Shown in pieces: positions 1 to 64,000 of a DNA stretch of 64,000 bases. The stretch is from an uncultured Ignavibacteriales bacterium. Lineage in GTDB: Bacteria; Zixibacteria; MSB-5A5; GN15; FEB-12. Under the pieces are notes generated by a model. The model had not been told where the DNA came from. It did not search any database and was given only the letters and a program-made list of their open reading frames with translations. Both the position numbers and the translations under genes were made by a program. The number at the start of each line of letters is the position of its first letter. The first letter of the stretch is position 1. The DNA lies in the NCBI GenBank assembly GCA_964464605.1, contig CAYXJN010000001.1:379068-443067 (forward strand), read 5' to 3'.

Positions 1-53
1 CGCATTTGCGTCTGGAATTCGTAAGTGCGAAGATCGTTCGGGGAAATGTCCAT
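1..53 (-). CDS. divIVA: DivIVA-domain protein, 5' end only (runs off window)
   Basis: Reverse strand from ATG at 53 reads MDISPNDLRTYEFQTQMR, matching the DivIVA N-terminal pattern (xTPxDIxxxxFxxxxRGY); lies downstream of yggS as is common. Not in the ORF track. Confidence 0.7.
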   Translation of the reverse strand, partial: MDISPNDLRTYEFQTQM

Positions 54-268
54 ACTTCACTCTCTTATGTTAGCAGTTTGTTCTCGTTATTAAGGCAGCA
101 AGACCGCCCGATTCAACCGTTTTCAGCCCCAAAAAGAGCGGTCTTACTGTCTGTCTAATTATCGAACTTTGAGAGGGAAATCTTTATCGGAATCTCGATT
201 TGGAAGGAATGAGAATAACCCCAAAAACAAAAGTGCCGACGGCACCCGTTTCGATTTGAAACAGAGGA

Positions 269-994
269 TTATTCGGAGGATTCTTCAGGCTCAATTTCGA
301 CATTCCCTGTGCGGGAACCGAATATAGCCGAGCCAATCCGTAAAAGCGTGGCGCCCTCGGCGATAGCGAGTTCAAAATCGTCGCTCATTCCCATCGAGAG
401 CGCTTCAAAATGTTCATCCGTGAGCTTTTTTGCCTCTTCGAACAGATTATGACAAAGGCGAAAGGCTTCGCGGACATCGTTTTCATCCTCACTAAGCGGG
501 CCGATAGTCATGAGTCCGGTGAGGGTGATATTCGGCAGGACGGCGACTGCTTCCACCAGGTGAAGTGTATCATCCGGCGCGACACCATGTTTTTGTGATT
601 CGCCGGAGCAGTTCACTTCGATCAGGCATTCGATTTCTTTATTTAATTCGACTGCGTGGCGGCTGATTTCCTGTGCAAGTTTGTGTGAGTCGATTGACTG
701 GATAACATCGAATAACTGCACCGCTTTTTTTGCCTTGTTGCTTTGTAAATGGCCGATCATGTGGAGCTTTGAAGTGCCGGGTTCCAAAAGCGCGAACTTC
801 TTTTCTGCTTCCTGCACTTTGCTTTCACCTATGTTATGAATTCCGGCGGCAACAGCCATTTTAATTGCCGATACCGGGTGTGACTTGGTAACGGCGACAA
901 TACTGATATCGTCGACCCGGCGTTCGTATTCGTTGCAGGCATTCGCAATTCGACCACGAACATCGATGATGCTTTTTGAAATATCTGATTTCAT
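269..994 (-). CDS. yggS: PLP homeostasis protein YggS/PLPBP
   Basis: AVTK lysine, GESKVQE, HMIGHLQSNK, GLMTI, LSMGMSDD, LRIGSAIFG motifs. Confidence 0.95.
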   Translation of the reverse strand: MKSDISKSIIDVRGRIANACNEYERRVDDISIVAVTKSHPVSAIKMAVAAGIHNIGESKVQEAEKKFALLEPGTSKLHMIGHLQSNKAKKAVQLFDVIQSIDSHKLAQEISRHAVELNKEIECLIEVNCSGESQKHGVAPDDTLHLVEAVAVLPNITLTGLMTIGPLSEDENDVREAFRLCHNLFEEAKKLTDEHFEALSMGMSDDFELAIAEGATLLRIGSAIFGSRTGNVEIEPEESSE

Positions 995-1082
995 GATGTT
1001 CCAGTATCTTTGTATCTATCGGCAGAATCAAGCCTAATTTACTACGATTGCGTCACAAACGAATTTCCGCTTCAGCTTTAAC

Positions 1083-1110
1083 TTGTTATACGCCACAGAG
1101 TCATTAATAT
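1083..1110 (+). promoter_or_regulatory. putative sigma70 promoter of alr (leaderless)
   Basis: TTGTTA-16nt-TAATAT, ATG 7 nt downstream, no Shine-Dalgarno. Confidence 0.45.
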
Positions 1111-1117
1111 TTGCGGC

Positions 1118-2278
1118 ATGAAAACCAAACCGGCTGCGATGCTTTCCTGGATCGAGCTTTCCGCTTCAGCGCTTGAGCAAAATATCCGTTCACTTTCCAA
1201 ATTGGTAAAAGGAAGGCCGATTGCGGCATCAGTCAAATCAAACGCGTATGGTCACGGCATCTCGCAGGTAGCGACGCTGCTTTTACCGCTTAGAGAAGTC
1301 TGGTATCTGAGTGTGCATTCTGTTGAAGAAGCACGGCAGTGCCGGTTCGCCGGATGGAACCGCGCGATCATGCTGCTGGGGCCAGCGGCACCGAGTGAAG
1401 TTGATGCGATTATCGAATATGATTTGGAACCGACGATTTTTGATATCGAAACCCTCGACGCGCTTGGCAAACTGAGTAAAAAACACAAACGTGCAATCAA
1501 GACGCATTTGAAACTGGAAACGGGAACGAACCGTCAGGGAATTACCGCTAAAGAAATTCCTGCGTTTGTAAAGTTGTATAAAAAGTACGCTTCGCTCGGT
1601 GGTATTTATGGTGCGAGTACGCATTTTGCGAATATCGAAGATACAACTAATCATGCCTACGCCGAGCATCAGCTGGATCAATTCAAAACACTCGTGAACC
1701 AACTCAAAAAAAATGGATGCAGCCCTAAGTTGTTGCATACAGCTTCGTCAGCAGCAGCTATTTTGTTTGAGAAAACGCGGTTTGATTTAGTCCGCCCGGG
1801 AATTTCTGTTTATGGGCACTGGCCGTCGAAGGAAACGTATTTGTCGCATAAGCTGATGGGCGGAAACAATAATCTGTTTACGCCGCTGTTGACATGGAAA
1901 ACACGGATAACGCAGTTGAAAAATGTTCCGGCGGGTGAATTCGTTTCTTATGGGTGTACTTATCGCACTACTACAAAAACAAAATTGGCGGTGTTGCCGA
2001 TCGGCTATTACGACGGATACAGCCGTGCCCTTTCCAATCGCGGACATGTGTTAGTTCACGGGCATCGCGCACCGGTGCGCGGCAGGGTGTGCATGAATCT
2101 GATGATGGTCGATGTCACCCACATTCCGAATGTCAAACTACATGACGAAGTAGTCGTAATTGGCCGCCAGAAAGATGAAGTCGTATCAGCTGAGATGGTC
2201 GGCGACTGGGCGGGAACGATTAACTATGAGGTTCTGGGGCGACTGAACTCGGCGATACCGAGAGTGATAGTAAAGTAA
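1118..2278 (+). CDS. alr: alanine racemase
   Basis: VKSNAYGHG PLP-lysine motif, HLKLETGTNRQG, THFA, VRPGISVYG, IGYYDG, GRVCMN, GTINYEVL. Confidence 0.95.
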   Translation: MKTKPAAMLSWIELSASALEQNIRSLSKLVKGRPIAASVKSNAYGHGISQVATLLLPLREVWYLSVHSVEEARQCRFAGWNRAIMLLGPAAPSEVDAIIEYDLEPTIFDIETLDALGKLSKKHKRAIKTHLKLETGTNRQGITAKEIPAFVKLYKKYASLGGIYGASTHFANIEDTTNHAYAEHQLDQFKTLVNQLKKNGCSPKLLHTASSAAAILFEKTRFDLVRPGISVYGHWPSKETYLSHKLMGGNNNLFTPLLTWKTRITQLKNVPAGEFVSYGCTYRTTTKTKLAVLPIGYYDGYSRALSNRGHVLVHGHRAPVRGRVCMNLMMVDVTHIPNVKLHDEVVVIGRQKDEVVSAEMVGDWAGTINYEVLGRLNSAIPRVIVK

Positions 2279-2305
2279 TCAGGGTTGCTCCTTCGGGGTT
2301 TCTTG

Positions 2306-2692
2306 ATGCTCAAATACTTTCTCCTCTGGTTTCCGATGATTCTCATCGCAATTATCAACGGAACAATTCGTCAGTATTGTTATCTCAAGTATGTCGGGGA
2401 ATTGCGGGCGCACCAGCTTTCGACAGTCACCGCGATTTTGTTTATGGGTGCATATATCTGGGCTGTTATCGCAAAGTGGCAGCCAACTTCGTCAAGACAA
2501 GCGATACTCATCGGTCTTCTTTGGCTGGTGATGACTGTTGCGTTTGAATTTTGGATGGGACGGTATATCGGCAAGCATCCCTGGAGTGAGTTGCTTAAAG
2601 ATTACAATATTGCAGAAGGAAGAATTTGGTTGTTGTTATTACTCTGGATAGCAATTGCGCCGTGTTTGTTTTATAGAATTACCAAGAATTAA
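2306..2692 (+). CDS. small four-TM membrane protein, unknown function
   Basis: Hydrophobic ORF after alr; ATG 2306 preferred to TTG 2285. Confidence 0.7.
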   Translation: MLKYFLLWFPMILIAIINGTIRQYCYLKYVGELRAHQLSTVTAILFMGAYIWAVIAKWQPTSSRQAILIGLLWLVMTVAFEFWMGRYIGKHPWSELLKDYNIAEGRIWLLLLLWIAIAPCLFYRITKN

Positions 2693-3747
2693 TACTCCAC
2701 CAACAAAGATTCGGAACTGAATCCGGGGCCTAAGGCAGACAACAAAGCATGACGTTTGATAGGGGTGGGTTGGTAGTACTTATTTAAGAATCGCTCTAGC
2801 ACGAACAGAATCGCTACTGAAGACATATTCCCGCAATCACGCAACACTTCACGACAGATACACATCGCGTTGCTTGGCAGCTCCAGCGCCGCTTCGTATG
2901 CTTCAATAACTTTTCGTCCACCGGGATGAAAGAGGAAAGCATTGATATCGCTCAGTGTTAGATCATGTCGTTTCAAAAATGATTGTAAGTCTCCAGCGGT
3001 TTGATCACGGACAATATCCGGAATACGCTGCGCGAAGATAACTTGCAACCCTTCCTCTACCATATTCCATCCCATAACATCCAGCGAATCCCTATAAAAG
3101 ACACTTTGTGTCTCTAATATTTTTAATCCAGTTTTTCCTACTTCATCGCCGCTCAACAAAACGGCAGCAGCCCCTTCACCGAATAATGCGCACGCCACTA
3201 AATTGCTGCGGGAAAAGTCGTCGGCTAAAAATGTCAGTCCGCACATTTCGGCAGCAACGACAATCACGTTATGATTGGGATGCGCCAACAAATAATGGTA
3301 CGCATGCGACAACCCTGCCGCTCCGCCTGCGCAACCAAGCCCCCAAATAGGTGTGCGGCGAATATCAGAACGTAATCCGAGCGAGTTGATTAAACGGGCA
3401 TCAATGGATGGCGTCGCTAATCCGGTGGTGTTGATATAGATGAGATAGTCGATATCCTCTTTTTTGGTGCTCGTTTGATGCAATAATGTTTCTATCGCCT
3501 GTTTCGAAAGATCGGTGGCGTGTTTGACATACTCGGCATTCTTTTCGACAAAAGAATGTTTTTGTGCGAACCAATCGAGCGGCTTGGAGAAATAGCGGGT
3601 TTCGATTCCCGAGGAATCAAACACCCCTAACAGTCGGTCAATGTCGGCATGGTATGATTGGAAAAGCGCGTGTGCGAATGCGCGGGCATCTGCTTGGTCC
3701 ACGCGATATGGTGGAACTGCGGTGGCAACGCCGCGAATCAGCGGCAT
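2689..3747 (-). CDS. type III polyketide synthase (chalcone synthase superfamily, BpsA/SrsA-like)
   Basis: Catalytic triad GLGCAGG (Cys), FHPGG (His), GNMSS (Asn); ALFGEGAAA; LGPGFS. Confidence 0.9.
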   Translation of the reverse strand: MPLIRGVATAVPPYRVDQADARAFAHALFQSYHADIDRLLGVFDSSGIETRYFSKPLDWFAQKHSFVEKNAEYVKHATDLSKQAIETLLHQTSTKKEDIDYLIYINTTGLATPSIDARLINSLGLRSDIRRTPIWGLGCAGGAAGLSHAYHYLLAHPNHNVIVVAAEMCGLTFLADDFSRSNLVACALFGEGAAAVLLSGDEVGKTGLKILETQSVFYRDSLDVMGWNMVEEGLQVIFAQRIPDIVRDQTAGDLQSFLKRHDLTLSDINAFLFHPGGRKVIEAYEAALELPSNAMCICREVLRDCGNMSSVAILFVLERFLNKYYQPTPIKRHALLSALGPGFSSESLLVEY

Positions 3748-3848
3748 ATGAATGTGAATAAACCATACATGTCTTATTAATCAAACAACTGGTCTGTCCA
3801 GAAAGTTCGTTCTTGGATGAAATATGGTAAATCAAAAAGCTTTGTGTC

Positions 3849-3925
3849 GGTGCCCCACCATTCATGGTGGATTCCATGCACTTAGCTGTTTGATTTGATC
3901 CCACCCTAAAGGGTGGGCTACCTAC
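3849..3925. repeat. REP-like palindrome cluster 1
   Basis: CCACCA-ttca-TGGTGG hairpin, plus minus-strand GTAG-CCCACCCT-TT-AGGGTGGG (3900-3921); related units at 6342, 23552, 41328. Confidence 0.7.
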
Positions 3926-3963
3926 GCATGGGGATTGAAGCGCACAAAAGCATCATTGATGCC

Positions 3964-4272
3964 TTAACTAACTCCCGGGCCGGGTTGGCGGGTGCCGCCC
4001 GCGGAGGATTCATACGCAATTCGCTGGTTAATCTTCTGCGCGGATGAATAGGCATCCCACATGCCGTAAATGAACAGAATCGGTGTGGTAATAAATCCGA
4101 TCAGGATGAACATTAGCACCCAGGAAATAGTGTACATAACAATAAAGGCGATTCCTTTGGCGATCTGCCCGTTGTAAATCTGGCCGAGTCCCATGTAAAA
4201 AAATGAAAACACAGCCGCAAGTCCCGGGTTCTTATAGAAAACCGGCGGTTGGGGCGGATAATTCGAGTTCAT
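3964..4272 (-). CDS. small membrane protein, TM2-like
   Basis: AGGAG RBS before ATG 4272; KNPGLAAVFSFFYMGLGQIYNGQ followed by TM helices. Confidence 0.75.
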   Translation of the reverse strand: MNSNYPPQPPVFYKNPGLAAVFSFFYMGLGQIYNGQIAKGIAFIVMYTISWVLMFILIGFITTPILFIYGMWDAYSSAQKINQRIAYESSAGGTRQPGPGVS

Positions 4273-4403
4273 GCTTTGTCTCCTATTGAGTAATCTGCTG
4301 AAAATATATACGGAATCGCCGGATAAATGGTCATTGTTTTTATTGGGAGTGGCCAAGTCCGGAAATCTGTCGATACAGTCCTCAAGCAGTGGAGGAACCA
4401 GCA

Positions 4404-4952
4404 ATGAAACAGTCCTTTTTTCTTATAGCCCTCGGCATTTTCTGTATGTCCTGCGGTCATAAACCGGAGGTTATCAAAGGAGAACAGGCTCCTTCGACGA
4501 GCTCCAAGCAGGCCGCTATCAGTTCAGAGCAAAAGGCTCTCGATCAGGCTGATACTTCATTTTCTGCCAATCTGGCTTTGTCGTTGCCGGAGGATATCCA
4601 GTTTGGGGTGGCACTGTACAATTCCGGCCAGTTTGAAAAAGCGCAGGATATACTGGAAAAGGCAATTGCCGCAGGCTCGGTCGACTGGCGGTCATTTTAT
4701 TTTCTGGGGATGACCTGCAAAGAGCTGAAACAATACCCCCGCGCCAAAAGCAGCATGCAAAACGCGCTCGCGTTTGCGCCGAATATTTCTCCGCTTCGTT
4801 CCGAGCTGTATACTGACCTGGCTCACATTTCTGAGTCAGCGGGTAATGCGCAGCAGGCATTATTGCAGTATCATATGGCTATGAACCTGAACACCGAAAA
4901 TATCCGGGCGAAAGATGGGGTTGATCGTCTTTCTCCGCGTACATCTAAATAG
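4404..4952 (+). CDS. TPR-repeat lipoprotein
   Basis: GGAGG RBS; signal peptide ending CMSC; TPR-like helices. Confidence 0.8.
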   Translation: MKQSFFLIALGIFCMSCGHKPEVIKGEQAPSTSSKQAAISSEQKALDQADTSFSANLALSLPEDIQFGVALYNSGQFEKAQDILEKAIAAGSVDWRSFYFLGMTCKELKQYPRAKSSMQNALAFAPNISPLRSELYTDLAHISESAGNAQQALLQYHMAMNLNTENIRAKDGVDRLSPRTSK

Positions 4953-4997
4953 TCTTATCTTGCCTTCGTATCTCCTGCCATGTATGGTATAAGCCGC

Positions 4998-5441
4998 ATG
5001 GCAGAAACACATTTTACCACCAGACGTTTAACTATCGACGACTACGATGCCCTTATCCGTGTCTGGGCGGATTCCGGCTTGCCCTACAAACCACGAGGCC
5101 GTGACAGCCGCGACAAAATCGAAAAACAGATGTCGCTCTACCACTGCGGGTTTTTTGGCGTGTTCGACGGTGGCAAGTTAGTCGGCGCGGTGGTAGCGAC
5201 CTATGATGGACGCAAAGGATGGATCAACCGAATCGGCGCGCATCCGGATTACCGTCGTCAGGGAATCGCAGGGATGCTAATTAAAGAATGCGAAACGTTT
5301 TTACATGGGTTGGGTGCGGAAGTAATCGGTGCATTGATTGAGCAATATAATTTCCCCTCGATGGAACTATTTCAAAAGAATGAATATCTTTTCCATGAAG
5401 GACTGTATCATTTTTCAAAACGCAGGAGTAAAGAGGTGTAA
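4998..5441 (+). CDS. GNAT-family acetyltransferase (YpeA-like)
   Basis: DGRKGWINRIGAHPDYRRQGIA acetyl-CoA-binding motif. Confidence 0.85.
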   Translation: MAETHFTTRRLTIDDYDALIRVWADSGLPYKPRGRDSRDKIEKQMSLYHCGFFGVFDGGKLVGAVVATYDGRKGWINRIGAHPDYRRQGIAGMLIKECETFLHGLGAEVIGALIEQYNFPSMELFQKNEYLFHEGLYHFSKRRSKEV

Positions 5442-5443
5442 CT

Positions 5444-6175
5444 ATGAAACGACACAGGCTGGCTATTCTGTTGTTCAGTTGTATTTTGGTTTTTGTCAGT
5501 AGCGAAACGATGGCCGAAACATGCTGCACTTGTCCCGGCGGTTTCGGTTCCAAATCCGGTTCTGCCGCGATTATCAAAACAACAGGAAACGGCACCTACC
5601 CCCCGCTTATCGTGTGCGGATCACTGGACTTTCAACTCGATGACACTACGGCTTTGGCATCGGAATACGAGATATATTCTTACGGATCCGACAGCTCACT
5701 GATGTATTTTGACGCGGATCAAGTATGCAAAGTGGTCACATCGGGCAGCAAACTTCACATAACCGAATACCGACGGGGTCCTATCGGCGAGAATTGGCGG
5801 TGGATAGATTTTCCTGTCCGCGAATTCGTTGTCTATGCTGACTTATCCCACCCGGTCGAACAAAAAACGATTTTCAAGTTTCGCCAGATGACCGCAGATG
5901 AAATCAGCGAAGCATTGGCGCGGTATCATGCGGCGGTTGAATCAGGACAAGTGGCGAGCTACGACACTCAAACGGAGATGTATTCTATTCTTGGCAGCAT
6001 CTGGACAGCCGCTTTGAACGGAGACAGTTCGGCATTTGGGGTGCTTGATGCTATGTGGGAACCGCTGAAATTCGACGGTGAAATAGCTGAAGCTTACATG
6101 AATATGCGCAGCGTGTACAATGTATATGCGAAAGCACTCGGAAACCTGCCGTTACTTGCGGAGGAGGAAGAGTAA
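5444..6175 (+). CDS. secreted hypothetical protein
   Basis: GAGG RBS, signal peptide, 243-aa ORF, no recognised domain. Confidence 0.7.
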   Translation: MKRHRLAILLFSCILVFVSSETMAETCCTCPGGFGSKSGSAAIIKTTGNGTYPPLIVCGSLDFQLDDTTALASEYEIYSYGSDSSLMYFDADQVCKVVTSGSKLHITEYRRGPIGENWRWIDFPVREFVVYADLSHPVEQKTIFKFRQMTADEISEALARYHAAVESGQVASYDTQTEMYSILGSIWTAALNGDSSAFGVLDAMWEPLKFDGEIAEAYMNMRSVYNVYAKALGNLPLLAEEEE

Positions 6176-6189
6176 CGAGGTTTGAATGA

Positions 6190-6404
6190 GTAGGTCAAAA
6201 CCCCTGCGGTTTTGACATTTTCTTTGTAGGTAGGCGTTTCGAGTCTTCGAGAAACCCGACAAATTCTTCACGAATCATTTGACCCCACAGCAAGCTGTGG
6301 GCGACCCAGCCGAAGATAAAGATTATTAGTTTACAAATCCGGTAGCACACCCTTTAGGGTGTGATCTTATGCCTTGGTCCCCCACCAATCCTTGGTGGGT
6401 TTCC
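6190..6404. repeat. REP-like palindrome cluster 2 (five hairpins)
   Basis: GTAGGTCAAAACCCCTGCGGTTTTGAC (6190-6216); GTAGGCGTTTC..GAAACCCGAC (6230-6260); CCCACAGC-AA-GCTGTGGG; GTAGCACACCCTTTAGGGTGTG (6342-6363); CCCACCAA-tcc-TTGGTGGG; between convergent genes. Confidence 0.75.
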
Positions 6405-6440
6405 TATTTTCGGGCTGCCAGCTTTCAACGCAATGTGAAT

Positions 6441-7082
6441 TTACTTACTTACGCTATCATTCCAGAGTGCAGGAGCTATCCCTTTTTTTGAACTCAAAAT
6501 GATACAAGTGTCTCGGTAAGCCTTTGCAATTGAATCTTTACCTAACGCTTCAAAGTGATAAGCCAAATTTAGATATCTAACGTAGTCGGTAGGTTCTTGA
6601 GCTACATCAAGTCTCAAATATTTCTCGCATTCGTCTATCTTTCCTTGTCTATAAAGGATTGCCGACATTAAAAGATATGGTTTGTATGGACTTGGGCACT
6701 TTTGAATACCTCTTTGGGCGTAAGTAAAAGCAGAGTCGAGTTCGCCTAAGCGCATTAAAACGATACCCATTAGTTCCATTCCTCTACAGGCATCAGGATT
6801 CAGAGTTAACCCTTCTCTAACTCTTCGTCCGGCTAGAGTAAGCCGCTCTAATTCAAGTGCAGTTAATGGATTGTCAATACCTATTGTTAGCCATGGTGAA
6901 CCCTCACGATTGGCAAGTATATCATTCGATTCATTGAAGAGTTTTTTAGCTTCGATTTGCTTATCCATCTCTCGATCAGACATTTGAAAATGTAACGAAA
7001 GAATTGAAATATATAGCGCTCCAATAGCTACTAGTTTCGTAAACCAATCAGAGTTCTTTTTAGGTTTTTCTGGCTGCTCCAT
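6441..7082 (-). CDS. TPR-containing membrane-anchored protein, AT-rich
   Basis: GAGGA RBS, N-terminal TM, TPR-like helices; visibly more AT-rich than neighbours. Confidence 0.7.
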   Translation of the reverse strand: MEQPEKPKKNSDWFTKLVAIGALYISILSLHFQMSDREMDKQIEAKKLFNESNDILANREGSPWLTIGIDNPLTALELERLTLAGRRVREGLTLNPDACRGMELMGIVLMRLGELDSAFTYAQRGIQKCPSPYKPYLLMSAILYRQGKIDECEKYLRLDVAQEPTDYVRYLNLAYHFEALGKDSIAKAYRDTCIILSSKKGIAPALWNDSVSK

Positions 7083-7113
7083 AATATCCTCGTTATTGCT
7101 ACTTTTCTCACCC

Positions 7114-7141
7114 TTGACGATTTTGGCTTTTCTATTATATT
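7114..7141 (+). promoter_or_regulatory. putative sigma70 promoter of the Cys leader and transsulfuration operon
   Basis: TTGACG(7114-7119)-16nt-TATATT(7136-7141); ATG 7150 follows after 8 nt with no SD. Confidence 0.6.
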
Positions 7142-7149
7142 ACTTCCCT

Positions 7150-7278
7150 ATGCAACTCAGCAAACGGAACAGCCCGATCTCATTTGAAACCGTTATTGGA
7201 CGGTGCATCTGCTGCATGACTATTGATAGCTGCTGTTGCAATACTCACGGCCGCGCTTATCGAGTGACTACCGCATAA
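7150..7278 (+). CDS. Cys-rich leader peptide (42 aa), putative attenuator peptide
   Basis: MQLSKRNSPISFETVIGRCICCMTIDSCCCNTHGRAYRVTTA: six Cys codons within 7204-7239, upstream of a terminator and cysteine-metabolism genes. Confidence 0.75.
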   Translation: MQLSKRNSPISFETVIGRCICCMTIDSCCCNTHGRAYRVTTA

Positions 7279-7337
7279 CTTATTATTAGACAGTCACTTT
7301 ACGCGTTCGGCCGCCAGCTCTTATGGCGGCTTTTTTT
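7248..7337 (+). promoter_or_regulatory. attenuator: antiterminator overlapping an intrinsic terminator
   Basis: Antiterminator CGGCCG 7248-7253/7308-7313 plus AGTGACT 7263-7269/AGTCACT 7292-7298; terminator GCCGCCA 7310-7316/TGGCGGC 7324-7330 then T7; the two share 7310-7313. Confidence 0.75.
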
Positions 7338-7386
7338 ATTCCGATAAATCGGATATACTACAAGCAAAAGAATCTTTGGAGGATAC

Positions 7387-8415
7387 TTGAAAACAGCAAC
7401 GCGTAAACCCGCTTATCGTCCGCCGCAAAAGGATGAGAAGTTTTGGGTGGATGATATTACCGAGGCAATCGGCAACACCCCGTTAGTGCGGTTGAACCGC
7501 ATGGCCAAGGATGCGGGTGTGAAAGCAACAGTGCTCGTGAAACCGGAATTTCTGAATCCGACCGGATCGGTCAAAGACCGTATGGCTGTCTTTCTTTTGA
7601 AAAAAGCAGTCGCGGATGGGAAACTCAAACCGGGCGGCACCATCGTAGAAGCTACTTCCGGTAACACCGGCGCAGCAGCAGCGATGTTCGCAGCTGCCAA
7701 CGGCTACAAAATAATTCTGACTATTCCGGATAAGATGTCCAAAGAAAAAGTGGACGCCCTTCGAGCCTTTGGCGCTACCGTGCATGTCTGTCCGACGGCG
7801 GTTCCTGCCGAATCACCGGAAAGCTATTATGAAACCGCGAAACGGATGCACCGTGAAAACCCCGGTTCGTATTTCATCGCGCAGTATTTCAATCTCGATA
7901 ACATTCAGGCGCACTACGAAAGCACCGGCCCGGAAATCTGGTGGCAAACTGGCGGACAGTTGGATGTGTTAGTCGGCGGTATCGGAACGGGCGGCACAAT
8001 GTCCGGCACCTGCAAGTTTATCAAAGAGCAGAATCCGAAAGTCGAAACGGTTGCGGCTGACCCGATCGGTTCGATCTATTATGAATATCACAAGAGCAAA
8101 ACGATGACTGAACCGCATACCTACTTTGTTGAAGGTATCGGTGAAGATATGCTCTGCCCGACGATGAATTTCTCCGTTATCGATAAAGTGTACAAAGTAA
8201 CCGACAAAGAATGTTTTCTTGCCGCGCGGGATTTAACGCGCAAAGAAGGCATCTTTGCCGGTGGTTCTTCGGGTGCGGCGGTGCACGTTGCGCTGAAACA
8301 TGCCAAGACTCTTGACGCGAACAAAATCGTGGTGGTCATTCTGCCGGACGGCGGCGGTAAATATATCAGCAAACAGTTCAATGATGACTGGATGCGGGAA
8401 AAAGGATTTCTCTAA
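7387..8415 (+). CDS. cystathionine beta-synthase / cysteine synthase family PLP enzyme (no C-terminal CBS domains)
   Basis: IGNTPLVRL, EFLNPTGSVKDR, EATSGNTG, GIGTGGT, VEGIGED, ILPDGGGKY; GGAGG RBS with TTG start. Confidence 0.9.
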   Translation: MKTATRKPAYRPPQKDEKFWVDDITEAIGNTPLVRLNRMAKDAGVKATVLVKPEFLNPTGSVKDRMAVFLLKKAVADGKLKPGGTIVEATSGNTGAAAAMFAAANGYKIILTIPDKMSKEKVDALRAFGATVHVCPTAVPAESPESYYETAKRMHRENPGSYFIAQYFNLDNIQAHYESTGPEIWWQTGGQLDVLVGGIGTGGTMSGTCKFIKEQNPKVETVAADPIGSIYYEYHKSKTMTEPHTYFVEGIGEDMLCPTMNFSVIDKVYKVTDKECFLAARDLTRKEGIFAGGSSGAAVHVALKHAKTLDANKIVVVILPDGGGKYISKQFNDDWMREKGFL

Positions 8416-9599
8416 TGGATGAACATCTGAAAAACAAGAAATTCGAAACGCGGGCGATTCATGCTGGCCGTGTCGATGGAGATGAAACCGGTTCGGTCAC
8501 GACGCCGATTTATCCCAGCTCGACCTATCGCGTCAAATTTCCGGGTGATGAATCCGGGTATGTCTACTCCCGCTGGTCAAACCCGACTCGCGGTGCGCTG
8601 GAACGTGGGCTCGCTTCCGTTGAAAGCGGCAGTCATGCCTATGCCTTTTCATCCGGACTTGCTGCTTTGAATGCAGTGCTCCATTTGTTAAAGCCGGGTG
8701 ACCATATAGTTTCCGGTGATGACCTCTATGGCGGCACGATGCGCCAGTTCGAGCGCGTCATGCGGAAATTCAATCTCGATTTCAGTTATGTCGATGGTCG
8801 TGATGTCGAAAACTTCGAGCGCGCCCGCAAGCCCAATACAAAACTGTTTTGGATAGAAACGCCGTCGAATCCGCTGATGCATTTAACCGATATCGAAGCG
8901 GTTTCAGCCATCGGTAAAAAGCATGGCATTTTAACCGGCGTCGATAACACGTTTGCCTCGCCGTATATCCAGCGTCCGCTGGAACTGGGTGCGGATATTG
9001 TGCTGCATTCGATGACCAAATATATCGCCGGACACTCCGATATGGTCGCTGGTGCCTTGATCGTGAACGACAAAGCGCTCGCCGAACAGTTGCATTTTCA
9101 TCAATACGCTATTGGTGGTCAGTTGGGTCCGCAGGAATCATGGCTCGCTTTACGCGGGTTGAAAACCCTGCATGTACGGATGGAACGGCATTCGGTCAAC
9201 GCGATGAAGATTGTCGAATACTTAGAAACAGTCGATTTGGTGAAACAGATATTCTTCCCCGGTCAGGATGGCCGCAAGGTGCCGAACAAGATGTCTATGC
9301 CGGGAGGAATGCTCTCTTTCACGCTTGATGCCCCTTTCGATGCAGTGAAGGCCTTCTGCACGGCGACGGAAGTGTTCGTGCTGGCGGAATCACTCGGCGG
9401 AGTGGAATCGCTGATTAACCATCCGGCTGCTATGACGCACGCATCTATTCCCAAGGAAATCCGGGAAGCGCGCGGAATCGGCGATGGGTTGGTTCGTTTG
9501 TCGGTCGGTATCGAGCATATCGACGATCTGTTGATCGATTTGCGCCATGCGTTCGATGTGGTGCGAAAAGAGATGCGTAAATCGCACTCTCATTCCTAA
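8415..9599 (+). CDS. cystathionine gamma-lyase/synthase (Cys/Met metabolism PLP enzyme, MccB/MetB-like)
   Basis: YSRWSNPT, DLYGGT, IETPSNP, VDNTFASP, HSMTKYIAGHSD, AESLGGVES, RLSVGIE; TAATG coupling to the upstream gene. Confidence 0.9.
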   Translation: MDEHLKNKKFETRAIHAGRVDGDETGSVTTPIYPSSTYRVKFPGDESGYVYSRWSNPTRGALERGLASVESGSHAYAFSSGLAALNAVLHLLKPGDHIVSGDDLYGGTMRQFERVMRKFNLDFSYVDGRDVENFERARKPNTKLFWIETPSNPLMHLTDIEAVSAIGKKHGILTGVDNTFASPYIQRPLELGADIVLHSMTKYIAGHSDMVAGALIVNDKALAEQLHFHQYAIGGQLGPQESWLALRGLKTLHVRMERHSVNAMKIVEYLETVDLVKQIFFPGQDGRKVPNKMSMPGGMLSFTLDAPFDAVKAFCTATEVFVLAESLGGVESLINHPAAMTHASIPKEIREARGIGDGLVRLSVGIEHIDDLLIDLRHAFDVVRKEMRKSHSHS

Positions 9600-9735
9600 T
9601 TTACTTGCAATAATTCTGCTCCCGAGGTAACGCTCGGGAGCATTTAATCATACTTCTCTTCTTATTTCTTATCGACAGCGGATGCGAGTGGAAACCGCGC
9701 GTCTTGTCGTCACCTTGTCCGGTTCCGAGGTAGCA

Positions 9736-10575
9736 ATGAAAAAGCCACAGTTCGATCCGGTAGCGCTTGCCTATGCCAAACAGGTAGTGCCGCGCCGACT
9801 CCCGCAATTTTTAACTCTGACACATCGTCTTGATTTAGCCGGACATGAGCAGGTGCTTGATGTCGGCTCCGGACCGGGGCATTTATCGTTACAAATTGCC
9901 GATCGCCTGAAAGCGGGTGGGTCGGTGCATGGGATCGATATCGCTCCCAACATGGTGCGGATGGCCAAGCGGATGGCTGTACTGCACGGGAAACACAACA
10001 CGTTTTTCCGCACCGGTACGGCAACTGCGCTGCCGTATCAAGAAGAAAGTTTTGCGGTAGTTGTTTCCTCTAATGCCTTCCCCTGGGTGCCGGAGCGACA
10101 GCAATTTTTGAGTGAAGTGTTTCGCGTACTAAAACCGGCAGGGCGTTTGGCGCTCGTGACGGTGTCGAACAGATGTTATAAGGAGTTTGCCATGGCCTTC
10201 AAGCAGGTCGCGCTGGCTAATCCGAAGCTGTTTCCGGATACAAAGCCATTCCGTATGCTCGGTTCCAAAGGGCACACGCTCGATGAAGTGAACGCGCTCG
10301 TTCGCAAAACCGGATTCACGGTGACCGAAAGTTTTCTGCTAACAACGGAAGAACCAATTAGCCCTGAAGAGTATTGGGTGCGGGTCAATGCGATTATGAA
10401 TGAGAATTTTCTTAACCATTTGTCAGGTGAGAAACACAAAAAAGCGAAGGCGTTATTGTTTGCTGCTCTGGCGAAAGCCGGAAAGCGGTTGAAGATTACT
10501 GAGTCGTTCTGTTTTGTATTTGCGTCGAAGCCGGTTGTGAGATCACAATCGAAAGTTTATCGACATGCGAGTTAA
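9736..10575 (+). CDS. class I SAM-dependent methyltransferase
   Basis: VLDVGSGPG, GIDIAPNM, LPY..SF, RVLKPAGRL; GAGG RBS before ATG 9736. Confidence 0.85.
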   Translation: MKKPQFDPVALAYAKQVVPRRLPQFLTLTHRLDLAGHEQVLDVGSGPGHLSLQIADRLKAGGSVHGIDIAPNMVRMAKRMAVLHGKHNTFFRTGTATALPYQEESFAVVVSSNAFPWVPERQQFLSEVFRVLKPAGRLALVTVSNRCYKEFAMAFKQVALANPKLFPDTKPFRMLGSKGHTLDEVNALVRKTGFTVTESFLLTTEEPISPEEYWVRVNAIMNENFLNHLSGEKHKKAKALLFAALAKAGKRLKITESFCFVFASKPVVRSQSKVYRHAS

Positions 10576-11303
10576 CTTTCGAGCCAGTCCCAGCGTTTGG
10601 CGACGGTGGTAATGTCGGTCACGACTACGGGATCGATGGCCGCGAATCCCTGACCATACTTACAGCCCGCTTGCATGCCATAGGAGCGGGCTCTTGCTTT
10701 TAGCAGGTCAATGTAATCGAGTTTCTTTTCCGGATTCAAAAACTGCGAGCGATGCGCGGACAAGGCAGCAACGTACTTGTCAAAGTGCGGGGTTATATCG
10801 ACGATGAATGTCGGACTAACGCCGTGCGGCAGGAAGTAATGATAAATTCGCCGCGGCTGGTACGCCTCGCCCGGTATATCTGCTTTTTTGAGTGACGAAA
10901 GAAAGGCAGCATTTATCGTGATTTCACCGCAGGCGACATGGTCAGCGTGTGATTGCGCGCGTCCATGCCCGACTATCGGGTACGGTGTAAGAATAATTTT
11001 TGGTCTGGTTTGCCGGATGATTTTCCCTAACTCCAAACGGCGTTCGTAGGTGTCGAATAATTTGGTATCTCCCCAGTCGAGATTGACGATGATATCTACC
11101 CCCATTATTCCGGCCGCTTCTTTGAGCTCTTCCGCCCGTATTTCCGGTGTACCGCCCGTTCCCATTTCCCCTTGGGTCAGAATAACAATTCCGACTTTTT
11201 TTCCGCGAGAGGCGGCATCGATCAATACCCCAGCGCAGCCGACTTCAACATCGTCCGGATGCGGTCCGATAGCAATGAGATCATAGTCTGTTTTGGTAGA
11301 CAC
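10572..11303 (-). CDS. bshB1: PIG-L family deacetylase, bacillithiol biosynthesis BshB1-like
   Basis: GPHPDDVEVGCAG, LTQGEMGTGGTPEIR, HADH, AHRSQF; GTG 11303 likely start. Confidence 0.8.
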   Translation of the reverse strand: MSTKTDYDLIAIGPHPDDVEVGCAGVLIDAASRGKKVGIVILTQGEMGTGGTPEIRAEELKEAAGIMGVDIIVNLDWGDTKLFDTYERRLELGKIIRQTRPKIILTPYPIVGHGRAQSHADHVACGEITINAAFLSSLKKADIPGEAYQPRRIYHYFLPHGVSPTFIVDITPHFDKYVAALSAHRSQFLNPEKKLDYIDLLKARARSYGMQAGCKYGQGFAAIDPVVVTDITTVAKRWDWLES

Positions 11304-11318
11304 GAATAAGATAATATG

Positions 11319-11353
11319 AAAAAAGCCCGGATGACGCAAATCATCCGGGCTTT
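11319..11353 (-). terminator. intrinsic terminator
   Basis: GCCCGGATGA/TCATCCGGGC stem with A6 on its left (U-tract on minus strand). Confidence 0.8.
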
Positions 11354-11374
11354 GGTATGTCTTGTGAAAATGAA

Positions 11375-12691
11375 TTACTGATTAAAATTCGCGTTATGGA
11401 AAATCAGCATTTCTTTCAGCAGGTCGTACGTATACTCGTCGGTTACTGCCGGAAGCTCCGGTGTACCGTGATACTCGAACTCGGTAATATTGGCGCCGAG
11501 GTTGTATGGCGCCCCACTAAGCGTTGCAATCCATGACTGGGTCATCTGGTAATAGGTGAATTCGCTTTCATGCGAGGTGCCGAACCATAACTTGGTATTA
11601 TCAAGTGCATCCGGATTCGCCTGCAACAGACGGTCAGGGCTGTTCGGCAGCCAGAAACCATTCCAAATCGGGGCGTGAATATTACCGTTAACGGTAAACG
11701 GCAGGTGTGAATATCCGAAATTCAGTGTCTGTCCTGAGCAGGAACGATACGTTTGTATGAACACGCCGGTCAGCAATGAAGATGGGTCGTTAATGGTCTG
11801 GGTACATACGCTGTCGACAAGGATGTCATCATTCGGGTCCGGTCCGGCCGGAGCGCGGTCAACGATTCGGGTATACGCAACGGCGCTGGTGTCATGCGGT
11901 GAAAATGCCAATGATCCGCCGATAAACAATTTCGAAAGCCGCCAATTGCTGAACCCGTTTCCGGAATCAAACAAACTCAGATAATTCGGATTGCCGGCTA
12001 AGCCTTGCTCATTGAGCGCCTGGCTAAACAGCGGAACCAGTCCGCCGTTACCGGTTGCGCCGTCAAAATCAAGCGGACCGTCGGTCACCGAAACTGAAGA
12101 GTACAGGTCAGAATGTAAAATCGAAGCGCGAACTGCTCCGTAGCCACCCAGACCAAGTCCGCCGATACCGCGTTTGGAAGCAAGCGGGCTGAAGAATCCG
12201 GGATAGATAAAATTGAAATAGTTAATGAGTGAATCGCCTAACAGCGCGTCATAGTTGCCGGCTGCCGGGTTGGTGCCGCCGGCGAAAATACCGCCTAAGA
12301 ACGGCGCATTGCTTAAACAGGCGATTGCCATCGGTTGAATCGTTCCGTTGGAAATCAATTCGTTGGCAACCTGTTCAAGACCGTGATCGAAATAGAACAA
12401 ATGGTCGCCGCCTTGCGGAGGAAGCAAAACGAGTAAAGGAATTTGTCCTGACGGCGTACCGCTGATATGGGTGTGCGGTAGATAAATTTCAATTGGCATC
12501 AACTGAAACTGATTATTCAATTGTAACAGCAGTTCGTTGTAGAATACATGCTGCTGATGCGCCTGTGCGCCTGCTTTGATATTTGTTCTGGTGACATTCG
12601 TCGCGCGTTCGCTGCAACTCAGAAGCGAGAGTGCCAGTGCGGAGATCGCGGCGATCAACAGAACGCGTATGTGTTGATATATGGTGTTCAT
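11375..12691 (-). CDS. lipoprotein with esterase (antigen-85/Fes-like alpha/beta hydrolase) fold, nucleophile Ser replaced by Gly
   Basis: Lipobox LLSC; IYLP...PLLVLL; RGIGGLGLGGYGA in place of GxSxGGYGA. Confidence 0.7.
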   Translation of the reverse strand: MNTIYQHIRVLLIAAISALALSLLSCSERATNVTRTNIKAGAQAHQQHVFYNELLLQLNNQFQLMPIEIYLPHTHISGTPSGQIPLLVLLPPQGGDHLFYFDHGLEQVANELISNGTIQPMAIACLSNAPFLGGIFAGGTNPAAGNYDALLGDSLINYFNFIYPGFFSPLASKRGIGGLGLGGYGAVRASILHSDLYSSVSVTDGPLDFDGATGNGGLVPLFSQALNEQGLAGNPNYLSLFDSGNGFSNWRLSKLFIGGSLAFSPHDTSAVAYTRIVDRAPAGPDPNDDILVDSVCTQTINDPSSLLTGVFIQTYRSCSGQTLNFGYSHLPFTVNGNIHAPIWNGFWLPNSPDRLLQANPDALDNTKLWFGTSHESEFTYYQMTQSWIATLSGAPYNLGANITEFEYHGTPELPAVTDEYTYDLLKEMLIFHNANFNQ

Positions 12692-12705
12692 CGATGCGCT
12701 CCTTC

Positions 12706-14193
12706 TCAGAACCGGTAATTAACCGATAGAACAGTTTCGTATTGCTGGGCTTCATACAAACCGGGGAAATTGTCATAGACATTGTCGCCGTTTTGATCTT
12801 CAAGAGTTCTGACTGTCTGGTCACCGTAGCAGGTGAAACCAGTGGCAAAGCCCAAGTCCCATTGCTTGATATGTGCGAGTCCGCCGATGCGGAAGCTGTA
12901 TTTCGTACCGGGGTCCATCAAAACCGGAGTCATGAAACGGCCGTCTCGAGAGGGTGTCTGGTCAACAGACGCGCCGCCTATCGCGATTAAAGCCGGGATG
13001 ATTTTGTATTGCAGCCCCAACATCGCTTTACCTGCGCCGGTCCATTCAACGTTTACCGACTGATCGGCCGTAAAGAAATCTCGTGCTATCGCAGAATCGC
13101 CGGCCGCTCCGTCAAGGTTGTGGTGGTTGCTGTACAGAAATTCAAACCCTTCGAATTTCTGCCAGAAAGTCCATTCCGCATCGGCGGTAACGGTAAGCTT
13201 TTCAGTCGGCATAAAAGCAAAGCCGATACCAACTGAGGCGGGCAATTGTAGCTTGGTTTCGAAGTCTGCAGAATCGATAATCGTTTTACCGGCAACGAAC
13301 AGGTTTTTCACTGTTCCCAGTGCATAATTCGGGTCACCCATCAAGGTGCGAATGTAGGGCATGTAAAACTGATTAGCTGTTTTTCCGGAAATCGTCATTT
13401 CAAACGGAACACGCGCCGTGAATGCGAGATTCATTTTTGGATTCAGTTTGTACAGCGCGCCGGCGTTAATTCCAAATCCCCATCCGTTACCGTTGTTACG
13501 GCTGATTTGGGTGATACGATCATTCGGGCGGGAGGCCTCAGGCGCGCTCGGGTCACGAGCAATCAATGGATTGGAGCGGAAAATAGTGTTGTGAAACAAC
13601 AAATCTGCGCGCATCAGTTGTAAGCCGAGTCCGAGCGCTAATTTTCCTTCTTGAAATTCACGGGCTGCCGTTGCCTGAAAGACGACCACGTCGAGATTAT
13701 TGCGATACTGGTCGTTAGGCAGAAAGACGCTGTCGTTGTAGGCATCCAATGGACTATATAAACGCCAGGTTAAATTGTAATCAAAACTTTGATAGGCGGA
13801 AAGACCGACCACCGTTTCGCCCCACCAGGGCATCCGCACGATAAAACCGGCGGAGGGGTAATCAAGCACCTGATCCTTATTGTAATTTTCGATATCGTTA
13901 TAGACACCGTTTTCATAGCCGCTAAAGCGGTAATTCGGGGTCAGGGTGTTACGGTAGCTATAGAAATGCCATGCACCACCCAACTGATTGTCGGGAATGA
14001 ATGCATAACCCGCCGGGTTATAGTAGGCAGCCGTCCAGTCGTTAGCGAGCGCGCGAAACGCACCGCCCATAGCCCGTGCCTGCGAGCCGACTCCGGTCGC
14101 CTCGAATCCACTGGCAAAGCTCAGCGAAACGGCGCACACAACAGTAACCGAAACGCGCAGGATCATTTTCGCAAGGGTCATTCTGGTCTCCAT
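12706..14193 (-). CDS. FadL/OmpP1-family outer-membrane transporter
   Basis: Signal peptide; GF..TGVGSQARAMGGAF..DWTAAYYNPAG; C-terminal YRF. Confidence 0.85.
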   Translation of the reverse strand: METRMTLAKMILRVSVTVVCAVSLSFASGFEATGVGSQARAMGGAFRALANDWTAAYYNPAGYAFIPDNQLGGAWHFYSYRNTLTPNYRFSGYENGVYNDIENYNKDQVLDYPSAGFIVRMPWWGETVVGLSAYQSFDYNLTWRLYSPLDAYNDSVFLPNDQYRNNLDVVVFQATAAREFQEGKLALGLGLQLMRADLLFHNTIFRSNPLIARDPSAPEASRPNDRITQISRNNGNGWGFGINAGALYKLNPKMNLAFTARVPFEMTISGKTANQFYMPYIRTLMGDPNYALGTVKNLFVAGKTIIDSADFETKLQLPASVGIGFAFMPTEKLTVTADAEWTFWQKFEGFEFLYSNHHNLDGAAGDSAIARDFFTADQSVNVEWTGAGKAMLGLQYKIIPALIAIGGASVDQTPSRDGRFMTPVLMDPGTKYSFRIGGLAHIKQWDLGFATGFTCYGDQTVRTLEDQNGDNVYDNFPGLYEAQQYETVLSVNYRF

Positions 14194-14340
14194 ACAAGCA
14201 AGTCGTTATTCAGCCTTACACATGTTTAGGCACCCCGCGCTACATCCATACTGCCTGTTTGCGACGACGAGCCATCTTCTCTTGTCAGGGGTGAATTATC
14301 CGTCACCACCATCATCATCAGGTTCAAAAACTAAACCGCA

Positions 14341-14369
14341 AGTCTATGTCGGGCTGGGCGAAATGTCAA
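14341..14369 (-). promoter_or_regulatory. putative sigma70 promoter for the FadL-like operon
   Basis: Minus strand TTGACA-17nt-TAGACT. Confidence 0.6.
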
Positions 14370-14792
14370 GAAGCCGAATCTTAATTCAATGCAAACCTTT
14401 CCCGACTAAGACACTGCCGGACAAAACAGTACCCGGTCTGTATGACGTGGAAACATATCGCTTTGTCCAATGGGCCAACGACGACACTTGAAAAACTTAC
14501 TAAAAGTAAAACGGTATGTACGAAATGCAGTTACGAAGAATGCAGAAGCGCGATCAGCGAACCGGTGAAACTCAGGTTTGAAAAACGATCGCGGAAAAAC
14601 ATTCCGAACGTAACAGGAAAAGGATACCGATCTTCTTACTTTTTGCTTCAGATTTCAAATCGAACTGCTTCGCTATCACGTTTCCTGTCATGCGATTAGC
14701 GAAGTCTGTTTCATTTTGGCATCGGCCTTGCAATAGGGATTGCCGAGCGCATCAGGAAGTGCGCGAAACGGCATACCAGAGGAAGGTTAGAT

Positions 14793-17153
14793 ATGCGAAA
14801 GTTTTTTTCATTTTTACTGATACTGGTCATTGTACTGGTATCACTCAACTGGTTCAGGGTGGTGAAGGCACAGGATGCCTCTTCGCTCACCGAGGAACAA
14901 AAACAGGCAATCGCCAAAGCGATCCAAAAAAAGGCGCCGGTTCCGGAAGAACAGGGGAAATACAAAACTCCCGATGCGTTCTCCCAGCAGCCGCCGCAGC
15001 AAAAGACACAGCTACAGCCGGGACAGAATCAGCTTCCGAGCAATACTGATTCTACCGTTCGCTTCTTAGCGCCAACAAAAGCGGAGACAAATGAACTGCC
15101 GGACTTTTCCGAACTCAAACCGTTCGGCATGGAACTTTTTAGCGGCACCGAAGAAACAGCGCCGCCGGTTGATATGGCGGCAGCGTCCGATTATCTGCTT
15201 GGCCCCGGCGATAATGTCCTTATTTATGTCTGGGGACGCGCGGAAAAAGAATTCGATCTGACCATCGATCGTGAAGGAAAAATATTTATTCCCCGGCTCG
15301 GTGAAATCGTCGCGTGGGGGTTAACGGTCGAACAGTTCACCGAAAAAGTAAAACATCAGCTTTCAAAAACATATTCAGAGTCGGATGTCACCGTTTCGCT
15401 CGGTAAAATCCGCACCATTCGCGTGTATGTTACCGGCGAAGTGAAGCGCCCGGGCGCCTACACCGTTACGTCACTGACATCATTGTTCAATGCTATTTAT
15501 GTTGCTGGCGGTCCGAATGAACGCGGTTCAATGCGCAGTATTCGTCTTATGCGCAATGGGAAACTGAAATCAGAAGTTGATCTCTATCAGTTATTGCTTC
15601 GCGGTGACAATTCTACCGATGCCCGTTTGGAAACCGGTGATGTCGTATTTGTCCCGGTATCTGAAATGCGCGTTGCTGTTCGCGGAGAAGTGAAACGTCC
15701 CGCTATTTATGAATTAAAGGGAGACGAATGCGTTCTTGATCTGCTTGCTTTAGCCGGTCAGCCGACTCCGGAAGCATATTTAGAGCGGGTGATGCTCGAG
15801 CGCGTCAGCAATCAAAAGGAATGGACCGTCCGAGATTTAAAATTAGATAACGGCTCATCCACCCTACCTGATAATAACGTTTCGATGCAGGACGGTGATC
15901 GTGTTACTGTCTATTCAATTTTTGATATGCGTAAGCAGATGGTTTCCGTGTTCGGAATGGTGCAGCATCCCGGTGTGTATGAACGCACCGATTCTACCCG
16001 TGTCTGTGACTTGCTTCTGCGGGCACAGCTTCAGCCGTATGATGTCTACTACGACCGTGCCGATTTATTCCGCACCCATCCGGACAGACGGATGGAAGTT
16101 ATCCCAGTTGATTTGAAATTAGCGCTGCAAGAAAATTCGACGGATAACTATCTGTTATCGGATCGTGACTCTTTGCATGTGTATTCAATTGTCGATGTCC
16201 GTCGTGACAAATTCGTAACCGTCGAAGGGGAAGTGGAACGTCCCGGCCGTTATCCGATGTACGATGGCATGACCACTCACGATCTGATATTTTTAGCAGG
16301 ATCATTCACTCGTGCTGCCGATCAAAGTTTTGCCGAACTCGCACGGTTGGATTCGCTTGGTAATGTCCGCTTGATGCAGATAAATATGACGGACACTGCC
16401 CAGCGCGTGATTTTACAGGGAGAAGATCAGTTATTTATCCGCAGAATCGCCGACTGGGAAACGGATCGACTTATCACACTCGAAGGGGAGTTTACCTATC
16501 CGGGTCAGTACACGCTATCATCGCAAAATGAAAATTTGTTCCAGCTATTACAGCGTGCCGGTGGATTTACCGCTAACGCATTCCCTGCCGGCTTAGTGCT
16601 TACCCGTAAGAGTATCAGCAAGAGTCTTGAACGGGCGCAGATAACCGAAATGATGAAACGTTCGCAAACCTTAGTGCGCGATACGCTCGGACGGATTCAG
16701 CAGGAGGAAATGTTTAATCTGAATCTGAATTCGATGGAGCGAATCATTCTTGATGTCAACCGCCTGGTAAGGACGGAGGGTCGGGAAGGGAATATCGTGT
16801 TACAACCGGGGGATCATCTGTTCGTGCCTGCTACTCCTTCCGGTATTCCGGTCATGGGTGCGGTGAGTTCGAACGGAACGATTCAGCATATTCCGGGCAA
16901 AAAAGTTAAGTTTTATGTCGAGCGTGCCGGTGATTTCACCCGCCAATCGGATAAGAAACAGACCCGGCTCATTCGCGCTTCCGGCGAAGTGTTATCCGGT
17001 TCCGGTGTGTTGAATCGGAAAGTGCAGTTGGGTGACGTTATCGTCGTCCCGACTCGTATCGAGAAAGATCATAATTGGCTGAAAACAGTTACTACCGCGC
17101 TTGGCGCCGCCACCGGTGTGCTGACTTCAGTCTATATCATAAGTAACCTCTAA
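14793..17153 (+). CDS. polysaccharide export protein with multiple SLBB domains (Wza/KpsD-like)
   Basis: DYLLGPGD Poly_export motif; repeated V.GEV.RPG.Y and L.GD.V.VP SLBB motifs. Confidence 0.9.
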   Translation: MRKFFSFLLILVIVLVSLNWFRVVKAQDASSLTEEQKQAIAKAIQKKAPVPEEQGKYKTPDAFSQQPPQQKTQLQPGQNQLPSNTDSTVRFLAPTKAETNELPDFSELKPFGMELFSGTEETAPPVDMAAASDYLLGPGDNVLIYVWGRAEKEFDLTIDREGKIFIPRLGEIVAWGLTVEQFTEKVKHQLSKTYSESDVTVSLGKIRTIRVYVTGEVKRPGAYTVTSLTSLFNAIYVAGGPNERGSMRSIRLMRNGKLKSEVDLYQLLLRGDNSTDARLETGDVVFVPVSEMRVAVRGEVKRPAIYELKGDECVLDLLALAGQPTPEAYLERVMLERVSNQKEWTVRDLKLDNGSSTLPDNNVSMQDGDRVTVYSIFDMRKQMVSVFGMVQHPGVYERTDSTRVCDLLLRAQLQPYDVYYDRADLFRTHPDRRMEVIPVDLKLALQENSTDNYLLSDRDSLHVYSIVDVRRDKFVTVEGEVERPGRYPMYDGMTTHDLIFLAGSFTRAADQSFAELARLDSLGNVRLMQINMTDTAQRVILQGEDQLFIRRIADWETDRLITLEGEFTYPGQYTLSSQNENLFQLLQRAGGFTANAFPAGLVLTRKSISKSLERAQITEMMKRSQTLVRDTLGRIQQEEMFNLNLNSMERIILDVNRLVRTEGREGNIVLQPGDHLFVPATPSGIPVMGAVSSNGTIQHIPGKKVKFYVERAGDFTRQSDKKQTRLIRASGEVLSGSGVLNRKVQLGDVIVVPTRIEKDHNWLKTVTTALGAATGVLTSVYIISNL

Positions 17154-17212
17154 CAGGAATATCAAAGTCAGAGCAGATCTGCTTTGATATCGCTTGTCAT
17201 ACCTTCCTGCCG

Positions 17213-17244
17213 ACCGCCGGAGCGAAATCTCCGGCGGTTTTTTT
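17213..17244 (+). terminator. intrinsic terminator
   Basis: ACCGCCGGAG/CTCCGGCGGT stem then T-run. Confidence 0.85.
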
Positions 17245-17503
17245 GTGGGCGAAATCGCTTCGGAAGAGAATTCCAATCAAGTCGGAACATTGTTTCCATC
17301 GCATTGGAAAATAGCCCATCGCATCGCATCGGCCGCCACCGCATCGCATTGTATAGTAATAGCTTACAAGATTGTCCGAATATCGCACAGCGCGGCATCC
17401 GCTTTGCAATTCCGATTACAAGAAAAACTGTAGACGTGCGGGCTGGCACAGGGATTGTGCCGGCATAACCGCACGGTGCCGAGTATAGGAAAGGATAACT
17501 CCG

Positions 17504-18562
17504 ATGTCACAAAAGACCGCAATGATGCCCAATCCGGTCGGGACACTGGCCGCGCAGATAGCATCGCACCATGACATTCTCCCCCACCAGATCATTCCCT
17601 TTTTTGAGTTTACCGATGCCGTCACCTTTTTTTGCACCAACTGCGCGCCGCCGCGTGCTTCGTTCTGGTCAGTAGGCCATTCTTTTCCGGATTTAGAAAT
17701 CGCGTTAGATCGCGCCGGAATGCGGCCTAAAGAAATTTTAGGCGCATCACCATTCAGCGGCGATATCACCGCGCTTGCCAACCAGCCGATTCAACCGACC
17801 GATATTTTGTGGGTGTCGAACCCGAACCGGATTACCGGCGCGCATTATTCACTCAGTGAACTTGAGCGGATGGCCGAGATGGTGCCGAGCGGGCTGTTGG
17901 TTGTCGATGAGCACTATCATGAGTATTTCGGAATCAACGCTGCGCCGCTTTTAACCCGTTACAACAATGTCGTGCTGATTCGTCCGATTGATTGTTCAGT
18001 CTCTTCAGCCGGATTTATCGCAACCGCCAATACCCAGGTGTATGAACAGCTGCAAGCGGGAGAACGCAAACTCGCTACTCCGGCACAGCAGCAGGCATTG
18101 CGGGCTTTGGCTTCGACTATGGAAGATTTACCGGAGCAGGTAGAGTTAGTACACGATGAGGCTTTGCGTCTTGCGCTTAAACTAAATCGTCTCGGTGTCC
18201 GCAGTTGGATTACCGCTACTAATTTTCTGCTGCTACGGTTTCCGGATGTTGCCGGTGCCGGTAACTATCTGGTTTCGCACCATGTCACAGTCGAAAACCT
18301 TTCCGGCTATCCGCAATTGACCGGGTATCTGCGTTACCGGATTCAATCACCTGCTGTCAATGATCGCTTGTTAGATGCGGTCAGCCGAATGCCGGAATCG
18401 CTCCGTACCAATCGCTCGCTCTCATTTTATGAACAGACTGCTTCCGCCATCGAAACCAAAGCCACCCGCACCAATCGTCTCGCCCAGTTGTTTGCAGATT
18501 CCAATTTAGCAGAGCAGATGTCGCGCGAAACGGTCTTCACCGCTGAGTCACGCCATGAATAA
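17504..18562 (+). CDS. HisC/CobD-like class I/II aminotransferase fold, degenerate
   Basis: WVSNPNRITG, VVDEHY, TNFLL motifs, but no RTFSK lysine motif. Confidence 0.65.
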   Translation: MSQKTAMMPNPVGTLAAQIASHHDILPHQIIPFFEFTDAVTFFCTNCAPPRASFWSVGHSFPDLEIALDRAGMRPKEILGASPFSGDITALANQPIQPTDILWVSNPNRITGAHYSLSELERMAEMVPSGLLVVDEHYHEYFGINAAPLLTRYNNVVLIRPIDCSVSSAGFIATANTQVYEQLQAGERKLATPAQQQALRALASTMEDLPEQVELVHDEALRLALKLNRLGVRSWITATNFLLLRFPDVAGAGNYLVSHHVTVENLSGYPQLTGYLRYRIQSPAVNDRLLDAVSRMPESLRTNRSLSFYEQTASAIETKATRTNRLAQLFADSNLAEQMSRETVFTAESRHE

Positions 18563-20171
18563 TCAGACAGTGTTAGAGGGAACCATGTCAGCTCGCAGAA
18601 CAACTGTTATCGATATTGAACACGCGGAAACCGGCACCCGCCCCAGCCCGCGGCTTAAAAAAGCATTTACGCAAAAAAGAGAAAAGCTCACGCGTTCATC
18701 GGTCTATCAGATTTCAGCCGATGAACCCTTTCGTTTATCCGCCCAATCGATTCCGGCCACGCTTTCATTAACGGCGCGGCTCGCTCGATTTTTACTGGTT
18801 GCGGCGTCAGGGCATTTTGTAACGGGTGTGGTTTCATCATTGGTGTTGTATCTCGCGCTGACTATCAGCGGATACACGCTCTCCACTGCCTGGCCGGTGT
18901 TTGCCGCGTGGGGTGCGATTCGCATTGGCCTCTATTTATTCAGTGGTCCGGTACGAACGTTTACTTCTCCCCTCGTTCGCAAAAGCACAAAAAGCCTTAT
19001 TCAGGTGGAAACGCTGCTCTTTTTACTTTTGGCAGCCGGCAGTTTTCTGTTCGGATTGCCGACTGACCGTTTCGCGCTCTTTATGTTCGGCGCCCTAAAC
19101 GTGTTTTCACTCGTTTTGTTATCCTATACCTCCCGTGTCGGGATGAATTACTGGCGCTCGGTGCACACCGAAAACGGAACGGTACAGTTAGAAAAACAGG
19201 TTATTATCGTCGGAACCGGTGACCGGGCCAAAAATATCGCCGACACCGTCCTTTCCGCCCCCGAACTGAATACCTCCCTTCGCGGGTTTTTGGATTATAG
19301 CCGCCATGATCTCTGGCGGTACCGGGATATCCCGCTGATGGGGCATCCGGATGCTATCCGCCGGATTATCGCCGAAGGGCAGGTGGATGCCATCATTATC
19401 GCCGTCGACTTGGAAGATTTACCAAAAACCAAATCTTTATTTACCGCTGCCGAGGAAATGGGTGTTACTATCTACCTGCTTCCCGACCTGTACCAACAGC
19501 GGGTGGCGCGCAGTGAAGTTGGTTCGATAGATGGCACGGCAACGTATGTCTACCGTAGTGTGCCGGATAATCGCGCCGGATTGATCGCCAAATCGGTGAT
19601 CGACCGAATCGGCGCCTTGTGTGGATTGCTTATTGCCTCGCCGGTTATGTTAGCGGCGGCTATCGCAATCAAAATCGATAGCCACGGGCCGGTGTTGTTC
19701 AAGCAGCGTCGCTGCGGAAAAAACGGAAGAGTATTTGAAATTTTCAAGTTCCGGACGATGTGTTCGGATGCCGAAGCGAAAAAGAAGGAACTGTCCGTGC
19801 ATAACCAGATGTCCGGTCCGGTATTCAAAATGAAAGCTGATCCGCGCATAACCAAAGTCGGCCGTTTTCTGCGTAAGTATTCAATCGATGAGCTTCCGCA
19901 GTTGTTCAATGTGCTCTTTGGTGAAATGTCATTGGTCGGGCCGCGTCCGCCGCTTCCGACGGAAGTCATCAACTATGAACCATGGCAGCATCGCAAATTA
20001 TCGGTGCGGCCGGGACTGACCTGTATTTGGCAGGTCAACGGACGGAACGCGATCGATTTTGAAGACTGGATGCGATTGGATTTACAATACATCGACAACT
20101 GGTCCCTTTGGCAGGACGCCAAAATTTTAGCCAAAACAATACCGACTGTGCTGAAAGGCTCAGGATTATAA
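18555..20171 (+). CDS. priming glycosyltransferase (polyprenyl glycosylphosphotransferase, WcaJ/WbaP-like)
   Basis: N-terminal TMs; KFRTM, DPRITKVGRFLRKYSIDELPQLFNVLFGEMSLVGPRP, PGLTCIWQVNGR, DLQYIDNWS. Confidence 0.95.
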   Translation: MNNQTVLEGTMSARRTTVIDIEHAETGTRPSPRLKKAFTQKREKLTRSSVYQISADEPFRLSAQSIPATLSLTARLARFLLVAASGHFVTGVVSSLVLYLALTISGYTLSTAWPVFAAWGAIRIGLYLFSGPVRTFTSPLVRKSTKSLIQVETLLFLLLAAGSFLFGLPTDRFALFMFGALNVFSLVLLSYTSRVGMNYWRSVHTENGTVQLEKQVIIVGTGDRAKNIADTVLSAPELNTSLRGFLDYSRHDLWRYRDIPLMGHPDAIRRIIAEGQVDAIIIAVDLEDLPKTKSLFTAAEEMGVTIYLLPDLYQQRVARSEVGSIDGTATYVYRSVPDNRAGLIAKSVIDRIGALCGLLIASPVMLAAAIAIKIDSHGPVLFKQRRCGKNGRVFEIFKFRTMCSDAEAKKKELSVHNQMSGPVFKMKADPRITKVGRFLRKYSIDELPQLFNVLFGEMSLVGPRPPLPTEVINYEPWQHRKLSVRPGLTCIWQVNGRNAIDFEDWMRLDLQYIDNWSLWQDAKILAKTIPTVLKGSGL

Positions 20172-20193
20172 CGAACGAATAATGAGGTCACGG

Positions 20194-21708
20194 ATGACCA
20201 TGAATACACTGACTGCTGCACAGGATGTGTGGCGCACGATTGCGAAACTGCTTACCGGCAGCCTGCTTTTTTATCTTAGTTTTCATGCTTCAACAAAAGC
20301 GGATGGTATTATCCCGGTCGGACGGCCGGAGTTTAATTTTGTTTATGATCGTTTGGAACGTCAGGAAGCGCTGTCATCGACAGCTTTTCGTTATACAACG
20401 GGACCGGTCTGGTTCAATGAAACCGAACTGGGTAGTACGCCGTTTTCAGACCTTATTACAAACAGCCAGCGGCAAATTGTCGCATTTGGCGCTTTGGGAG
20501 AGCATTTCGGTACTGCCAGATCGCAGAAATCATTTGGGTATGAGCGTATCGCCGCCGGAGGTTCTGCGCAGCCGATTAAAAATTTGCAGTTATTCGCGAA
20601 TTTCCGTCTGGATGAGCAACTCGCCAAAAGTCCGGATTACAGCGGTAAAAAATGGCGTGGGTTAGCCGGAGAAGTGGAAAATGCATTCGTGCATTACCAT
20701 CATGGTATGTTCGATATCACTGCTGGTCGTTTTGCGCAATTCTGGGGACCGCGCAATTCATTGGTGTTGTCATCACAGACAACGCTCGACGGTCTTGCCT
20801 ATTCTTTCCGCTGGGGGAGACTAAACCTCAGTTATCGCTTAGCGCGGTTGAATTCCTTTTACCCAGAACGGGATAGCGTTTTAGCGACTTCCAATGTCGA
20901 AAATGAAAATCGGTACTTTGCGGGACATCGGCTCGATGTTCGCGTGAGCAATAATCTCAACATCGCCCTGTTTGAAACCGTCATTTTCGGCGGGCCGGGG
21001 CGGCAGATCGATTTGTATTATCTCAACCCGATTCTGTTTTATCACAGCGCGCAGTTAAACGACGGCGCCGATGACAACACGCTTTTGGGATTTGATATCA
21101 CTGCGCGGCCGATGAAGCACCTGAAGGTGTATGGACAATTGCTTGTCGATGATTTCCAACTCGACAGAAAAACGCAGGCGGATGAAGAGCCGGATCAGTT
21201 CGGCGTTTTATTCGGCGGCTATTTTGCCAAAATATTTTCGCAGACCGATTTTCAGTGGGAATACACCCGTGTTACTAACTGGACATTCAACCAGCCGAAA
21301 CCGCGCAACCGGTATGTGATGAACAACATCCCGATCGGCGGAGTATCCGGAAATGATTACGACCAGTTCACGTTCTCCGTCATTCGCTGGCTGCGGGATG
21401 ATTTACATGTTTCGTTCGATTACGGTATCCGTCAACAAGGGGAAGGAAGTATCGCTGCTGAATGGACAGAGCCGTGGATGGATGTCGAAGGGGATTACAA
21501 TGAATCTTTCCCAACCGGCGTGGTTGAAAATACCACGACGACCGGCTTTGGGCTGACCGGATATGTAACTTCGTTTTTGTATCTGAATGTCGATGCCGGT
21601 ATGGAATGGGTTCGCAATGTGAACCATGTCGATGGCGCGCACCGGACCTCTCCCTTTATCCGCGCTAATATCGCGACGTTCTTTTTGCAGTCGATAGGCA
21701 TTGATTGA
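20194..21708 (+). CDS. capsule assembly Wzi-family outer-membrane protein
   Basis: GR..FWGP..SLVLS, RYFAGHRLD, FETVIFGG, DNTLLGFD, YGQLLVDD; start uncertain (20182-20200). Confidence 0.75.
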   Translation: MTMNTLTAAQDVWRTIAKLLTGSLLFYLSFHASTKADGIIPVGRPEFNFVYDRLERQEALSSTAFRYTTGPVWFNETELGSTPFSDLITNSQRQIVAFGALGEHFGTARSQKSFGYERIAAGGSAQPIKNLQLFANFRLDEQLAKSPDYSGKKWRGLAGEVENAFVHYHHGMFDITAGRFAQFWGPRNSLVLSSQTTLDGLAYSFRWGRLNLSYRLARLNSFYPERDSVLATSNVENENRYFAGHRLDVRVSNNLNIALFETVIFGGPGRQIDLYYLNPILFYHSAQLNDGADDNTLLGFDITARPMKHLKVYGQLLVDDFQLDRKTQADEEPDQFGVLFGGYFAKIFSQTDFQWEYTRVTNWTFNQPKPRNRYVMNNIPIGGVSGNDYDQFTFSVIRWLRDDLHVSFDYGIRQQGEGSIAAEWTEPWMDVEGDYNESFPTGVVENTTTTGFGLTGYVTSFLYLNVDAGMEWVRNVNHVDGAHRTSPFIRANIATFFLQSIGID

Positions 21709-21712
21709 TTTC

Positions 21713-21741
21713 GTAGGTCAAAACCCCTGCGGTTTTGACAT
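21713..21741 (+). repeat. GTAG-type REP-like unit
   Basis: GTAGGTCAAAACCCCTGCGGTTTTGACAT, identical over 29 nt to 6190-6218. Confidence 0.8.
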
Positions 21742-21835
21742 CTTTCAGAGGATGACATCAGGGCTTGCCAGCGGGTCATTTCTCTATTACTTATTACCCA
21801 GTTAATACGAAAAATGCATAAAGGAGACTTTCGCC

Positions 21836-22888
21836 ATGATTGCCAAAATAGAGCAGCTGCTCGGAGCCGATGCCGCGCTTTTGAAACATGAATCCAAGGG
21901 GATACCCAAAAGCCGGCTGCATTTGCCGGGTGCCGATTTTGTAACCCGTATCTATTCACAAACCGACCGTACCCCGGCGGTGATGCGCTCGCTGCAGTCG
22001 ATGTTTTCGCATGGCCGTTTAGCCGGAACCGGATATTTGTCCATTTTGCCGGTCGATCAGGGAATCGAACACTCGGCGGGAGCGTCATTCGCACCGAATC
22101 CGGACTATTTTGATCCGGCAAAAATCGTTGAACTCGCAATCGAAGGGGGTTGCAACGCAGTGGCTTCGACCTACGGCGTGCTCGGCGCGGTCTCACGGCG
22201 GTATGCGCATCGCATTCCGTTCATGCTCAAGCTCAACCATAACGAACTGATGACCTACCCGAACAAATTCGATCAGGTAATGTTCGCTAATATCAAAAAT
22301 GCGTTTGATATGGGCGCGGTTTCGGTAGGCGCGACAATCTATTTCGGCTCAGATGAATCAACCCGTCAGCTGCAGGAAGTGACCGAAGCATTTTCACGGG
22401 CGCATGAACTCGGCATGTTCACCGTGCTCTGGTGCTACACTCGCAATAATGCCTTTAAGACGGCGGAAAAAGATTATCATGTTTCAGCCGATCTGACCGG
22501 ACAGGCGAACCATTTGGGTGTGACAATCGAGGCGGATATTATTAAACAAAAAATGCCTGAAAACAACGGCGGCTATAACGCGCTCAAATTCGGCAAGACG
22601 CACAAATATGTGTATGAAAAACTTACGACTGATAACCCGATTGATCTGTGTCGCTATCAGGTTGCCAACTGCTATATGGGGCGTATTCCGCTTATCAATT
22701 CGGGCGGTGCATCATCAGGTGAAACCGATCTGGCCGAAGCAGTAAAAACAGCGGTGATCAACAAACGTGCTGGTGGTACTGGTCTTATTTCCGGTCGTAA
22801 AGCATTCCAACGCCCGCTCGCCGAAGGCGTCCAGTTGTTACATACCATTCAGGATGTCTATCTCTGCAATGAGGTGACGGTAGCGTAG
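21836..22888 (+). CDS. fbaB: class I fructose-bisphosphate aldolase (DhnA type)
   Basis: [59 protein letters not shown]. Confidence 0.95.
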
Positions 22889-22900
22889 GTGGGGCTATAT

Positions 22901-23542
22901 ATGAAACTGATTCGTATCTCAGTTCTGTCACTTCTTATTGTATCGTTATGCTCGGTTGTTTTTGCTGAGCCGCCGTACGATAACAAGAGAGGCACGATTA
23001 TTTACCAATCGCGTGATACCGGATGCGTGTGGGATGAGTCGTATCCTGTGCCAAAGCATATCATTTACTTCGATTCCTGTACTGAAGCAAACCCTTGTAC
23101 TATTCTCGGTACAAACGGATATGTACTCTATGATTTCAAGTACTGCGAATTCTTTGAGATCGTTCTTGGGGAATCGGTAGAATTTCCGGACTATTCTTCT
23201 GACTACTTTCTTATGCCTATAGCTCCCGATGGCCGAAAAGCAGTCCTCATTTTTAGTTGTGATATGTGTGGCACTGCCTGGGCGGACGCATATTTTGTAA
23301 GGCACGACGGTGTGGGTGGTTTTGAATTGCAGAGTCTTGAGATTGTGCGCAACATTGACTGCGTGTTTGCTGACGATAAGCCCTGGAGAGTCAATAAAGA
23401 TGGTGCCGTCACATTGCTTGGGCGCGATTTACGATATGATTCAGAAGCACAAGAAAATCCAGCGGACACATCAGAGTTTTTTACTTATGACATTGCCACA
23501 ATCTATTACGATGCCACTGGCGATAGTCTGGCTGTGAAGTAG
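22901..23542 (+). CDS. secreted hypothetical protein, Cys-containing
   Basis: Signal peptide; begins 12 nt after the fbaB stop; no recognised domain. Confidence 0.65.
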   Translation: MKLIRISVLSLLIVSLCSVVFAEPPYDNKRGTIIYQSRDTGCVWDESYPVPKHIIYFDSCTEANPCTILGTNGYVLYDFKYCEFFEIVLGESVEFPDYSSDYFLMPIAPDGRKAVLIFSCDMCGTAWADAYFVRHDGVGGFELQSLEIVRNIDCVFADDKPWRVNKDGAVTLLGRDLRYDSEAQENPADTSEFFTYDIATIYYDATGDSLAVK

Positions 23543-23651
23543 CCACTTCGGGTGGCACACCCTTTAGGGTGTGATAATCCAGATGTCAAAACCACGGGGG
23601 TTTTGACCTACTCAATGTATATGTTTTGTACCCCACCCATCGGGTGGGTTC
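23539..23651. repeat. REP-like palindrome cluster 3
   Basis: GTGGCACACCCTTTAGGGTGTG (23552-23573); minus-strand GTAGGTCAAAACCCCCGTGGTTTTGACAT (23583-23611); CCCACCC-atc-GGGTGGG. Confidence 0.75.
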
Positions 23652-23679
23652 TTTTGAAAAAGGCTGAACTACAAAAAGT

Positions 23680-24219
23680 ATGAAAGTGTTTCAAAGAACA
23701 TTTGGTGTTCTATCGATAGCAGTATTGATACTCACTATCGGCTGCGTTCCAATCTTCACGCAGTATGATGTCAAATCCGATGAATTTTCACGCAAGAAAC
23801 CTTCGATACTCGGCGCAATTACTTTCCGTATTCCTGACGCGGTTTTTGTTCGGGAAAATGATTCCGTATCAATCAAGCTAAACGCGAAATTTCATCAGCA
23901 TGAGAAAAGATTGTATATCTCAATGACGATAAATAATGCATCACAGACAGATTATCTTTTCGATCCGCAGAAACTACAGTTTACGCATGACACGATTGTA
24001 TTGACTCCTGAAGGGGTTACGGCAAATCGCGCGTATGTTCCGGCCTCACGCGCGTTTTTTCTCCCGCAAAAGAAAGATCTAGAAATAAAAGCAACGTTCG
24101 TTGGTGATATTTTCAAACAGCACATAGATTCATTCACGATACACTTTGGTGGATTATATTCTGTGCAACAAAGCGATTCGATTGATATAGGGAATGTTTT
24201 GTTTACTTGCTGTTCATAA
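23680..24219 (+). CDS. hypothetical lipoprotein
   Basis: Signal peptide ending TIGC; AT-rich; no recognised domain. Confidence 0.65.
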   Translation: MKVFQRTFGVLSIAVLILTIGCVPIFTQYDVKSDEFSRKKPSILGAITFRIPDAVFVRENDSVSIKLNAKFHQHEKRLYISMTINNASQTDYLFDPQKLQFTHDTIVLTPEGVTANRAYVPASRAFFLPQKKDLEIKATFVGDIFKQHIDSFTIHFGGLYSVQQSDSIDIGNVLFTCCS

Positions 24220-24265
24220 TAATTAGCCGCGCTCGCCATCATTCGACTTCGCTCACGATAAAAAT

Positions 24266-24297
24266 AAAAAAGCGGTGCATCTTTCGATGCGCCGCTT
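24266..24297 (-). terminator. intrinsic terminator between convergent genes
   Basis: AGCGGTGCATC/GATGCGCCGCT stem with A-run on its left. Confidence 0.75.
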
Positions 24298-24319
24298 ATA
24301 CATTCAATCGAGAATAAAC

Positions 24320-24754
24320 TTACTTCGTAGAATCAGCCGGGGCAGCTTCGGTACTTCCGGCATCAATCGTAAAAGTCGTGCTGCCGATAGTGGCACCGGA
24401 AGCATCTACCACCTTCACTTCCCAGTTACCTGTCCATGAAGGGAGAATGCTCTTGGAACTCCATGTACGCCAGCTTGAGCCGTTGATTCGCAATTCGACC
24501 GAGGCCATCTCGGTACCGTTGTGGCTGTAGACATGCTTGACGGTCGATTCACCCGCACCGCCGGTGATTCTGCTCCAGACATACACTTTGCCAACCGTCG
24601 CGGGGAAGCTGGATGCCTCTCCCACGATCATGCGATCGGCAATTTCAGTACCGACTTTTACTTCCGCCGACATCGAGACGGTGTTTTCCTGCGCGAACGC
24701 GCTGATCGCGAACAAACTCACGATAGCTGCAAAAAGAAGAGACACGGATTTCAT
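24320..24754 (-). CDS. secreted DUF2914-like Ig-fold protein
   Basis: GGAGG RBS, signal peptide, VYVWSRI..VKHVY..SWRTWSSKSI..WTGNWEVKV. Confidence 0.8.
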   Translation of the reverse strand: MKSVSLLFAAIVSLFAISAFAQENTVSMSAEVKVGTEIADRMIVGEASSFPATVGKVYVWSRITGGAGESTVKHVYSHNGTEMASVELRINGSSWRTWSSKSILPSWTGNWEVKVVDASGATIGSTTFTIDAGSTEAAPADSTK

Positions 24755-24784
24755 ATATCATTCCTCCCTTAAATTGTGGTATTA

Positions 24785-25567
24785 CTATTTCGTAAACAAC
24801 TCATCAAAAAAGTCGCGCATCGCCTGCCAGGAACGATGATCAGCGCTTTCATTGTAGGCATATCCGCCGCTGACGTTGTCGCCAGCTTTCGGATTCGTGA
24901 ATCCGTGCACCGCGCCGCTAAATGACGTAAACTGCCAGTCAGCTTTCGCGTCGTTCATTTCTTTTTCGAATTTGGTAATCGATTCAGGGGCGACATACGG
25001 ATCAATCGCGCCATGCAGCACGAGTATTTTTGCTTTCGGAGTTGCAGTAGCGGGTGTGGATGTTTCCAAATTACCGTGAAAAGAAACGACACCGTTCACA
25101 TTAGCACCACTTCGCGCCAGTTCGAGCACAACGGTACCGCCAAAACAGTAGCCGATAGCGGCGATTCGGGATGAGTCAACCAACATATTCCCTTTCAACC
25201 AGTCAACTGCAGCCTGAATTCGGGCGCGCATGAGCGGGCGGTCATTCCGGTACTGGGTCGCGAGTTTACCTGCCTCCTCGGCGTTTTGTGCCCGCACTCC
25301 TTTGCCGTAGATATCTGCCGCGAATGCAACATAGCCGAGTTTGGCCAGCGAATCGCAGCGCCATTTGGCGTATTCGTTGAGCCCCATCCATTCATGGACG
25401 ACGATGACGCCGGGGCGGAGGGCAGAAATAGCATCGTCATACGCTATATACCCTTCGAGTGTCGTTTCCCCTTGCTTGTATTCGATTATATCTGTTACAA
25501 TTTTCCCCTGCGAGGTTGACGTGATTAGGATGGCGAGAACTGCTCCAAACAAGATTCCTTTTTTCAT
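24785..25567 (-). CDS. dienelactone hydrolase family protein, secreted
   Basis: VVHEWMG, GYCFGG, SFHG, HGAIDP, AVHGFT; GGAGG RBS before ATG 25567. Confidence 0.9.
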   Translation of the reverse strand: MKKGILFGAVLAILITSTSQGKIVTDIIEYKQGETTLEGYIAYDDAISALRPGVIVVHEWMGLNEYAKWRCDSLAKLGYVAFAADIYGKGVRAQNAEEAGKLATQYRNDRPLMRARIQAAVDWLKGNMLVDSSRIAAIGYCFGGTVVLELARSGANVNGVVSFHGNLETSTPATATPKAKILVLHGAIDPYVAPESITKFEKEMNDAKADWQFTSFSGAVHGFTNPKAGDNVSGGYAYNESADHRSWQAMRDFFDELFTK

Positions 25568-25631
25568 TGTGTACCTCCATGGTGAGTCGTTTGCATAACG
25601 CAAGATACACGTTTCCCTGATTAGACACAAG

Positions 25632-25659
25632 TTGACGAAACTGTCGACATCCATATATT
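25632..25659 (+). promoter_or_regulatory. putative sigma70 promoter (leaderless LysE gene)
   Basis: TTGACG-16nt-TATATT-6nt-ATG. Confidence 0.55.
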
Positions 25660-25665
25660 GGGAAT

Positions 25666-26295
25666 ATGATAATCGAAACATCCCAACTGCTGTTATTCAT
25701 GGCCGCCGGGTTGATGCTTAATCTGACACCCGGGCCGGATATGCTGTATGTCGCCACCCGATCGATGCATCAGGGGCAAAAAGCGGGAGTTGTGTCGGCG
25801 CTTGGGATTGGCGCAGGGAGTATTGTCCATTGTCTGGCGGCGGCGTTCGGTCTTTCGGCGGTGCTGATGTATTCCGCGACTGCGTTTATGGTTATCAAAT
25901 TCGCCGGAGCGGCGTATCTGATTTATTTGGGAATCAGAACGATCTTGAGTAAACAAACTCTCGGTGTACCGAATGTCGAAACGGCAAGTTTGCGCAAAAT
26001 GTTCTGGCAGGGCGTCATTACCAATATTCTCAATCCCAAAATCGCGTTGTTCTTTTTGGCGTTTCTGCCGCAATTTGTGAACGTGGATAAAGGAAACACA
26101 GCACTTCAAATTCTGTTTTTAGGGACACTTTTTAATATCTCCGGAACAACAGTCAACACGCTTGTCGGTTTGTTTGCCGGGTACGCCGGTACGCGGTTGA
26201 TGCGCAGTCCGAAGGGGATGACCATTCAACGCTGGGTGACCGGTTCTGTCTTTTTGGCGCTTGGCGCGCGGCTGGCATTTGCCGAACGAAAGTAA
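25666..26295 (+). CDS. LysE/RhtB family amino-acid exporter
   Basis: TPGPDMLYV, KFAGAAYLIYLG, NILNPKIALFFLAFLPQF. Confidence 0.95.
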   Translation: MIIETSQLLLFMAAGLMLNLTPGPDMLYVATRSMHQGQKAGVVSALGIGAGSIVHCLAAAFGLSAVLMYSATAFMVIKFAGAAYLIYLGIRTILSKQTLGVPNVETASLRKMFWQGVITNILNPKIALFFLAFLPQFVNVDKGNTALQILFLGTLFNISGTTVNTLVGLFAGYAGTRLMRSPKGMTIQRWVTGSVFLALGARLAFAERK

Positions 26296-26417
26296 ACAGA
26301 CCCCAACTTTTCTCGCTTGAATCATATTTACCCTGTCTTGTATATTTTCTATGATGATACCGGCTGACAAAGCCGGAGTGATATTCAACGTATTACGGGA
26401 ATGTTCAGGAGGAATCT

Positions 26418-26831
26418 ATGTTCACCGCCGCACGTAATCTGTCTAAGGGGATGTTGTTGGCTGCCGTTGTGCTGTTTGCATCGGCACAGGTTTTCGCGCA
26501 GGACCCGACCAAAATCGGTCCGGATGTTTACAAAACGATTTTCGAAAACGAACGTATTCGGGTAAACGAAATCAATTTTGCCAAAGGGGCGAAAATCGGC
26601 ATGCACTCGCATCCGGACCATGTCGTCTATTGGGTTGAGGGCGGAACGCTCCGCATCTTTAATCCGGATAGCACAAGCGTGGAAGTGACCGGTAAAGCCG
26701 GTGAAGTGCTCTGGCTTCCGGCTTGCACCCATGCCGGCGAGAATATCGGCGAGACTGCTATAAAACTCGTTCAGGTTGAACTCAAAGAACCGGCGCCGAT
26801 GAAACAACCGGCCGACACGACGAAGAAGTAA
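26418..26831 (+). CDS. secreted cupin-domain protein
   Basis: AGGAGG RBS, signal peptide, FENERIRV..MHSHP..H..ENIG..VELK. Confidence 0.8.
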   Translation: MFTAARNLSKGMLLAAVVLFASAQVFAQDPTKIGPDVYKTIFENERIRVNEINFAKGAKIGMHSHPDHVVYWVEGGTLRIFNPDSTSVEVTGKAGEVLWLPACTHAGENIGETAIKLVQVELKEPAPMKQPADTTKK

Positions 26832-26845
26832 GTTGATTGTATATA

Positions 26846-26871
26846 CGCGGCGTGCCAAACGGTACGCCGCG
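26846..26871 (+). other. GC-rich intergenic hairpin without U-tract
   Basis: CGCGGCGTGCC-AAAC-GGTACGCCGCG. Confidence 0.5.
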
Positions 26872-26887
26872 ATATCGAAAGGACGAA

Positions 26888-27079
26888 ATGGACACCCCAG
26901 TAAAAATTACGATCAGCCCGAACGGATCAGCCAAAATTGAAACTGAGAGGGCGGAGATTCATATGCCGGATGGTACGGTGATAATTAAAGAGGGAAAGTT
27001 TTCGCTTTGCCGCTGCGGTGCATCACTGACCAAACCATTCTGCGATGGCACGCATAAGACGAATGGATTTCAAGGGTGA
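26888..27079 (+). CDS. CDGSH iron-sulfur domain protein
   Basis: LCRCGASLTKPFCDGTH; AAGGA RBS. Confidence 0.9.
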   Translation: MDTPVKITISPNGSAKIETERAEIHMPDGTVIIKEGKFSLCRCGASLTKPFCDGTHKTNGFQG

Positions 27080-27104
27080 CGTTGTCACTTTTGCGCTTCG
27101 CGTT

Positions 27105-27452
27105 TTAGAATCCGAACCGCCACCACTTTTTACCCACATTATTGTCGGCCCACGCAAACAATGTCATAGCATCTGTGGTTTGTGGTTTTGGCTGTTTAAT
27201 TTTGCGTAGTTCTCCATAACGAGAAATAGCAGCTAGTAATTTGTCGAGTTCAACTGTTTCCGAAAGCAGTTTTGCACATACCTCATCACCTTTCATGTAC
27301 AATTCCACCGGTAGTCCTAGACTATCCCACCCCGTATACTCCTGTGCTTCAATGTCAATCGCTTCAAAATGATCTAAGTGTGCAACGGTATCGATACGAC
27401 TCATGTAATGATCGGTATCTTTGAAAAAGAGAGGATACGAGATTTCACGCAT
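27105..27452 (-). CDS. hypothetical protein, AT-rich
   Basis: 115-aa ORF starting 6 nt after the nfo stop; ends KKWWRFGF. Confidence 0.55.
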   Translation of the reverse strand: MREISYPLFFKDTDHYMSRIDTVAHLDHFEAIDIEAQEYTGWDSLGLPVELYMKGDEVCAKLLSETVELDKLLAAISRYGELRKIKQPKPQTTDAMTLFAWADNNVGKKWWRFGF

Positions 27453-27458
27453 GAATGT

Positions 27459-28307
27459 TTACTTCTTTACTAAACTCCGCAGTACTTTAAGATTTTGAAT
27501 ATCCTCTTTCAAGTCTTCTTCTTTAGGCGTCTCGAGGATTTTCGGGATTTTGGCGAGGCGGGAATCGTTGATGATATTGCGGAATCCTTCTAATCCAATC
27601 TTTCCTTTTCCGATATGTTCGTGTCGATCTTTCTTTGATCCCAAATCCCCTTTGCTGTCGTTCATGTGGATGATCTGGATTCGGTCGATACCGATGATAT
27701 CATCAAACGCTTTCATCGTCTTCTTATAATCAGCTGGATCGCTTAACGGGTAACCGGATGCGAACACATGGCAAGTGTCAAAACAAACACCGACTTTCTT
27801 TTTGTTTTCCACTTTGCTGATCATGTAGGCGATCTGTTCGAATTTGTAACCGAGGTTCGAACCCTGTCCGGCAGTCACTTCCAACAGCAGCATCACGTTA
27901 TTGTCTTTCAGCATGCCGAATAGCTTATTGATGTTTTTCGAAATCTGATTCATCCCCTTTTCTTCCCCTTCACCAACGTGTGAACCGGGATGAAAAACCA
28001 AAGAAGGAATTTTCAAAATCTCGCATCGTTCCATTTCGAGCTTGATACCGGCAATTGATTTATCTTCCAGTTCTTTGTTGGGAGAGGCCAAGTTGATCAG
28101 ATAACTGGCGTGCGAAGTGCTGACCGTGATACCGGTCTCTTTTTGCAGGTCAAAATACTTTTTGAGTTCCGCATCTTTGAGCGCCGCCGCCCGCCATTGG
28201 GCGTTTGATTTATTGAATATCTGGACTGTGTCACACGTAGCTGTTTGTCCGTGAATAATGGCGTTGAAAACGCCGCCTGATATAGATTCATGCGCGCCGA
28301 AGAGCAT
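27459..28307 (-). CDS. nfo: endonuclease IV
   Basis: GAHESISGG, HASYLINLAS, FHPGSH, LEVTAGQG, CFDTCHVFASGY, HMNDSK, DRHEHIG, ILETPK. Confidence 0.95.
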   Translation of the reverse strand: MLFGAHESISGGVFNAIIHGQTATCDTVQIFNKSNAQWRAAALKDAELKKYFDLQKETGITVSTSHASYLINLASPNKELEDKSIAGIKLEMERCEILKIPSLVFHPGSHVGEGEEKGMNQISKNINKLFGMLKDNNVMLLLEVTAGQGSNLGYKFEQIAYMISKVENKKKVGVCFDTCHVFASGYPLSDPADYKKTMKAFDDIIGIDRIQIIHMNDSKGDLGSKKDRHEHIGKGKIGLEGFRNIINDSRLAKIPKILETPKEEDLKEDIQNLKVLRSLVKK

Positions 28308-28388
28308 CTGGTCACCTTTCATTAGGTACTACTTTTCGGCAACATACAAAGGACGCGGCGGTTAGCGCAATCGCCGGATTTTGCCAAT

Positions 28389-28414
28389 AAAAAAGCCCCG
28401 AAGACCGGGGCTTT
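28389..28414 (-). terminator. intrinsic terminator
   Basis: GCCCCG/CGGGGC stem with A6 on its left. Confidence 0.75.
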
Positions 28415-28432
28415 GTAAAGCGGTCAGGCTTT

Positions 28433-29404
28433 TTACTTTTGAAAAGCAGCGACGCCGTTGGCCTGTTTGCTCTGCTCGAATTTCTTTTTAAAGAAATCGA
28501 CTGTCTTGCGCAAACCGGCATCGAAATCGACTTCCACGCGGTAGCCATGTGATTTCAATTTTTCGATATCCGCAAAGGAATGGCGAATATCCCCGGCGCG
28601 CGGTTCGGCATATTGCGCGGCGATGTTCACACCCAAAATCGCGCGTAAACGATCGAGTAATTGATTCAGTGTATATTGTCCGCCGCAGGCGACGTTAAAG
28701 TAATCGCCGACCATACTGTCAGTCGTCGCAGCCAGAATATTTGCCTGCACGCAGTTGTCGATGTAGGTGAAATCGCGGGATTGTTCTCCATCACCAAACA
28801 CTGTCGGCGCTTTGCCTTCTAAAAAGCGAGTAATGAATTTCGGGACGACCGCCGCATAATCAGAATCCGGGTCCTGTTTCGGCCCGAAGATATTAAAGTA
28901 GCGGAGCGCTACCGTCGGAAACTTGTACAGCTCCCAATAGACTTTACAGTAGTATTCACCGGTCAGCTTGTTGACGGCATAGGGGGAAAGCGGGCTGGGA
29001 ACCATCCCTTCATGTTTGGGCAGTTCTTCAGACTCGCCGTAAATCGATGATGAAGAGGCAAAGACCAGTTTCTTGACTTTGGCCTGACGAGAGGCTTCCA
29101 ACATGTTCAAAGTCCCGTCAATATTGACTACATTTGCCGTCAGTGGGTTTTCGATAGAACGCGGGACAGAAGGCAACGCCGCCTGGTGGAATACATAATC
29201 CACCCCGGCCACGGCTTTGGCAACTGTCCAGTAATCCCGAATATCCCCTTCGATAATTTCGATGTTACCGGTTAGGGATTCGACATTTTCCCAATATCCC
29301 GATGAAAAGTTATCCAGAACCCGTACCGAATGTCCCTGGGAGAGCAAAGTAGACGCAATGTTAGAGCCGATAAATCCGCCGCCGCCGGTAACAAGACATT
29401 TCAT
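28433..29404 (-). CDS. NAD-dependent nucleotide-sugar epimerase/dehydratase (extended SDR, WbpP-like)
   Basis: TGGGGFIG, HQAALPSVPRS, SPYAVNK, LRYFNIFGP, GDGEQSRDFTY. Confidence 0.9.
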   Translation of the reverse strand: MKCLVTGGGGFIGSNIASTLLSQGHSVRVLDNFSSGYWENVESLTGNIEIIEGDIRDYWTVAKAVAGVDYVFHQAALPSVPRSIENPLTANVVNIDGTLNMLEASRQAKVKKLVFASSSSIYGESEELPKHEGMVPSPLSPYAVNKLTGEYYCKVYWELYKFPTVALRYFNIFGPKQDPDSDYAAVVPKFITRFLEGKAPTVFGDGEQSRDFTYIDNCVQANILAATTDSMVGDYFNVACGGQYTLNQLLDRLRAILGVNIAAQYAEPRAGDIRHSFADIEKLKSHGYRVEVDFDAGLRKTVDFFKKKFEQSKQANGVAAFQK

Positions 29405-29664
29405 ATTTCTGTATCCATTATCCTTTTCGAGTTTTAGTCTTTATCGGTATTCGCAGACCGTTTGTTGACTCGCCATCTTACCGCAACGCTAACGGTTACG
29501 TAGGGACTGGCAAGGGCTAAGCCGAACCAGAATATCGGTTTTCGGCCTCAAAGTCCAGCAAATCTTGGGGTTTCGGAGCCCCGATGTTTTTGGAAACAGT
29601 CCGGCTTTTCCCCCGTATATCAAGGAAGAATGAACAAACAGTCTACAAAACAGGAGACTTTGGT

Positions 29665-30783
29665 ATGAAACGCTGGACTATGCTCGCGGTAGCTTGTCTG
29701 ACCGGGCTGTCGCTAACAGTAATTGATTCATCCCCCACGCAGGCGAAGTCATATCGGAACCATGCTAAAGGCTGGCTTGGGGTGGAAGTACAGTCGGTTG
29801 ACGAAGATTTAGCAAAAGCATACAAACTCAAAACTGAAACCGGGGTCATCATTAATGAAGTTGAACCGGATTCCCCGGCTGAAGAAGCAGGTCTGAAAGA
29901 ATCCGATATCATTATCCGGGTGAACAAGGAACGGATTGTCGATGCCGATGATCTAACCTGGACTATCGGCGACATGAACCCGGGCGAAAAAGCGACTGTT
30001 ACCTTTATTCGTGACGGCAAAGAACAAACAGCCGAAGTAACGCTGGAACGTCAGCGCACCCGTAAGCGCTATAATTCATCCGGTGCATGGTCAGGATCCT
30101 GGTCAGGCTGGGGACATGGTTATGCCATGCCGGATATGCCGCCGACCCCACCGACTCCCCCCACACCTCCCACCCCGCCGACACCGGCTTATCCGCGCTG
30201 GGGAAGCAACGCCGGTTTTTCTATGTTTGGCGATCACTACCGCTTTGACGGATGCGGTATGCAGGTGATAGAATTGACCCGCGGGTTGGAAGAATACCTC
30301 GGCGTTACTGAAAAGTACGGCGTATTTGTTGTCGATGTCGAAAAACGCTCCGAGGCGGCCGGAGCCGGAATCAAAGCCGGTGATGTGCTTTTGAAAGTGG
30401 ATAAAGAATCACTCTACGAACCGGACGATTTGTTGGAAGCGTTATCGGATATGGATGAAGGGGACACGGTAACCTTTTCGATTATTCGTGATCGCAAACC
30501 GATGACAATCAAAATGGAGATCGAAGATGCACCGGGTCGCTTTAACTATTTCTCCGGCCGCGCACCGCGGGTGCATGGATTGTATTGGGACGATGCCGAT
30601 GCGGCCTACGCCCTGGATCTTGGCGCATTGACCGGTAGTGTTAACCGCAGTTTAAAAAGCCTGAAAGAATTAGAACATCTGCGCGACTATAAAGGAATGA
30701 GCGATGAAGATATACAGAAACTTCAGGCTGAAATGGATCGTCTTCGTGCCAAACTGGAAGAATTAGAAGCGAAGATGAAGTAA
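29665..30783 (+). CDS. secreted double-PDZ protein without protease domain
   Basis: AGGAG RBS, signal peptide, GWLGV..SPAEEAGLKESDII and second AGIKAGDVLL PDZ, C-terminal coiled coil. Confidence 0.85.
   Translation: MKRWTMLAVACLTGLSLTVIDSSPTQAKSYRNHAKGWLGVEVQSVDEDLAKAYKLKTETGVIINEVEPDSPAEEAGLKESDIIIRVNKERIVDADDLTWTIGDMNPGEKATVTFIRDGKEQTAEVTLERQRTRKRYNSSGAWSGSWSGWGHGYAMPDMPPTPPTPPTPPTPPTPAYPRWGSNAGFSMFGDHYRFDGCGMQVIELTRGLEEYLGVTEKYGVFVVDVEKRSEAAGAGIKAGDVLLKVDKESLYEPDDLLEALSDMDEGDTVTFSIIRDRKPMTIKMEIEDAPGRFNYFSGRAPRVHGLYWDDADAAYALDLGALTGSVNRSLKSLKELEHLRDYKGMSDEDIQKLQAEMDRLRAKLEELEAKMK
30139..30183 (+). repeat. (PPT)5 coding repeat
   Basis: PPTPPTPPTPPTPPT with synonymous variation, between the PDZ domains. 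Confidence 0.85.
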
Positions 30784-30814
30784 GCTCTTTAGCTCTTAGC
30801 ATATAGCAATCGAA

Positions 30815-30844
30815 GAAAACGCTCCGCCGCCACGGAGCGTTTTC
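30815..30844 (+). terminator. intrinsic terminator
   Basis: GAAAACGCTCCG/CGGAGCGTTTTC. Confidence 0.75.
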
Positions 30845-30892
30845 AGTTTGTTACTTGCTGTTCATAAGCCGGCTGCGCTATATTATTTGTGC

Positions 30893-31864
30893 ATGGCAAT
30901 TTGTACCGTTGAAAAACTCTTTGTTGCCCGAAACCGTGATCTTGAACTCACGCTGTTGAACACGACTCAAAACGGATTCAAAAAAGAGATTCTTACTGCC
31001 GAGCTTCATCGTCCCGGTCTTGCCCTGACCGGTTTTACCGAACGATTCCCCCACAAACGAATCCAGATACTTGGCGAAACGGAAATGGCTTTTCTTGGCC
31101 AGCTTTCCCCGGAACGTCTGGTGGAAGTTTCCGAGCTTCTTTTTGCCACAGAGATTCCGACGCTGATTATCAGCAAGGCTATTACGCCGCCGCTCATGTT
31201 TTTGACTATCGCCGACAAATACAACACCTGTGTTTTTTCCAGCCGCTTAACCACTACCGTTTTGGTTACGCGATTGGGTGCATTCTTGGATAATTTCTTT
31301 GCCCCCTCAACCAATGTGCACGGTTCACTGGTCGACGTGTACGGTGTCGGGCTTTTGTACACGGGTAAATCCGGAATCGGAAAGTCGGAAGTCGCGCTTG
31401 ATTTAGTCGAACGGGGTCACCGACTGGTGGCGGATGATATGGTCAAGATTACGCGCACAGCGCCGGATGTTATCATCGGAACCGGCGCACCGGATTTCGG
31501 GCATCATATGGAAATTCGCGGTATCGGTATTATTGATATCGAAAAGCTTTTTGGTATTCGCTCCATTCGCCTACAAAAACGTATTGAAGTGGAAGTGCAT
31601 TTGACCTATTGGTCGGAGGCGGCGCAGTACGAACGATTGGGGCTGGATGAAAAGAAAACCAGCGTTTTGGGGGTGGAAATCCCGATTGTCAATGTCCCTA
31701 TTTCCCCGGGTAAAAATATCACCGTAATCTCGGAAGTTATCGCCATGAACCATATGCTCAAAGTGTATGGGGAAAACTCGGCGCTTGAATTCAGTAAAAA
31801 GCTCGCCCGCCGGTTAAGCCGGCAATCCATGACCGAAGAATATCTGGAATCTGACTTCGAATAA
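30893..31864 (+). CDS. hprK: HPr kinase/phosphorylase
   Basis: RPGLALTGF, RIQILGETE, GKSGIGKSEVALDLVERGHRLVADD, HHMEIRGIGII; ATG 30893 after TATATT. Confidence 0.95.
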   Translation: MAICTVEKLFVARNRDLELTLLNTTQNGFKKEILTAELHRPGLALTGFTERFPHKRIQILGETEMAFLGQLSPERLVEVSELLFATEIPTLIISKAITPPLMFLTIADKYNTCVFSSRLTTTVLVTRLGAFLDNFFAPSTNVHGSLVDVYGVGLLYTGKSGIGKSEVALDLVERGHRLVADDMVKITRTAPDVIIGTGAPDFGHHMEIRGIGIIDIEKLFGIRSIRLQKRIEVEVHLTYWSEAAQYERLGLDEKKTSVLGVEIPIVNVPISPGKNITVISEVIAMNHMLKVYGENSALEFSKKLARRLSRQSMTEEYLESDFE

Positions 31865-31991
31865 GCGGTTTTTTAGCGGCAAAACTGCCACTTGGCAAAA
31901 ACGGGAAAAAAGAGTATGCTTCCTGTCTTTGCCGGTTGGGAACCCCAGCAATACCGGTCAGTACAATGCTTTATCGGAGGAATGTAGTACA

Positions 31992-33722
31992 ATGAAGTCA
32001 GTTCGTGTATATGCGTTGTTTGCGCTGGTACTCTGCTTTTTTGCCTGTTTAGTGGGCTGCAGCACGTCAAACGACACTGTTGTTGCCGAAGTAGGCGACT
32101 ATGATATCACCGTGCAGGAATTCAAAGATTACTTTGAAAACCGTCGAATGTCGTTCACCTCGGCGCAGGATGAATTCACGCAAAAACGGGCGTTTTTGGA
32201 CAGTATGATTGACAGCCGCCTGTTAACGCTTGAAGCATACAAACACGGCATCGATAAATCCGAAGAGCTTACCCGCGCCGTGCTGGCCAACCGGGATAAA
32301 TTCCTTTTGGATGCATTGTACAACAAAGAAATCGCGAGTAAAACTACCGTTACCGATGCGGAAATCAAAGAATACTACGACAATCTGAAATTCCAGGTGC
32401 GGGCATCGCATATTTTGGTCGCGAACGAGGATACAGCCAAGGCGCTTTTGAACCGGATCAAAGCCGGTGAAAATTTCGAACAGTTAGCGTATGATTACTC
32501 GCTTGATTCCAACGCCAAGCGAACCAAAGGTGACTTAGGTTATTTTGTCTGGGGTTCGATGGTCGAAGAATTCCAGCAAGTTGCGTTCAAGATGCAACCC
32601 GGAGAAATCAGCCCGCCGGTCAAAACGCCGTATGGCTTTCATATTATCAAGCTCGTCGATCGCATCGCGAACGACGCACTCGGTACGCTGGAAGAAAGCC
32701 GTAAAGAAATCGAAACGCAGATTCAAAATCGCAAGCGTATGGACCTGACCCGTACGTATATGGAAACTATCCGTGAAAAGTATGCAGTGACAGTCGATAC
32801 CGTAACCTGCCAATATCTGTTCCACAAGCGGGAGCAGTTGTACCCGCCGCAAATTGTTTCAGAACTTCCGCGCAATGATTTTGATATCGAACAATTGGAC
32901 CGCAACGAACGGGAATTAGTGATCGCAACCTGGGAAGGGGGTCAGTTAACGCTCGGCGGCTATCTTGATTTGATCAAGCAGGTTCCGCCGCAAATGAAAC
33001 CGAGTTTGGACAGTTATGATTCGTTACGGACCTTTATTTTCCTGCTCAAGCAGGAAGATATTCTTGCCGCCGAAGCGCTAAGAAACGGTATGGATAACGA
33101 CCCTCGGTATGTGCGAAAAGTCAAGCTGTTTAAGGATTTGACAATGGCGGATATCATGAAAAATGATTCGATAAAGATTACCGAATTGCCGCCCGATTCT
33201 ATTTTGTATGGCTATTATCATGCCAACATCGATCAGTTTAGCCATCCGGGAAAGATTCATGTATACGAGATTCTGCTTTCAGATGAGTTAAAAGCGAAGC
33301 AAATCAAAGAAACTGTTCGTTTGTTGAATGTGTTCCGTGACATGGCTATGGACTTGACGATGCGTAAAGGAAAACGTGAGAACGGCGGTGATTTGGGCTA
33401 TATTGAAAAAACTCAACTACCCGAAATTTATGCTGAAGCAGAAAAAACCCCGGTCGGTCGGATCGGCGGTCCGGTTGCTACCGGCATATTCTTCTCTGTC
33501 TTTTACGTGGTAGATAAAATAGCTTCAAGTCCCAGAGATTATCTGGCTGTGAAACCGCAAATAGTCAACATTTTCCAGCAACAAGCCAAAGAGCAGGCGG
33601 TTCGCCAGCTTCTGGCTGATCAGCGGGCGGCAACGACAATTGAAGTGAAAGAAGATGCTATCTGGTCGACTATCGATAAGAATGCGTATCCGGCCGATGC
33701 ATCAAACGCGGCGAATAATTGA
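31992..33722 (+). CDS. parvulin-type peptidyl-prolyl isomerase lipoprotein (PrsA/SurA-like)
   Basis: Lipobox LVGC; VRASHILV..FEQLA..GDLGYF..PVKTPYGFHIIK; second GGDLGY domain; GGAGG RBS. Confidence 0.9.
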   Translation: MKSVRVYALFALVLCFFACLVGCSTSNDTVVAEVGDYDITVQEFKDYFENRRMSFTSAQDEFTQKRAFLDSMIDSRLLTLEAYKHGIDKSEELTRAVLANRDKFLLDALYNKEIASKTTVTDAEIKEYYDNLKFQVRASHILVANEDTAKALLNRIKAGENFEQLAYDYSLDSNAKRTKGDLGYFVWGSMVEEFQQVAFKMQPGEISPPVKTPYGFHIIKLVDRIANDALGTLEESRKEIETQIQNRKRMDLTRTYMETIREKYAVTVDTVTCQYLFHKREQLYPPQIVSELPRNDFDIEQLDRNERELVIATWEGGQLTLGGYLDLIKQVPPQMKPSLDSYDSLRTFIFLLKQEDILAAEALRNGMDNDPRYVRKVKLFKDLTMADIMKNDSIKITELPPDSILYGYYHANIDQFSHPGKIHVYEILLSDELKAKQIKETVRLLNVFRDMAMDLTMRKGKRENGGDLGYIEKTQLPEIYAEAEKTPVGRIGGPVATGIFFSVFYVVDKIASSPRDYLAVKPQIVNIFQQQAKEQAVRQLLADQRAATTIEVKEDAIWSTIDKNAYPADASNAANN

Positions 33723-35047
33723 TTCTGTTACCTGTGCGTACATTGCGAAATAGCCTTTTCCTGCTTCTGGCACTGACAGCGGCAGGCACCTCTGCGCAAA
33801 CAACTCCTGATAAAGGGATAGTTGACCGCATTGTCGCCATTGTCGGCGATACGGTCATTCTTGCCTCCGAGCTTGAGATGCAGATCCAGTTGTATATGCT
33901 GCAGAATCGCCAGAAAATAACCAGCGAAGCCCAGGCACATGAAATTCAGAAGAGTATTTTGGATGACATGATCAATGAGCAGCTTTTCATCGCGGCGGCA
34001 AAAGAGGATACGACTATTCAGGTTCGTGATGAAGAAATCGAAGCTTCGATTGATGAGCAAATTGCCCGCATAAGCAAAAATTTCCCTTCCAATGAAGAGT
34101 TTCTTGCGGCGTTGAACTCTGAAAATATGACGCTTCGGGATCTGCGAAAGCGATATCGGGACGGAACGGCAAACCAGTTGCTCAAACAACGCGCCATGCA
34201 GCGCAGGTTTTATTCTGTGTCGGTCTCCAAACGTGAAGTAGAGGAGTATTACCGCACATTCAAAGACTCGCTTCCTTCCCAGCCGGAGGCCGCCCGCCTT
34301 GCCCGGATTGTATTGACCGTTAAACCAAGCAAAAAGGTAGAAGATTCCATCAAAGCAGAGGCGGCTGCATTGCGTGACAAAGTTCTAAAGGGAGCTGATT
34401 TTGCGACTCTTTCTTCCCATTACTCCATGCCCGGTGTACGGGAAAATGGCGGCGATTTAGGATTTATGTCCCGTGAAGATGTCGTTCCGGAATTCAGCAG
34501 AGCGGCGTTTCTGCTCGAACCGGGTGGTATTTCACCGGTCGTTCGAACGGAATTCGGCTACCATGTCATCAAATGCGAAGACAAACGGGGAGAACAACTG
34601 CATTTACGGCATATTCTTCTGGCAGTTACTCCGACTCAGGAAGACACCGTCCGCGTTATGCGGCTTGGTGATTCGCTGGTAACGCTCATTAAAAATGGAT
34701 CGGACTTTGCCGAACTGGCTAAAGCGTTTTCCGATGACAACGAAAGCCGGGCTCAGGGTGGGGAAATCGGCTGGGTTTCTATTCCGGAATTACCGGCGGA
34801 CATGGTGTCGCAGGTAAAAGGATGGACAACAATCGGAGAAGTGCGCGGGCCGATTCTCAGCGCCAACGGCGTGCAAATCCTGAAATTGCTGGAACAATCT
34901 CCCGAAAAGATTTTTTCTCTCGAAACCGATTTCGATCGCATTAAAGACTTCGCCCGTCAGGATAAAGCCGGTCATCAGGTAGACCAGTGGCTTGCCGAGC
35001 TTCGCAAGCGCACCTACGTCGAAACCCGACTCGACGATGCGAATTGA
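33719..35047 (+). CDS. surA: SurA-like periplasmic chaperone/PPIase
   Basis: VDRIVAIVGDTVIL N-domain; two parvulin domains; start uncertain. Confidence 0.85.
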   Translation: MILLPVRTLRNSLFLLLALTAAGTSAQTTPDKGIVDRIVAIVGDTVILASELEMQIQLYMLQNRQKITSEAQAHEIQKSILDDMINEQLFIAAAKEDTTIQVRDEEIEASIDEQIARISKNFPSNEEFLAALNSENMTLRDLRKRYRDGTANQLLKQRAMQRRFYSVSVSKREVEEYYRTFKDSLPSQPEAARLARIVLTVKPSKKVEDSIKAEAAALRDKVLKGADFATLSSHYSMPGVRENGGDLGFMSREDVVPEFSRAAFLLEPGGISPVVRTEFGYHVIKCEDKRGEQLHLRHILLAVTPTQEDTVRVMRLGDSLVTLIKNGSDFAELAKAFSDDNESRAQGGEIGWVSIPELPADMVSQVKGWTTIGEVRGPILSANGVQILKLLEQSPEKIFSLETDFDRIKDFARQDKAGHQVDQWLAELRKRTYVETRLDDAN

Positions 35048-35276
35048 TGATTTCCTTTCAACGTTAGGTGTAATTACTCGTCGTACCGAGGCAAAACGGC
35101 TGGCCGACTCCGGCATGATAGAAGTAAACGGCCGGGTTATAAAACCGTCGTACGATGTCAGGGTTAACGATGTTGTTCGAGTCAAAGGATCGCATCCGAT
35201 TTCGTTGGAAATACTCGATGTTCCGCACAGATCAGTTGCAAAAACCGAAAGAAACCGGTATATCAAGTTACTCTAA
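35037..35276 (+). CDS. S4 RNA-binding domain protein (YabO/Hsp15-like)
   Basis: MRIDDFL..RRTEAK..G.IEVNG..KPSYDVRVND. Confidence 0.85.
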   Translation: MRIDDFLSTLGVITRRTEAKRLADSGMIEVNGRVIKPSYDVRVNDVVRVKGSHPISLEILDVPHRSVAKTERNRYIKLL

Positions 35277-35404
35277 GCAGGGAAGTTTTAGATCAGACGT
35301 GTGGTTTCACAAAGCACGTCACATTCTGTAGTTTAAAGTTTGACAGATAACGGCGTGGCTGCGCTATATTACGTTACGGTACGTTCTGTGCCGATACACA
35401 AACT

Positions 35405-38056
35405 ATGAGCCGTTCTGTAAGTCGTTATCATCTGAGTACCCTCATCTTCTGTCTTGTCACCAGCCAGGCAGCGGCTGTTTCCATTCGTGTTCCCACAACA
35501 GCGCCGACTATTCAATCGGCCGTCAGTATGGCTGCCACTGGCGATACAATTGTGCTGGCACCCGGAACCTACACCGGAAGCAGCAACCGCAACATTTCCA
35601 TGCAGGATAAACAATTGGTTTTCTTGGGCGAAGAAGGTCCGGAAAACACCATTATAGATTTGATAAATCTGTCCATTCCTGCTTTTCGGATGGATTCCGA
35701 TGATCCGGCGGGTACTGTTTTTCAAGGGATTACGATTCGCCATGCACAATCCGGATTGTTTATCGATGATGCAACCCCGTTGCTTACCAATATGCGGTTT
35801 GTCGACAACCATGTCGGCGTTTTCTATATCCGCTGGGATCAAAGCGACACGACCAAACGGCTGCAAATTCTCAATTCAGAATTCGTGTTCAACGATACGG
35901 GTATACACGCGGTATCCGGTTCCACCGCACTGGGGAAAATAGCGACCGTTGCCGGTTGTTCATTTACCGGCAATAACCGCGGACTCACGTATTATTCAAT
36001 CGAGCCGTCACCCGAGCGTTGTTTTGAAGTACATAATTCCCGCTTTGCCAATAATGAACGGGCAGTGGCATCATCTGATTATGTCTACTTCCCTGAACTT
36101 GTTTTTGACAGCTGCCAATTCGACAGCAATGAAACAGCACTTCAAAACAGTGTTACGGTTAGCAATTCGACATTTTTCGGTGGTGATGTCGCTGCCGAAG
36201 GTTTCTTATCCAGTCGAATCAAAATCAGTAACAGCCGATTTGAACAAGTTCGGAATGTCGTTTTAGAGTCGAACGTGTGGGGGAGAAACCATCAGTCACA
36301 GCCACCCTCTAATTTTGATCCTGGGTTCTTTTTGGAAAACTGTACGATTATCAATAACCCGGGTGCTATTGCCTCGTTGGGCGGGTTTATCGATGAAGAC
36401 CCGATCGGCGCGACCTTTACCGGCTGTTCATTTCAATACAATCAAGGCGGCATTACGGCGGTGGAAGGGCTGCACCGGCTTCGCTTTGAAAATTGTGTCT
36501 ATGCGCATAACGGAGATGGTCTTGAGGTACGCGGTTCCGGAACCGGATTAGAAATTATCGGCTGCACCTTTGCGGACAATATCGGTTCAGCGGTGAATTC
36601 CTGGCTTGAAGATTGGTCGGTCAACATCGAACGTTCTATTTTTTACAGCAACACCGGTCCCGGTATTCGCCTCAGTCATTTCGATTATGATTCTGCCTGG
36701 AGTATTTCCTGCTGCAATTTTTATAACAATAATAACGGAATGGGGGATTATAACGGAATACCGTCGCAAGATGGTCAAAACGGGAATATTTCGACCGACC
36801 CGTTTTTTTGTAATGCCCCCGCCGGCTTGTATTCGATCTATGGCAATTCTCCCTGTTCACCTCTGTTGAGTTCCTGCGGCCAGCTTGTGGGTGCGGTGTC
36901 CGTTGCCTGTGCTTATATGCAGTTAGATTCTCTGACTATCGACTCACTGACCGACAATCAACATGTCATTAATCAAACGCCATCGATCTTTTGGAATGGG
37001 CAGGACTCGCTTGCCGATGTACCCACGCAGGCGGAAGTAGAAGTGGGCAGCGATACTGTTTGGGATGTTGCCGAGTTATGGAATTCAGAAATGCTCCCGG
37101 TGAGTGACGGTTCTGTTCCGTATGCGGGAGCGCCGCTTGTTGATGGACAAACATATTACGTACGCGCTCGGATTTCGAACGGTCAGTATTGGACGGAGTG
37201 GAAAGAAACAACCTTTCGCATGAACACCGCTCCTTTCACACCGCAGCCGCTTTCACCGTCGCAGGTATCGATTTCTACGTTTGCGCCGACTCTTTGGGTG
37301 AGCAATGCTGCCGATGCGGAAGATGATCCGTTGAATTACCAGTTTGAATTGTTCAGCGATAGCGGGCTTACGACAATGGTAACGGGTATGTCGGTAGTGC
37401 AATCGCCCGATTCAACGGGATGGGTTGTTGATCCTGAGCTTGAAGAAAACGCTTACTACTGGTGGCGTGCCCGCGCCTATGATGGGTATGAAGGTTCAGG
37501 CTGGACTTTAAGCCAGCCGTTCTGGATAAACAATATGCCGGAAGTTCCAGCGGTGCCGACAACGGTCTATCCGCCCACACCGGCAGATTTTCCTGTTTTC
37601 GATATGCAGCCGATATTCAGATGGCTTCCGGTAACCGATCCGGATCCGTTCGACACGATCTATTACACGATTGAAGTTTCAACCGACTCACTGTTTGACA
37701 GCAGTATCGTTATCGATTCACTCAGCCAGCCGCAATACGCCAGTATCGATTCGTTAGTATTCCAGACGCAATATTGGTGGAAAGTGAGTGCGTTTGATCA
37801 AAACGGTCTTGGCACCGAAGCCATCGCGGCGTCATCGTTTTGGACCTGGACATTGGGTGATGTTAACCATAACCATACCGTAACGGTGAGCGATGTCACT
37901 ACCTTTGTCGGGTTTCTGTTTACCGGGATGGATACTATCGAACCACTTTTTGTGGGAGATATGAACGGTAATTGCCAGGTTAATATTCAGGATCTTACCT
38001 ACCTGATCGGTTATCTGTTCAGGGGCGGCCCGCAGCCGAAAATCGGATGTGACTGA
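35405..38056 (+). CDS. secreted right-handed beta-helix protein with three FN3-like modules and C-terminal dockerin
   Basis: VPT..TIQSAV..GDTIVLAPGTY beta-helix start; GNISTDPFFC; Y.WR.RA.DG repeats; GDVNHNHTVTVSDV..GDMNGNCQVNIQDLTYLIGYLF. Confidence 0.85.
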   Translation: MSRSVSRYHLSTLIFCLVTSQAAAVSIRVPTTAPTIQSAVSMAATGDTIVLAPGTYTGSSNRNISMQDKQLVFLGEEGPENTIIDLINLSIPAFRMDSDDPAGTVFQGITIRHAQSGLFIDDATPLLTNMRFVDNHVGVFYIRWDQSDTTKRLQILNSEFVFNDTGIHAVSGSTALGKIATVAGCSFTGNNRGLTYYSIEPSPERCFEVHNSRFANNERAVASSDYVYFPELVFDSCQFDSNETALQNSVTVSNSTFFGGDVAAEGFLSSRIKISNSRFEQVRNVVLESNVWGRNHQSQPPSNFDPGFFLENCTIINNPGAIASLGGFIDEDPIGATFTGCSFQYNQGGITAVEGLHRLRFENCVYAHNGDGLEVRGSGTGLEIIGCTFADNIGSAVNSWLEDWSVNIERSIFYSNTGPGIRLSHFDYDSAWSISCCNFYNNNNGMGDYNGIPSQDGQNGNISTDPFFCNAPAGLYSIYGNSPCSPLLSSCGQLVGAVSVACAYMQLDSLTIDSLTDNQHVINQTPSIFWNGQDSLADVPTQAEVEVGSDTVWDVAELWNSEMLPVSDGSVPYAGAPLVDGQTYYVRARISNGQYWTEWKETTFRMNTAPFTPQPLSPSQVSISTFAPTLWVSNAADAEDDPLNYQFELFSDSGLTTMVTGMSVVQSPDSTGWVVDPELEENAYYWWRARAYDGYEGSGWTLSQPFWINNMPEVPAVPTTVYPPTPADFPVFDMQPIFRWLPVTDPDPFDTIYYTIEVSTDSLFDSSIVIDSLSQPQYASIDSLVFQTQYWWKVSAFDQNGLGTEAIAASSFWTWTLGDVNHNHTVTVSDVTTFVGFLFTGMDTIEPLFVGDMNGNCQVNIQDLTYLIGYLFRGGPQPKIGCD

Positions 38057-38171
38057 CACTCGCTAAGAAGTCATTCTTTTCTCTTCGTTTCCTGCCTATA
38101 TTCTCTTTTTGTGAACCGCAATCGTTCGTCGATTGTTACAACGGTATGACAATTTTACAAAAGGACGGAAT

Positions 38172-39644
38172 GTGAGCGCGCAGCTTCCCAAAACTCTCGG
38201 CGAACTGAAAGCATCCGGCTGGAAAAGCCGGTCGGTAAAAGATGAACTTCGTGACAATCTGATTGCGGCAATTAAAAACGGCAGCTCGCCGTTTGTTGGG
38301 ATTGTCGGCTATGAAAAAACCGTTATTCCCCAGATAGAAAACGCGATTTTATCCAAGCATAATTTTATTCTGCTCGGTTTGCGCGGTCAGGCCAAAAGCA
38401 GGATCGTGCGGCTATTGGGAGCGCTTTTAGATGAACGCATGCCTATTATTCCCGGCACGCAGCTGAATGAAGACCCGCTCAACCCGGTTTCACCAAAAGG
38501 AAAGCAGATGGTGGAATCGCAGGGTGATAAGATGCCGATCGAGTGGATAACTCGTGAGCAGCGGTACCATGAAAAATTAGCCACGCCCGACGTTTCGATT
38601 GCTGATTTAATCGGCGATATCGACCCGATCAAAGCAGCGCGGGAAAAACTGGATATCTCGAATGAAGAAGTGATTCACTGGGGCATTATACCTCGGACAA
38701 ACCGGGGAATTTTTGCGATCAATGAACTTCCCGATTTACAACCGCGTATTCAGGTAGGTTTGTTGAATATCTTAGAAGAAAATGATATTCAGGTGCGCGG
38801 GTTCCCGCTTCGCGTTCCGCTCGATATGCTGCTGGTCTTTACAGCGAATCCGGAAGATTACACCAACCGCGGTAATATCATTACACCGCTTAAAGACCGT
38901 ATCGATTCGCAGATAGTAACGCACTATCCGCGCACGATTGATGAAGCGAAACAAATAACCGTCAGCGAAATCACGCCGAAACCGGTCGATATTCCGGTGC
39001 CGGATTTTATGCAGGATATTATCGAAGAGGTATCGTTTCAGGCGCGATCATCGGAATATGTCGATCAAACTTCCGGTGTTTCTGCCCGTGTGTCGATTTC
39101 CGCCTATGAAAACTTCCTTTCGAATATCGAACGGCGCGCACTGCGGAATAAAGATAATGATTTGTATCCCCGCATGTGCGATCTGTATGCGATAATCCCC
39201 TCAGTCAGCGGTAAAGTTGAGTTGGTGTATGAAGGTGAGCAGGAAGGTTCACTGTTGGTGTCGCGTAATTTGGTAGGGATGGCGGTGAAATCGATTTTCT
39301 TGAAGTATTTCCCGGCACCTTCCAAAGAAAAACCGAATCCTGATAAACCGTCACGGGAGAATCCGTACGAAGCGGTTATCGATTTCTTTTCAGTAGGCGT
39401 GAAACTGGAAATTTCTGACACCATGCCGTTTTCAGAATACCGGAAAAAACTGGATGCGGTCGTCGGGCTGAAAAAAATCGCGCAGAGATATTTCAATACC
39501 ACCAACGAACGGGAATTGCTTTTGGGCATGGAGTTCGTGCTTGAAGGATTGCACCATAACAACCTCATCGCGCGGGAAACCGATGACGGGCTCGTTCGGT
39601 ATGCCGATATTTTCTCCGACATGCTTCGCGGAATGGGAGACTGA
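38172..39644 (+). CDS. AAA+ ATPase (ChlI/magnesium-chelatase-like)
   Basis: GLRGQAKS Walker A, EKLATPD..DLIGDIDPIK, INELPDL, TANPEDYTNRG. Confidence 0.9.
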   Translation: MSAQLPKTLGELKASGWKSRSVKDELRDNLIAAIKNGSSPFVGIVGYEKTVIPQIENAILSKHNFILLGLRGQAKSRIVRLLGALLDERMPIIPGTQLNEDPLNPVSPKGKQMVESQGDKMPIEWITREQRYHEKLATPDVSIADLIGDIDPIKAAREKLDISNEEVIHWGIIPRTNRGIFAINELPDLQPRIQVGLLNILEENDIQVRGFPLRVPLDMLLVFTANPEDYTNRGNIITPLKDRIDSQIVTHYPRTIDEAKQITVSEITPKPVDIPVPDFMQDIIEEVSFQARSSEYVDQTSGVSARVSISAYENFLSNIERRALRNKDNDLYPRMCDLYAIIPSVSGKVELVYEGEQEGSLLVSRNLVGMAVKSIFLKYFPAPSKEKPNPDKPSRENPYEAVIDFFSVGVKLEISDTMPFSEYRKKLDAVVGLKKIAQRYFNTTNERELLLGMEFVLEGLHHNNLIARETDDGLVRYADIFSDMLRGMGD

Positions 39645-39646
39645 GC

Positions 39647-40738
39647 GTGAAGTTTATCTATTCCAAATGGGATGATGAACTATTCAATCAGCTCAAAGCG
39701 CTGTCTGATTTGATGTCGATTTTCAGTTATCTGCTTATGCGTTTAAGTGGGGATGTCGAGGCAACGCTGAAGCTGATGGAGCGTTTACAAAAGCAGGGGA
39801 TACTTGACGCCAAATACGACCTTCAGGAGTTTCGCCGCCAGCTTGAACAGTCCAAACTGGTGAAAAATACTCCCGACGGATTGAAGCTCGCTGTCAAAGG
39901 GGAACGTAAACTCAGGCAGGATGCCTTCGATATCGTCTTCCAAAAAATGCGCGCACAAGGGTCAGGACAACATCGACTGCCGTATGAAGGAGGAACCAGC
40001 GACGAAACTCTCCCTGAAAAACGGCCGTTTGCATTCGGTGATAATTTTCGCTCGATAGATTATCATTCTTCACTATTCAATTCTATAACCCGCACCGGCG
40101 ATTTGGGGATGGATTTGTCGGAACGAGATTTGGAAGTATATGAATCGGAACGAAGCTCCTCCTGCGCAACGGTGCTGATGATCGACATTTCTCATTCGAT
40201 GATTTTATATGGGGAAGACCGAATTACTCCGGCTAAACAGGTTGCCATGGCCTTCACCGAATTGATAATGACTAAATACCCGAAAGATGATTTGTCGATT
40301 GTCTTATTCGGCGATACCGCCAAACAGGTGCAGATTAAAGACCTGCCGTATGTGAGCGTCGGACCGTTTCATACCAACACGCAGGATGGACTGCGGATGG
40401 CGCGTCAGATTTTGCTGACCAAAAAGCACGTGAATAAACAGATATTCATGATTACGGACGGGAAACCATCGATGATCACCCGTTCCAATGGACAACTCTA
40501 CAAAAATCCGGTCGGGCTTGATCCCATGATTGTCAACCGTACCCTCGATGAAGCGGTAATTTGCCGGAAAAAGAAAATCCCGATTACCACGTTTATGGTT
40601 ACGGATGATCCGTATTTGCAGCAGTTCGTACAGCGTTTGACGGAACTGAATAAAGGACGCGCCTATTTTTCCTCGGTTGAAAATTTAGGTGGATTTGTTA
40701 TTTGGGATTTTGTGTCGAACCGGAAGAAACGGGGATAG
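39647..40738 (+). CDS. VWA-domain protein
   Basis: DISHS MIDAS, HTNTQDG, MITDGKPS; directly follows the ATPase. Confidence 0.9.
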   Translation: MKFIYSKWDDELFNQLKALSDLMSIFSYLLMRLSGDVEATLKLMERLQKQGILDAKYDLQEFRRQLEQSKLVKNTPDGLKLAVKGERKLRQDAFDIVFQKMRAQGSGQHRLPYEGGTSDETLPEKRPFAFGDNFRSIDYHSSLFNSITRTGDLGMDLSERDLEVYESERSSSCATVLMIDISHSMILYGEDRITPAKQVAMAFTELIMTKYPKDDLSIVLFGDTAKQVQIKDLPYVSVGPFHTNTQDGLRMARQILLTKKHVNKQIFMITDGKPSMITRSNGQLYKNPVGLDPMIVNRTLDEAVICRKKKIPITTFMVTDDPYLQQFVQRLTELNKGRAYFSSVENLGGFVIWDFVSNRKKRG

Positions 40739-40741
40739 GAC

Positions 40742-41308
40742 GTGAAAATGAATCAACAACTACTAGTAATTGTACTAGCATTTTGCGTTAGCATCTTCTT
40801 CACGTTAATAGGTTGCGACAGAACTAATTTTCTTAGGGTGAAGTCAATAGGTTTTGAGCAATCTCAAACAGACAGTTTAGTTTGGGTAGGAGTAATAGAC
40901 TCCAACCTAGAAATGTCTTTGAGCTCCTATGCTATTACTGGCGGCAAAACCATCTCAGAATCGGCACCGCTTCATTTTCGCGTTACTATCCGCAATTTGT
41001 CAGATGATACTATCCGATATGATTACTCTGACGCTTTTGTGATGCACGGAAGCGGTGTGAAGAAGGAACTCTACATAGTTGAATACTCAGGCAAATTCGA
41101 AGCAGGGGGTAGGCATGTGAGATATTCTGATTTCTTTGCTGATCGACAGTTTGTAGTGGCACCCTCGGATACAATTTCGATGCATTTTCAGTCTGAGCGA
41201 ACAGAGGAGCGAGCCAGAATCCAAGAAGTCGAACTTCATTTAGGTGCATATTCAATCGGTACTGACGTTACCTCATCCAAAATATCGGCAATAAAACTGT
41301 CACAGTAG
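40742..41308 (+). CDS. hypothetical lipoprotein, AT-rich
   Basis: Lipobox LIGC; begins 3 nt after the VWA stop. Confidence 0.65.
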   Translation: MKMNQQLLVIVLAFCVSIFFTLIGCDRTNFLRVKSIGFEQSQTDSLVWVGVIDSNLEMSLSSYAITGGKTISESAPLHFRVTIRNLSDDTIRYDYSDAFVMHGSGVKKELYIVEYSGKFEAGGRHVRYSDFFADRQFVVAPSDTISMHFQSERTEERARIQEVELHLGAYSIGTDVTSSKISAIKLSQ

Positions 41309-41327
41309 GGTTCTGATTTATCGGTGA

Positions 41328-41345
41328 CACACCCTTTAGGGTGTG
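41328..41345. repeat. REP-like palindrome
   Basis: CACACCCT-TT-AGGGTGTG, identical to 6346-6363 and 23556-23573; between convergent genes. Confidence 0.75.
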
Positions 41346-41352
41346 AACAGAA

Positions 41353-41763
41353 TTACTCCGAATACCGCAGCCAATCTTCGATTCGTGCGCCGATCTGGTC
41401 ACGAACTTTACGAAATACACTAAGAACTTCATCAGTAGAACCGACAGCGTGGGCGGGATCTTCGAAAGGCCAATGAAGACGTTTGGCATCACCCGGAAAC
41501 ACCGGGCATTGTTCTGCGGCATTATCGCAAACGGTAATCACGTAATCGAATTTTTCAGCCAGATACTTTTCAAGTGAATTGGATGTCTGTTTGGAAATAT
41601 CGATCCCGATTTCCTGCATTACCTGTACCGCCAGAGGATGCACCCCTTTTGGCGTCAAGCCAGCAGACCGGACTTCGTCGGTCGAATCGAGAAAATGACG
41701 GAAGAAGCCTTCGGCCATCTGGCTGCGGCAGGAGTTTCCGGTACAAAGGACTAAAATTCTCAT
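41353..41763 (-). CDS. arsC: arsenate reductase, LMW-PTP fold (thioredoxin type)
   Basis: CTGNSCRSQMAEG, VITVCD...CP, HWPFEDPA. Confidence 0.9.
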   Translation of the reverse strand: MRILVLCTGNSCRSQMAEGFFRHFLDSTDEVRSAGLTPKGVHPLAVQVMQEIGIDISKQTSNSLEKYLAEKFDYVITVCDNAAEQCPVFPGDAKRLHWPFEDPAHAVGSTDEVLSVFRKVRDQIGARIEDWLRYSE

Positions 41764-42022
41764 GGGCAATCCTACTACCTGGTAATTAACCTGTCAATTC
41801 CCAAAGGGTTAGGGGATTGTTAGGAGGTAGGCGGCCGGTCAGAAAATATCCGCGAATTTTTTGGAACACAACGGCCGATATAGGTTTATAAAAAGGGACT
41901 GATAGGATTTTCGGGAGTTTTCCCGCCTCACAAAAACGATTCTTTTGTAGCGTACTTTTCGAAAATAGAGTAAATTAAAGAATAAGATAGATACTGACCA
42001 CGTCATCCGTGAAGGAGTAACC

Positions 42023-42736
42023 ATGAAGAAGATTTTAGGCACCTCAATTGCGATGCTCGCCCTGTGCGGCTTCGTAATGGTCGGTTCCAGCTCTGCCTGC
42101 GGCGATGAAGCCAAAACAGAGAAGACCTCGACCGCTTCGGCTTGTGCATCTAAGACCACCACAGCCACCACCGCCAGCGCAACGACAACGTCGTCCTGCT
42201 GCGCCAGCAAAGGCACCACTGCTACAACTGCTTCAGCCAAGACTGTCAGCGCTAAGGGAGCTACCTGCTCTGCTGATAACAAAGCTGCCTGTGGCGCCAG
42301 CACAACTACTGCTCAGTTGGCCAACGGCACTATGCAGGATTGCGCCAAGAGCTGTGACTACGCCGGCAAATGCCAATTCCGTACAATTTCAATCAAGGGT
42401 ATGACCTGCGGCGGCTGCGAACAGTCAGTTACGACTGCGTTGACCAGCACCCCGGGCGTGCTCAAAGTTGTTTCCGTCAACTACAAGACCGGTACTGCCG
42501 TTGTCTGTGTTGACCCGACCAAAGTTGAAGACAAAGTGATAACCACTGCTGTCGCCAACAAAGGTTTCGAAGCACAGGTTATTCCGGCCGTTGCTACCAC
42601 AACGACCACCAATACCGAAGCGAAGGCTTGCGGTTCAGCCACCACGACCGACGCGAAAGCCGCCGGTTGCTGCAAAGGTAAGACCGAAGAAACCAAGACC
42701 ACTACCGCTTCCAAGGACACCAAGAGCCCGCTCTAA
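42023..42736 (+). CDS. secreted heavy-metal-associated (HMA) domain protein with Cys/Thr-rich low-complexity arms
   Basis: AAGGAG RBS, signal peptide, IKGMTCGGC, 16 Cys in total. Confidence 0.85.
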   Translation: MKKILGTSIAMLALCGFVMVGSSSACGDEAKTEKTSTASACASKTTTATTASATTTSSCCASKGTTATTASAKTVSAKGATCSADNKAACGASTTTAQLANGTMQDCAKSCDYAGKCQFRTISIKGMTCGGCEQSVTTALTSTPGVLKVVSVNYKTGTAVVCVDPTKVEDKVITTAVANKGFEAQVIPAVATTTTTNTEAKACGSATTTDAKAAGCCKGKTEETKTTTASKDTKSPL

Positions 42737-42757
42737 GCCGGTAACTCAGATTTTTTC

Positions 42758-42791
42758 AGGCGGAACTTGTGCAAACAGTTCCGCCTTTTTT
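42758..42791 (+). terminator. intrinsic terminator
   Basis: AGGCGGAACT/AGTTCCGCCT then T-run. Confidence 0.85.
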
Positions 42792-42833
42792 ATATCGTAG
42801 AACTTCTGGCGTTTCTTATATATCATGCCACAC

Positions 42834-43811
42834 ATGACCAGACAGATGACACAGCGATTAGCCCTTTTTTTCGCTCTTTCCTTCTTAATCATTTCTTCCG
42901 TGAACGCCGCTAAATATGCCGGTGATGCTTTCACGCTCGGTGTTGGCGCACGCGGTATGGGGATGGGGAATGCTATTATCGCCGGGCCGTTCGATGCTTC
43001 CGCGCCATACTGGAATCCTGCCGGAATGAATACCCTTTCGGGGAAGTACCTCATGGCAATGCACGCCGAAACGTTCGGATCGCTATTGAATCATGATTTT
43101 GTCGGCTTTACCCATGCCCGCCCGGAAAAGCAAAACGGCTTTGCCCGGTCATACGGGTTTTACCTGTACTATCTCGGCGGCGGCGGAATCAAACTGACAG
43201 CGCAGAATGATCTGGAACGTCCGGTCGTTATCAAAGAGGTCTCCCACGCTGACATTTTGTTGGCGGCTGCGCTATCCGGAAAAATCAAAGAGAAAGTAGA
43301 TGTCGGTGTTACGGCGAAAATTATCTACCGGGATATCGGCACAGAATCCGGTGTCGGGTTAACGCTCGATATTGGTGCGCTGTATCCACTGCGGGAATGG
43401 GCGACGGTCGGATTGATGATTACCGATGCCACCACCGGTTTTATTCGCTACTCGGGAGAAACATTCGATACGAAAGCGAACACCGAATCAATTTATCCGG
43501 CTGTCAAACCGGGATTGACGCTTGAACATACCTATCAGGATTTCACCGGACGGTTTGCTACGGCAGCAGAAATTCGATTTGAAAATCTCAAAGATGCCGC
43601 TCAGTATTGGTCGGGTGCAATTTCGCTCGATTCTCATTTCGGGTGGGAAATAGGTTGGCGGGAAATGTTATTCGGGCGGGCGGGATTTGATATCGGTCGA
43701 TTTACAGCAGGGGGTGGCGTGAATGTCCGCCGGTTTACGATTGATTTCGCATATTTACATCATAGCCAGCTCGACGAAACCTTCCGCGTCAGCGCCGGCT
43801 ACCAATTCTAA
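42834..43811 (+). CDS. PorV/PorQ-like (FadL superfamily) outer-membrane beta-barrel
   Basis: KYAGDAFTLGVGARGMGMGNA..YWNPAG; IDFAY..TFRVSAGYQF. Confidence 0.7.
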   Translation: MTRQMTQRLALFFALSFLIISSVNAAKYAGDAFTLGVGARGMGMGNAIIAGPFDASAPYWNPAGMNTLSGKYLMAMHAETFGSLLNHDFVGFTHARPEKQNGFARSYGFYLYYLGGGGIKLTAQNDLERPVVIKEVSHADILLAAALSGKIKEKVDVGVTAKIIYRDIGTESGVGLTLDIGALYPLREWATVGLMITDATTGFIRYSGETFDTKANTESIYPAVKPGLTLEHTYQDFTGRFATAAEIRFENLKDAAQYWSGAISLDSHFGWEIGWREMLFGRAGFDIGRFTAGGGVNVRRFTIDFAYLHHSQLDETFRVSAGYQF

Positions 43812-43833
43812 GGTGACGGTGGCGACGCCGCCG

Positions 43834-44307
43834 TTATTTTTTGAGAGATGAATTAGGTGGTGTATATACAATCCCGAACTCTAAATAGAATTTTAATAGT
43901 GTAACAGCCTCTCCCCATCCTGAAGCACATTCCAAAATCATCGCGCGGCCATCGGGAGTATCAGGATAACCGGATTCGGTAACCATCACGACCGTTCCAT
44001 TATACTTTGCTTCTAATGAGAATTCGATAGTCGTCGGATTTTCTTTGCCTACCGGATACCACTGAAACACAAATCGGTTTGGCCGCTCGCAAACCAGAAT
44101 AGTGCACTCGGCATTGGTGGTATAGAGATTCGGTCCCCAGTCTTTCCAACGGAAAACCATCTTGCCGCCCGGTTTCGGATCTAGCTCTGTGCTGTGGGTA
44201 AAAAACCGGTTCCAGTCATCCGCGGAGGTAACTGTGTCGTACACTTTTTCCGGTGTTGCGGCAATGAATGTTTTTTGACAGATGTTGTGACCGAACGGTT
44301 GTGACAC
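43834..44307 (-). CDS. SRPBCC/Aha1-like domain protein
   Basis: IAATPEKVY..LDPKPGGK..PNRFVFQW..GTVVMVTESG..GW. Confidence 0.85.
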   Translation of the reverse strand: MSQPFGHNICQKTFIAATPEKVYDTVTSADDWNRFFTHSTELDPKPGGKMVFRWKDWGPNLYTTNAECTILVCERPNRFVFQWYPVGKENPTTIEFSLEAKYNGTVVMVTESGYPDTPDGRAMILECASGWGEAVTLLKFYLEFGIVYTPPNSSLKK

Positions 44308-44317
44308 AAAGACTCTC

Positions 44318-45301
44318 TTAATTACCCTGTATTTTCTGTAGCTTAACTGATTCAATTATATTCATTATAGGTAATGGATTATCCTCGCTTGGGATGAAAC
44401 CGCTTCCACCATGAGAAGCAATGCATTGTGTTAAAGCATTTAGTACCGCTCTTCTTGTTTCTTCATCTGCAGACTTTGCAATAAATTCGAATGTCTCTAA
44501 TACCAATTGACGATGGGTGTTTATTACTTGTAGATGTTTATATGCACGATAGTTTCTTGCAGACCAAAGAGTTGCTGTAAGTAGAATGGTTATTACAATT
44601 ATCCTAGTTGTCAAGTTTTGTAGTATTTGGGCATTTGTAGCATCAGAAGAAATCGGAAAATTCGAATACAGAAGGATTGCAGCCACTATACAGCACGCGG
44701 CACATACTGCAGTTAAGGCTACCCAAATATAGCTATGGTCTCTGTATTGCTTGGCGAGTGAATTAAAATTGCGGTCATGTGGTTCGACGCCAGCATTTAA
44801 ATATCCTTGCCTCGTTCGGTTAAGGATTTCTTTTGCCTCACTAATGATTGAATCAACTTCTTTTCTCTTTTGTCGAAGATTTTCTACGCTATCCTCAATT
44901 CCTAAGTCAGCAAGAGTTTCTTTCATTCTTTCTACATTTAGATAAGTTACGAAGCTGGAAATACTAGGGTAGACTTTGCTAATTGTACGAAAGGCTTCTG
45001 CTTGTTTACTATCTCTAGCCCCTTGGGGATTAGTTACGTTAACAATGGAAAAAGCTTGCAGACCATCTAACATGGAATTTAGTTCACTCAGCCGGTCATT
45101 CAGTTCATATAGATGCTGAATCGGAAGTTTTTCAACGGAAAGTCTCGAAAGTTCAAGGCATAAGTTGTAAATGTCTTCGAGTTGTGTTCTTACTAGTTTA
45201 AAATCAATCCCATTGAGTTCTGGGCGTTCACTAACCCACTCGATGTTTCTTTTGACTACTTTGTCGATTTCTGATTTAGCTTGCGGCAATTCGTTGCCCA
45301 T
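44318..45301 (-). CDS. hypothetical coiled-coil protein with two C-terminal TMs, AT-rich
   Basis: Long ORF, GAGG RBS, AT-rich codon usage. Confidence 0.7.
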   Translation of the reverse strand: MGNELPQAKSEIDKVVKRNIEWVSERPELNGIDFKLVRTQLEDIYNLCLELSRLSVEKLPIQHLYELNDRLSELNSMLDGLQAFSIVNVTNPQGARDSKQAEAFRTISKVYPSISSFVTYLNVERMKETLADLGIEDSVENLRQKRKEVDSIISEAKEILNRTRQGYLNAGVEPHDRNFNSLAKQYRDHSYIWVALTAVCAACCIVAAILLYSNFPISSDATNAQILQNLTTRIIVITILLTATLWSARNYRAYKHLQVINTHRQLVLETFEFIAKSADEETRRAVLNALTQCIASHGGSGFIPSEDNPLPIMNIIESVKLQKIQGN

Positions 45302-45408
45302 AGTTTCCCTCAACGTTTACAAGTCCATAACTTGGCTCACAGTTTTATCTCAGGTTGCCCTTATTAAAATGCTGGTGCATATAATAGTAAGATAGGCATA
45401 TTTTGCTA

Positions 45409-46227
45409 ATGAAATATTCAAGAAACCTGTATAGTTCACACGAAGCTGGACGATTCTGGTCGCGGAGATTGCAATCGACTGATCCGCTTGCCGCTGTCTT
45501 AACCTATTCCGCCCCGAAAGCGCTCAATGAACTGTACGATCGCTGGGAACGAAACTCACTCGTTAAGGCGATAGAGAAAATCAAAAAAGGGACATCGTCC
45601 CGGTGCTTGGATATCGGGTGTGGTATCGGAAGAATAACGCTGACATTGGCGGCGAGGGGCGCAGAGGTAACCGGTGTCGATGTCAGTGAAAAGATGCTTC
45701 TGCATTGTGCCAAAGAAGCAAAACGCCGAAAGCTGGATTCTCGCGTAACGCTCGTTCAAAGCTCCGCGGAGCGGATTCCGTTTTCTAATGGTTCATTTGA
45801 TATCATCACCTGCTTTGGACTTTTGGAACATCTTCCGGTAACACCGAGAAAACGATGCGTCAGTGAGGCACTCCGGCTGCTTAAAAGGCGCGGTACTTTG
45901 TATATGGTGGTCAACAATTCCGAGAACCTTCTTTTACAGCGGCGTTATGAACTCAAGACACAAAGAAAGGATGGCTACTTTGCCGCTCTTGTCGGGCTGG
46001 ATTGGCTGAGGGCGGAATGCAGGAAGTCAGGTGCCAAACTCACCGTCATATCGGCTAACCCACATTACGCACTGCTGCATTACGGTATTCTCGCTACCGG
46101 CTCGCTCCCGCAAAAAGAGCTTAATCGGCTCTGTCGGCTGGTCGAAAAGTCGGATGCTAGTGGCGGCCAATCCCAGGAATTCTTGCTCCCGTTTGCCAGC
46201 CACCTGCTGGTTCGAATACAGAAATAG
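45409..46227 (+). CDS. class I SAM-dependent methyltransferase
   Basis: LDIGCGIG, GVDVSEKML, IPFSNGSFDII, LEHL, RLLKRRG. Confidence 0.85.
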   Translation: MKYSRNLYSSHEAGRFWSRRLQSTDPLAAVLTYSAPKALNELYDRWERNSLVKAIEKIKKGTSSRCLDIGCGIGRITLTLAARGAEVTGVDVSEKMLLHCAKEAKRRKLDSRVTLVQSSAERIPFSNGSFDIITCFGLLEHLPVTPRKRCVSEALRLLKRRGTLYMVVNNSENLLLQRRYELKTQRKDGYFAALVGLDWLRAECRKSGAKLTVISANPHYALLHYGILATGSLPQKELNRLCRLVEKSDASGGQSQEFLLPFASHLLVRIQK

Positions 46228-46539
46228 CAGACGAAACTCATGGTCAGTATACCCTGCAAAGCCCCGTCAACCGTCATGTATGCAAGGGCTTGCCTGCTTT
46301 TGGCTGCAAGATTTTATAGAGGCTCACGTTTAAGGAAGGGTAAAAGGTCTGTTTAAAGTTCGTAAGGGGCTGTAAGACACTGAGTACCCGTCCCGCTATC
46401 TTTTCTTTTTCTTCTATGAAAAAAAGTTGAAAAGTAGCACACCGTTTGCGTAGGAAAGATGCGCGCGTTGGGTGCGTCAATAAACAGGCGGAGGTGGCTC
46501 TGCCAATGATAATTTTAGCAGGAAAATGCTGTTTTCGAG

Positions 46540-46568
46540 TTGACACAAAATGCCCTTAGCCATATATT
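46540..46568 (+). promoter_or_regulatory. near-consensus sigma70 promoter of the cohesin-dockerin cluster
   Basis: TTGACA-17nt-TATATT. Confidence 0.75.
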
Positions 46569-46868
46569 CATGCTCGGATGATAGTTGTAACGGCCTCATT
46601 GATCCATATGACAATGGGCTATCACTTTTCGAGCATACTACCAAACTAAGTACTGCGTCTTCGGCGCTGAGTGGGATCTGCCGGGGATATTTCAAAACAG
46701 GTTTATTTACGTATCGAAAAACTCTGGTAACGAAAAATTAGTATTGTCGGCTCCGTGAATACGCAGGGCCATCACCTATTTTCGAGACTGGAGTTATATC
46801 GATCGTTTGGCTAAGGGACAATTAAGTCTTGAATGTTGAACCTGATGCTCAGAAGTGAGGAGGACGGT

Positions 46869-48005
46869 ATGCCCTTTATCGCCAAAGTCCCCGGTCTTGC
46901 AGGCCGAACATGGACGTTCCTTTTAGCCACGTTTTTAGTACTCGGTCTTAGTGCTCATCGCGCCGAGGCTATTCCAACAGTAGTCGTAAAAGTAGCAGAT
47001 ACGACAGCACCCAATGGTCAGATAAACACGCAGATTCTGGTTTTCCTCCAGAATACTGCTGATACCATTGCCGGTTTCAAAATCCACCTGCAGCTTGATA
47101 ACCCCGACATCATGAAATTCCAGGGTGACAGCGGTACTGCTATCGATACCACTTACTGGGATTGCACGGCGTTTCAAGGTCCGAACTGCGTGGAATCTAC
47201 CTTAACGGTTCCAACCGCCAACTGGGATTTCCGCCATATCGATACCAGTGCTATTTTGATTGGTAACTTTGATACGGTTGGCACCCGTACCGCCGGATGG
47301 CAGTATGTAACCTCCCGTTCGCTTGGCGGTCAGGGGTACGACATCCTACTGGTCGGGCTTGCGGATGACCCGTTTGTAGCGGGTACAAAGCCGGGTATCG
47401 CGCCCAATCTTCCGGGTAACGTGCCGCTTCTTAAGCTGCTTGCCGACGCCAAGTATCTTTGCGATACCAGCTTGACGGGTGACGAAAGAAAGACCAACAT
47501 CGTCATTCAAACTTCGTTTGTGAATAATTTTGGTTTGTCGAAACCGAACGGTTCTGCTATCGGTATTGCATACCAGCATTATACGGACACCAATTATTAT
47601 TCCTGTAATCAGTGGGCAGGTTCGAATTGTATCGGAGGATGGACACAGGTATCCACCCCGCCCTTCGACTCGCTCGCTATTCGCAACGATTCATTCCCCT
47701 ATATTGATCCGAACGTAGTACTCGTCGACAACGGTTCGCTGACGATTTTGCCGGGCGCCTGTTATGTGTGCGGCGACATTAACAACAATTCCGCGCACAA
47801 CGTTACCGTTGCCGATTTAGTGTATCTTGTTCAATTTTTGTTTAATAGCGGTCCGGCGATTCCTTCGCCGGTCAATCGTGCGAACGTCAACTGCTCGGTC
47901 AATACCCAGGGAAACCCGACAATAACGGTCGCCGACTTGGTATACATGGTGCAGTTCCTGTTTAACGGCGGAGCAGTGCCCTGTGCGAACTGTCCGGTCG
48001 GTTAA
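46869..48005 (+). CDS. secreted cohesin-like + dockerin protein
   Basis: GAGGAGG RBS; VVVKVADTTAPNG..VFLQN..IAGFKIHL cohesin-like strands; duplicated CGDINN..TVADLVYLVQFLF / ANVNC..TVADLVYMVQFLF dockerin. Confidence 0.75.
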   Translation: MPFIAKVPGLAGRTWTFLLATFLVLGLSAHRAEAIPTVVVKVADTTAPNGQINTQILVFLQNTADTIAGFKIHLQLDNPDIMKFQGDSGTAIDTTYWDCTAFQGPNCVESTLTVPTANWDFRHIDTSAILIGNFDTVGTRTAGWQYVTSRSLGGQGYDILLVGLADDPFVAGTKPGIAPNLPGNVPLLKLLADAKYLCDTSLTGDERKTNIVIQTSFVNNFGLSKPNGSAIGIAYQHYTDTNYYSCNQWAGSNCIGGWTQVSTPPFDSLAIRNDSFPYIDPNVVLVDNGSLTILPGACYVCGDINNNSAHNVTVADLVYLVQFLFNSGPAIPSPVNRANVNCSVNTQGNPTITVADLVYMVQFLFNGGAVPCANCPVG

Positions 48006-48055
48006 TTAATGCGAAACTAATGTTGACTGAACATTACGAGTTTAGATAGAAGACT

Positions 48056-48081
48056 GCCCTGTCGTTGAAAAACGACGGGGC
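48056..48081 (+). other. intergenic stem-loop with GAAA tetraloop, no U-tract
   Basis: GCCCTGTCGTT-GAAA-AACGACGGGGC. Confidence 0.7.
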
Positions 48082-48306
48082 TGTAACCATACATACAAAG
48101 AGAAAGGAAAGGAGGATTTGTACAGAGGTACTTGTTACACGCTCAAAATGAAAGAACGATTGACCTCTCAAACTCGCTGTCGAAACAGTTGCTGCGGATT
48201 AGGTGGCTCTCATCCAATGCAAATACGCAAGACATCCCGAGGGGGAAACGTATTCGAGAGTGTTAATTGATCTAGAAACTGTTAACGAAGTATTTAGGAG
48301 CAAGAA

Positions 48307-50940
48307 ATGAAACGCATTTCGTTTATCCTTACAGCGCTCATGCTTCTTTCTTTTGGGCTGGCCAATGGCCAAAACCATGTCTCACTGGATGCGGTAAGTC
48401 CGTACATCGGTGTTGACCAAAAGATCCCGGTTCCTGCCGCCAACGTGGCCTTCACGTGGCGCTGGCAGTGGCAGACCGACCCGGGCGACGGCTTGGGCGG
48501 CTTTTCAATTGCGTACGATGTCTATTCTGCGGACGGCGCTACATGGACATCATTAGCCGGTACTTTTCACGGTAATTTCGGTCCGGTGTTGAGCGATTTC
48601 GGTTCGATGGGTAGCAACTATTTCATCAACAATTTCAGCGTCAACGGTGCAGGTAATGACACTGTTAGCTTCGCTGGATTTGATGGACCTGCCCCGTACG
48701 GAACGTTTGAATCTTTCAACAACCTGGCTACCGTTCTGACAACCGGTGCCGTTGCCGGCAGCGAAGCTGGCAAGCACATCTGCGTTGACTCAGTAACTGC
48801 CTACGGCGTAGGTGGTGACTGGTCATTCGGTGGTGGTATCACGTTCGGTATTTATACTCCGGATTTTGGTACTGGCCCGTTTGCCTCTCACTACACTGCC
48901 GGTCAAGGTTACTGTTTCGAACTGTATATTCCGCCAAACTTGAACCCTGCGTTCTCGGGTGGTACCTGTGTTGATTTCGGTGGCGATCACTGCGCCATTC
49001 TGCAGCACCAGTTCCAGGCCCAAGATCCGGACAACAACTTACCGCTGACTTTCTCGATCGTTTCCGGTCCTGGCACGATCAATGCGAACACCGGTGCCTG
49101 GTCATATCAGCCGACTTGCGCTGACGTGGCTGCTTCCCCGATCGCGTTGACTGTTCGCGTTACCGATGCTCTCGGCGGTTTTGCTGATTGCGCTGTTGAC
49201 GTTTCCGTCACCAACGTTGCCCCGGCCATTACTTCCGGTTGCGGCACCGTTACGGCGATTGGTAAAGGTCTCTCTGGTAATACCGACCTGAACGCAGCCG
49301 CTAACGACTGCGATCCGGTTGTCTGGTCACTTGGTAGCATCTCTCCGGCTCCGGTCGGAACGATCAGCATTGATGGTAACGGAACCGTTACGTTCAATAC
49401 CGATGATCCGGGCGACGGTGGCATTCTGTACACGGTTGAAGTGATTGCTTCTGACTGCGCTGGCGCGGCTGATACCTGCACCGTTCAGTTCGACGTTCTC
49501 ATTCTCACTCCGTTCTCTGTCAAGATCGAAAAGACCCACAACACGATTCAGGGTCAGCATGAATACGTTGACGTTACTTTAGAACAGGGTTCACAGCCGC
49601 TCGGAGGTTTCGACTTCCTGATCAGCTATGACGCTTCTGCTCTGCAGTTCGTTTCTGCCATTCCTGGTGGAGACCTTTATGACCAAGCTCCAGATGGTTG
49701 CGGTTGGGAATATTTCACCTATCGCTACAGCGCGTTTGGTAACTGCGGTAACGCCTGCGCTTCCGGAAAAGTCCGCGTGACCGGTATTGCCGAGACCAAC
49801 AACGGCCCGAACCACCCGGATTGCTTCCTGCCTGGTACCTTGCCGGCCACTATGTTTACTCTTGATTTCTTAGTCAGCGATAACCGCACGTTCGAATGCA
49901 TGTACGCTCCGGTTCGCTTTGTCTGGTTCGATTGTGGTGACAACACCATTTCTAACCCGCTTGGTGATACCCTGTACATTTCACGCAACGTGTTTGACTT
50001 CGACCTCATTGGTAACATTGCCGACTCTACCGGCACCTATCCGACCTGGAATGGAGCTCAATTATGCGACAATCCGAATCCGGACAAACCGGATCCAGTT
50101 CGCTTTATTGACTTCTATAACGGCGGTGTTGACATCGTTTGCGCCGACTCAATCGACGCCCGCGGTGACATCAACTTGAACGAAATTGCCAACGAAATCG
50201 CTGACGCGGTTCTCTACAGCAACTACTTCGTTTATGGTCTTGGTGTATTCAATGTAAATCTTCAGGGTCAGATCGCTGCCTCTGATGTGAACGCCGACGG
50301 TATTGCGCTTTCCGTTGCCGACTTGGTCTACTTGATCCGTGTCGTTATCGGCGATGCCAATCCGTTCCCGAAGGTCGCCCCGGCTTCTATCGAAGCTACC
50401 TACACGGTTGCCGCTGGTGAAATCTCTATTGATGCCACCGTGGCTGCGGCCGCTATCGTTGTTGAAGGCAATGTCACCCCGACCTTGCTGGCTAACAATA
50501 TGAATATGATCTCCAACTTCGATGGTACTAACACCCGCATCCTGGTTTACACCAATGTGGATCGTAATTCCATCGAAACCTTCTCCGGTAACTTCCTCGC
50601 CGTCAACGGTAACGTGATCTCAGCTGAGTTCGCGACTGCCGAAGGTGGCGTTGTGAACGCCGCGGGTAAACTGGTTGCTAACAAGTTCGTCTTGAACCAG
50701 AACTACCCGAATCCGTTCAACCCGAAGACCCGCATCTCCTTCAATCTCCCGAGCGCTTCTCAGTACTCGCTGACCATCTACAACATCACCGGTCAGAAAG
50801 TCAAAGAAGTCTCAGGTACTGGTGTTGCTGGTATCAATGAACTCGATTGGGATGCTACGAATGAAGCTTCCGGTATCTACTTCTACAAGTTGACCGCCGG
50901 TACCTTCTCTGAAACCAAGAAGATGGTATTCCTGAAGTAA
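48307..50940 (+). CDS. secreted multidomain protein: N-domain, two cadherin/Ig-like modules, Cys-rich cohesin-like domain, dockerin-like pair, T9SS type-A-like CTD
   Basis: AGGAG RBS, signal peptide; AQDPD..LTFS..G.IN..TG.W; PLGGFDFLISYDASAL; RGDINLN..ASDVNADG..VADLVYLI; LNQNYPNPFNP..SGIYFYKL..ETKKMVFLK. Confidence 0.85.
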   Translation: MKRISFILTALMLLSFGLANGQNHVSLDAVSPYIGVDQKIPVPAANVAFTWRWQWQTDPGDGLGGFSIAYDVYSADGATWTSLAGTFHGNFGPVLSDFGSMGSNYFINNFSVNGAGNDTVSFAGFDGPAPYGTFESFNNLATVLTTGAVAGSEAGKHICVDSVTAYGVGGDWSFGGGITFGIYTPDFGTGPFASHYTAGQGYCFELYIPPNLNPAFSGGTCVDFGGDHCAILQHQFQAQDPDNNLPLTFSIVSGPGTINANTGAWSYQPTCADVAASPIALTVRVTDALGGFADCAVDVSVTNVAPAITSGCGTVTAIGKGLSGNTDLNAAANDCDPVVWSLGSISPAPVGTISIDGNGTVTFNTDDPGDGGILYTVEVIASDCAGAADTCTVQFDVLILTPFSVKIEKTHNTIQGQHEYVDVTLEQGSQPLGGFDFLISYDASALQFVSAIPGGDLYDQAPDGCGWEYFTYRYSAFGNCGNACASGKVRVTGIAETNNGPNHPDCFLPGTLPATMFTLDFLVSDNRTFECMYAPVRFVWFDCGDNTISNPLGDTLYISRNVFDFDLIGNIADSTGTYPTWNGAQLCDNPNPDKPDPVRFIDFYNGGVDIVCADSIDARGDINLNEIANEIADAVLYSNYFVYGLGVFNVNLQGQIAASDVNADGIALSVADLVYLIRVVIGDANPFPKVAPASIEATYTVAAGEISIDATVAAAAIVVEGNVTPTLLANNMNMISNFDGTNTRILVYTNVDRNSIETFSGNFLAVNGNVISAEFATAEGGVVNAAGKLVANKFVLNQNYPNPFNPKTRISFNLPSASQYSLTIYNITGQKVKEVSGTGVAGINELDWDATNEASGIYFYKLTAGTFSETKKMVFLK

Positions 50941-50960
50941 TTCAGGTTTTCCTCTGATTC

Positions 50961-50996
50961 CCCCGGAAAGGTTAACCCCTTTCCGGGGTTTTTTTT
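50961..50996 (+). terminator. intrinsic terminator
   Basis: CCCCGGAAAGG/CCTTTCCGGGG then T8. Confidence 0.9.
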
Positions 50997-51140
50997 ATCG
51001 AAAGGAGTAAAGAGAAATCACTAGATAACAATTGAAAGTCAGTATAAAAGGATACCACTGTACTATGCGTGACCGATTCCAGCACATCTTTTGTGCATCC
51101 AAATCTGAATCAGGTCATTTTTTATGGCCGCCAATTCGAC

Positions 51141-51169
51141 TCGACAAAAATCCGAAAAACACCTATCTT
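51141..51169 (+). promoter_or_regulatory. putative sigma70 promoter
   Basis: TCGACA-17nt-TATCTT upstream of 51213. Confidence 0.45.
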
Positions 51170-51212
51170 CCATGCGCAGAGTTGGAACGGGTACAACTGA
51201 AAGGAATGTTGT

Positions 51213-52073
51213 ATGAAACGTAGTGCAATTTTCTCATTCATTACTTTTCTCATGGTCGCAAATATCAGCGTGGGGCAAAACGCGGTGTCAATAGATTCGA
51301 TTTCTGGTTTTATGGCACCGAACAAGATACCCGTCGGGCAGCCGGTTCGATTTTCATTCCGTTACACCGGGAGTGCGCCATCCGGGGAGCTTTTGTTTGG
51401 TTTCACTACCGCCTTTGATTTGTATTCTCCGGGCGGAGCTACGTGGACGGTCCCGACGTTCACTGTGGCAAACAATCCGGCGGCAATGGGACTGCGGAAT
51501 GAATGGGGGCCAATAAATTTTTTCATTAACTCATATAATGCCAACGGTAGCGGTCATGATACGCTTTCACTATTTGCCAGCGACTATACCGATCCGTGGG
51601 AAGGCATAACGTCCTTTGATGACCAATTGATGGATCTAACGGTTCCTGCATTTCCGCAAGCTGATACAGGTAAGGCAATTTGTATTGATTCATGCTCCTG
51701 GTTTTCATCGGGAATGTTTCATTGGTCATTTGCTACTGTTAAAGAAGGTGAGGGACAACTTTTTGAACGTCCTGCAACGTATGGCACTGGTCCTTATGCC
51801 GCGAATTACACCGCCGGAATGGGATATTGTTTTACACTAGCCACTCCGCCGTACATCTGTGGCGACATTAACAATAACGGGACTGTAACCGTTGCAGATA
51901 TGGTGTATTTGATTCAATATTTCTTTAATTCCGGACCGGCCATTCCTGCGCCTACCGCGCGAGCGAATGTGAACTGTCTGGGTGATCCAAACCGACCGAC
52001 GATTGCTGATAATACTTACTTAGTGAGCTATTTGTTTAACAACGGCCCTGTGCCGTGCGCGAATTGCCCGTAA
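51213..52073 (+). CDS. secreted protein: N-domain paralogous to 48307 plus dockerin paralogous to 46869
   Basis: FDLYSPGGATW..ICIDS..GTGPYAANYTAGMGYCF; CGDINNNGTVTVADMVYLIQYFFNSGPAIP..GPVPCANCP. Confidence 0.8.
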   Translation: MKRSAIFSFITFLMVANISVGQNAVSIDSISGFMAPNKIPVGQPVRFSFRYTGSAPSGELLFGFTTAFDLYSPGGATWTVPTFTVANNPAAMGLRNEWGPINFFINSYNANGSGHDTLSLFASDYTDPWEGITSFDDQLMDLTVPAFPQADTGKAICIDSCSWFSSGMFHWSFATVKEGEGQLFERPATYGTGPYAANYTAGMGYCFTLATPPYICGDINNNGTVTVADMVYLIQYFFNSGPAIPAPTARANVNCLGDPNRPTIADNTYLVSYLFNNGPVPCANCP

Positions 52074-52114
52074 TACTTTTCTTTGCTGCATAAAAAGGAG
52101 TTGTTTTTCTGCGT

Positions 52115-55100
52115 ATGAGCCGTCGCATATTCGCAGTGGCCTTTCTTGTGTTTATTTTTTGTTCTGCGGTTCATGCAGAGAATGCAATTTCATTTTGGGG
52201 TTCTTCCAGTTCAGAAACCAATACGATTGAAGTTGGTAAATGGGTTGCGTTTACATTCCAAACGCGTACTGAGTTTGATACCTGCGACGGATGGGAGAGT
52301 TTTTCCAATACCTTTGATTTGTATTCACCAGATAATGCTATCTGGGCTGCTGCCACGCAGGAACACCTCTTTGGTTCGGGCTACCTGTTTGAACTGGCTC
52401 GCGATTGGGGACGTAATAATTTAGGAATGAATACCTATAACTGGAATGGCAACGACCACGATACACTTGAAGTGTTCGGGCGTGACGGTATTGCTCCCTT
52501 CGGGCAAATAGCTTCGTTTACCGGATATCTTCATATCACCATAGACAGCTTCTCAAGCTCTGATGTCGGAAAAACATTTTGCATCGATTCCTGTACGACC
52601 ATTCAGCGCAAGAAAACATGGATATACGGAGCATACAAAAGTGATCGGTGCTATTCCCCCGATTTTGGCGGCGGGCCGCATGCATATGCATATACGCCGG
52701 GCCAGGGATATTGTTTTACGTTGGTTCCTCCGCAAACCTGGGCACCGACAATCATCACCTGTCCCTCCATTCCAATACAATTGTATTTTGATTCGACACA
52801 ACATTTCACTGTTGAAGCAACGAAGGGTCACTGCGATTCGATGTTTTGGTCAATCGGTGCTGTCAATCCGACTCCTTCCGGTTCATTGTCAATCAACCAA
52901 AATGGAGAAGTGACCTTTACTCCCAATGAGCAGGATAGATTTAACCTTTATAATGTCGAAGTGATCGCTTCTGATTGCTCAGGTATGGCCGATACTTGTG
53001 TTGTCTACTTTGAGGTGCTTCCCGCGACACCCTACAGCATCAAAATCGAAACCGTACATAACAGCCTTTTTGGTGTTAACCAGAGTGTCGATGTTACCCT
53101 GACAGGCGGGAGCCAGCCACTGGGCGGGTTTGACCTCGTTATCGCTATTGATTCAGCTATGCAATTCGTCGATGTCACTCCCGGCAATCCATTCTTTGGC
53201 GACTCCTCCTGCGCGTGGGAGTATTTTACCTACCGCTATCAACCATCCGGCGGAAGTTGCAATGGTGGCACGTGTGATTTTGCGCGCATACGGGTTACCG
53301 GCATAGCTGAAACAAATAATGGCGCGGTCCATCCGAGTTGTTTTTTACCCGATACGCTCCCGGCAACGCTGTTCACGCTTAATCTTATTCCCGGGTTTCA
53401 GGATCCCTGTCACTCTCAGTGCGAGTTTTATCCGATTCGCTTTATCTGGCTTAATTGCGGAGACAATACTATTGCGAATCCCGCAGGCGACACGCTTTAT
53501 ATTTCCCGGCAGGTATTTGATTACGCTACCGGAAACAGTAATATCGCCGATTCCACCGGAACATATCCGACTTGGAGAGGAGCGCAGCTTTGCGACAATC
53601 CGAACCCTAACAAACCGGACCCGGTTCGCTTCATTGATTTCAATCATGGCGGGATCGATATGGTCTGCGCTGATTCCATAGATGCGCGGGGGGATATCAA
53701 CCTCAATGAAATTTCATACGAGCCCGGCGATGCAGAACTGTTCGTGAAGTACTTTATGGAAGGGGTTAGTGCTTTTGTTATCAATACCCAGGGACAAATA
53801 GCGGCGTCAAATGTAAATGGGGATACCATCCCGCTTTCCGTTGCTGATTTAGTGTATCTTATCAATGGCATCATCAAAGACAGTGTTCCTTGTCCGATCC
53901 CTTCACCTCCGCCTATTACCACAGACTATCATATCTGTAACGACACAGTTTCAGTGAGTGAAGCAGTTGGAGCGGCATTTTTTGTCGCGAAAGGGCATGT
54001 TATGCCAACTTTGCTTTCTACCAATATGGAGATGGCATACAGCTTCGATGGTGTGAATACGCGAATACTTGTGTATCCCGATCCGTACGCCGAGACATTA
54101 CAATCATTTTCCGGATATATTATTGCGGATATCGGCACGCTTGTTTCAGCAGAGTTTGGCTCACCGGAAGGTGGTTTGGTCAATGCGCAGTTGGATATCT
54201 TGGATTGTGGTAAACCGGCCCCTGATACGACTTCGCTGACCGTTCGCATCGAAAAAACGAAGGGTACTTATCAAGGACAGGATGAATGGGTTGATGTTAT
54301 TCTTGATAAAGGGACACAAGAGCTAGGCGGTTTTGATTTTTTGATTGCCTATGATAATCGCGCGCTTCGTGTGGATGCGGTCATGCCGAACCGGGAACTG
54401 TTTTATGATTCGACCGGGTGCGGATGGGAATATTTCACCTATCGGTATAGTGAATTCGGTGACTGCGGCAGCGCCTGCGCGACGGGAAAAATTCGTGTGC
54501 TCGGCATTGCCCATGATAACGCCGGAATCGGATATCCTCGCTGTTTCATTCCGCCAACGCTTCCGTTTGTATTATTTAGTTTCAATTTCCTTGTGACCGA
54601 TGACCGGACGTATGAATGCGCGTTTCTGCCAATTCGCTTTGTCTGGTTTGATTGCGGAGATAACCTGTTTGCCAACGTTCCGGGTGATACCGTGTTTATG
54701 TCTCGGATGGTGCAGGATACCCTGGGCGGTAACAATATTGCCAACACATCAGATACCTATCCAACCTTTGCAGGGGCACAGCAGTGCGCTGATCTGCAAA
54801 GATCAGGTTGGATTCGTAATGTAGATTTTATCAGCGGTGGTATACAGACTCAATGCTATAATACCATAGATGCGCGTGGCGACATTAATCTGAATGAAAT
54901 AAGCAACGAGGTAGAAGACTTTACATTGTTCAGCACGTACTTCCTGTATGGTATTGGTGTTTTCAACGTTAATGTGCATGGGCAAACGGCAGCGACCGAT
55001 GTCAACGCTGATGGAAAAGAGCTCACGCTTGCGGATTTAGTCTATCTTGGTAAAGTAGTGGTTGGTGATGGTCACCCCTTCCCGAAAACATCGCCACCCG

Positions 55101-55660
55101 AAATGGATGCCTCCTACACTATCGCCAACGGCAAAATATCTATCGACTCAACTGTAGCTGCTGCGGTAATTGTAGTAGCAGGCAATGTTACGCCGAGCTT
55201 GCTGGCTCCGAACATGGATATGCAGTATGCCTTCGATGGCACGAACACGCATATTTTAGTCTATACCGATATTTCTGATCGAATGACGATTGAAACATTC
55301 ACCGGTTCGTTTCTATCAGTTACCGGAGAGATTGTTTCAATTGAATTTGCCACACCTGACGGAGGAGTGGTGAATGCATCCCGTGCAGGCGGCAGCCTGC
55401 AAAGCTTCATACTGGGACAGAATTATCCGAACCCGTTTAACGCAACCACCCGTATTTCGTTTTCCCTGCCGCAGGCGGGTATGTACACGCTAAGTATTTA
55501 CAATATTACCGGTCAAACGGTGTTCGAATATCACACCATGGGAACTACCGGGATTAACGCAGTGGACTGGACGGCGGAAAAGCAGGCATCCGGTGTCTAT
55601 TTTTACAAGCTGACGTACAGTAATGTCTCGGAAACCAAGAAAATGATTTTTCTCAAGTAA
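52115..55660 (+). CDS. paralog of 48307 with tandem (cohesin-like + dockerin-like) x2 and T9SS-like CTD
   Basis: Two copies of LGGFD..C.WEYFTYRY..CGDN..IDARGDINLNEI..ADLVYL; LGQNYPNPFN..ETKKMIFLK. Confidence 0.85.
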   Translation: MSRRIFAVAFLVFIFCSAVHAENAISFWGSSSSETNTIEVGKWVAFTFQTRTEFDTCDGWESFSNTFDLYSPDNAIWAAATQEHLFGSGYLFELARDWGRNNLGMNTYNWNGNDHDTLEVFGRDGIAPFGQIASFTGYLHITIDSFSSSDVGKTFCIDSCTTIQRKKTWIYGAYKSDRCYSPDFGGGPHAYAYTPGQGYCFTLVPPQTWAPTIITCPSIPIQLYFDSTQHFTVEATKGHCDSMFWSIGAVNPTPSGSLSINQNGEVTFTPNEQDRFNLYNVEVIASDCSGMADTCVVYFEVLPATPYSIKIETVHNSLFGVNQSVDVTLTGGSQPLGGFDLVIAIDSAMQFVDVTPGNPFFGDSSCAWEYFTYRYQPSGGSCNGGTCDFARIRVTGIAETNNGAVHPSCFLPDTLPATLFTLNLIPGFQDPCHSQCEFYPIRFIWLNCGDNTIANPAGDTLYISRQVFDYATGNSNIADSTGTYPTWRGAQLCDNPNPNKPDPVRFIDFNHGGIDMVCADSIDARGDINLNEISYEPGDAELFVKYFMEGVSAFVINTQGQIAASNVNGDTIPLSVADLVYLINGIIKDSVPCPIPSPPPITTDYHICNDTVSVSEAVGAAFFVAKGHVMPTLLSTNMEMAYSFDGVNTRILVYPDPYAETLQSFSGYIIADIGTLVSAEFGSPEGGLVNAQLDILDCGKPAPDTTSLTVRIEKTKGTYQGQDEWVDVILDKGTQELGGFDFLIAYDNRALRVDAVMPNRELFYDSTGCGWEYFTYRYSEFGDCGSACATGKIRVLGIAHDNAGIGYPRCFIPPTLPFVLFSFNFLVTDDRTYECAFLPIRFVWFDCGDNLFANVPGDTVFMSRMVQDTLGGNNIANTSDTYPTFAGAQQCADLQRSGWIRNVDFISGGIQTQCYNTIDARGDINLNEISNEVEDFTLFSTYFLYGIGVFNVNVHGQTAATDVNADGKELTLADLVYLGKVVVGDGHPFPKTSPPEMDASYTIANGKISIDSTVAAAVIVVAGNVTPSLLAPNMDMQYAFDGTNTHILVYTDISDRMTIETFTGSFLSVTGEIVSIEFATPDGGVVNASRAGGSLQSFILGQNYPNPFNATTRISFSLPQAGMYTLSIYNITGQTVFEYHTMGTTGINAVDWTAEKQASGVYFYKLTYSNVSETKKMIFLK

Positions 55661-55793
55661 CATGGAATAGTATGTACGTATATCAGGCACCTTACCCCTA
55701 TTAGACTTTTCTGCTTTAGACTGGGAGCTAAAAGCCCCTAAAAGGGTAGGCAAAACTACCCCTAAAAATCGACTTTTTTCGCAGTTTTTGCGG

Positions 55794-55820
55794 CATAGGC
55801 AGGAGATCCTCCTGCCTATG
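55794..55820. other. perfect 12-bp inverted repeat upstream of a promoter
   Basis: CATAGGCAGGAG-ATC-CTCCTGCCTATG. Confidence 0.6.
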
Positions 55821-55861
55821 AATATTCTTCATTTTTCTTCCTATTTTGGGGTGTCAGACCG

Positions 55862-55890
55862 TTGCATAAAAGTTCCCCTGCATATATATT
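55862..55890 (+). promoter_or_regulatory. putative sigma70 promoter
   Basis: TTGCAT-17nt-TATATT, about 225 nt before ATG 56116. Confidence 0.6.
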
Positions 55891-56115
55891 CAGGTACGTT
55901 ACTAACTTCTTACGTTCTTGTTTGGGAGCTTATCGCTCATTAGTTATCAGTAATTCAGGCGCCGGACGACGCCAGCAAAAACAGTTCAACACATGCCCTT
56001 AGACGGACCTATGGGCGTCCACCCATACAAGTATTTCTTGTATGATGAGCAGGCTGGGAACGGACGTGCAGAAAAGGTGAACAATATCCAGGCTTGGTCT
56101 GGTTATTGCTGAATT

Positions 56116-58581
56116 ATGACTGAACAACTCTTTTTGCCAGGAAAGGTGTGCATACAATTGCGTAATTGGTGTTTAACCGTTTGGGCAGTTTTATTACTGA
56201 CCTCGGCCAGTGTCTTTTCGCAAACCGATCAATTCGGGGCACAGGATCGTATCTATCTGGATAAAGTAGAAGTCACCCGCGGCAAGCAGGTGCAAGTCGG
56301 GGTCTATATGACGAACGATGAACCGATTGCTTCTGTTTCGGTGCCACTTACTTACAATCCTCAGTACCTGACGCTTTCCTCGGTCTCTTTTGAAGGTTCC
56401 CGCGGTGCGCATATTGCCACCAAGATGGTAGCGCCGGAACAGGTCAATTCTGCATCCGGACATTTCTTAACCGGTATCGTTTCCATTTCCGAAGAGCCGA
56501 TCGAAGCTGGTGACGGTTTGTTGTTCACCGCTACTTTCACCGTTTCGCCGAGTGCACCGGTAGGGATAGAAGTAATGCTTGACTCCCTTTTCTATCCGCC
56601 CGGTGGTGAGCTTTTGTTAGTGGAAGCAACGTCTGCTGCAATTATTCGCCCGACTTTCGAAGCTGGACAAATTACCGTAGCGGCTGCGAATATGCCTCCG
56701 GTTATTCAGACCTCCGCTTCCGTTTATATTTTGGAAGGGGATAGTCTGAAACTTCCGGTTATCGCCAAAGATATCAATAATGATCCGGTGCAGCTTACCT
56801 GCAGCCGTTCATTGTCCGGTGCTGCTTTCACGCAGACCGGCGGTCACGGCCTGTTCCGTTGGAAACCGGATTTCCTCGGTGCGAATTCCGCTGATGGTTC
56901 TCCGTTTACCATTCAATTCTGGGCGACGGATGGCATCCGTGCTACCACGCTGGATGTAGCAGTACATGTTATCAATAAAAACCGCAAGCCGACCGTTACG
57001 CTGCTTGATTCAGTTGCCGTCGATGCCGGTCTTCCGATTTTGGTAGATATCACCTACGGTGATCCGGATTATGATACGACAACGCTGACAATTGTCAGCG
57101 CACCCGCCCAGTCACAGGTGGGGTACAGCAGTGCGTTTCCGGTGAATGGGCTGCGCCAGGCAACGTTTGAATGGAATACATCATTCGCCGATAGCGGCAA
57201 ACAGACCATACAGATTATCGCGACCGATTCACACGGTGCAGCCGATACCTCAGAAGTACTGCTACACGTACTGCCGGTTTCATTGTTCAACTTTTCTGTT
57301 GTCGATACCAATGTAAATCCGGCTGGCAGCGTTGATATTCCTATAGCGCTTGAAAATCTGGCACCAATGTCGTCGTTCTCGTTGCTTCTACACATTGATC
57401 CAACAGTGTTGACGCTTCATTCTGTGCAACGAGCCGGTACCCGTTCTGCAAATTTTGCGAGTTTCAGCTCAACCGTTAATTACGGCGGTGTCATTGGTGA
57501 TGTATTGATGCAGGGAACAGTTGGTGCACAGCCGTTGGCAGTAGGAAATGGCACATTGCTCAAACTGCGTGTTATCGCGGTTGGAAATGTCAACTATAGT
57601 GGTCTAAGCATTCCAGTACGATTCAATCAATCGATGTTGAATATGGTCAAAGATTCGACCAATAATACTGTGCCGAGTGATCAGTTGGATTATGAGGATG
57701 GCGTTGTCTTTATCAATAGCCTTGGGGATGTACTTCTCGGTGATATCAATTTGAATTTGATACCGTATGAAGTCGGCGATGCTATTTATTTTACTCAGTT
57801 TTTTATCAATCCCACGTATGCGATAATGAATCCGCTGCAGTTGGCAAATTCCGATATCAATCAGGATGAATTGGTGCCTACTATTGCAGATTTGGTCTCG
57901 CTTATTCGGGTGATCTCCGGTGATTTGACCCCGCCAGTCAGTAATTCCGGCGGATTAGCCTCCGTCCAAATCGTTACCAATCCCAATGGAACACAGACAA
58001 TTCATTATTCTTCGAATGTCCCGCTTGGAGCCGTATTAGTCAAAGGTGTCTCAACCGGTACGCTTGCTCCTGAAGGTGTATCAACGCCAACGAGCATGCT
58101 GGTTGATGTTGGCACCGAAAATAATGAAGATCGAATTTTAGTCTACAGCATGCAGGGTGATACGCTTCCGCAGGGAACACATGCGCTGGTAACACTGCCG
58201 TCCGGGGCAAATTTTTCCGCCTCTTCTGTTGAATTTTCAAGCGCTGACGGACAGATTGTTCAAGTTGCCCTAAGCGGCGGCTTCTTGAAAGAAACATTAC
58301 CGACCGCGTTTGCCTTGCAGCAGAATTATCCGAATCCGTTCAATCCGGAAACAAATATTGCATTCGATATTGCGATACCCGGACGGGTGCGTCTTTCGGT
58401 CTATAACCTGCTCGGCCAGCAGATTCGTGTGTTGGCGGAACGAGAATATCCTGCCGGTCATCATTCGGTTGTCTGGGACAGCCGGGATGATTCCGGTGCG
58501 CCGGTTTCATCGGGCGTTTATTTCTACCGCCTGGAAACAGAAAGGCAATCATTCACCAAGAAGATGACTTTGGTGAAATGA
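56116..58581 (+). CDS. scaffoldin-like protein: cohesin-like, two cadherin-like, cohesin-like, dockerin-like, FlgD-Ig/T9SS-like CTD
   Basis: G.QVQVGVYMTN..PLTYNP..GDGLLFTATF; GSVDIPIALEN..GNGTLLKL; LGDINLN..NSDINQD..IADLVSLI; LQQNYPNPFNP..VWDSRDDSG..SGVYFYRL..KKMTLVK. Confidence 0.8.
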   Translation: MTEQLFLPGKVCIQLRNWCLTVWAVLLLTSASVFSQTDQFGAQDRIYLDKVEVTRGKQVQVGVYMTNDEPIASVSVPLTYNPQYLTLSSVSFEGSRGAHIATKMVAPEQVNSASGHFLTGIVSISEEPIEAGDGLLFTATFTVSPSAPVGIEVMLDSLFYPPGGELLLVEATSAAIIRPTFEAGQITVAAANMPPVIQTSASVYILEGDSLKLPVIAKDINNDPVQLTCSRSLSGAAFTQTGGHGLFRWKPDFLGANSADGSPFTIQFWATDGIRATTLDVAVHVINKNRKPTVTLLDSVAVDAGLPILVDITYGDPDYDTTTLTIVSAPAQSQVGYSSAFPVNGLRQATFEWNTSFADSGKQTIQIIATDSHGAADTSEVLLHVLPVSLFNFSVVDTNVNPAGSVDIPIALENLAPMSSFSLLLHIDPTVLTLHSVQRAGTRSANFASFSSTVNYGGVIGDVLMQGTVGAQPLAVGNGTLLKLRVIAVGNVNYSGLSIPVRFNQSMLNMVKDSTNNTVPSDQLDYEDGVVFINSLGDVLLGDINLNLIPYEVGDAIYFTQFFINPTYAIMNPLQLANSDINQDELVPTIADLVSLIRVISGDLTPPVSNSGGLASVQIVTNPNGTQTIHYSSNVPLGAVLVKGVSTGTLAPEGVSTPTSMLVDVGTENNEDRILVYSMQGDTLPQGTHALVTLPSGANFSASSVEFSSADGQIVQVALSGGFLKETLPTAFALQQNYPNPFNPETNIAFDIAIPGRVRLSVYNLLGQQIRVLAEREYPAGHHSVVWDSRDDSGAPVSSGVYFYRLETERQSFTKKMTLVK

Positions 58582-58626
58582 TACTGTGTGTGAAGATATG
58601 TATATGTATGTGATAGTTTGGAGGTA

Positions 58627-61320
58627 ATGATGCGGTTGCTGAAATTCCTTGCATTTTTGCTGGTATTGCAACTGATAGGCAGCTGGGTACCCGAATTGAA
58701 AGCGCAGGTAGTTGAAAATTGTGCGTTTGTTAACTTGAATCGGTTATCCACTCGTGATACTGTCCGTGTAAGACGTTTTACGGGAAGACCGGGAGATACG
58801 GTCTATATGCCGGTCCATATGGCTACTGACTCTGCTGTTGCTGGCTTTCAGTTTATTTTTCGCGTCGATACCGTTAAGCTGGAACCGACCGGAAAAGCGT
58901 ACGATACAACTTTAGTTGGTCCGGAATTGTTCTTTAGCAATCAAATGGTGGGGAGATTGCGAAACGCACAAAATGAAATCGACGTACAATTTCCGCCGGC
59001 TGGAAGTAGAACCGCATTTTTAACCCAGCTTTCGTATAATCCCTTTGACTCCGGTGCGCTTTTGGCTTCCTTCTTTCCACCAATACCGCTTGATTCTCAG
59101 AGTGTGTCGGTGACCATTGACCCGGGTCGGGATATCATTTTCTATATTCCTTTCATTGCCAATCCGACGATGCAGCATAAAGAATCACTCTTTATCAGAT
59201 TTCAAGAATCGGATCAGTTCTATCTCGATTCGAACAACCTTCCGGTTCAAACCGGCTGTCGACGAACGCAAATTGCGTCCGCATGGAACAGCGGATCGGG
59301 TATTACTAACCCTACATTATATCCGAGGACGTTTGGCGCTTGGTTTGTTGCCGACACAGCGCCGCTACCGAGTATTGTCGCGTTTAGTACCAGCGCCACG
59401 AATATTAATTCAGGCGGTGCTGCCATTCTGAGCTGGACAGTCACGAATGCAGATTCGGTCACGTTATCAGTAAATAGTATTAACATCTTGAAAACGACGG
59501 AACTTACCAGCGATACCATCGTTCAGCCGACATCGACAACGACCTATTTGTTGACTGCCTACAACAACTCTGGAACAGCGACAGCCAGCCAAACAATCAC
59601 AGTTGGCACAGGCGGCGGTGGCGGCGGCGGCGGTGGCGGCGGCGGGAGTACTAATTATGGGCCAGATATTTTCAGGGATCCGGAAGACAGAACGATTACA
59701 ATAAATCAATTCGAACCGCTCACCATTCGAGTCACGGCTGATGATGAAAACGGTGATTCGATCGTGCTTAATACTATGGGAGCACTACCCGCAAACGCAG
59801 CATTTTTAGGTGACTCGACAAACGGAACAGGTACCGTCGAACGAATGTTCACGTTTACCCCGGATGCTTCGCAAACGGGAGCGTTTACTATTATTTTCAA
59901 AGCCAGGGATGAATTCGGCGGTTCATCGGCTAATTATCTTACTATTGTCGTCAATCCGCTTGATGATGCACTGTTTACTACGTCGGATACTGTTCCTGGC
60001 CGCAGAGCAGTCGGCGGTGTACCGGGAAGCAGTCAGATACTTTTCCCGATTAATTTTTTCACTGCACAGCCTATTTATGGTATTCAGTTCGATTTGACGT
60101 TCGACAGCTTACAGCTTGAAATAGACTCAGTATTTACCACTGCTCGTACCCCGGGATTTGTAGTGTACGATAACATCGGCCAAATTCCCGGTGTTGTGCG
60201 TGTCGCGAGTTTCCATTTGAGTGGTGACAGTATGCGCACCGATACCATTCCAATTTTGTATGCGGCGTTCTCGGTTGACTCGCTTGCGCCTCCGGGACTT
60301 TACGACGTTTGCATTAAAAATGGTTTTGAAGCCATTGATCCGAATCCGAATGTGTTCGGCGTTTCAGTCGAAGGTTCCTGTGGCGTTCTGCAGGTCGATC
60401 AATTCGGTGACGTTAACTTAGACCGGGTGGTAAACGTTGTTGACGTAGTGAACATTATTGGTGTCATACTCGGTAACTTCTCGCTTACTCCTCGTCAGTA
60501 CGCAGCCGGTAATATTGTTACCGATGCAAATATTGACGTGTTCGATATGGTTGGTATTCTGAATGTTATTTTCAACATTCCTCTGGTTCCGACTGCCGGC
60601 ATGGAAATACCTGGTCTTATTGCAGAGATGTCACTCAACTACCAGAATCTGGAACAGGGAGAATCAGATGTCATCCTGCTTGATTTAGATGCACCGATGG
60701 ATGTGGCCGGTGTCGAATTGGTTATTAATTATGACCGGACTGCCGTCTCGTTAGGTACACCTAAAATTCCAGACGGCGCTAACGGGTTGGTACTGCAAAG
60801 TCAGGATCTCGGACAAGGGAAAATGAAAGTTCTGCTTACGCCAACCAATCCCCTGACCACGAGTGACTTTATCCAACGCGGTAAGAGCACATTCTTGGAA
60901 ATCCCGATTACGGCGCGTCAGGATATTGCCAGCGATGATGAAACGCAGTTGCGCTTGAGCAAGGCCTTGCTTTCTACAGCATCAGCTGAAGCGTTGAAGG
61001 TTGGCAATGTAACTGCGCCAGTGCCCGCAGGATTTACGTTACGGCAGAATTATCCGAATCCGTTCAACCCGAGCACGAATATCGAATTTTCAATCGATGT
61101 CGACGCGGGTGTCGGTCAAAAGAATGTTCGACTTGATATTTTCAATATCCTCGGTCAACGGGTGAAAACCTTAGTGAACCGGCCGCTCAGCACCGGAACC
61201 TTCAGGGAAGTGTGGGATGCCACCAACGAAGCTGGCGAGAAGGTGTCGACAGGAATGTATCTTTATCGACTGGAAGTCGGAGATGCAACACAAACTAAAA
61301 AGATGATATTTTTGAAATAG
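58627..61320 (+). CDS. scaffoldin-like protein: cohesin-like, Ig, Gly12 linker, cadherin-like, cohesin-like, dockerin, cohesin-like, FlgD-Ig/T9SS-like CTD
   Basis: PGDTVYMPV..VAGFQFIF; IYGIQFDLTFD; GDVNLDRVVNVVDVV..NIDVFDMV; VAGVELVINYD; LRQNYPNPFNP..WDATNEAG..TGMYLYRL..KKMIFLK. Confidence 0.8.
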   Translation: MMRLLKFLAFLLVLQLIGSWVPELKAQVVENCAFVNLNRLSTRDTVRVRRFTGRPGDTVYMPVHMATDSAVAGFQFIFRVDTVKLEPTGKAYDTTLVGPELFFSNQMVGRLRNAQNEIDVQFPPAGSRTAFLTQLSYNPFDSGALLASFFPPIPLDSQSVSVTIDPGRDIIFYIPFIANPTMQHKESLFIRFQESDQFYLDSNNLPVQTGCRRTQIASAWNSGSGITNPTLYPRTFGAWFVADTAPLPSIVAFSTSATNINSGGAAILSWTVTNADSVTLSVNSINILKTTELTSDTIVQPTSTTTYLLTAYNNSGTATASQTITVGTGGGGGGGGGGGGSTNYGPDIFRDPEDRTITINQFEPLTIRVTADDENGDSIVLNTMGALPANAAFLGDSTNGTGTVERMFTFTPDASQTGAFTIIFKARDEFGGSSANYLTIVVNPLDDALFTTSDTVPGRRAVGGVPGSSQILFPINFFTAQPIYGIQFDLTFDSLQLEIDSVFTTARTPGFVVYDNIGQIPGVVRVASFHLSGDSMRTDTIPILYAAFSVDSLAPPGLYDVCIKNGFEAIDPNPNVFGVSVEGSCGVLQVDQFGDVNLDRVVNVVDVVNIIGVILGNFSLTPRQYAAGNIVTDANIDVFDMVGILNVIFNIPLVPTAGMEIPGLIAEMSLNYQNLEQGESDVILLDLDAPMDVAGVELVINYDRTAVSLGTPKIPDGANGLVLQSQDLGQGKMKVLLTPTNPLTTSDFIQRGKSTFLEIPITARQDIASDDETQLRLSKALLSTASAEALKVGNVTAPVPAGFTLRQNYPNPFNPSTNIEFSIDVDAGVGQKNVRLDIFNILGQRVKTLVNRPLSTGTFREVWDATNEAGEKVSTGMYLYRLEVGDATQTKKMIFLK
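59611..59646 (+). repeat. (GGN)12 poly-glycine linker
   Basis: ggcggcggtggcggcggcggcggtggcggcggcggg, in frame. Confidence 0.9.
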
Positions 61321-61341
61321 GACAGGGAGGAAGAACAAACG

Positions 61342-64000
61342 ATGCGTATTCGAATTCTCATCGCAGGCTTGCTTCTTAGCCTCGGACTCGCCATCGGAGC
61401 GGCTGCCCAAACAGCGCCGCCGGTGCTCGATCCAATCGGGCCGCAAGGTCCCGTGGCTGAAGGAGGCAACCTGGCCTTTGGCGTGTCGGCCTCCGATGCT
61501 GACGTCACCATACCGATTTTAACTACTTCGACGCTTCCTCCCAATGCGACCTTTGTCGACAATTTGGACGGAACTGGTTCGTTTAGTTTCTCGCCGGATT
61601 TCACGCAGGCTGGACCGTTTATCATTACGTTCTATGCCGCTGATCCGATAACGCCGGATATCGATTCAGAACAGGTTACTATCACCGTAACCAACGTGAA
61701 TCAATTGCCGATTCTTGCGACTATTTCGCCGCAGGGTCCGGTCAATGAAGGTGCGGTGTTGAACTTTGGTGTTACCGCATCCGATCCGGATACGGATATC
61801 CCAGTGTTGACTACCTCACCGCTGCCGGTCAATGCAACGTTCATCGATAACAACGACGGCACCGGTTCGTTTAGTTTTTCACCTGATTTCACACAGGCCG
61901 GAAACTTCAGCATTACATTCTATGCGACCGATGCTGTTTCACCGACCGATATCGACTCCGAAGTCGTTTCGATCACAGTTACGAACGTGAACCAACTGCC
62001 GATTCTTGCGACTATTTCGCCGCAGGGTCCGGTCAATGAAGGTGCGGTGTTGAACTTTGGTGTCAGCTCAACCGACGCNNNNNNNNNNNNNNNNNNNNNN
62101 NNNNNNNNNNNNNNNNNNNNNNNNNNNNNNNNNNNNNNNNNNNNNNNNNNNNNNNNNNNNNNNNNNNNNNNNNNNNNNAACTTTGGTGTCAGCTCAACCG
62201 ACGCCGATGGTGTTGATCCGGTGTTAACCACGTCAACCCTTCCGGCTAATGCATCTTTCGTTGATAACAACGACGGTACCGGCTCGTTTAGTTTCTCACC
62301 TGACTTCACACAGGCTGGAACGTTCAATATTACGTTCTATGCGACTGACGGTGCGCTTCCGGCTGATATTGATTCCGAAGTCGTTTCGATTACCGTAACA
62401 AACGTGAACCAATTGCCGATCCTCGCGACAATTTCCCCGCAAGGTCCGGTCAATGAAGGTGCTGTTCTTAACTTTGGCGTTAGTTCAACCGATGCTGACG
62501 GTGTTGATCCGGTATTGACGACATCAACCCTTCCGGCCAATGCTTCATTCGTTGACAATAACGACGGCACCGGCTCATTCAGCTTTTCGCCTGACTTCAC
62601 ACAGGCCGGAACGTTCAATATTACGTTCTACGCGACTGACGGTGCGCTTCCGGCTGACATTGATTCCGAAGTCGTCTCGATTACTGTAACGGATGTCAAT
62701 CAGGCGCCGGTGTTGGCGACAATCAGCCCGCAAGGTCCGGTTGTTGAAGGCAACACCTTGAACTTTGGTGTAACAGCCACCGATGGTGATGCGGTCACGC
62801 CGATTCTTACGACATCCACCTTGCCGACGAATGCAACATTTGTTGATAATAACGACGGTACCGGTTCGTTCAGCTTCTCGCCGAATCTGACCCAGGCTGG
62901 TGTGTATAACATTACGTTCTATGCTACCGACGGCGCAGTTCCATCATCAATCGACTCAGAAGTAGTCAGTATTACCGTTACCGACGCCGGCAACCAGACG
63001 CCGGTGCTTGCGACCATTTCGCCGCAAGGTCCGGTGACGGAAGGGAACACGCTGAACTTTGGCGTATCCGCAACCGATGCCGACCTAGTTACCCCGGTTC
63101 TTTCAACCTCGGCGCTTCCGGCAAACGCGTCGTTTATTGATAACAACGATGGTACCGGTTCGTTCAGCTTTACGCCGGGCTTCACGCAAGCGGGCGTATA
63201 TAACATCACGTTCTACGCAACGGATGGCTCAGTACCCTCTGCAATCGATTCTGAAATCGTGAGCATAACGGTCGATGAAGCCGGCAACCAAGAACCGGTA
63301 CTCGCGACAATCTCGCCGCAAGGTCCGGTAACGGAAGGTAACACATTGAATTTTGGTGTATCTGCTTCCGACTTGGATCTGGTTGTGCCTGTTCTTACCA
63401 CTTCAGCGCTTCCGGCAAACGCCTCGTTCGTTGATAACAACGACGGCACCGGATCATTCAGCTTTACGCCGGGCTTCACACAGGCGGGCGTATATAACAT
63501 CACGTTCTACGCAACGGATGGCTCAGTACCCTCTGCAATCGATTCTGAAATCGTGAGCATAACGGTCGATGAAGCCGGCAATCAAACGCCGGTACTCGCA
63601 ACTATTTCGCCGCAAGGTCCGGTTGTCGAAGGTAGCACACTCAACTTCGGCGTATCTGCAACCGATGCTGATTTAGTCACGCCAATTCTGACTACCTCGA
63701 CCCTTCCGTTAAATGCAACTTTTGTTGATAATAGTGATGGCACCGGTTCATTCAGCTTCTCGCCGGATGTTACCCAGTCAGGTATTTACACGATTACGTT
63801 CTATGCGACCGACGGTGTTGTTCCGGCGGCCATTGATTCCGAAATAGTAAGTATCACGGTTACCGATGCCGGTAACCAGGTTCCCGTGTTGGCCACTATC
63901 TCGCCGCAGGGTCCGGTGACGGAAGGAAACAGCCTGAGCTTTGGCGTATCGGCAACCGATGCTGATTTAGTCACGCCGATTCTTTCGACTTCCGCGCTTC
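61342..64000 (+). CDS. large secreted protein of tandem cadherin-like/Ig repeats, 3' end outside window
   Basis: GGAGG RBS; signal peptide MRIRILIAGLLLSLGLAIGAAAQ; open frame on both sides of the N gap; absent from the ORF track. Confidence 0.9.
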   Translation, partial: MRIRILIAGLLLSLGLAIGAAAQTAPPVLDPIGPQGPVAEGGNLAFGVSASDADVTIPILTTSTLPPNATFVDNLDGTGSFSFSPDFTQAGPFIITFYAADPITPDIDSEQVTITVTNVNQLPILATISPQGPVNEGAVLNFGVTASDPDTDIPVLTTSPLPVNATFIDNNDGTGSFSFSPDFTQAGNFSITFYATDAVSPTDIDSEVVSITVTNVNQLPILATISPQGPVNEGAVLNFGVSSTDXXXXXXXXXXXXXXXXXXXXXXXXXXXXXXXXXXNFGVSSTDADGVDPVLTTSTLPANASFVDNNDGTGSFSFSPDFTQAGTFNITFYATDGALPADIDSEVVSITVTNVNQLPILATISPQGPVNEGAVLNFGVSSTDADGVDPVLTTSTLPANASFVDNNDGTGSFSFSPDFTQAGTFNITFYATDGALPADIDSEVVSITVTDVNQAPVLATISPQGPVVEGNTLNFGVTATDGDAVTPILTTSTLPTNATFVDNNDGTGSFSFSPNLTQAGVYNITFYATDGAVPSSIDSEVVSITVTDAGNQTPVLATISPQGPVTEGNTLNFGVSATDADLVTPVLSTSALPANASFIDNNDGTGSFSFTPGFTQAGVYNITFYATDGSVPSAIDSEIVSITVDEAGNQEPVLATISPQGPVTEGNTLNFGVSASDLDLVVPVLTTSALPANASFVDNNDGTGSFSFTPGFTQAGVYNITFYATDGSVPSAIDSEIVSITVDEAGNQTPVLATISPQGPVVEGSTLNFGVSATDADLVTPILTTSTLPLNATFVDNSDGTGSFSFSPDVTQSGIYTITFYATDGVVPAAIDSEIVSITVTDAGNQVPVLATISPQGPVTEGNSLSFGVSATDADLVTPILSTSAL
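61411..64000 (+). repeat. tandem 288-294-nt (96-98 aa) coding repeats, at least 8 full plus 1 partial
   Basis: Units start about 61411, 61699, 61990, 62407, 62698, 62992, 63286, 63580, 63874; consensus NQxPVLATISPQGPVxEG..SDxD..LPxNAxFVDNNDGTGSFSFSPDFTQAG..FYATDG..IDSEVVSITV. Confidence 0.9.
62079..62178. other. assembly gap (100 N) within the repeat array
   Basis: The 26 nt before the gap (62053-62078) are repeated right after it (62179-62204). Confidence 0.95.

Follow-up and report, generated by a model that had tools for sequence, protein, structure and literature searches.

In the window analysed here, a stretch of 64,000 nucleotides, a promoter, a cysteine-rich short open reading frame (ORF) and a terminator precede genes for a cystathionine beta-synthase (CBS)-like enzyme, a cystathionine gamma-lyase (CGL)-like enzyme and a methyltransferase. 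The following features were assigned:

7114–7141, + strand: sigma-70-type promoter, TTGACG (7114–7119) and TATATT (7136–7141) with a 16-nt spacer, agreeing with the consensus at 10 of 12 positions
7150–7278, + strand: leader ORF, ATG at 7150, 42 codons, TAA at 7276–7278, probably leaderless
7204–7239, + strand: putative regulatory Cys codons, namely codons 19, 21 and 22 (7204–7215) and 28–30 (7231–7239)
7248–7313, + strand: predicted antiterminator hairpin, outer stem 7248–7256/7302–7313, inner stem 7262–7269/7292–7299
7309–7337, + strand: intrinsic terminator, stem 7309–7316/7324–7331 (8 pairs, 6 of them G-C), 7-nt loop, T7 at 7331–7337
7378–7389, + strand: Shine-Dalgarno (SD) sequence GGAGGA and predicted TTG start of the first structural gene
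7387–8415, + strand: CBS-like PALP enzyme of 342 aa (Pfam PALP, 6.8e-80), without the C-terminal CBS pair
8415–9599, + strand: enzyme of the cystathionine gamma-lyase/gamma-synthase family (Pfam Cys_Met_Meta_PP, 3.2e-139), its start overlapping the stop of the CBS-like gene
9682–10575, + strand: SAM-dependent methyltransferase (Pfam Methyltransf_31/25/11)

The start of the first structural gene was predicted by reading the sequence, and alignments with its orthologues begin at residues 1–20. Its product gave the top NCBIfam match with TIGR01137 (cystathionine beta-synthase) at 393 bits, below the cut-off of 510, and the next-best models were cysteate synthase and cysteine synthase A. The product of the second gene reached 447–455 bits with the NCBIfam models for cystathionine gamma-synthase and gamma-lyase, all of which are under their cut-offs. 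The methyltransferase gene is probably the third gene of the operon, where we infer its co-transcription with the first two. Judged from these similarities, the operon may serve to form cysteine from homocysteine via the CBS-like and the CGL-like enzyme, with the methyltransferase probably included.

The leader promoter is the top-scoring promoter-like site between positions 6400 and 10800. The gene upstream of it is divergent, and the terminator is situated between the promoter and the CBS-like gene. ATG 7150 is the sole in-frame ATG, GTG or TTG that lies past the promoter and ahead of the first Cys codon. It follows the −10 box at a distance of 8 nt, which leaves no room for an upstream SD sequence and because of which the ORF is probably leaderless; from the promoter geometry, transcription would be expected to start at this ATG or within a few nucleotides of it. 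The six Cys codons begin at 7204, 7210, 7213, 7231, 7234 and 7237 and thus make up 6 of 42 codons, compared with approximately 1.0% of the residues encoded by the ORFs of at least 300 aa in this genome.

In the alternative hairpin, CGGCCG (7248–7253) pairs with 7308–7313 and AGTGACT (7263–7269) with AGTCACT (7292–7298). This hairpin is the minimum-energy fold of 7240–7316 (−24.0 kcal/mol, z = −3.66, none of 200 shuffled sequences being as stable) and is fully formed when nascent RNA reaching to 7323 is folded. With the 5′ arm of the terminator, whose hairpin alone has −15.0 to −15.3 kcal/mol, it has 5 nt in common (7309–7313); its inner part can coexist with the terminator. In the predicted fold of 7148–7345 the Cys region lies in local hairpins, and no pairing of the Cys tract with the downstream SD sequence is seen. 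A 1:2 (anti-antiterminator or pause) hairpin competing with the antiterminator was not found when the window's leader was folded. The elements proposed by an earlier sequence-only reading were thereby recovered by direct inspection and folding: a TTGACG-16-TATATT promoter, an ATG at 7150 without SD sequence opening a 42-codon ORF with six Cys codons, a GCCGCCA/TGGCGGC stem with T7, and an alternative hairpin overlapping its 5′ arm. The gene behind the terminator, taken in that reading for CBS-like, encodes a PALP enzyme that best matches the CBS catalytic domain.

Taken by itself, the window's sequence is statistically uncompelling, because 41 of the 53,426 short ORFs in the six frames of its own genome have at least four Cys codons and a terminator-like site within 130 nt. 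Inspection of this list revealed no other candidate with the architecture of the element. A scan of the same genome for at least three consecutive Cys codons returned hundreds of chance frames and was uninformative. Upstream of the cysK paralogue of this genome (contig C4), the sequence is ordinary and includes no Cys leader.

To search relatives, a covariance model (R1) was built from ten of them, the window being excluded. At E ≤ 0.01 it detected elements in 20 of the 108 genomes of the window's family and, in a second family of the same order, in 4 of 33 genomes, giving 24 elements beyond the window in two families of one order, probably of the Zixibacteria. Among 80 contig loci scanned, L065, L071, L079 and L089 have a bona fide poly-Cys ORF; two of these four are duplicates of loci already in the set. 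Frames with Cys clusters in L068, L081, L091, L101, L105 and L121 lacked the element architecture and were rejected. With the window included, all 25 elements have a short ORF preceded by a TTGAC[AG]-16..18-TAnnnT promoter, a Cys run kept together with its reading frame, and a terminator. The short ORFs contain 3–8 Cys codons (median 5; TGT 99 and TGC 27 across the family), the last of which precedes the stop codon by 7–13 codons, and the stop codon is followed by the T-run after 50–75 nt. An in-frame ATG 7–9 nt past the −10 box occurs in four other members and a GTG at 5 nt in one, which lends some support to the leaderless reading of 7150–7278. In the 24 relatives, the gene after the element is an orthologue of the CBS-like gene in 20, a gamma-lyase-like gene in one, a methyltransferase gene in one and a cysK-like PALP gene in two; both cysK-like genes are then followed by a gene for a hexapeptide acyltransferase.

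The window's own copy is a weak match to R1. With filters off, it scored 20.4 bits (E = 5.4e-5 on 801 nt), while the other members scored 27.9–113 bits. On 74 kb its E-value was 0.005, beside a probably spurious match of 18.4 bits, and the filtered search of the whole genome did not report it, the sole match elsewhere in that genome having E = 9. DNA similarity to the 301-nt leader was not detected in the genomes of 60 relatives, where the best match covered 30 nt (E = 0.011).

A comparison with a contig of an approximately 95%-identical strain was made at the nucleotide level. Homology with the window begins at 7113, and there is not a single change in 7113–7149 (promoter), 7204–7247 (Cys region) and 7286–7357 (terminator), compared with seven changes in 7150–7203 and seven in 7248–7285. 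Two of these changes affect the main stems: 7248 C>T and 7263 A>G, each of which leaves its pair intact as a G-U wobble. Nothing further came from the contigs of X14, X15 and X20, which were either identical or overlapped only in part. The 41 comparable ORFs in the genome and the weak fit of the window's copy to the family model would be in line with a chance ORF beside an ordinary promoter and a fortuitous hairpin. We nevertheless hold this to be exceedingly improbable, since the same architecture is found at the same position in 24 relatives and since it is just these three parts, promoter, Cys region and terminator, that are unchanged in the strain. It is the architecture conserved among relatives that appears to lift the finding above chance.

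Conserved Cys clusters are also what would be expected if the ORF and the operon were expressed together and the ORF product were a functional Cys-rich micropeptide with metal or redox activity, or the precursor of a RiPP. The peptides themselves argue against this. Their lengths range from 18 to 42 residues, and they have no sequence in common beyond the Cys run and the helix-forming codons; five amino acid replacements have already accumulated in the 95%-identical strain. Furthermore, no maturation genes adjoin the operon among the ORFs scanned, and the terminator directly past the ORF would separate it from the operon. A micropeptide is thus a very improbable explanation.

The element does not accompany the operon throughout. 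A Cys-rich ORF within 450 nt upstream is absent from 21 of the 30 closest orthologous operons, and the closest of all (79–80% protein identity) are among these. In other lineages the same operon carries different conserved leaders without Cys ORFs, from which it follows that other sensing systems for this operon exist. Such leaders leave some room for the idea that a trans-acting protein or a riboswitch-like fold of 7248–7313 governs the terminator and that the Cys-rich ORF is incidental. On the other hand, a comparison with Rfam gave only sub-threshold chance matches and no family for the window region, no credible match for nine loci without Cys ORF, and nothing at the gathering score for 20 loci of relatives save a TPP riboswitch elsewhere in L045. 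Relatives also differ in the length and sequence of the hairpin interior (210 alignment columns are needed for the 119 positions of the model), whereas the Cys run and its frame are kept in all 25 elements. Regulation by such a protein or fold is therefore considered improbable.

For the helix that competes with the terminator, evidence was obtained from two alignments. In a MAFFT alignment of ten sequences the 9-bp helix was 89.9% paired, compared with at most 59.6% when the strands were slid against each other; three pairs showed double changes, and the covariation score was reached by 2 of 500 shuffles. In the model-fitted alignment of 26 rows, which leans to the structure of the model, double changes occurred in 10 of 12 pairs, pairing was 91.7% versus at most 55.3% in slid positions and none of 500 shuffles reached the score. 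In every case the final codons of the ORF contain the 5′ strand of the helix, and the 3′ strand is in contact with the terminator. Comparison of the regions upstream of the orthologous operons, which had been suggested as a check, thus disclosed conserved Cys codons and a covarying stem in the elements of 24 relatives.

From these data we consider it likely that the element attenuates transcription of the CBS-like operon by the ribosome-mediated (leader-peptide) mechanism, with charged tRNA-Cys as the signal sensed. What the analysis itself shows is that the elements are present in the sequence, that it can adopt either of two folds, and that the design is conserved with covariation in 24 relatives. 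The attenuator reading further supposes that the ORF is translated, that ribosome and polymerase are coupled, that the antiterminator has a kinetic advantage and that the operon responds to cysteine. When cysteine is low, the first ribosome would stall at the Cys codons between 7204 and 7239. Its leading edge would then remain upstream of 7248, so that the nascent RNA could fold into hairpin 7248–7313, which would hold 5 nt of the terminator 5′ arm, leave the terminator incomplete and let the polymerase read into the operon. With ample cysteine, the ribosome would reach the stop codon at 7276 and cover or block the 5′ strand of the hairpin; the terminator at 7309–7331 with its U tract would form, and transcription would end at about 7337.

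Folding of the window with regions masked by the ribosome agreed with this scheme in part. A ribosome stalled at any of the Cys codons would not reach 7248 or the sequence beyond it. At the stop codon its footprint would span approximately 7259–7288 and hence the inner half of the 5′ strand, whereas the outer part (7248–7256) would stay uncovered and would presumably be blocked by steric exclusion. At equilibrium the terminator state has −28.8 kcal/mol compared with −26.8 kcal/mol when the outer antiterminator stem is forced, so that the terminator is favoured by approximately 2 kcal/mol and the switch is weak. The bottom pairs of the terminator have a probability of 0.69 with the ribosome at the stop codon when its footprint only is masked, and of 0.93 when everything 5′ of it is masked as well. 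Masking, which had been proposed as a check, thus made the terminator likelier with the ribosome at the stop codon, but its bottom pairs still have a probability of 0.61 with the ribosome stalled. Across the family, 17 of the 25 sequences had a bottom-pair probability below 0.5 with the ribosome stalled at the first Cys codon and above 0.75 with the ribosome at the stop codon. The other eight did not switch in this way, five of them without any change.

The short ORF might also sense Cys-tRNA while the long hairpin is not a true antiterminator. Translation of this ORF could then alter how Rho gains access, how stable the RNA is or how the polymerase pauses; alternatively, the helix could just position the terminator or stack on it. 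The consensus fold obtained for the relatives places the helix directly next to the 5-bp terminator core, and both can form together, as this alternative would have it. The overlap of only 2–5 nt, the 2 kcal/mol in favour of the window's terminator state and the eight of 25 sequences that lack a clear switch at equilibrium point in the same direction. We regard it as unlikely all the same, given that the helix covaries, that 17 of 25 sequences switch in masked folds, and that the strands of the helix, at the end of the ORF and in the terminator, are placed as expected of a competing structure. Attenuation, as assumed in the sequence-only reading, is supported by the conserved design and the covarying helix, with the qualification that in the window the switch at equilibrium is weak and the 5′ strand is only half covered by a ribosome at the stop codon.

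Attenuators of amino acid operons are classically of the trpL, hisL, pheL, leuL and thrL type. [quoted passage not shown] Unlike these, the element is proposed to sense cysteine, has a short terminator overlap and a probably leaderless ORF, lacks a recognizable 1:2 pause hairpin and is found in an uncultured lineage of the FCB group. The general scheme of leader-peptide attenuation is quoted in passages of the work of Canestrari et al. (bioRxiv 10.1101/834739) on mycobacterial polycysteine leaderless short ORFs.

According to these passages, ribosome stalling on the mycobacterial ORFs (Ms5788A class) reports the supply of Cys-tRNA, control is translational, with the poly-Cys tract pairing with the SD region of the next gene, and no transcription termination occurred with a reporter (10.1101/834739). 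The window's probably leaderless ORF is similar in that it has consecutive Cys codons and precedes cysteine-related genes. It differs in having a U-tract terminator, beyond which the SD sequence (7378–7383) is situated, and in that its Cys tract is not paired with this SD sequence. The uORFC-8-2 motif upstream of cysS in Rhodobacterales (alpha-proteobacteria) is described in passages of Brewer et al. (2021; PMC8632094) as a predicted tandem-Cys uORF with two Cys codons inside the first stem and an intrinsic terminator behind it, for which ribosome-mediated attenuation was proposed. Compared by description, both have a short ORF with Cys codons plus an intrinsic terminator, but the window's element precedes CBS-like and CGL-like genes instead of cysS and has its Cys codons upstream of the regulatory helix. 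A study of 2005 (PMC1262725), as far as its passages go, reported short ORFs with Cys runs near the stop codon upstream of cys operons and a cbs gene. The target (cbs) is of the same type as in the window; terminator hairpins were not found there and Rho-dependent termination was suggested, whereas each of the 25 elements in the window's family has retained a terminator.

Our literature search found no Cys leader-peptide attenuator for Zixibacteria or for a terminator-bearing leader of a CBS/CGL operon, and the passages of Naville and Gautheret (2010; PMC2965389) contain no mention of one. The sequence-only reading was aware of no intrinsic-terminator Cys attenuator in this kind of organism. 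This agrees with our search for Zixibacteria, but an element of this kind has been predicted in Rhodobacterales (PMC8632094, in the passages concerned). The attenuation principle is textbook knowledge and Cys-sensing leader ORFs have been published; what is new is the setting. For these reasons the family is useful for annotation and the curation of RNA families and is not surprising. With the attenuator, cysteine biosynthesis and an uncultured phylum of the FCB group, probably the Zixibacteria, would come within the known range of ribosome-mediated transcription attenuation. The 25 members form a cis-regulatory family, defined by a covariance model, that Rfam lacks and in which SD-led and probably leaderless versions of one attenuator appear side by side. 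Moreover, for organisms that cannot be cultured, the family would offer regulatory evidence, drawn from the genomes, for a cysteine response of the CBS-like/CGL-like pair, the methyltransferase and the cysK-like/acyltransferase pair.

A far wider reading can be formulated, which we regard as speculative and rather doubtful. According to this, a single family of poly-Cys leader-peptide terminator switches would run an entire lineage-wide cysteine regulon of an uncultured phylum, as the first transcriptional cysteine attenuator for biosynthetic operons, with SD-led and truly leaderless forms being interchangeable, coupling being achieved by 70S loading and the methyltransferase being tied to the conversion of methionine to cysteine. 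If this were true, the 5′ AUG of the leaderless form would be bound by a 70S ribosome as soon as it leaves the polymerase, and such loading would provide the obligatory coupling of ribosome and polymerase that comes from the 1:2 pause hairpin in classical attenuators. A methyltransferase of unknown role would then be joined to methionine-to-cysteine conversion.

In Bacillus subtilis, the yrrT-mtnN-mccA-mccB operon for the conversion of methionine to cysteine is repressed by cysteine through the repressor CymR and is not known to be controlled by a leader peptide. Both operons combine a methyltransferase, a CBS-like enzyme and a cystathionine gamma-lyase; they differ in gene order and in that a leader peptide is proposed here instead of CymR. 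In another genome (locus L154), a homologue of the methyltransferase with 49% identity stands alone behind its own poly-Cys leader.

The elements of a candidate cysteine-sensing attenuator, with a Cys-rich leader ORF and an antiterminator/terminator switch, had been proposed from the sequence-only reading. Direct reading of 6900-7560 recovered the promoter, the ORF, its six Cys codons, the hairpin arms and the terminator, each at its assigned coordinates:

7114-7141, + strand: promoter, TTGACG (7114-7119), 16-nt spacer, TATATT (7136-7141)
7150 to 7276-7278, + strand: leader ORF from ATG to TAA, 42 codons
7204, 7210, 7213, 7231, 7234 and 7237, + strand: Cys codons of the leader ORF
7248-7253 with 7308-7313, + strand: CGGCCG arms of the alternative hairpin
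7263-7269 with 7292-7298, + strand: AGTGACT and AGTCACT arms of the alternative hairpin
7309-7316/7324-7331, + strand: terminator stem (terminator scan: 8 pairs, 6 of them G-C), then T7
6441-7082: TPR protein gene, upstream and divergent from the leader
7387-8415: PALP enzyme gene, downstream; best match the cystathionine beta-synthase (CBS) catalytic domain, 393 bits, below the model cut-off
8415-9599: cystathionine gamma-lyase/synthase family gene, downstream
9682-10575: SAM-dependent methyltransferase gene, downstream after an 83-nt gap

In a consensus scan, the promoter matched 10 of 12 positions and ranked first in 6400-10800. The segment 7240-7316 folded into the proposed hairpin (-24.0 kcal/mol, z-score -3.66), which none of 200 shuffles equalled. 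As the TPR gene is divergent, the terminator cannot be attributed to it. An Rfam search of the leader region gave no match. The genome (2.8 Mb, 18 contigs, 48.8% G+C) is that of a probable member of the Zixibacteria, FCB group. In its six frames, 41 of 53,426 short ORFs have four or more Cys codons and, no more than 130 nt away, a terminator-like site; judged alone, the window leader does not stand out from chance.

At the DNA level, similarity to the leader was not detectable in 60 relatives' genomes. Orthologues of the CBS-like protein (62-80% identity) occur in most genomes of the family. Of the 30 top-ranking loci, among them the window's, 9 carry a poly-Cys short ORF no more than 450 nt upstream, each followed by a T-run; the other 21 lack it. 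A covariance model (R1) was built from an alignment of ten poly-Cys leaders, the window excluded. At E ≤ 0.01 it matched in 20 of 108 genomes of the same family and in 4 of 33 of a second family of the order. No match was obtained in the two remaining families of the order (0/5 and 0/14 genomes), nor among 68 genomes from fifteen further families in the phylum sample. The comparison of upstream regions, for Cys codons as well as a covarying helix, was thus positive with 24 relatives' elements and supports the attenuator interpretation.

Together with the window's copy these make 25 elements of common architecture. All have a TTGAC[AG]-16..18-TAnnnT promoter and a short ORF, 18-42 codons long, that contains three to eight Cys codons (median five). 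The last Cys codon precedes the stop by 7-13 codons, and 50-75 nt separate the stop from a T-run preceded by a stable hairpin. Cysteine is encoded by 99 TGT and 27 TGC codons, and outside the Cys codons the peptides are not conserved in sequence. Such variation points to selection on decoding rather than on the peptide or a fixed RNA sequence.

RNAalifold, applied to an unsupervised alignment of the relatives, returned a 7-bp helix whose 5′ strand lies within the final ORF codons and whose 3′ strand ends exactly at the start of the terminator core, which among the relatives is invariably CCACC/GGUGG; two more G-C pairs could carry the helix on into this core. In a MAFFT alignment of ten sequences the resulting 9-bp helix was 89.9% paired, compared with 59.6% or less in slid registers; both bases had changed in three pairs, and the covariation score was reached in 2 of 500 shuffles. 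The terminator core never varies among these ten sequences and is therefore uninformative on covariation. In the model-fitted alignment of 26 rows, which is biased towards the model's structure and includes one probably spurious row, 10 of 12 pairs showed double changes, no shuffle of 500 reached the score, and pairing was 91.7%, with slid registers not exceeding 55.3%.

Each leader was then folded with a ribosome mask, and the probability of the three bottom terminator pairs was read out. In 17 of the 25 leaders it lay below 0.5 for a ribosome stalled at the first Cys codon and above 0.75 for one at the stop codon. The other eight, five of them without any change, fell short of this, the window's copy among them. 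For this copy the probability was 0.61 on stalling, 0.69 when the stop-codon footprint alone was masked, and 0.93 when the RNA 5′ of it was masked as well. Over 7240-7332, forcing the terminator gave -28.8 kcal/mol and forcing the outer antiterminator stem -26.8; the unconstrained fold, a hybrid, had -30.0. Nascent RNA up to 7323, at which the 3′ arm of the terminator is not yet made, folded into the complete antiterminator (-24.2). Given these folds, antitermination in the window would have to be kinetic and rest on a 5-nt overlap, which is plausible.

The ATG at 7150 lies 8 nt past the -10 box, and no other in-frame start precedes the first Cys codon. Elsewhere in the family, an in-frame ATG follows the -10 box by 7-9 nt at four loci and a GTG by 5 nt at one; a TTG at 5 nt and a GTG at 13 nt probably lie ahead of their ORFs' real starts. 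At the remaining loci the 5′ UTR is 19-50 nt long and often carries an AGG-type SD. The rival start, an internal ATG at 7216, has at best a poor SD-like sequence, GGACGG, and a 7203 G>A change in a close strain weakens it further. Leaderless initiation at 7150 thus appears the better reading.

The 26-kb contig of this strain is about 95% identical over 7113-7500. Homology starts at 7113, one base ahead of the -35 box, so the promoter-leader-operon unit has a different upstream neighbour there. The promoter (7113-7149), the Cys region (7204-7247) and the 3′ strand, terminator and beyond (7286-7357) are unchanged; seven changes fall in 7150-7203 and seven in 7248-7285. Two fall within the main stems: 7248 C>T replaces a C-G pair, and 7263 A>G an A-U pair, by a G-U wobble. 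Others lie in bulges or loops, and changes at 7259 and 7285 each disrupt one pair of small peripheral stems. Five codons of the leader ORF have their amino acid replaced, with frame, start and stop intact.

Behind 20 of the 24 relatives' elements lies the CBS-like orthologue, with the gamma-lyase gene next wherever the locus extends far enough; one element directly precedes a gamma-lyase-like gene. At another (L154), a methyltransferase gene (L154:1103-2080; 49% identical to window 9682-10575) is the lone gene directly downstream of a poly-Cys leader and terminator of its own, which suggests a place for the methyltransferase at 9682-10575 in cysteine (methionine-to-cysteine) metabolism. The last two, from one genus (L160:551-1640, L161:1463-2564), lie in front of a cysK-like PALP gene with a hexapeptide-repeat acyltransferase gene behind it, probably cysK-cysE, the acyltransferase being identified at repeat level only. 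Their leaders have six consecutive Cys codons and a terminator sequence unlike that of the other elements, and the alternative helix was not evident in their masked folds. All targets are hence linked to sulfur amino-acid metabolism. In the window's own genome, Cys-leader control would be limited to the CBS-like operon.

In mycobacteria, polycysteine leaderless ORFs exert translational control by base-pairing to the SD of the following gene; no termination was seen with a reporter, and the authors call uORF-mediated attenuation undescribed for cysteine (10.1101/834739). Seliverstov et al. (PMC1262725) describe Cys-run leader peptides before actinobacterial cys operons and the Bifidobacterium longum cbs gene, there without terminators. 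Brewer et al. (PMC8632094) report uORFC-8-2 upstream of Rhodobacterales cysS, in which a uORF carrying two Cys codons is combined with an intrinsic terminator, and read it as ribosome-mediated attenuation. A full-text literature search found no such element for Zixibacteria, nor one with a terminator before a CBS/CGL (cystathionine gamma-lyase) operon. The comparative data support a conserved family of transcription attenuators of one order, in a probable Zixibacteria lineage, that would apply the classical mechanism to cysteine. Within this putative cysteine-sensing leader-peptide family, the window element is best regarded as a divergent and probably leaderless member.

A second PALP gene of the same genome (contig C4:316944-317897; cysK-like, 49% identical) lies behind an ordinary promoter region that contains no Cys-rich leader. 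In one relative, a TPP riboswitch (L045:91-187; 72.3 bits) is encoded close to the orthologous operon on the other strand, with no relation to the Cys leader. Four loci of another genus (L043, L049, L051, L058) have no Cys ORF and share a conserved G+C-rich leader some 200 nt ahead of the CBS-like gene; its long complementary segments, without an Rfam match, may represent a different, undescribed regulatory RNA of the same operon. In several genera without the Cys leader, a TTGTCAA(A/T)...T-run motif recurs 130-200 nt upstream of the CBS-like gene (upstream regions of L032, L037, L038, L039, L043, L049, L055 and L058).

Follow-up and report, generated by a model that had tools for sequence, protein, structure and literature searches.

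Our results revealed, in an uncultured Zixibacteria bacterium, a run of seven adjacent genes (P1 to P7) that likely forms an operon for the scaffold of a surface-assembly system based on cohesins and dockerins and tied to type IX secretion (T9SS). The best reading of the locus is as an operon of T9SS-anchored scaffoldins, adaptors, and adhesin, which resembles a cellulosome scaffold in the way it would work but is not a cellulosome.

Layout of the operon

The genes lie in a 64,000-nt stretch of DNA (the window; contig CAYXJN010000001.1, positions 379,068 to 443,067). Their open reading frames (ORFs) run along its + strand from 46833 to 67899, with P7 extending beyond the window:

46869..48005, + strand: P1, adaptor-like secreted protein (likely start, 46869; longest ORF, 46833-48005)
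48307..50940, + strand: P2, predicted T9SS-anchored stalk protein
50961..50988, + strand: strong terminator-like hairpin directly 3' of P2 (11-bp stem with 8 GC pairs; T run)
51213..52073, + strand: P3, adaptor-like protein without a T9SS C-terminal domain (CTD)
52115..55660, + strand: P4, predicted T9SS-anchored protein
56116..58581, + strand: P5, predicted T9SS-anchored scaffoldin-like protein
58618..61320, + strand: P6, predicted T9SS-anchored scaffoldin-like protein
61342..64000, continuing to window-equivalent 67899, + strand: P7, cadherin-repeat protein of 2185 aa without a CTD

An earlier reading of the letters alone (the sequence-only reading) had described seven consecutive secreted proteins on one strand, and by a crude hydropathy test, all seven ORFs indeed begin with a hydrophobic, signal-peptide-like stretch. 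It had also proposed four T9SS-like C-terminal domains; a scan of the seven proteins with TIGR04183 (T9SS type-A CTD; cut-off, 23 bits) placed four of them above the cut-off, namely P2 (51.1 bits), P4 (47.9), P5 (40.6), and P6 (30.3), and not P1, P3, or P7. Domain-family scans bore out the cadherin-like repeats (cadherin/Big_9 over cut-off in P2, P5, P6, and P7) and the apparent lack of a glycoside hydrolase or other catalytic motif, as they detected no catalytic family in any of P1 to P7 and no CAZyme domain in the cluster. A dockerin could be assigned in each of the seven, and cohesin-fold modules were verified alongside it in P2, P3, P4, P5, and P6, the same number of two-module chains as had been read originally; P1 may be a sixth. 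The host, read as a diderm and likely uncultured, is indeed an uncultured diderm of the FCB group; the best taxon-bearing homologs are named Zixibacteria or GN15.

Contigs from RNA libraries (four runs from two studies) covered P2 at 100% identity, a weak hint of expression. These contigs end at 50871, and the hairpin after P2 begins at 50961. Terminator-like sites across the region (27) were not clearly above those in shuffled sequences (19.6; SD, 4.5).

The cohesin-dockerin-X cassette of P2 and P4

The modules of these two proteins are as follows (+ strand):

P2, N-terminal part: signal peptide; cohesin-like fold, 48364-48963; two cadherin/Big_9 domains, about 49018-49497
P2, C-terminal part: cassette cohesin, 49495-50145; class-II dockerin, 50146-50379; X beta-sandwich, 50389-50673; type-A CTD, 50704-50937
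P4, N-terminal part: cohesin-like domain, 52181-52735; cadherin-like domain, about 52811-53014
P4, C-terminal part: two tandem cohesin/class-II dockerin/X cassettes, 53018-54190 and 54230-55381; type-A CTD, 55421-55657

In both proteins, a cohesin, a divergent dockerin, and a beta-sandwich are fused into a cassette N-terminal to the CTD (cassette HMM domain scores in P4, 415.6 and 470.8 bits); public data contain 1,674 representative relatives of this unit. Pfam Cohesin stayed below its cut-off in P2 (18.7 bits) and P4. An AF2 model of the P2 cassette (pLDDT, 84.4) found cohesins as its best matches (Z up to 16.0; rmsd, 2.0 Å over 143 residues), with solved structures from cellulosomal Bacillota at the top. 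Specifically, the best 20 matches in a search independent of Foldseek were all cohesins (Z, 10.9 to 16.0; next, at most 8.7), as were the top Foldseek matches. The N-terminal domain common to P2, P3, and P4 is cohesin-like too: in the AF2 model of the P2 domain (pLDDT, 87), the best 17 matches were cohesins (Z, 9.3 to 11.8), which also ranked first in Foldseek. The cohesin-like modules of the sequence-only reading thus stand, through these P2 models and through Pfam Cohesin matches over cut-off in P5 and P6.

Pfam Dockerin_1 remained below its cut-off in all seven cluster proteins, with no match at all in P1, P2, P4, and P5. The dockerin-like motifs were recovered by other means: a class-I dockerin HMM, derived from 16 dockerins of the same genome that Pfam had confirmed, matched P1, P3, and P7, and the P2/P4 cassette dockerin aligned to those 16 with an hhalign probability of 97.1. 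The dockerins fall into two classes, class I in P1, P3, and P7 and class II in the P2 and P4 cassettes, where the final Asp of both loops comes one position later than in the class-I dockerins of the genome. At least 120 homologs of P2 were among the matches listed, most of them full-length, and its cadherin and CTD stretches match PDB sequences. An alignment of 51 cassettes showed 8 invariant or nearly invariant Cys and conserved Asp/Asn loop residues, and it is from these Cys and loop residues only that we infer disulfide stabilization and Ca2+ dependence of the cassette.

The same alignment contained many invariant residues in both the cohesin and the dockerin. Such co-conservation would suit an intramolecular clasp, in which the two modules bind each other within one chain and stiffen a membrane-near stalk, with no intermolecular assembly; they are, moreover, always adjacent, about 6 residues apart in the model (last strand ending at 214, first Ca-binding loop from 221). 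We nevertheless consider a clasp quite improbable. The pTM is only 0.59 despite the high pLDDT of the separate domains, and therefore the model fixes no confident interdomain arrangement of the cassette; the linker may be too short for canonical binding geometry; and other proteins carry tandem arrays of up to six cassettes.

Scaffoldin-like proteins and their CTD-less neighbors

The remaining five proteins have the following modules (+ strand):

P5: Pfam cohesin 1, 56257-56568; Big_9/cadherin, 56668-57279; Pfam cohesin 2, 57292-57591; dockerin, 57739-57936; spacer; CTD, 58327-58566
P6, N-terminal part: weak cohesin-like start, 58762-58890; poly-Gly linker; cadherin/Big_9, 59680-59952
P6, C-terminal part: Pfam cohesin, 60043-60327; degenerate dockerin-like segment, about 60385-60567; CTD, 61051-61308
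P1: signal peptide; conserved Cys-rich N-terminal domain, about 46971-47753; C-terminal class-I dockerin, about 47763-47996
P3: signal peptide; N-terminal cohesin-like domain, 51276-51851; class-I dockerin, 51852-52070
P7: signal peptide; long array of cadherin/Big_9 repeats of about 97 to 98 aa; C-terminal class-I dockerin, outside the window (L032, about 3672-3896)

Pfam Cohesin scored 51.3 bits over two stretches of P5 (29.1 for the second alone) and 44.7 bits in P6 (Big_9, 25.9). The P5 dockerin was matched by both dockerin HMMs (E < 1e-4). Weaker scores came from the N-terminal cohesin-like start of P6 (16.7 bits) and its dockerin-like segment (Dockerin_1, 13.2 bits, below cut-off); the class-I HMM matched four of six P6-like orthologs.

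P1 likely starts at 46869, because the Met there is shared by all eight aligned orthologs, to which P1 is 30 to 45% identical with invariant Cys. Its N-terminal domain had no significant match in the searches made, and its dockerin matched the class-I HMM at E 4.9e-28 (Pfam dockerin in five of the eight orthologs at E ≤ 0.1). The dockerins of P1 and P3 are 63% identical, that of P3 scoring E 1.7e-26 with the class-I HMM and 22.7 bits with Pfam Dockerin_1 (cut-off, 22.9), while the N-terminal domain of P3 is homologous to that of P2 (36.7% identity over 218 aa; E 5e-31). P7 contains a 100-N assembly gap at 62079-62178; its array scored up to 165 bits with Big_9 and up to 87 bits with Cadherin_5, and its dockerin scored 19.6 bits with Dockerin_1 (below cut-off) and E 5.7e-15 with the class-I HMM.

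Tagged proteins and secretion machinery of the genome

A genome-wide dockerin census and a search for T9SS core genes, both suggested in the sequence-only reading, gave positive results. The class-I HMM matched 63 of 7148 ORFs, 5 of which are cluster proteins. The other 58 thus carry the dockerin class of P1, P3, and P7, and they include 14 peptidases (8 Peptidase_S8, 2 Trypsin_2, 2 M14, 1 M43, and 1 M12B) as well as 2 GSDH, PhoD, lysyl-oxidase-like, galactose-oxidase-like, FG-GAP, TSP3, SBBP, and lectin proteins; none of the 58 matched a glycoside hydrolase family. These tagged ORFs lend support to the display-platform half of the earlier inference. As for T9SS, SprA_N (78.2 bits) and PorU (711.7 bits; cut-off, 420) were found, along with 28 CTD matches in the genome. 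PorV-like matches reached 70 bits, far under the 250-bit equivalog cut-off, and GldM had no match in the genome, nor in the control genomes.

The dockerin sits at the extreme C-terminus, the usual place of a CTD, in 59 of the 63 ORFs; where scanned, dockerin ORFs show no CTD there, and all cohesin carriers examined have one. The operon might, on this evidence, be a secretion adaptor, with tagged proteins binding CTD-bearing cohesin carriers in the periplasm and crossing the outer membrane piggy-back via T9SS. We give this idea very little credence. We know of no precedent for piggy-back export through T9SS, dockerin folding needs Ca2+, and the genome has a T2SS-like cluster (E ATPase, F platform, two pseudopilins, and secretin) that, judged by its gene content, could serve as an ordinary export route for proteins without a CTD.

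Conservation across the phylum

The operon belongs to the conserved core of the phylum. The P2 query matched all 121 sampled genomes, Dockerin_1 was matched in 61 of 61 and Cohesin likewise (60 over cut-off), and the gene order P1-P2-(P5)-P6 was kept in seven of eight loci examined. Over the 61 genomes, Pfam-type cohesins numbered 1 to 10 per genome and dockerins 3 to at least 87, and the two did not scale together. Given this, and since the operon was found even where a genome has only 3 to 8 dockerin matches, it may have a structural role independent of enzyme display.

Taken further, the operon could build a structural or adhesive coat with no enzyme display, its proteins binding only one another: the dockerins of P1, P3, and P7 on the cohesins of P2, P4, P5, and P6, and cassettes on cassettes. 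Fibrils or an S-layer-like mesh would result, by which cells would adhere to particles or to one another via cadherin-like repeats, of which P7 is made. The dockerins of the enzymes would dock elsewhere, for example, on a separate, stand-alone 288-aa cohesin-CTD protein (C5:3998-4864). Beyond the presence of the operon at any dockerin load, a coat would be in keeping with the other cassette bearers of the genome, all non-catalytic Ig-repeat giants (3503, 2288, and 867 aa), and with the operon's 8 dockerins and at least 9 cohesin-fold modules, roughly equal numbers that make closed self-assembly possible. However, P1, P3, and P7 share their dockerin class with 58 other tagged ORFs, and sockets that take them would probably take enzymes too; we hold an enzyme-free coat to be unlikely.

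Comparison with known systems

Cellulosomal Bacillota (examples are the Ruminococcus flavefaciens sca cluster and Acetivibrio cellulolyticus ScaA-D) have tandem scaffoldin genes, a small number of cohesins against many dockerins, two tiers of assembly with two cohesin-dockerin classes, single-cohesin adaptors with a dockerin, a non-catalytic binding protein attached through its dockerin, and SLH or sortase anchoring. The Zixibacteria system likewise has several scaffoldin genes in tandem, two dockerin classes, and few cohesins relative to dockerins, with P1 and P3 resembling the adaptors and P7 the binding protein. It differs in its predicted anchoring to the outer membrane of a diderm by a T9SS CTD, the lack of a CBM, peptidases in place of glycoside hydrolases among its tagged ORFs, the direct fusion of cohesin to dockerin, and the shifted final Asp of the cassette dockerin loops.

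Cohesins and dockerins outside cellulose degradation, some in one protein, were reportedly surveyed by Peer et al. in 2009, and the Archaeoglobus fulgidus cohesin 2xdh and Clostridium perfringens GH84C/GH33 cohesins (2jh2, 2vo8, and 2w1n) were among our fold matches. In contrast to those isolated proteins or toxin complexes, the Zixibacteria operon is phylum-wide and T9SS-coupled, and the 2.8-Mb genome encodes about 60 putative tagged partners for it. The T9SS-anchored fibrillar adhesins of Bacteroidota (SprB/RemA type) are also long surface proteins that are built of Ig/cadherin repeats and end in a T9SS signal; to our knowledge, they do not carry cohesin-dockerin pairs. Both P2 models also matched 9ifr, the CLIPPER domain of a fibrillar adhesin from a Gram-negative bacterium (Z, 8.7 to 8.9), the margin in favor of cohesins being large for the cassette (16.0 versus 8.7) and smaller for the N-terminal domain (11.8 versus 8.9).

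For Candidatus Stygibacter (Cloacimonadota), a cellulosome-like complex has been proposed on in silico evidence, without experimental test, with a single 3,755-aa scaffoldin (tandem cohesins, CBM2/CBM3, and a T9SS CTD) and dockerin-tagged S8/S53 and C25 peptidases, GH18, and GH57 as cargo (PMC8542988). Both hosts are FCB-group diderms with a non-catalytic, scaffoldin-like protein that combines cohesin and a T9SS CTD, and with C-terminal dockerins on secreted peptidases; the Zixibacteria system differs in lacking CBM and GH, in its conserved multigene operon with a dockerin in every member, in its fused cohesin-dockerin-X cassette and cadherin-like spacers, and in its presence in all sampled genomes of the phylum.

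A model for the assembly

In the scaffold operon that we favor, P2, P4, P5, and P6 would be exported by Sec and then T9SS, and the PorU sortase would cleave their CTDs and fix them to the outer membrane on its external side, where cadherin-like spacers would keep their cohesin sockets clear of the membrane. Class-I dockerin proteins without a CTD would plug into these sockets in a Ca2+-dependent manner, namely, the adaptors P1 and P3, the P7 fiber, and the 58 further ORFs. The membrane-proximal cassette of P2 and P4 would form a second, separate plug-socket pair that links neighboring stalks or braces the stalk. We infer the surface location, every cohesin-dockerin pairing, and the Ca2+ dependence in this scheme. 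Judging from their sequences, P1 to P7 are likely to keep tagged proteases and other secreted proteins, dozens in all, at the cell surface.

Organization of the gene cluster and its flanks

Seven consecutive plus-strand genes, P1 to P7 (46833–67899, with P7 extending past the end of the window), encode what we read as a cohesin–dockerin assembly anchored by a type IX secretion system (T9SS) and resembling a cellulosome scaffold in its working, in which we infer every pairing between modules. As calculated from the ORF coordinates, the successive intergenic gaps from P1 to P7 measure 301, 272, 41, 455, 36, and 21 bases, the GC content of the region resembles that of the rest of the window, and all seven proteins begin with a hydrophobic stretch by a crude hydropathy test. 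P7 is 2185 aa long, ending at window-equivalent 67899, and a 100-N assembly gap (62079–62178) falls inside its near-identical repeats of 97–98 aa, so the repeat number of the assembled P7 may differ from the true one. Searches with the bacterial cadherin-like and Big_9 repeat families (PF17963, PF17892, and PF17803) placed Big_9 over its 23.6-bit cut-off in P2 (27.5 bits), P5 (31.3 bits), and P6 (25.9 bits), while segments of P7 scored 80.1 and 165.3 bits for Big_9 and 72.2 and 87.0 bits for Cadherin_5. A profile of P2 homologs also matched protocadherin-15 (E 1.3e-7). The surrounding features are as follows.

31929–35047, plus strand: pair of neighboring genes for SurA-like periplasmic chaperones/PPIases, with SurA_N and Rotamase domains
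35405–38056, plus strand: 883-aa secreted protein (Beta_helix, Ig_Rha78A_N, and a C-terminal class-I dockerin)
38133–39644 and 39647–40738, downstream of the 883-aa protein: AAA_5 ATPase, then VWA-domain protein (MoxR/VWA-type pair)
42825–43811, plus strand: PorV-like ORF, 328 aa (25.2 bits for NF033710, whose cut-off is 250; Pfam DUF5723 at E 4e-4)
50961–50988, after P2: strong terminator-like hairpin
about 68467–69846 in window-equivalent coordinates (4467–5846 of locus L032), downstream of P7: 460-aa ORF, open at the contig end

The SurA-like pair may be relevant to the biogenesis of outer-membrane or secreted proteins. The PorV-like ORF sits 3 kb upstream of the operon, and its resemblance to PorV, the T9SS shuttle and outer-membrane barrel, is weak. 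The 460-aa ORF had no Pfam match at E<=0.01.

Assembled metatranscriptome contigs from four libraries in two studies span about 48066–50871 of P2 with no mismatch, and one RNA-library contig overlaps part of P1; such contigs neither prove transcription nor rank genes. Over P3 to P6 they are tiny end fragments on which no claim rests. Across the region, the promoter scan totaled 24 (21.9, sd 5.0, in shuffles) and the terminator scan 27 (19.6, sd 4.5, in shuffles), neither clearly above expectation.

Cohesin-type modules

The sequence-only reading had described cohesin-like beta-sandwiches in this cluster, and these proved to be real. The Pfam Cohesin family (PF00963, gathering score 24.1 bits) was exceeded in P5 (51.3 bits over two stretches, the second alone reaching 29.1) and in P6 (44.7 bits), whereas P2, at 18.7 bits, fell under the cut-off, and the PF00963 matches listed include none in P4 and none in the N-terminal domains of P1 to P4. 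That the modules might not adopt a cohesin fold at all, as the same reading had allowed, was checked by structure prediction, and both modeled P2 modules matched cohesins first. Specifically, we modeled with AF2 residues 397–798 of P2, which make up the cassette (cohesin, class-II dockerin, and a further beta-sandwich, X), using 50 homologs and obtaining a pLDDT of 84.4. Its cohesin module aligned to 4uyp_A with a VIA Z of 16.0 and an rmsd of 2.0 A over 143/144 residues; all the top Foldseek matches of the first 215 residues of the model were cohesins (E 2e-8, TMt 0.77); and in a scan of 48,161 chains that was independent of Foldseek, rows 1–20 were cohesins (Z 10.9–16.0), with the next best at 8.7. 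The second module, a domain of about 190 aa at the N-terminus, is common to P2, P3, and P4 and matches nothing in Pfam. Its P2 model (pLDDT 87, pTM 0.86) aligned to 5nrk_A with a Z of 11.8 and an rmsd of 2.8 A over 142/143 residues; cohesins ranked first in Foldseek and filled rows 1–17 of the scan (Z 9.3–11.8), with pilin and adhesin folds close behind at about 8–9. As modeled, both P2 modules thus have a cohesin-type jelly-roll beta-sandwich fold, the margin over pilin-type folds being smaller for the N-terminal domain. The two are alike in fold only, with an hhalign probability of 0.1 between their sequences.

Counted by fold, P4 bears three cohesin-type modules, and P2 and P5 bear two each. 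For the N-terminal domain of P1, nothing was found in Pfam, the matches from a profile search of PDB sequences were confined to the dockerin end of the protein, and comparison with two cohesin profiles gave hhalign probabilities of 19.9 and 3.4. The ESM Atlas offered a weak lead, a rank-6 cluster with Cohesin on 13% of its members.

Two classes of dockerin

With the gathering score of Pfam Dockerin_1 (PF00404, 22.9 bits) as the operational threshold, the excised dockerin segments of P3 (22.7 bits), P7 (19.6 bits), and P6 (13.2 bits) all fell short, and those of P1, P2, P5, and both in P4 had no match; elsewhere in the host genome, 17 of the 33 matches listed exceeded it. We built a class-I HMM from 16 Pfam-confirmed dockerins of the host genome, which recognized P1 (E 4.9e-28), P3 (E 1.7e-26), and P7 (E 5.7e-15), and a profile of the cassette dockerin aligned to the same 16 with an hhalign probability of 97.1 (E 6e-11), the 58 aligned columns covering both repeats. 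Hence, the paired motifs that had been called dockerin-like are borne out as dockerins by homology, although all seven miss the Pfam cut-off. The dockerin of P5 was matched by both dockerin HMMs (E<1e-4). That of P6 is degenerate and was not matched itself, but the class-I HMM did match four of six P6-like orthologs.

Two classes can be distinguished by sequence. Class I is C-terminal and often Cys-flanked, and is found on P1, P3, P7, and the enzymes of the genome. Class II is internal, directly after a cohesin, and is found in P2 and P4 (twice), with a related form in P5; its closing Asp, as read from the sequences, comes one residue later than that of class I in both loops. As read from the sequence, the cassette dockerin would comprise two loops rich in Asp/Asn with a helix after each; the loop residues are invariant in 51 sequences, and the AF2 model places three helices in this part (235–251, 256–264, and 274–285).

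Sorting signals and export machinery

The T9SS-like C-terminal signals noted earlier in four proteins lie in exactly P2 (51.1 bits), P4 (47.9 bits), P5 (40.6 bits), and P6 (30.3 bits), all over the 23-bit cut-off of TIGR04183, which with PF18962 represents the type-A C-terminal sorting domain (CTD). Each match ends no more than four residues from the stop codon, and the profile of P2 homologs matched the solved CTDs 8glk_D and 8glj_D. TIGR04183 detected no CTD in P1 or P3, and P7 terminates in a dockerin rather than a CTD. The search for T9SS core genes that this pattern called for was productive, as the host genome (2.8 Mb in 18 contigs) encodes a 2042-aa ORF with SprA_N (78.2 bits) and a PorU sortase scoring 711.7 bits for NF033707 against an equivalog cut-off of 420. 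PorV-like barrels in this genome scored only under the cut-off (best 70.2 against 250 bits), and GldM (TIGR03517) was uninformative, as it had no match in the host genome or in any control genome. The genome also contains two secretin loci, one with PilMNO and the other with a T2SS-type ATPase, platform protein, and pseudopilins; the latter could give proteins that lack a CTD an ordinary route outward.

Our tally for the host genome comprises 28 CTD matches, and nine CTD proteins also bear a cohesin-fold module. Two proteins encoded outside the operon have both a CTD and a cohesin match: a minimal cohesin-plus-CTD protein of 288 aa (contig C5, 3998–4864; Cohesin 23.6 bits against the 24.1-bit cut-off) and one of 1551 aa that has BACON repeats as well (contig C3, 94003–98658). 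In other genomes sampled from the phylum, many Pfam cohesin matches lie in open frames of about 280–330 aa.

Dockerin-tagged proteins as proposed cargo

The class-I HMM matched 63 of the 7148 ORFs of the host genome, with the dockerin at the extreme C-terminus in 59 of them. The cluster accounts for five of the 63. The remaining 58, scanned against Pfam (31 at E<=1e-3 and 27 at E<=1e-4), include 14 peptidases (eight S8 subtilases, two trypsin-like, two M14, one M43, and one M12B), two glucose/sorbosone dehydrogenases, one each of PhoD, lysyl-oxidase-like, and galactose-oxidase-like proteins, and many FG-GAP, TSP3, SBBP-propeller, and lectin proteins, while about 20 have no family besides the dockerin. 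Two are beta-helix proteins, one of them the 883-aa protein of the window, which is counted as cargo because it ends in a class-I dockerin. No glycoside hydrolase family appeared in any of the 58. Within the cluster, family HMM scans found no catalytic family in any of P1 to P7, and no carbohydrate-binding module (CBM) family was listed for them. The earlier statement that the cluster has no recognizable catalytic motif therefore holds for P1 to P7.

The cassette

In P2, residues 397–877 consist of the cohesin, the class-II dockerin, X (a beta-sandwich of about 95 aa), and the CTD; in P4, the cohesin, class-II dockerin, and X are present twice. Across 51 aligned sequences, the cassette retains eight invariant or nearly invariant Cys along with invariant Asp/Asn loop residues. 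In the host genome, a cassette HMM found it at the C-terminal end of proteins of 3503, 2288, and 867 aa, all of non-catalytic Ig-type repeats, with partial copies in ORFs of 493 and 271 aa. The 867-aa protein (locus L050; contig C15, 113–2713) occupies nearly the whole of a 3.2-kb contig and shares 61% identity with P2 over the last 630 residues at its C-terminus; paralogous cassettes such as this one probably break the assembly. X gave hhalign probabilities of <=1.7 against cohesin, N-terminal-domain, CTD, and dockerin profiles. We also considered X as a cohesin, on one VIA row that aligned the whole cassette with a cohesin dyad, and rejected this since the fit (rmsd 18 A) was too loose.

When the cassette (402 aa) was used to search a set of 1.84 billion representative proteins, 1,674 matched at E<=1e-3 and, at the stricter E<=1e-30, 839. 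In the metagenomic relatives P0121, P0125, and P0134, a single chain holds as many as six matches in tandem, so arrays longer than the two copies of P4 exist. Complete cassettes with a CTD also occur on short MAG contigs labeled Calditrichota and Ignavibacteria (L035 and L036; 34–35% identity to P2). Judging by these sequences and labels, either the cassette also exists outside Zixibacteria or these contigs were binned wrongly.

Conservation across Zixibacteria

A search with P2 at E<=1e-20 found matches in every one of the 121 phylum genomes sampled, with at most seven candidates scored per genome. The best E-value was <=1e-120 in 21/21 genomes of the same order and in 43/44 of the same family, falling off to about 1e-23 for the remotest families. 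Among the best 120 of 345 P2 homologs, most are full-length at 40–54% identity, and taxa, where named, are Zixibacteria (Zixiibacteriota), GN15, or just "bacterium". Further, Dockerin_1 was found in 61/61 sampled genomes (from 3 to at least 87 matches each), as was Cohesin (1–10 matches each, over the cut-off in 60).

We compared eight loci that carry a P2 ortholog; six belong to genomes of the same family and the other two to genomes of the same order. A P1 ortholog lies directly upstream in 7/8 and a P6 ortholog downstream in 7/8; a full-length P5 ortholog is present in 4/8; and a P7-like repeat giant appears in 2/8 before the fetched DNA ends. One genome (locus L042) has three tandem P2 paralogs. 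None of the eight loci holds a counterpart of P3 or P4 (51213–55660), which look as if they arose by lineage-specific duplication of the N-terminal domain and cassette of P2. By tblastn (E<=1e-5), the upstream PorV-like, AHSA1, methyltransferase, HMA, LMWPc, VWA, and AAA genes had no match in these loci; on this comparison, the conserved unit begins at P1, and the genes upstream of it are not syntenic.

Discussion

In the arrangement we propose, P2, P4, P5, and P6 would be anchored stalks that bear sockets, P1 and P3 would be adaptors, each with a single socket and a single plug (the P1 socket being putative), and P7 would be a long plug-in fiber. The class-I-tagged peptidases and other tagged proteins would then be interchangeable cargo. 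The membrane-proximal cassette may link stalks, brace the stalk that carries it, or both. A bolder version of this idea is that cassettes polymerize between neighboring stalks, with the cohesin of the next chain taking the dockerin, into a two-dimensional mesh that covers the outer membrane, depends on Ca2+, and is braced by disulfides; this would be a novel S-layer substitute, universal in Zixibacteria, that doubles as a pegboard on which each cell carries ~60 dockerin-tagged proteins (proteases, oxidoreductases, and adhesins), and we regard it as rather unlikely. Complex prediction for two copies of the P2 cassette scored 0.00 against a mark of 0.42, which bears neither for nor against self-association.

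The system shares with the cellulosome the traits of a scaffold, namely non-catalytic proteins with multiple cohesins (P4, P2, and P5), the adaptor-like P1 and P3, and an anchoring signal on four proteins. It departs from the cellulosome in three respects: glycoside hydrolase cargo, a CBM, and Gram-positive anchoring are all lacking. Among published proposals, the closest is the cellulosome-like complex described in silico for Ca. Stygibacter (Cloacimonadota; PMC8542988). Given this Cloacimonadota precedent, the idea of such an assembly is not new. Our literature search found no publication that joins Zixibacteria and dockerin, and none that joins dockerin, cohesin, and Latescibacteria; one publication mentions both Zixibacteria and the cellulosome, each a single time.

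The fused cassette, represented by 1,674 representative clusters in public data without annotation, offers a new set of high-affinity protein connectors that are probably orthogonal and whose binding we infer, as well as a natural test of whether cohesin–dockerin pairs can form polymers. Zixibacteria are uncultured and widespread in sediments, soils, and sludge, and, to our knowledge, essentially nothing is known of their cell biology. A conserved operon that makes the T9SS anchor a cohesin–dockerin pegboard, with the matching tag on about 2% of the ORFs of a small genome, would be a central rather than an accessory feature of their surface. The cargo points to surface-bound degradation of protein, not cellulose, and thus bears on the processing of detrital protein.
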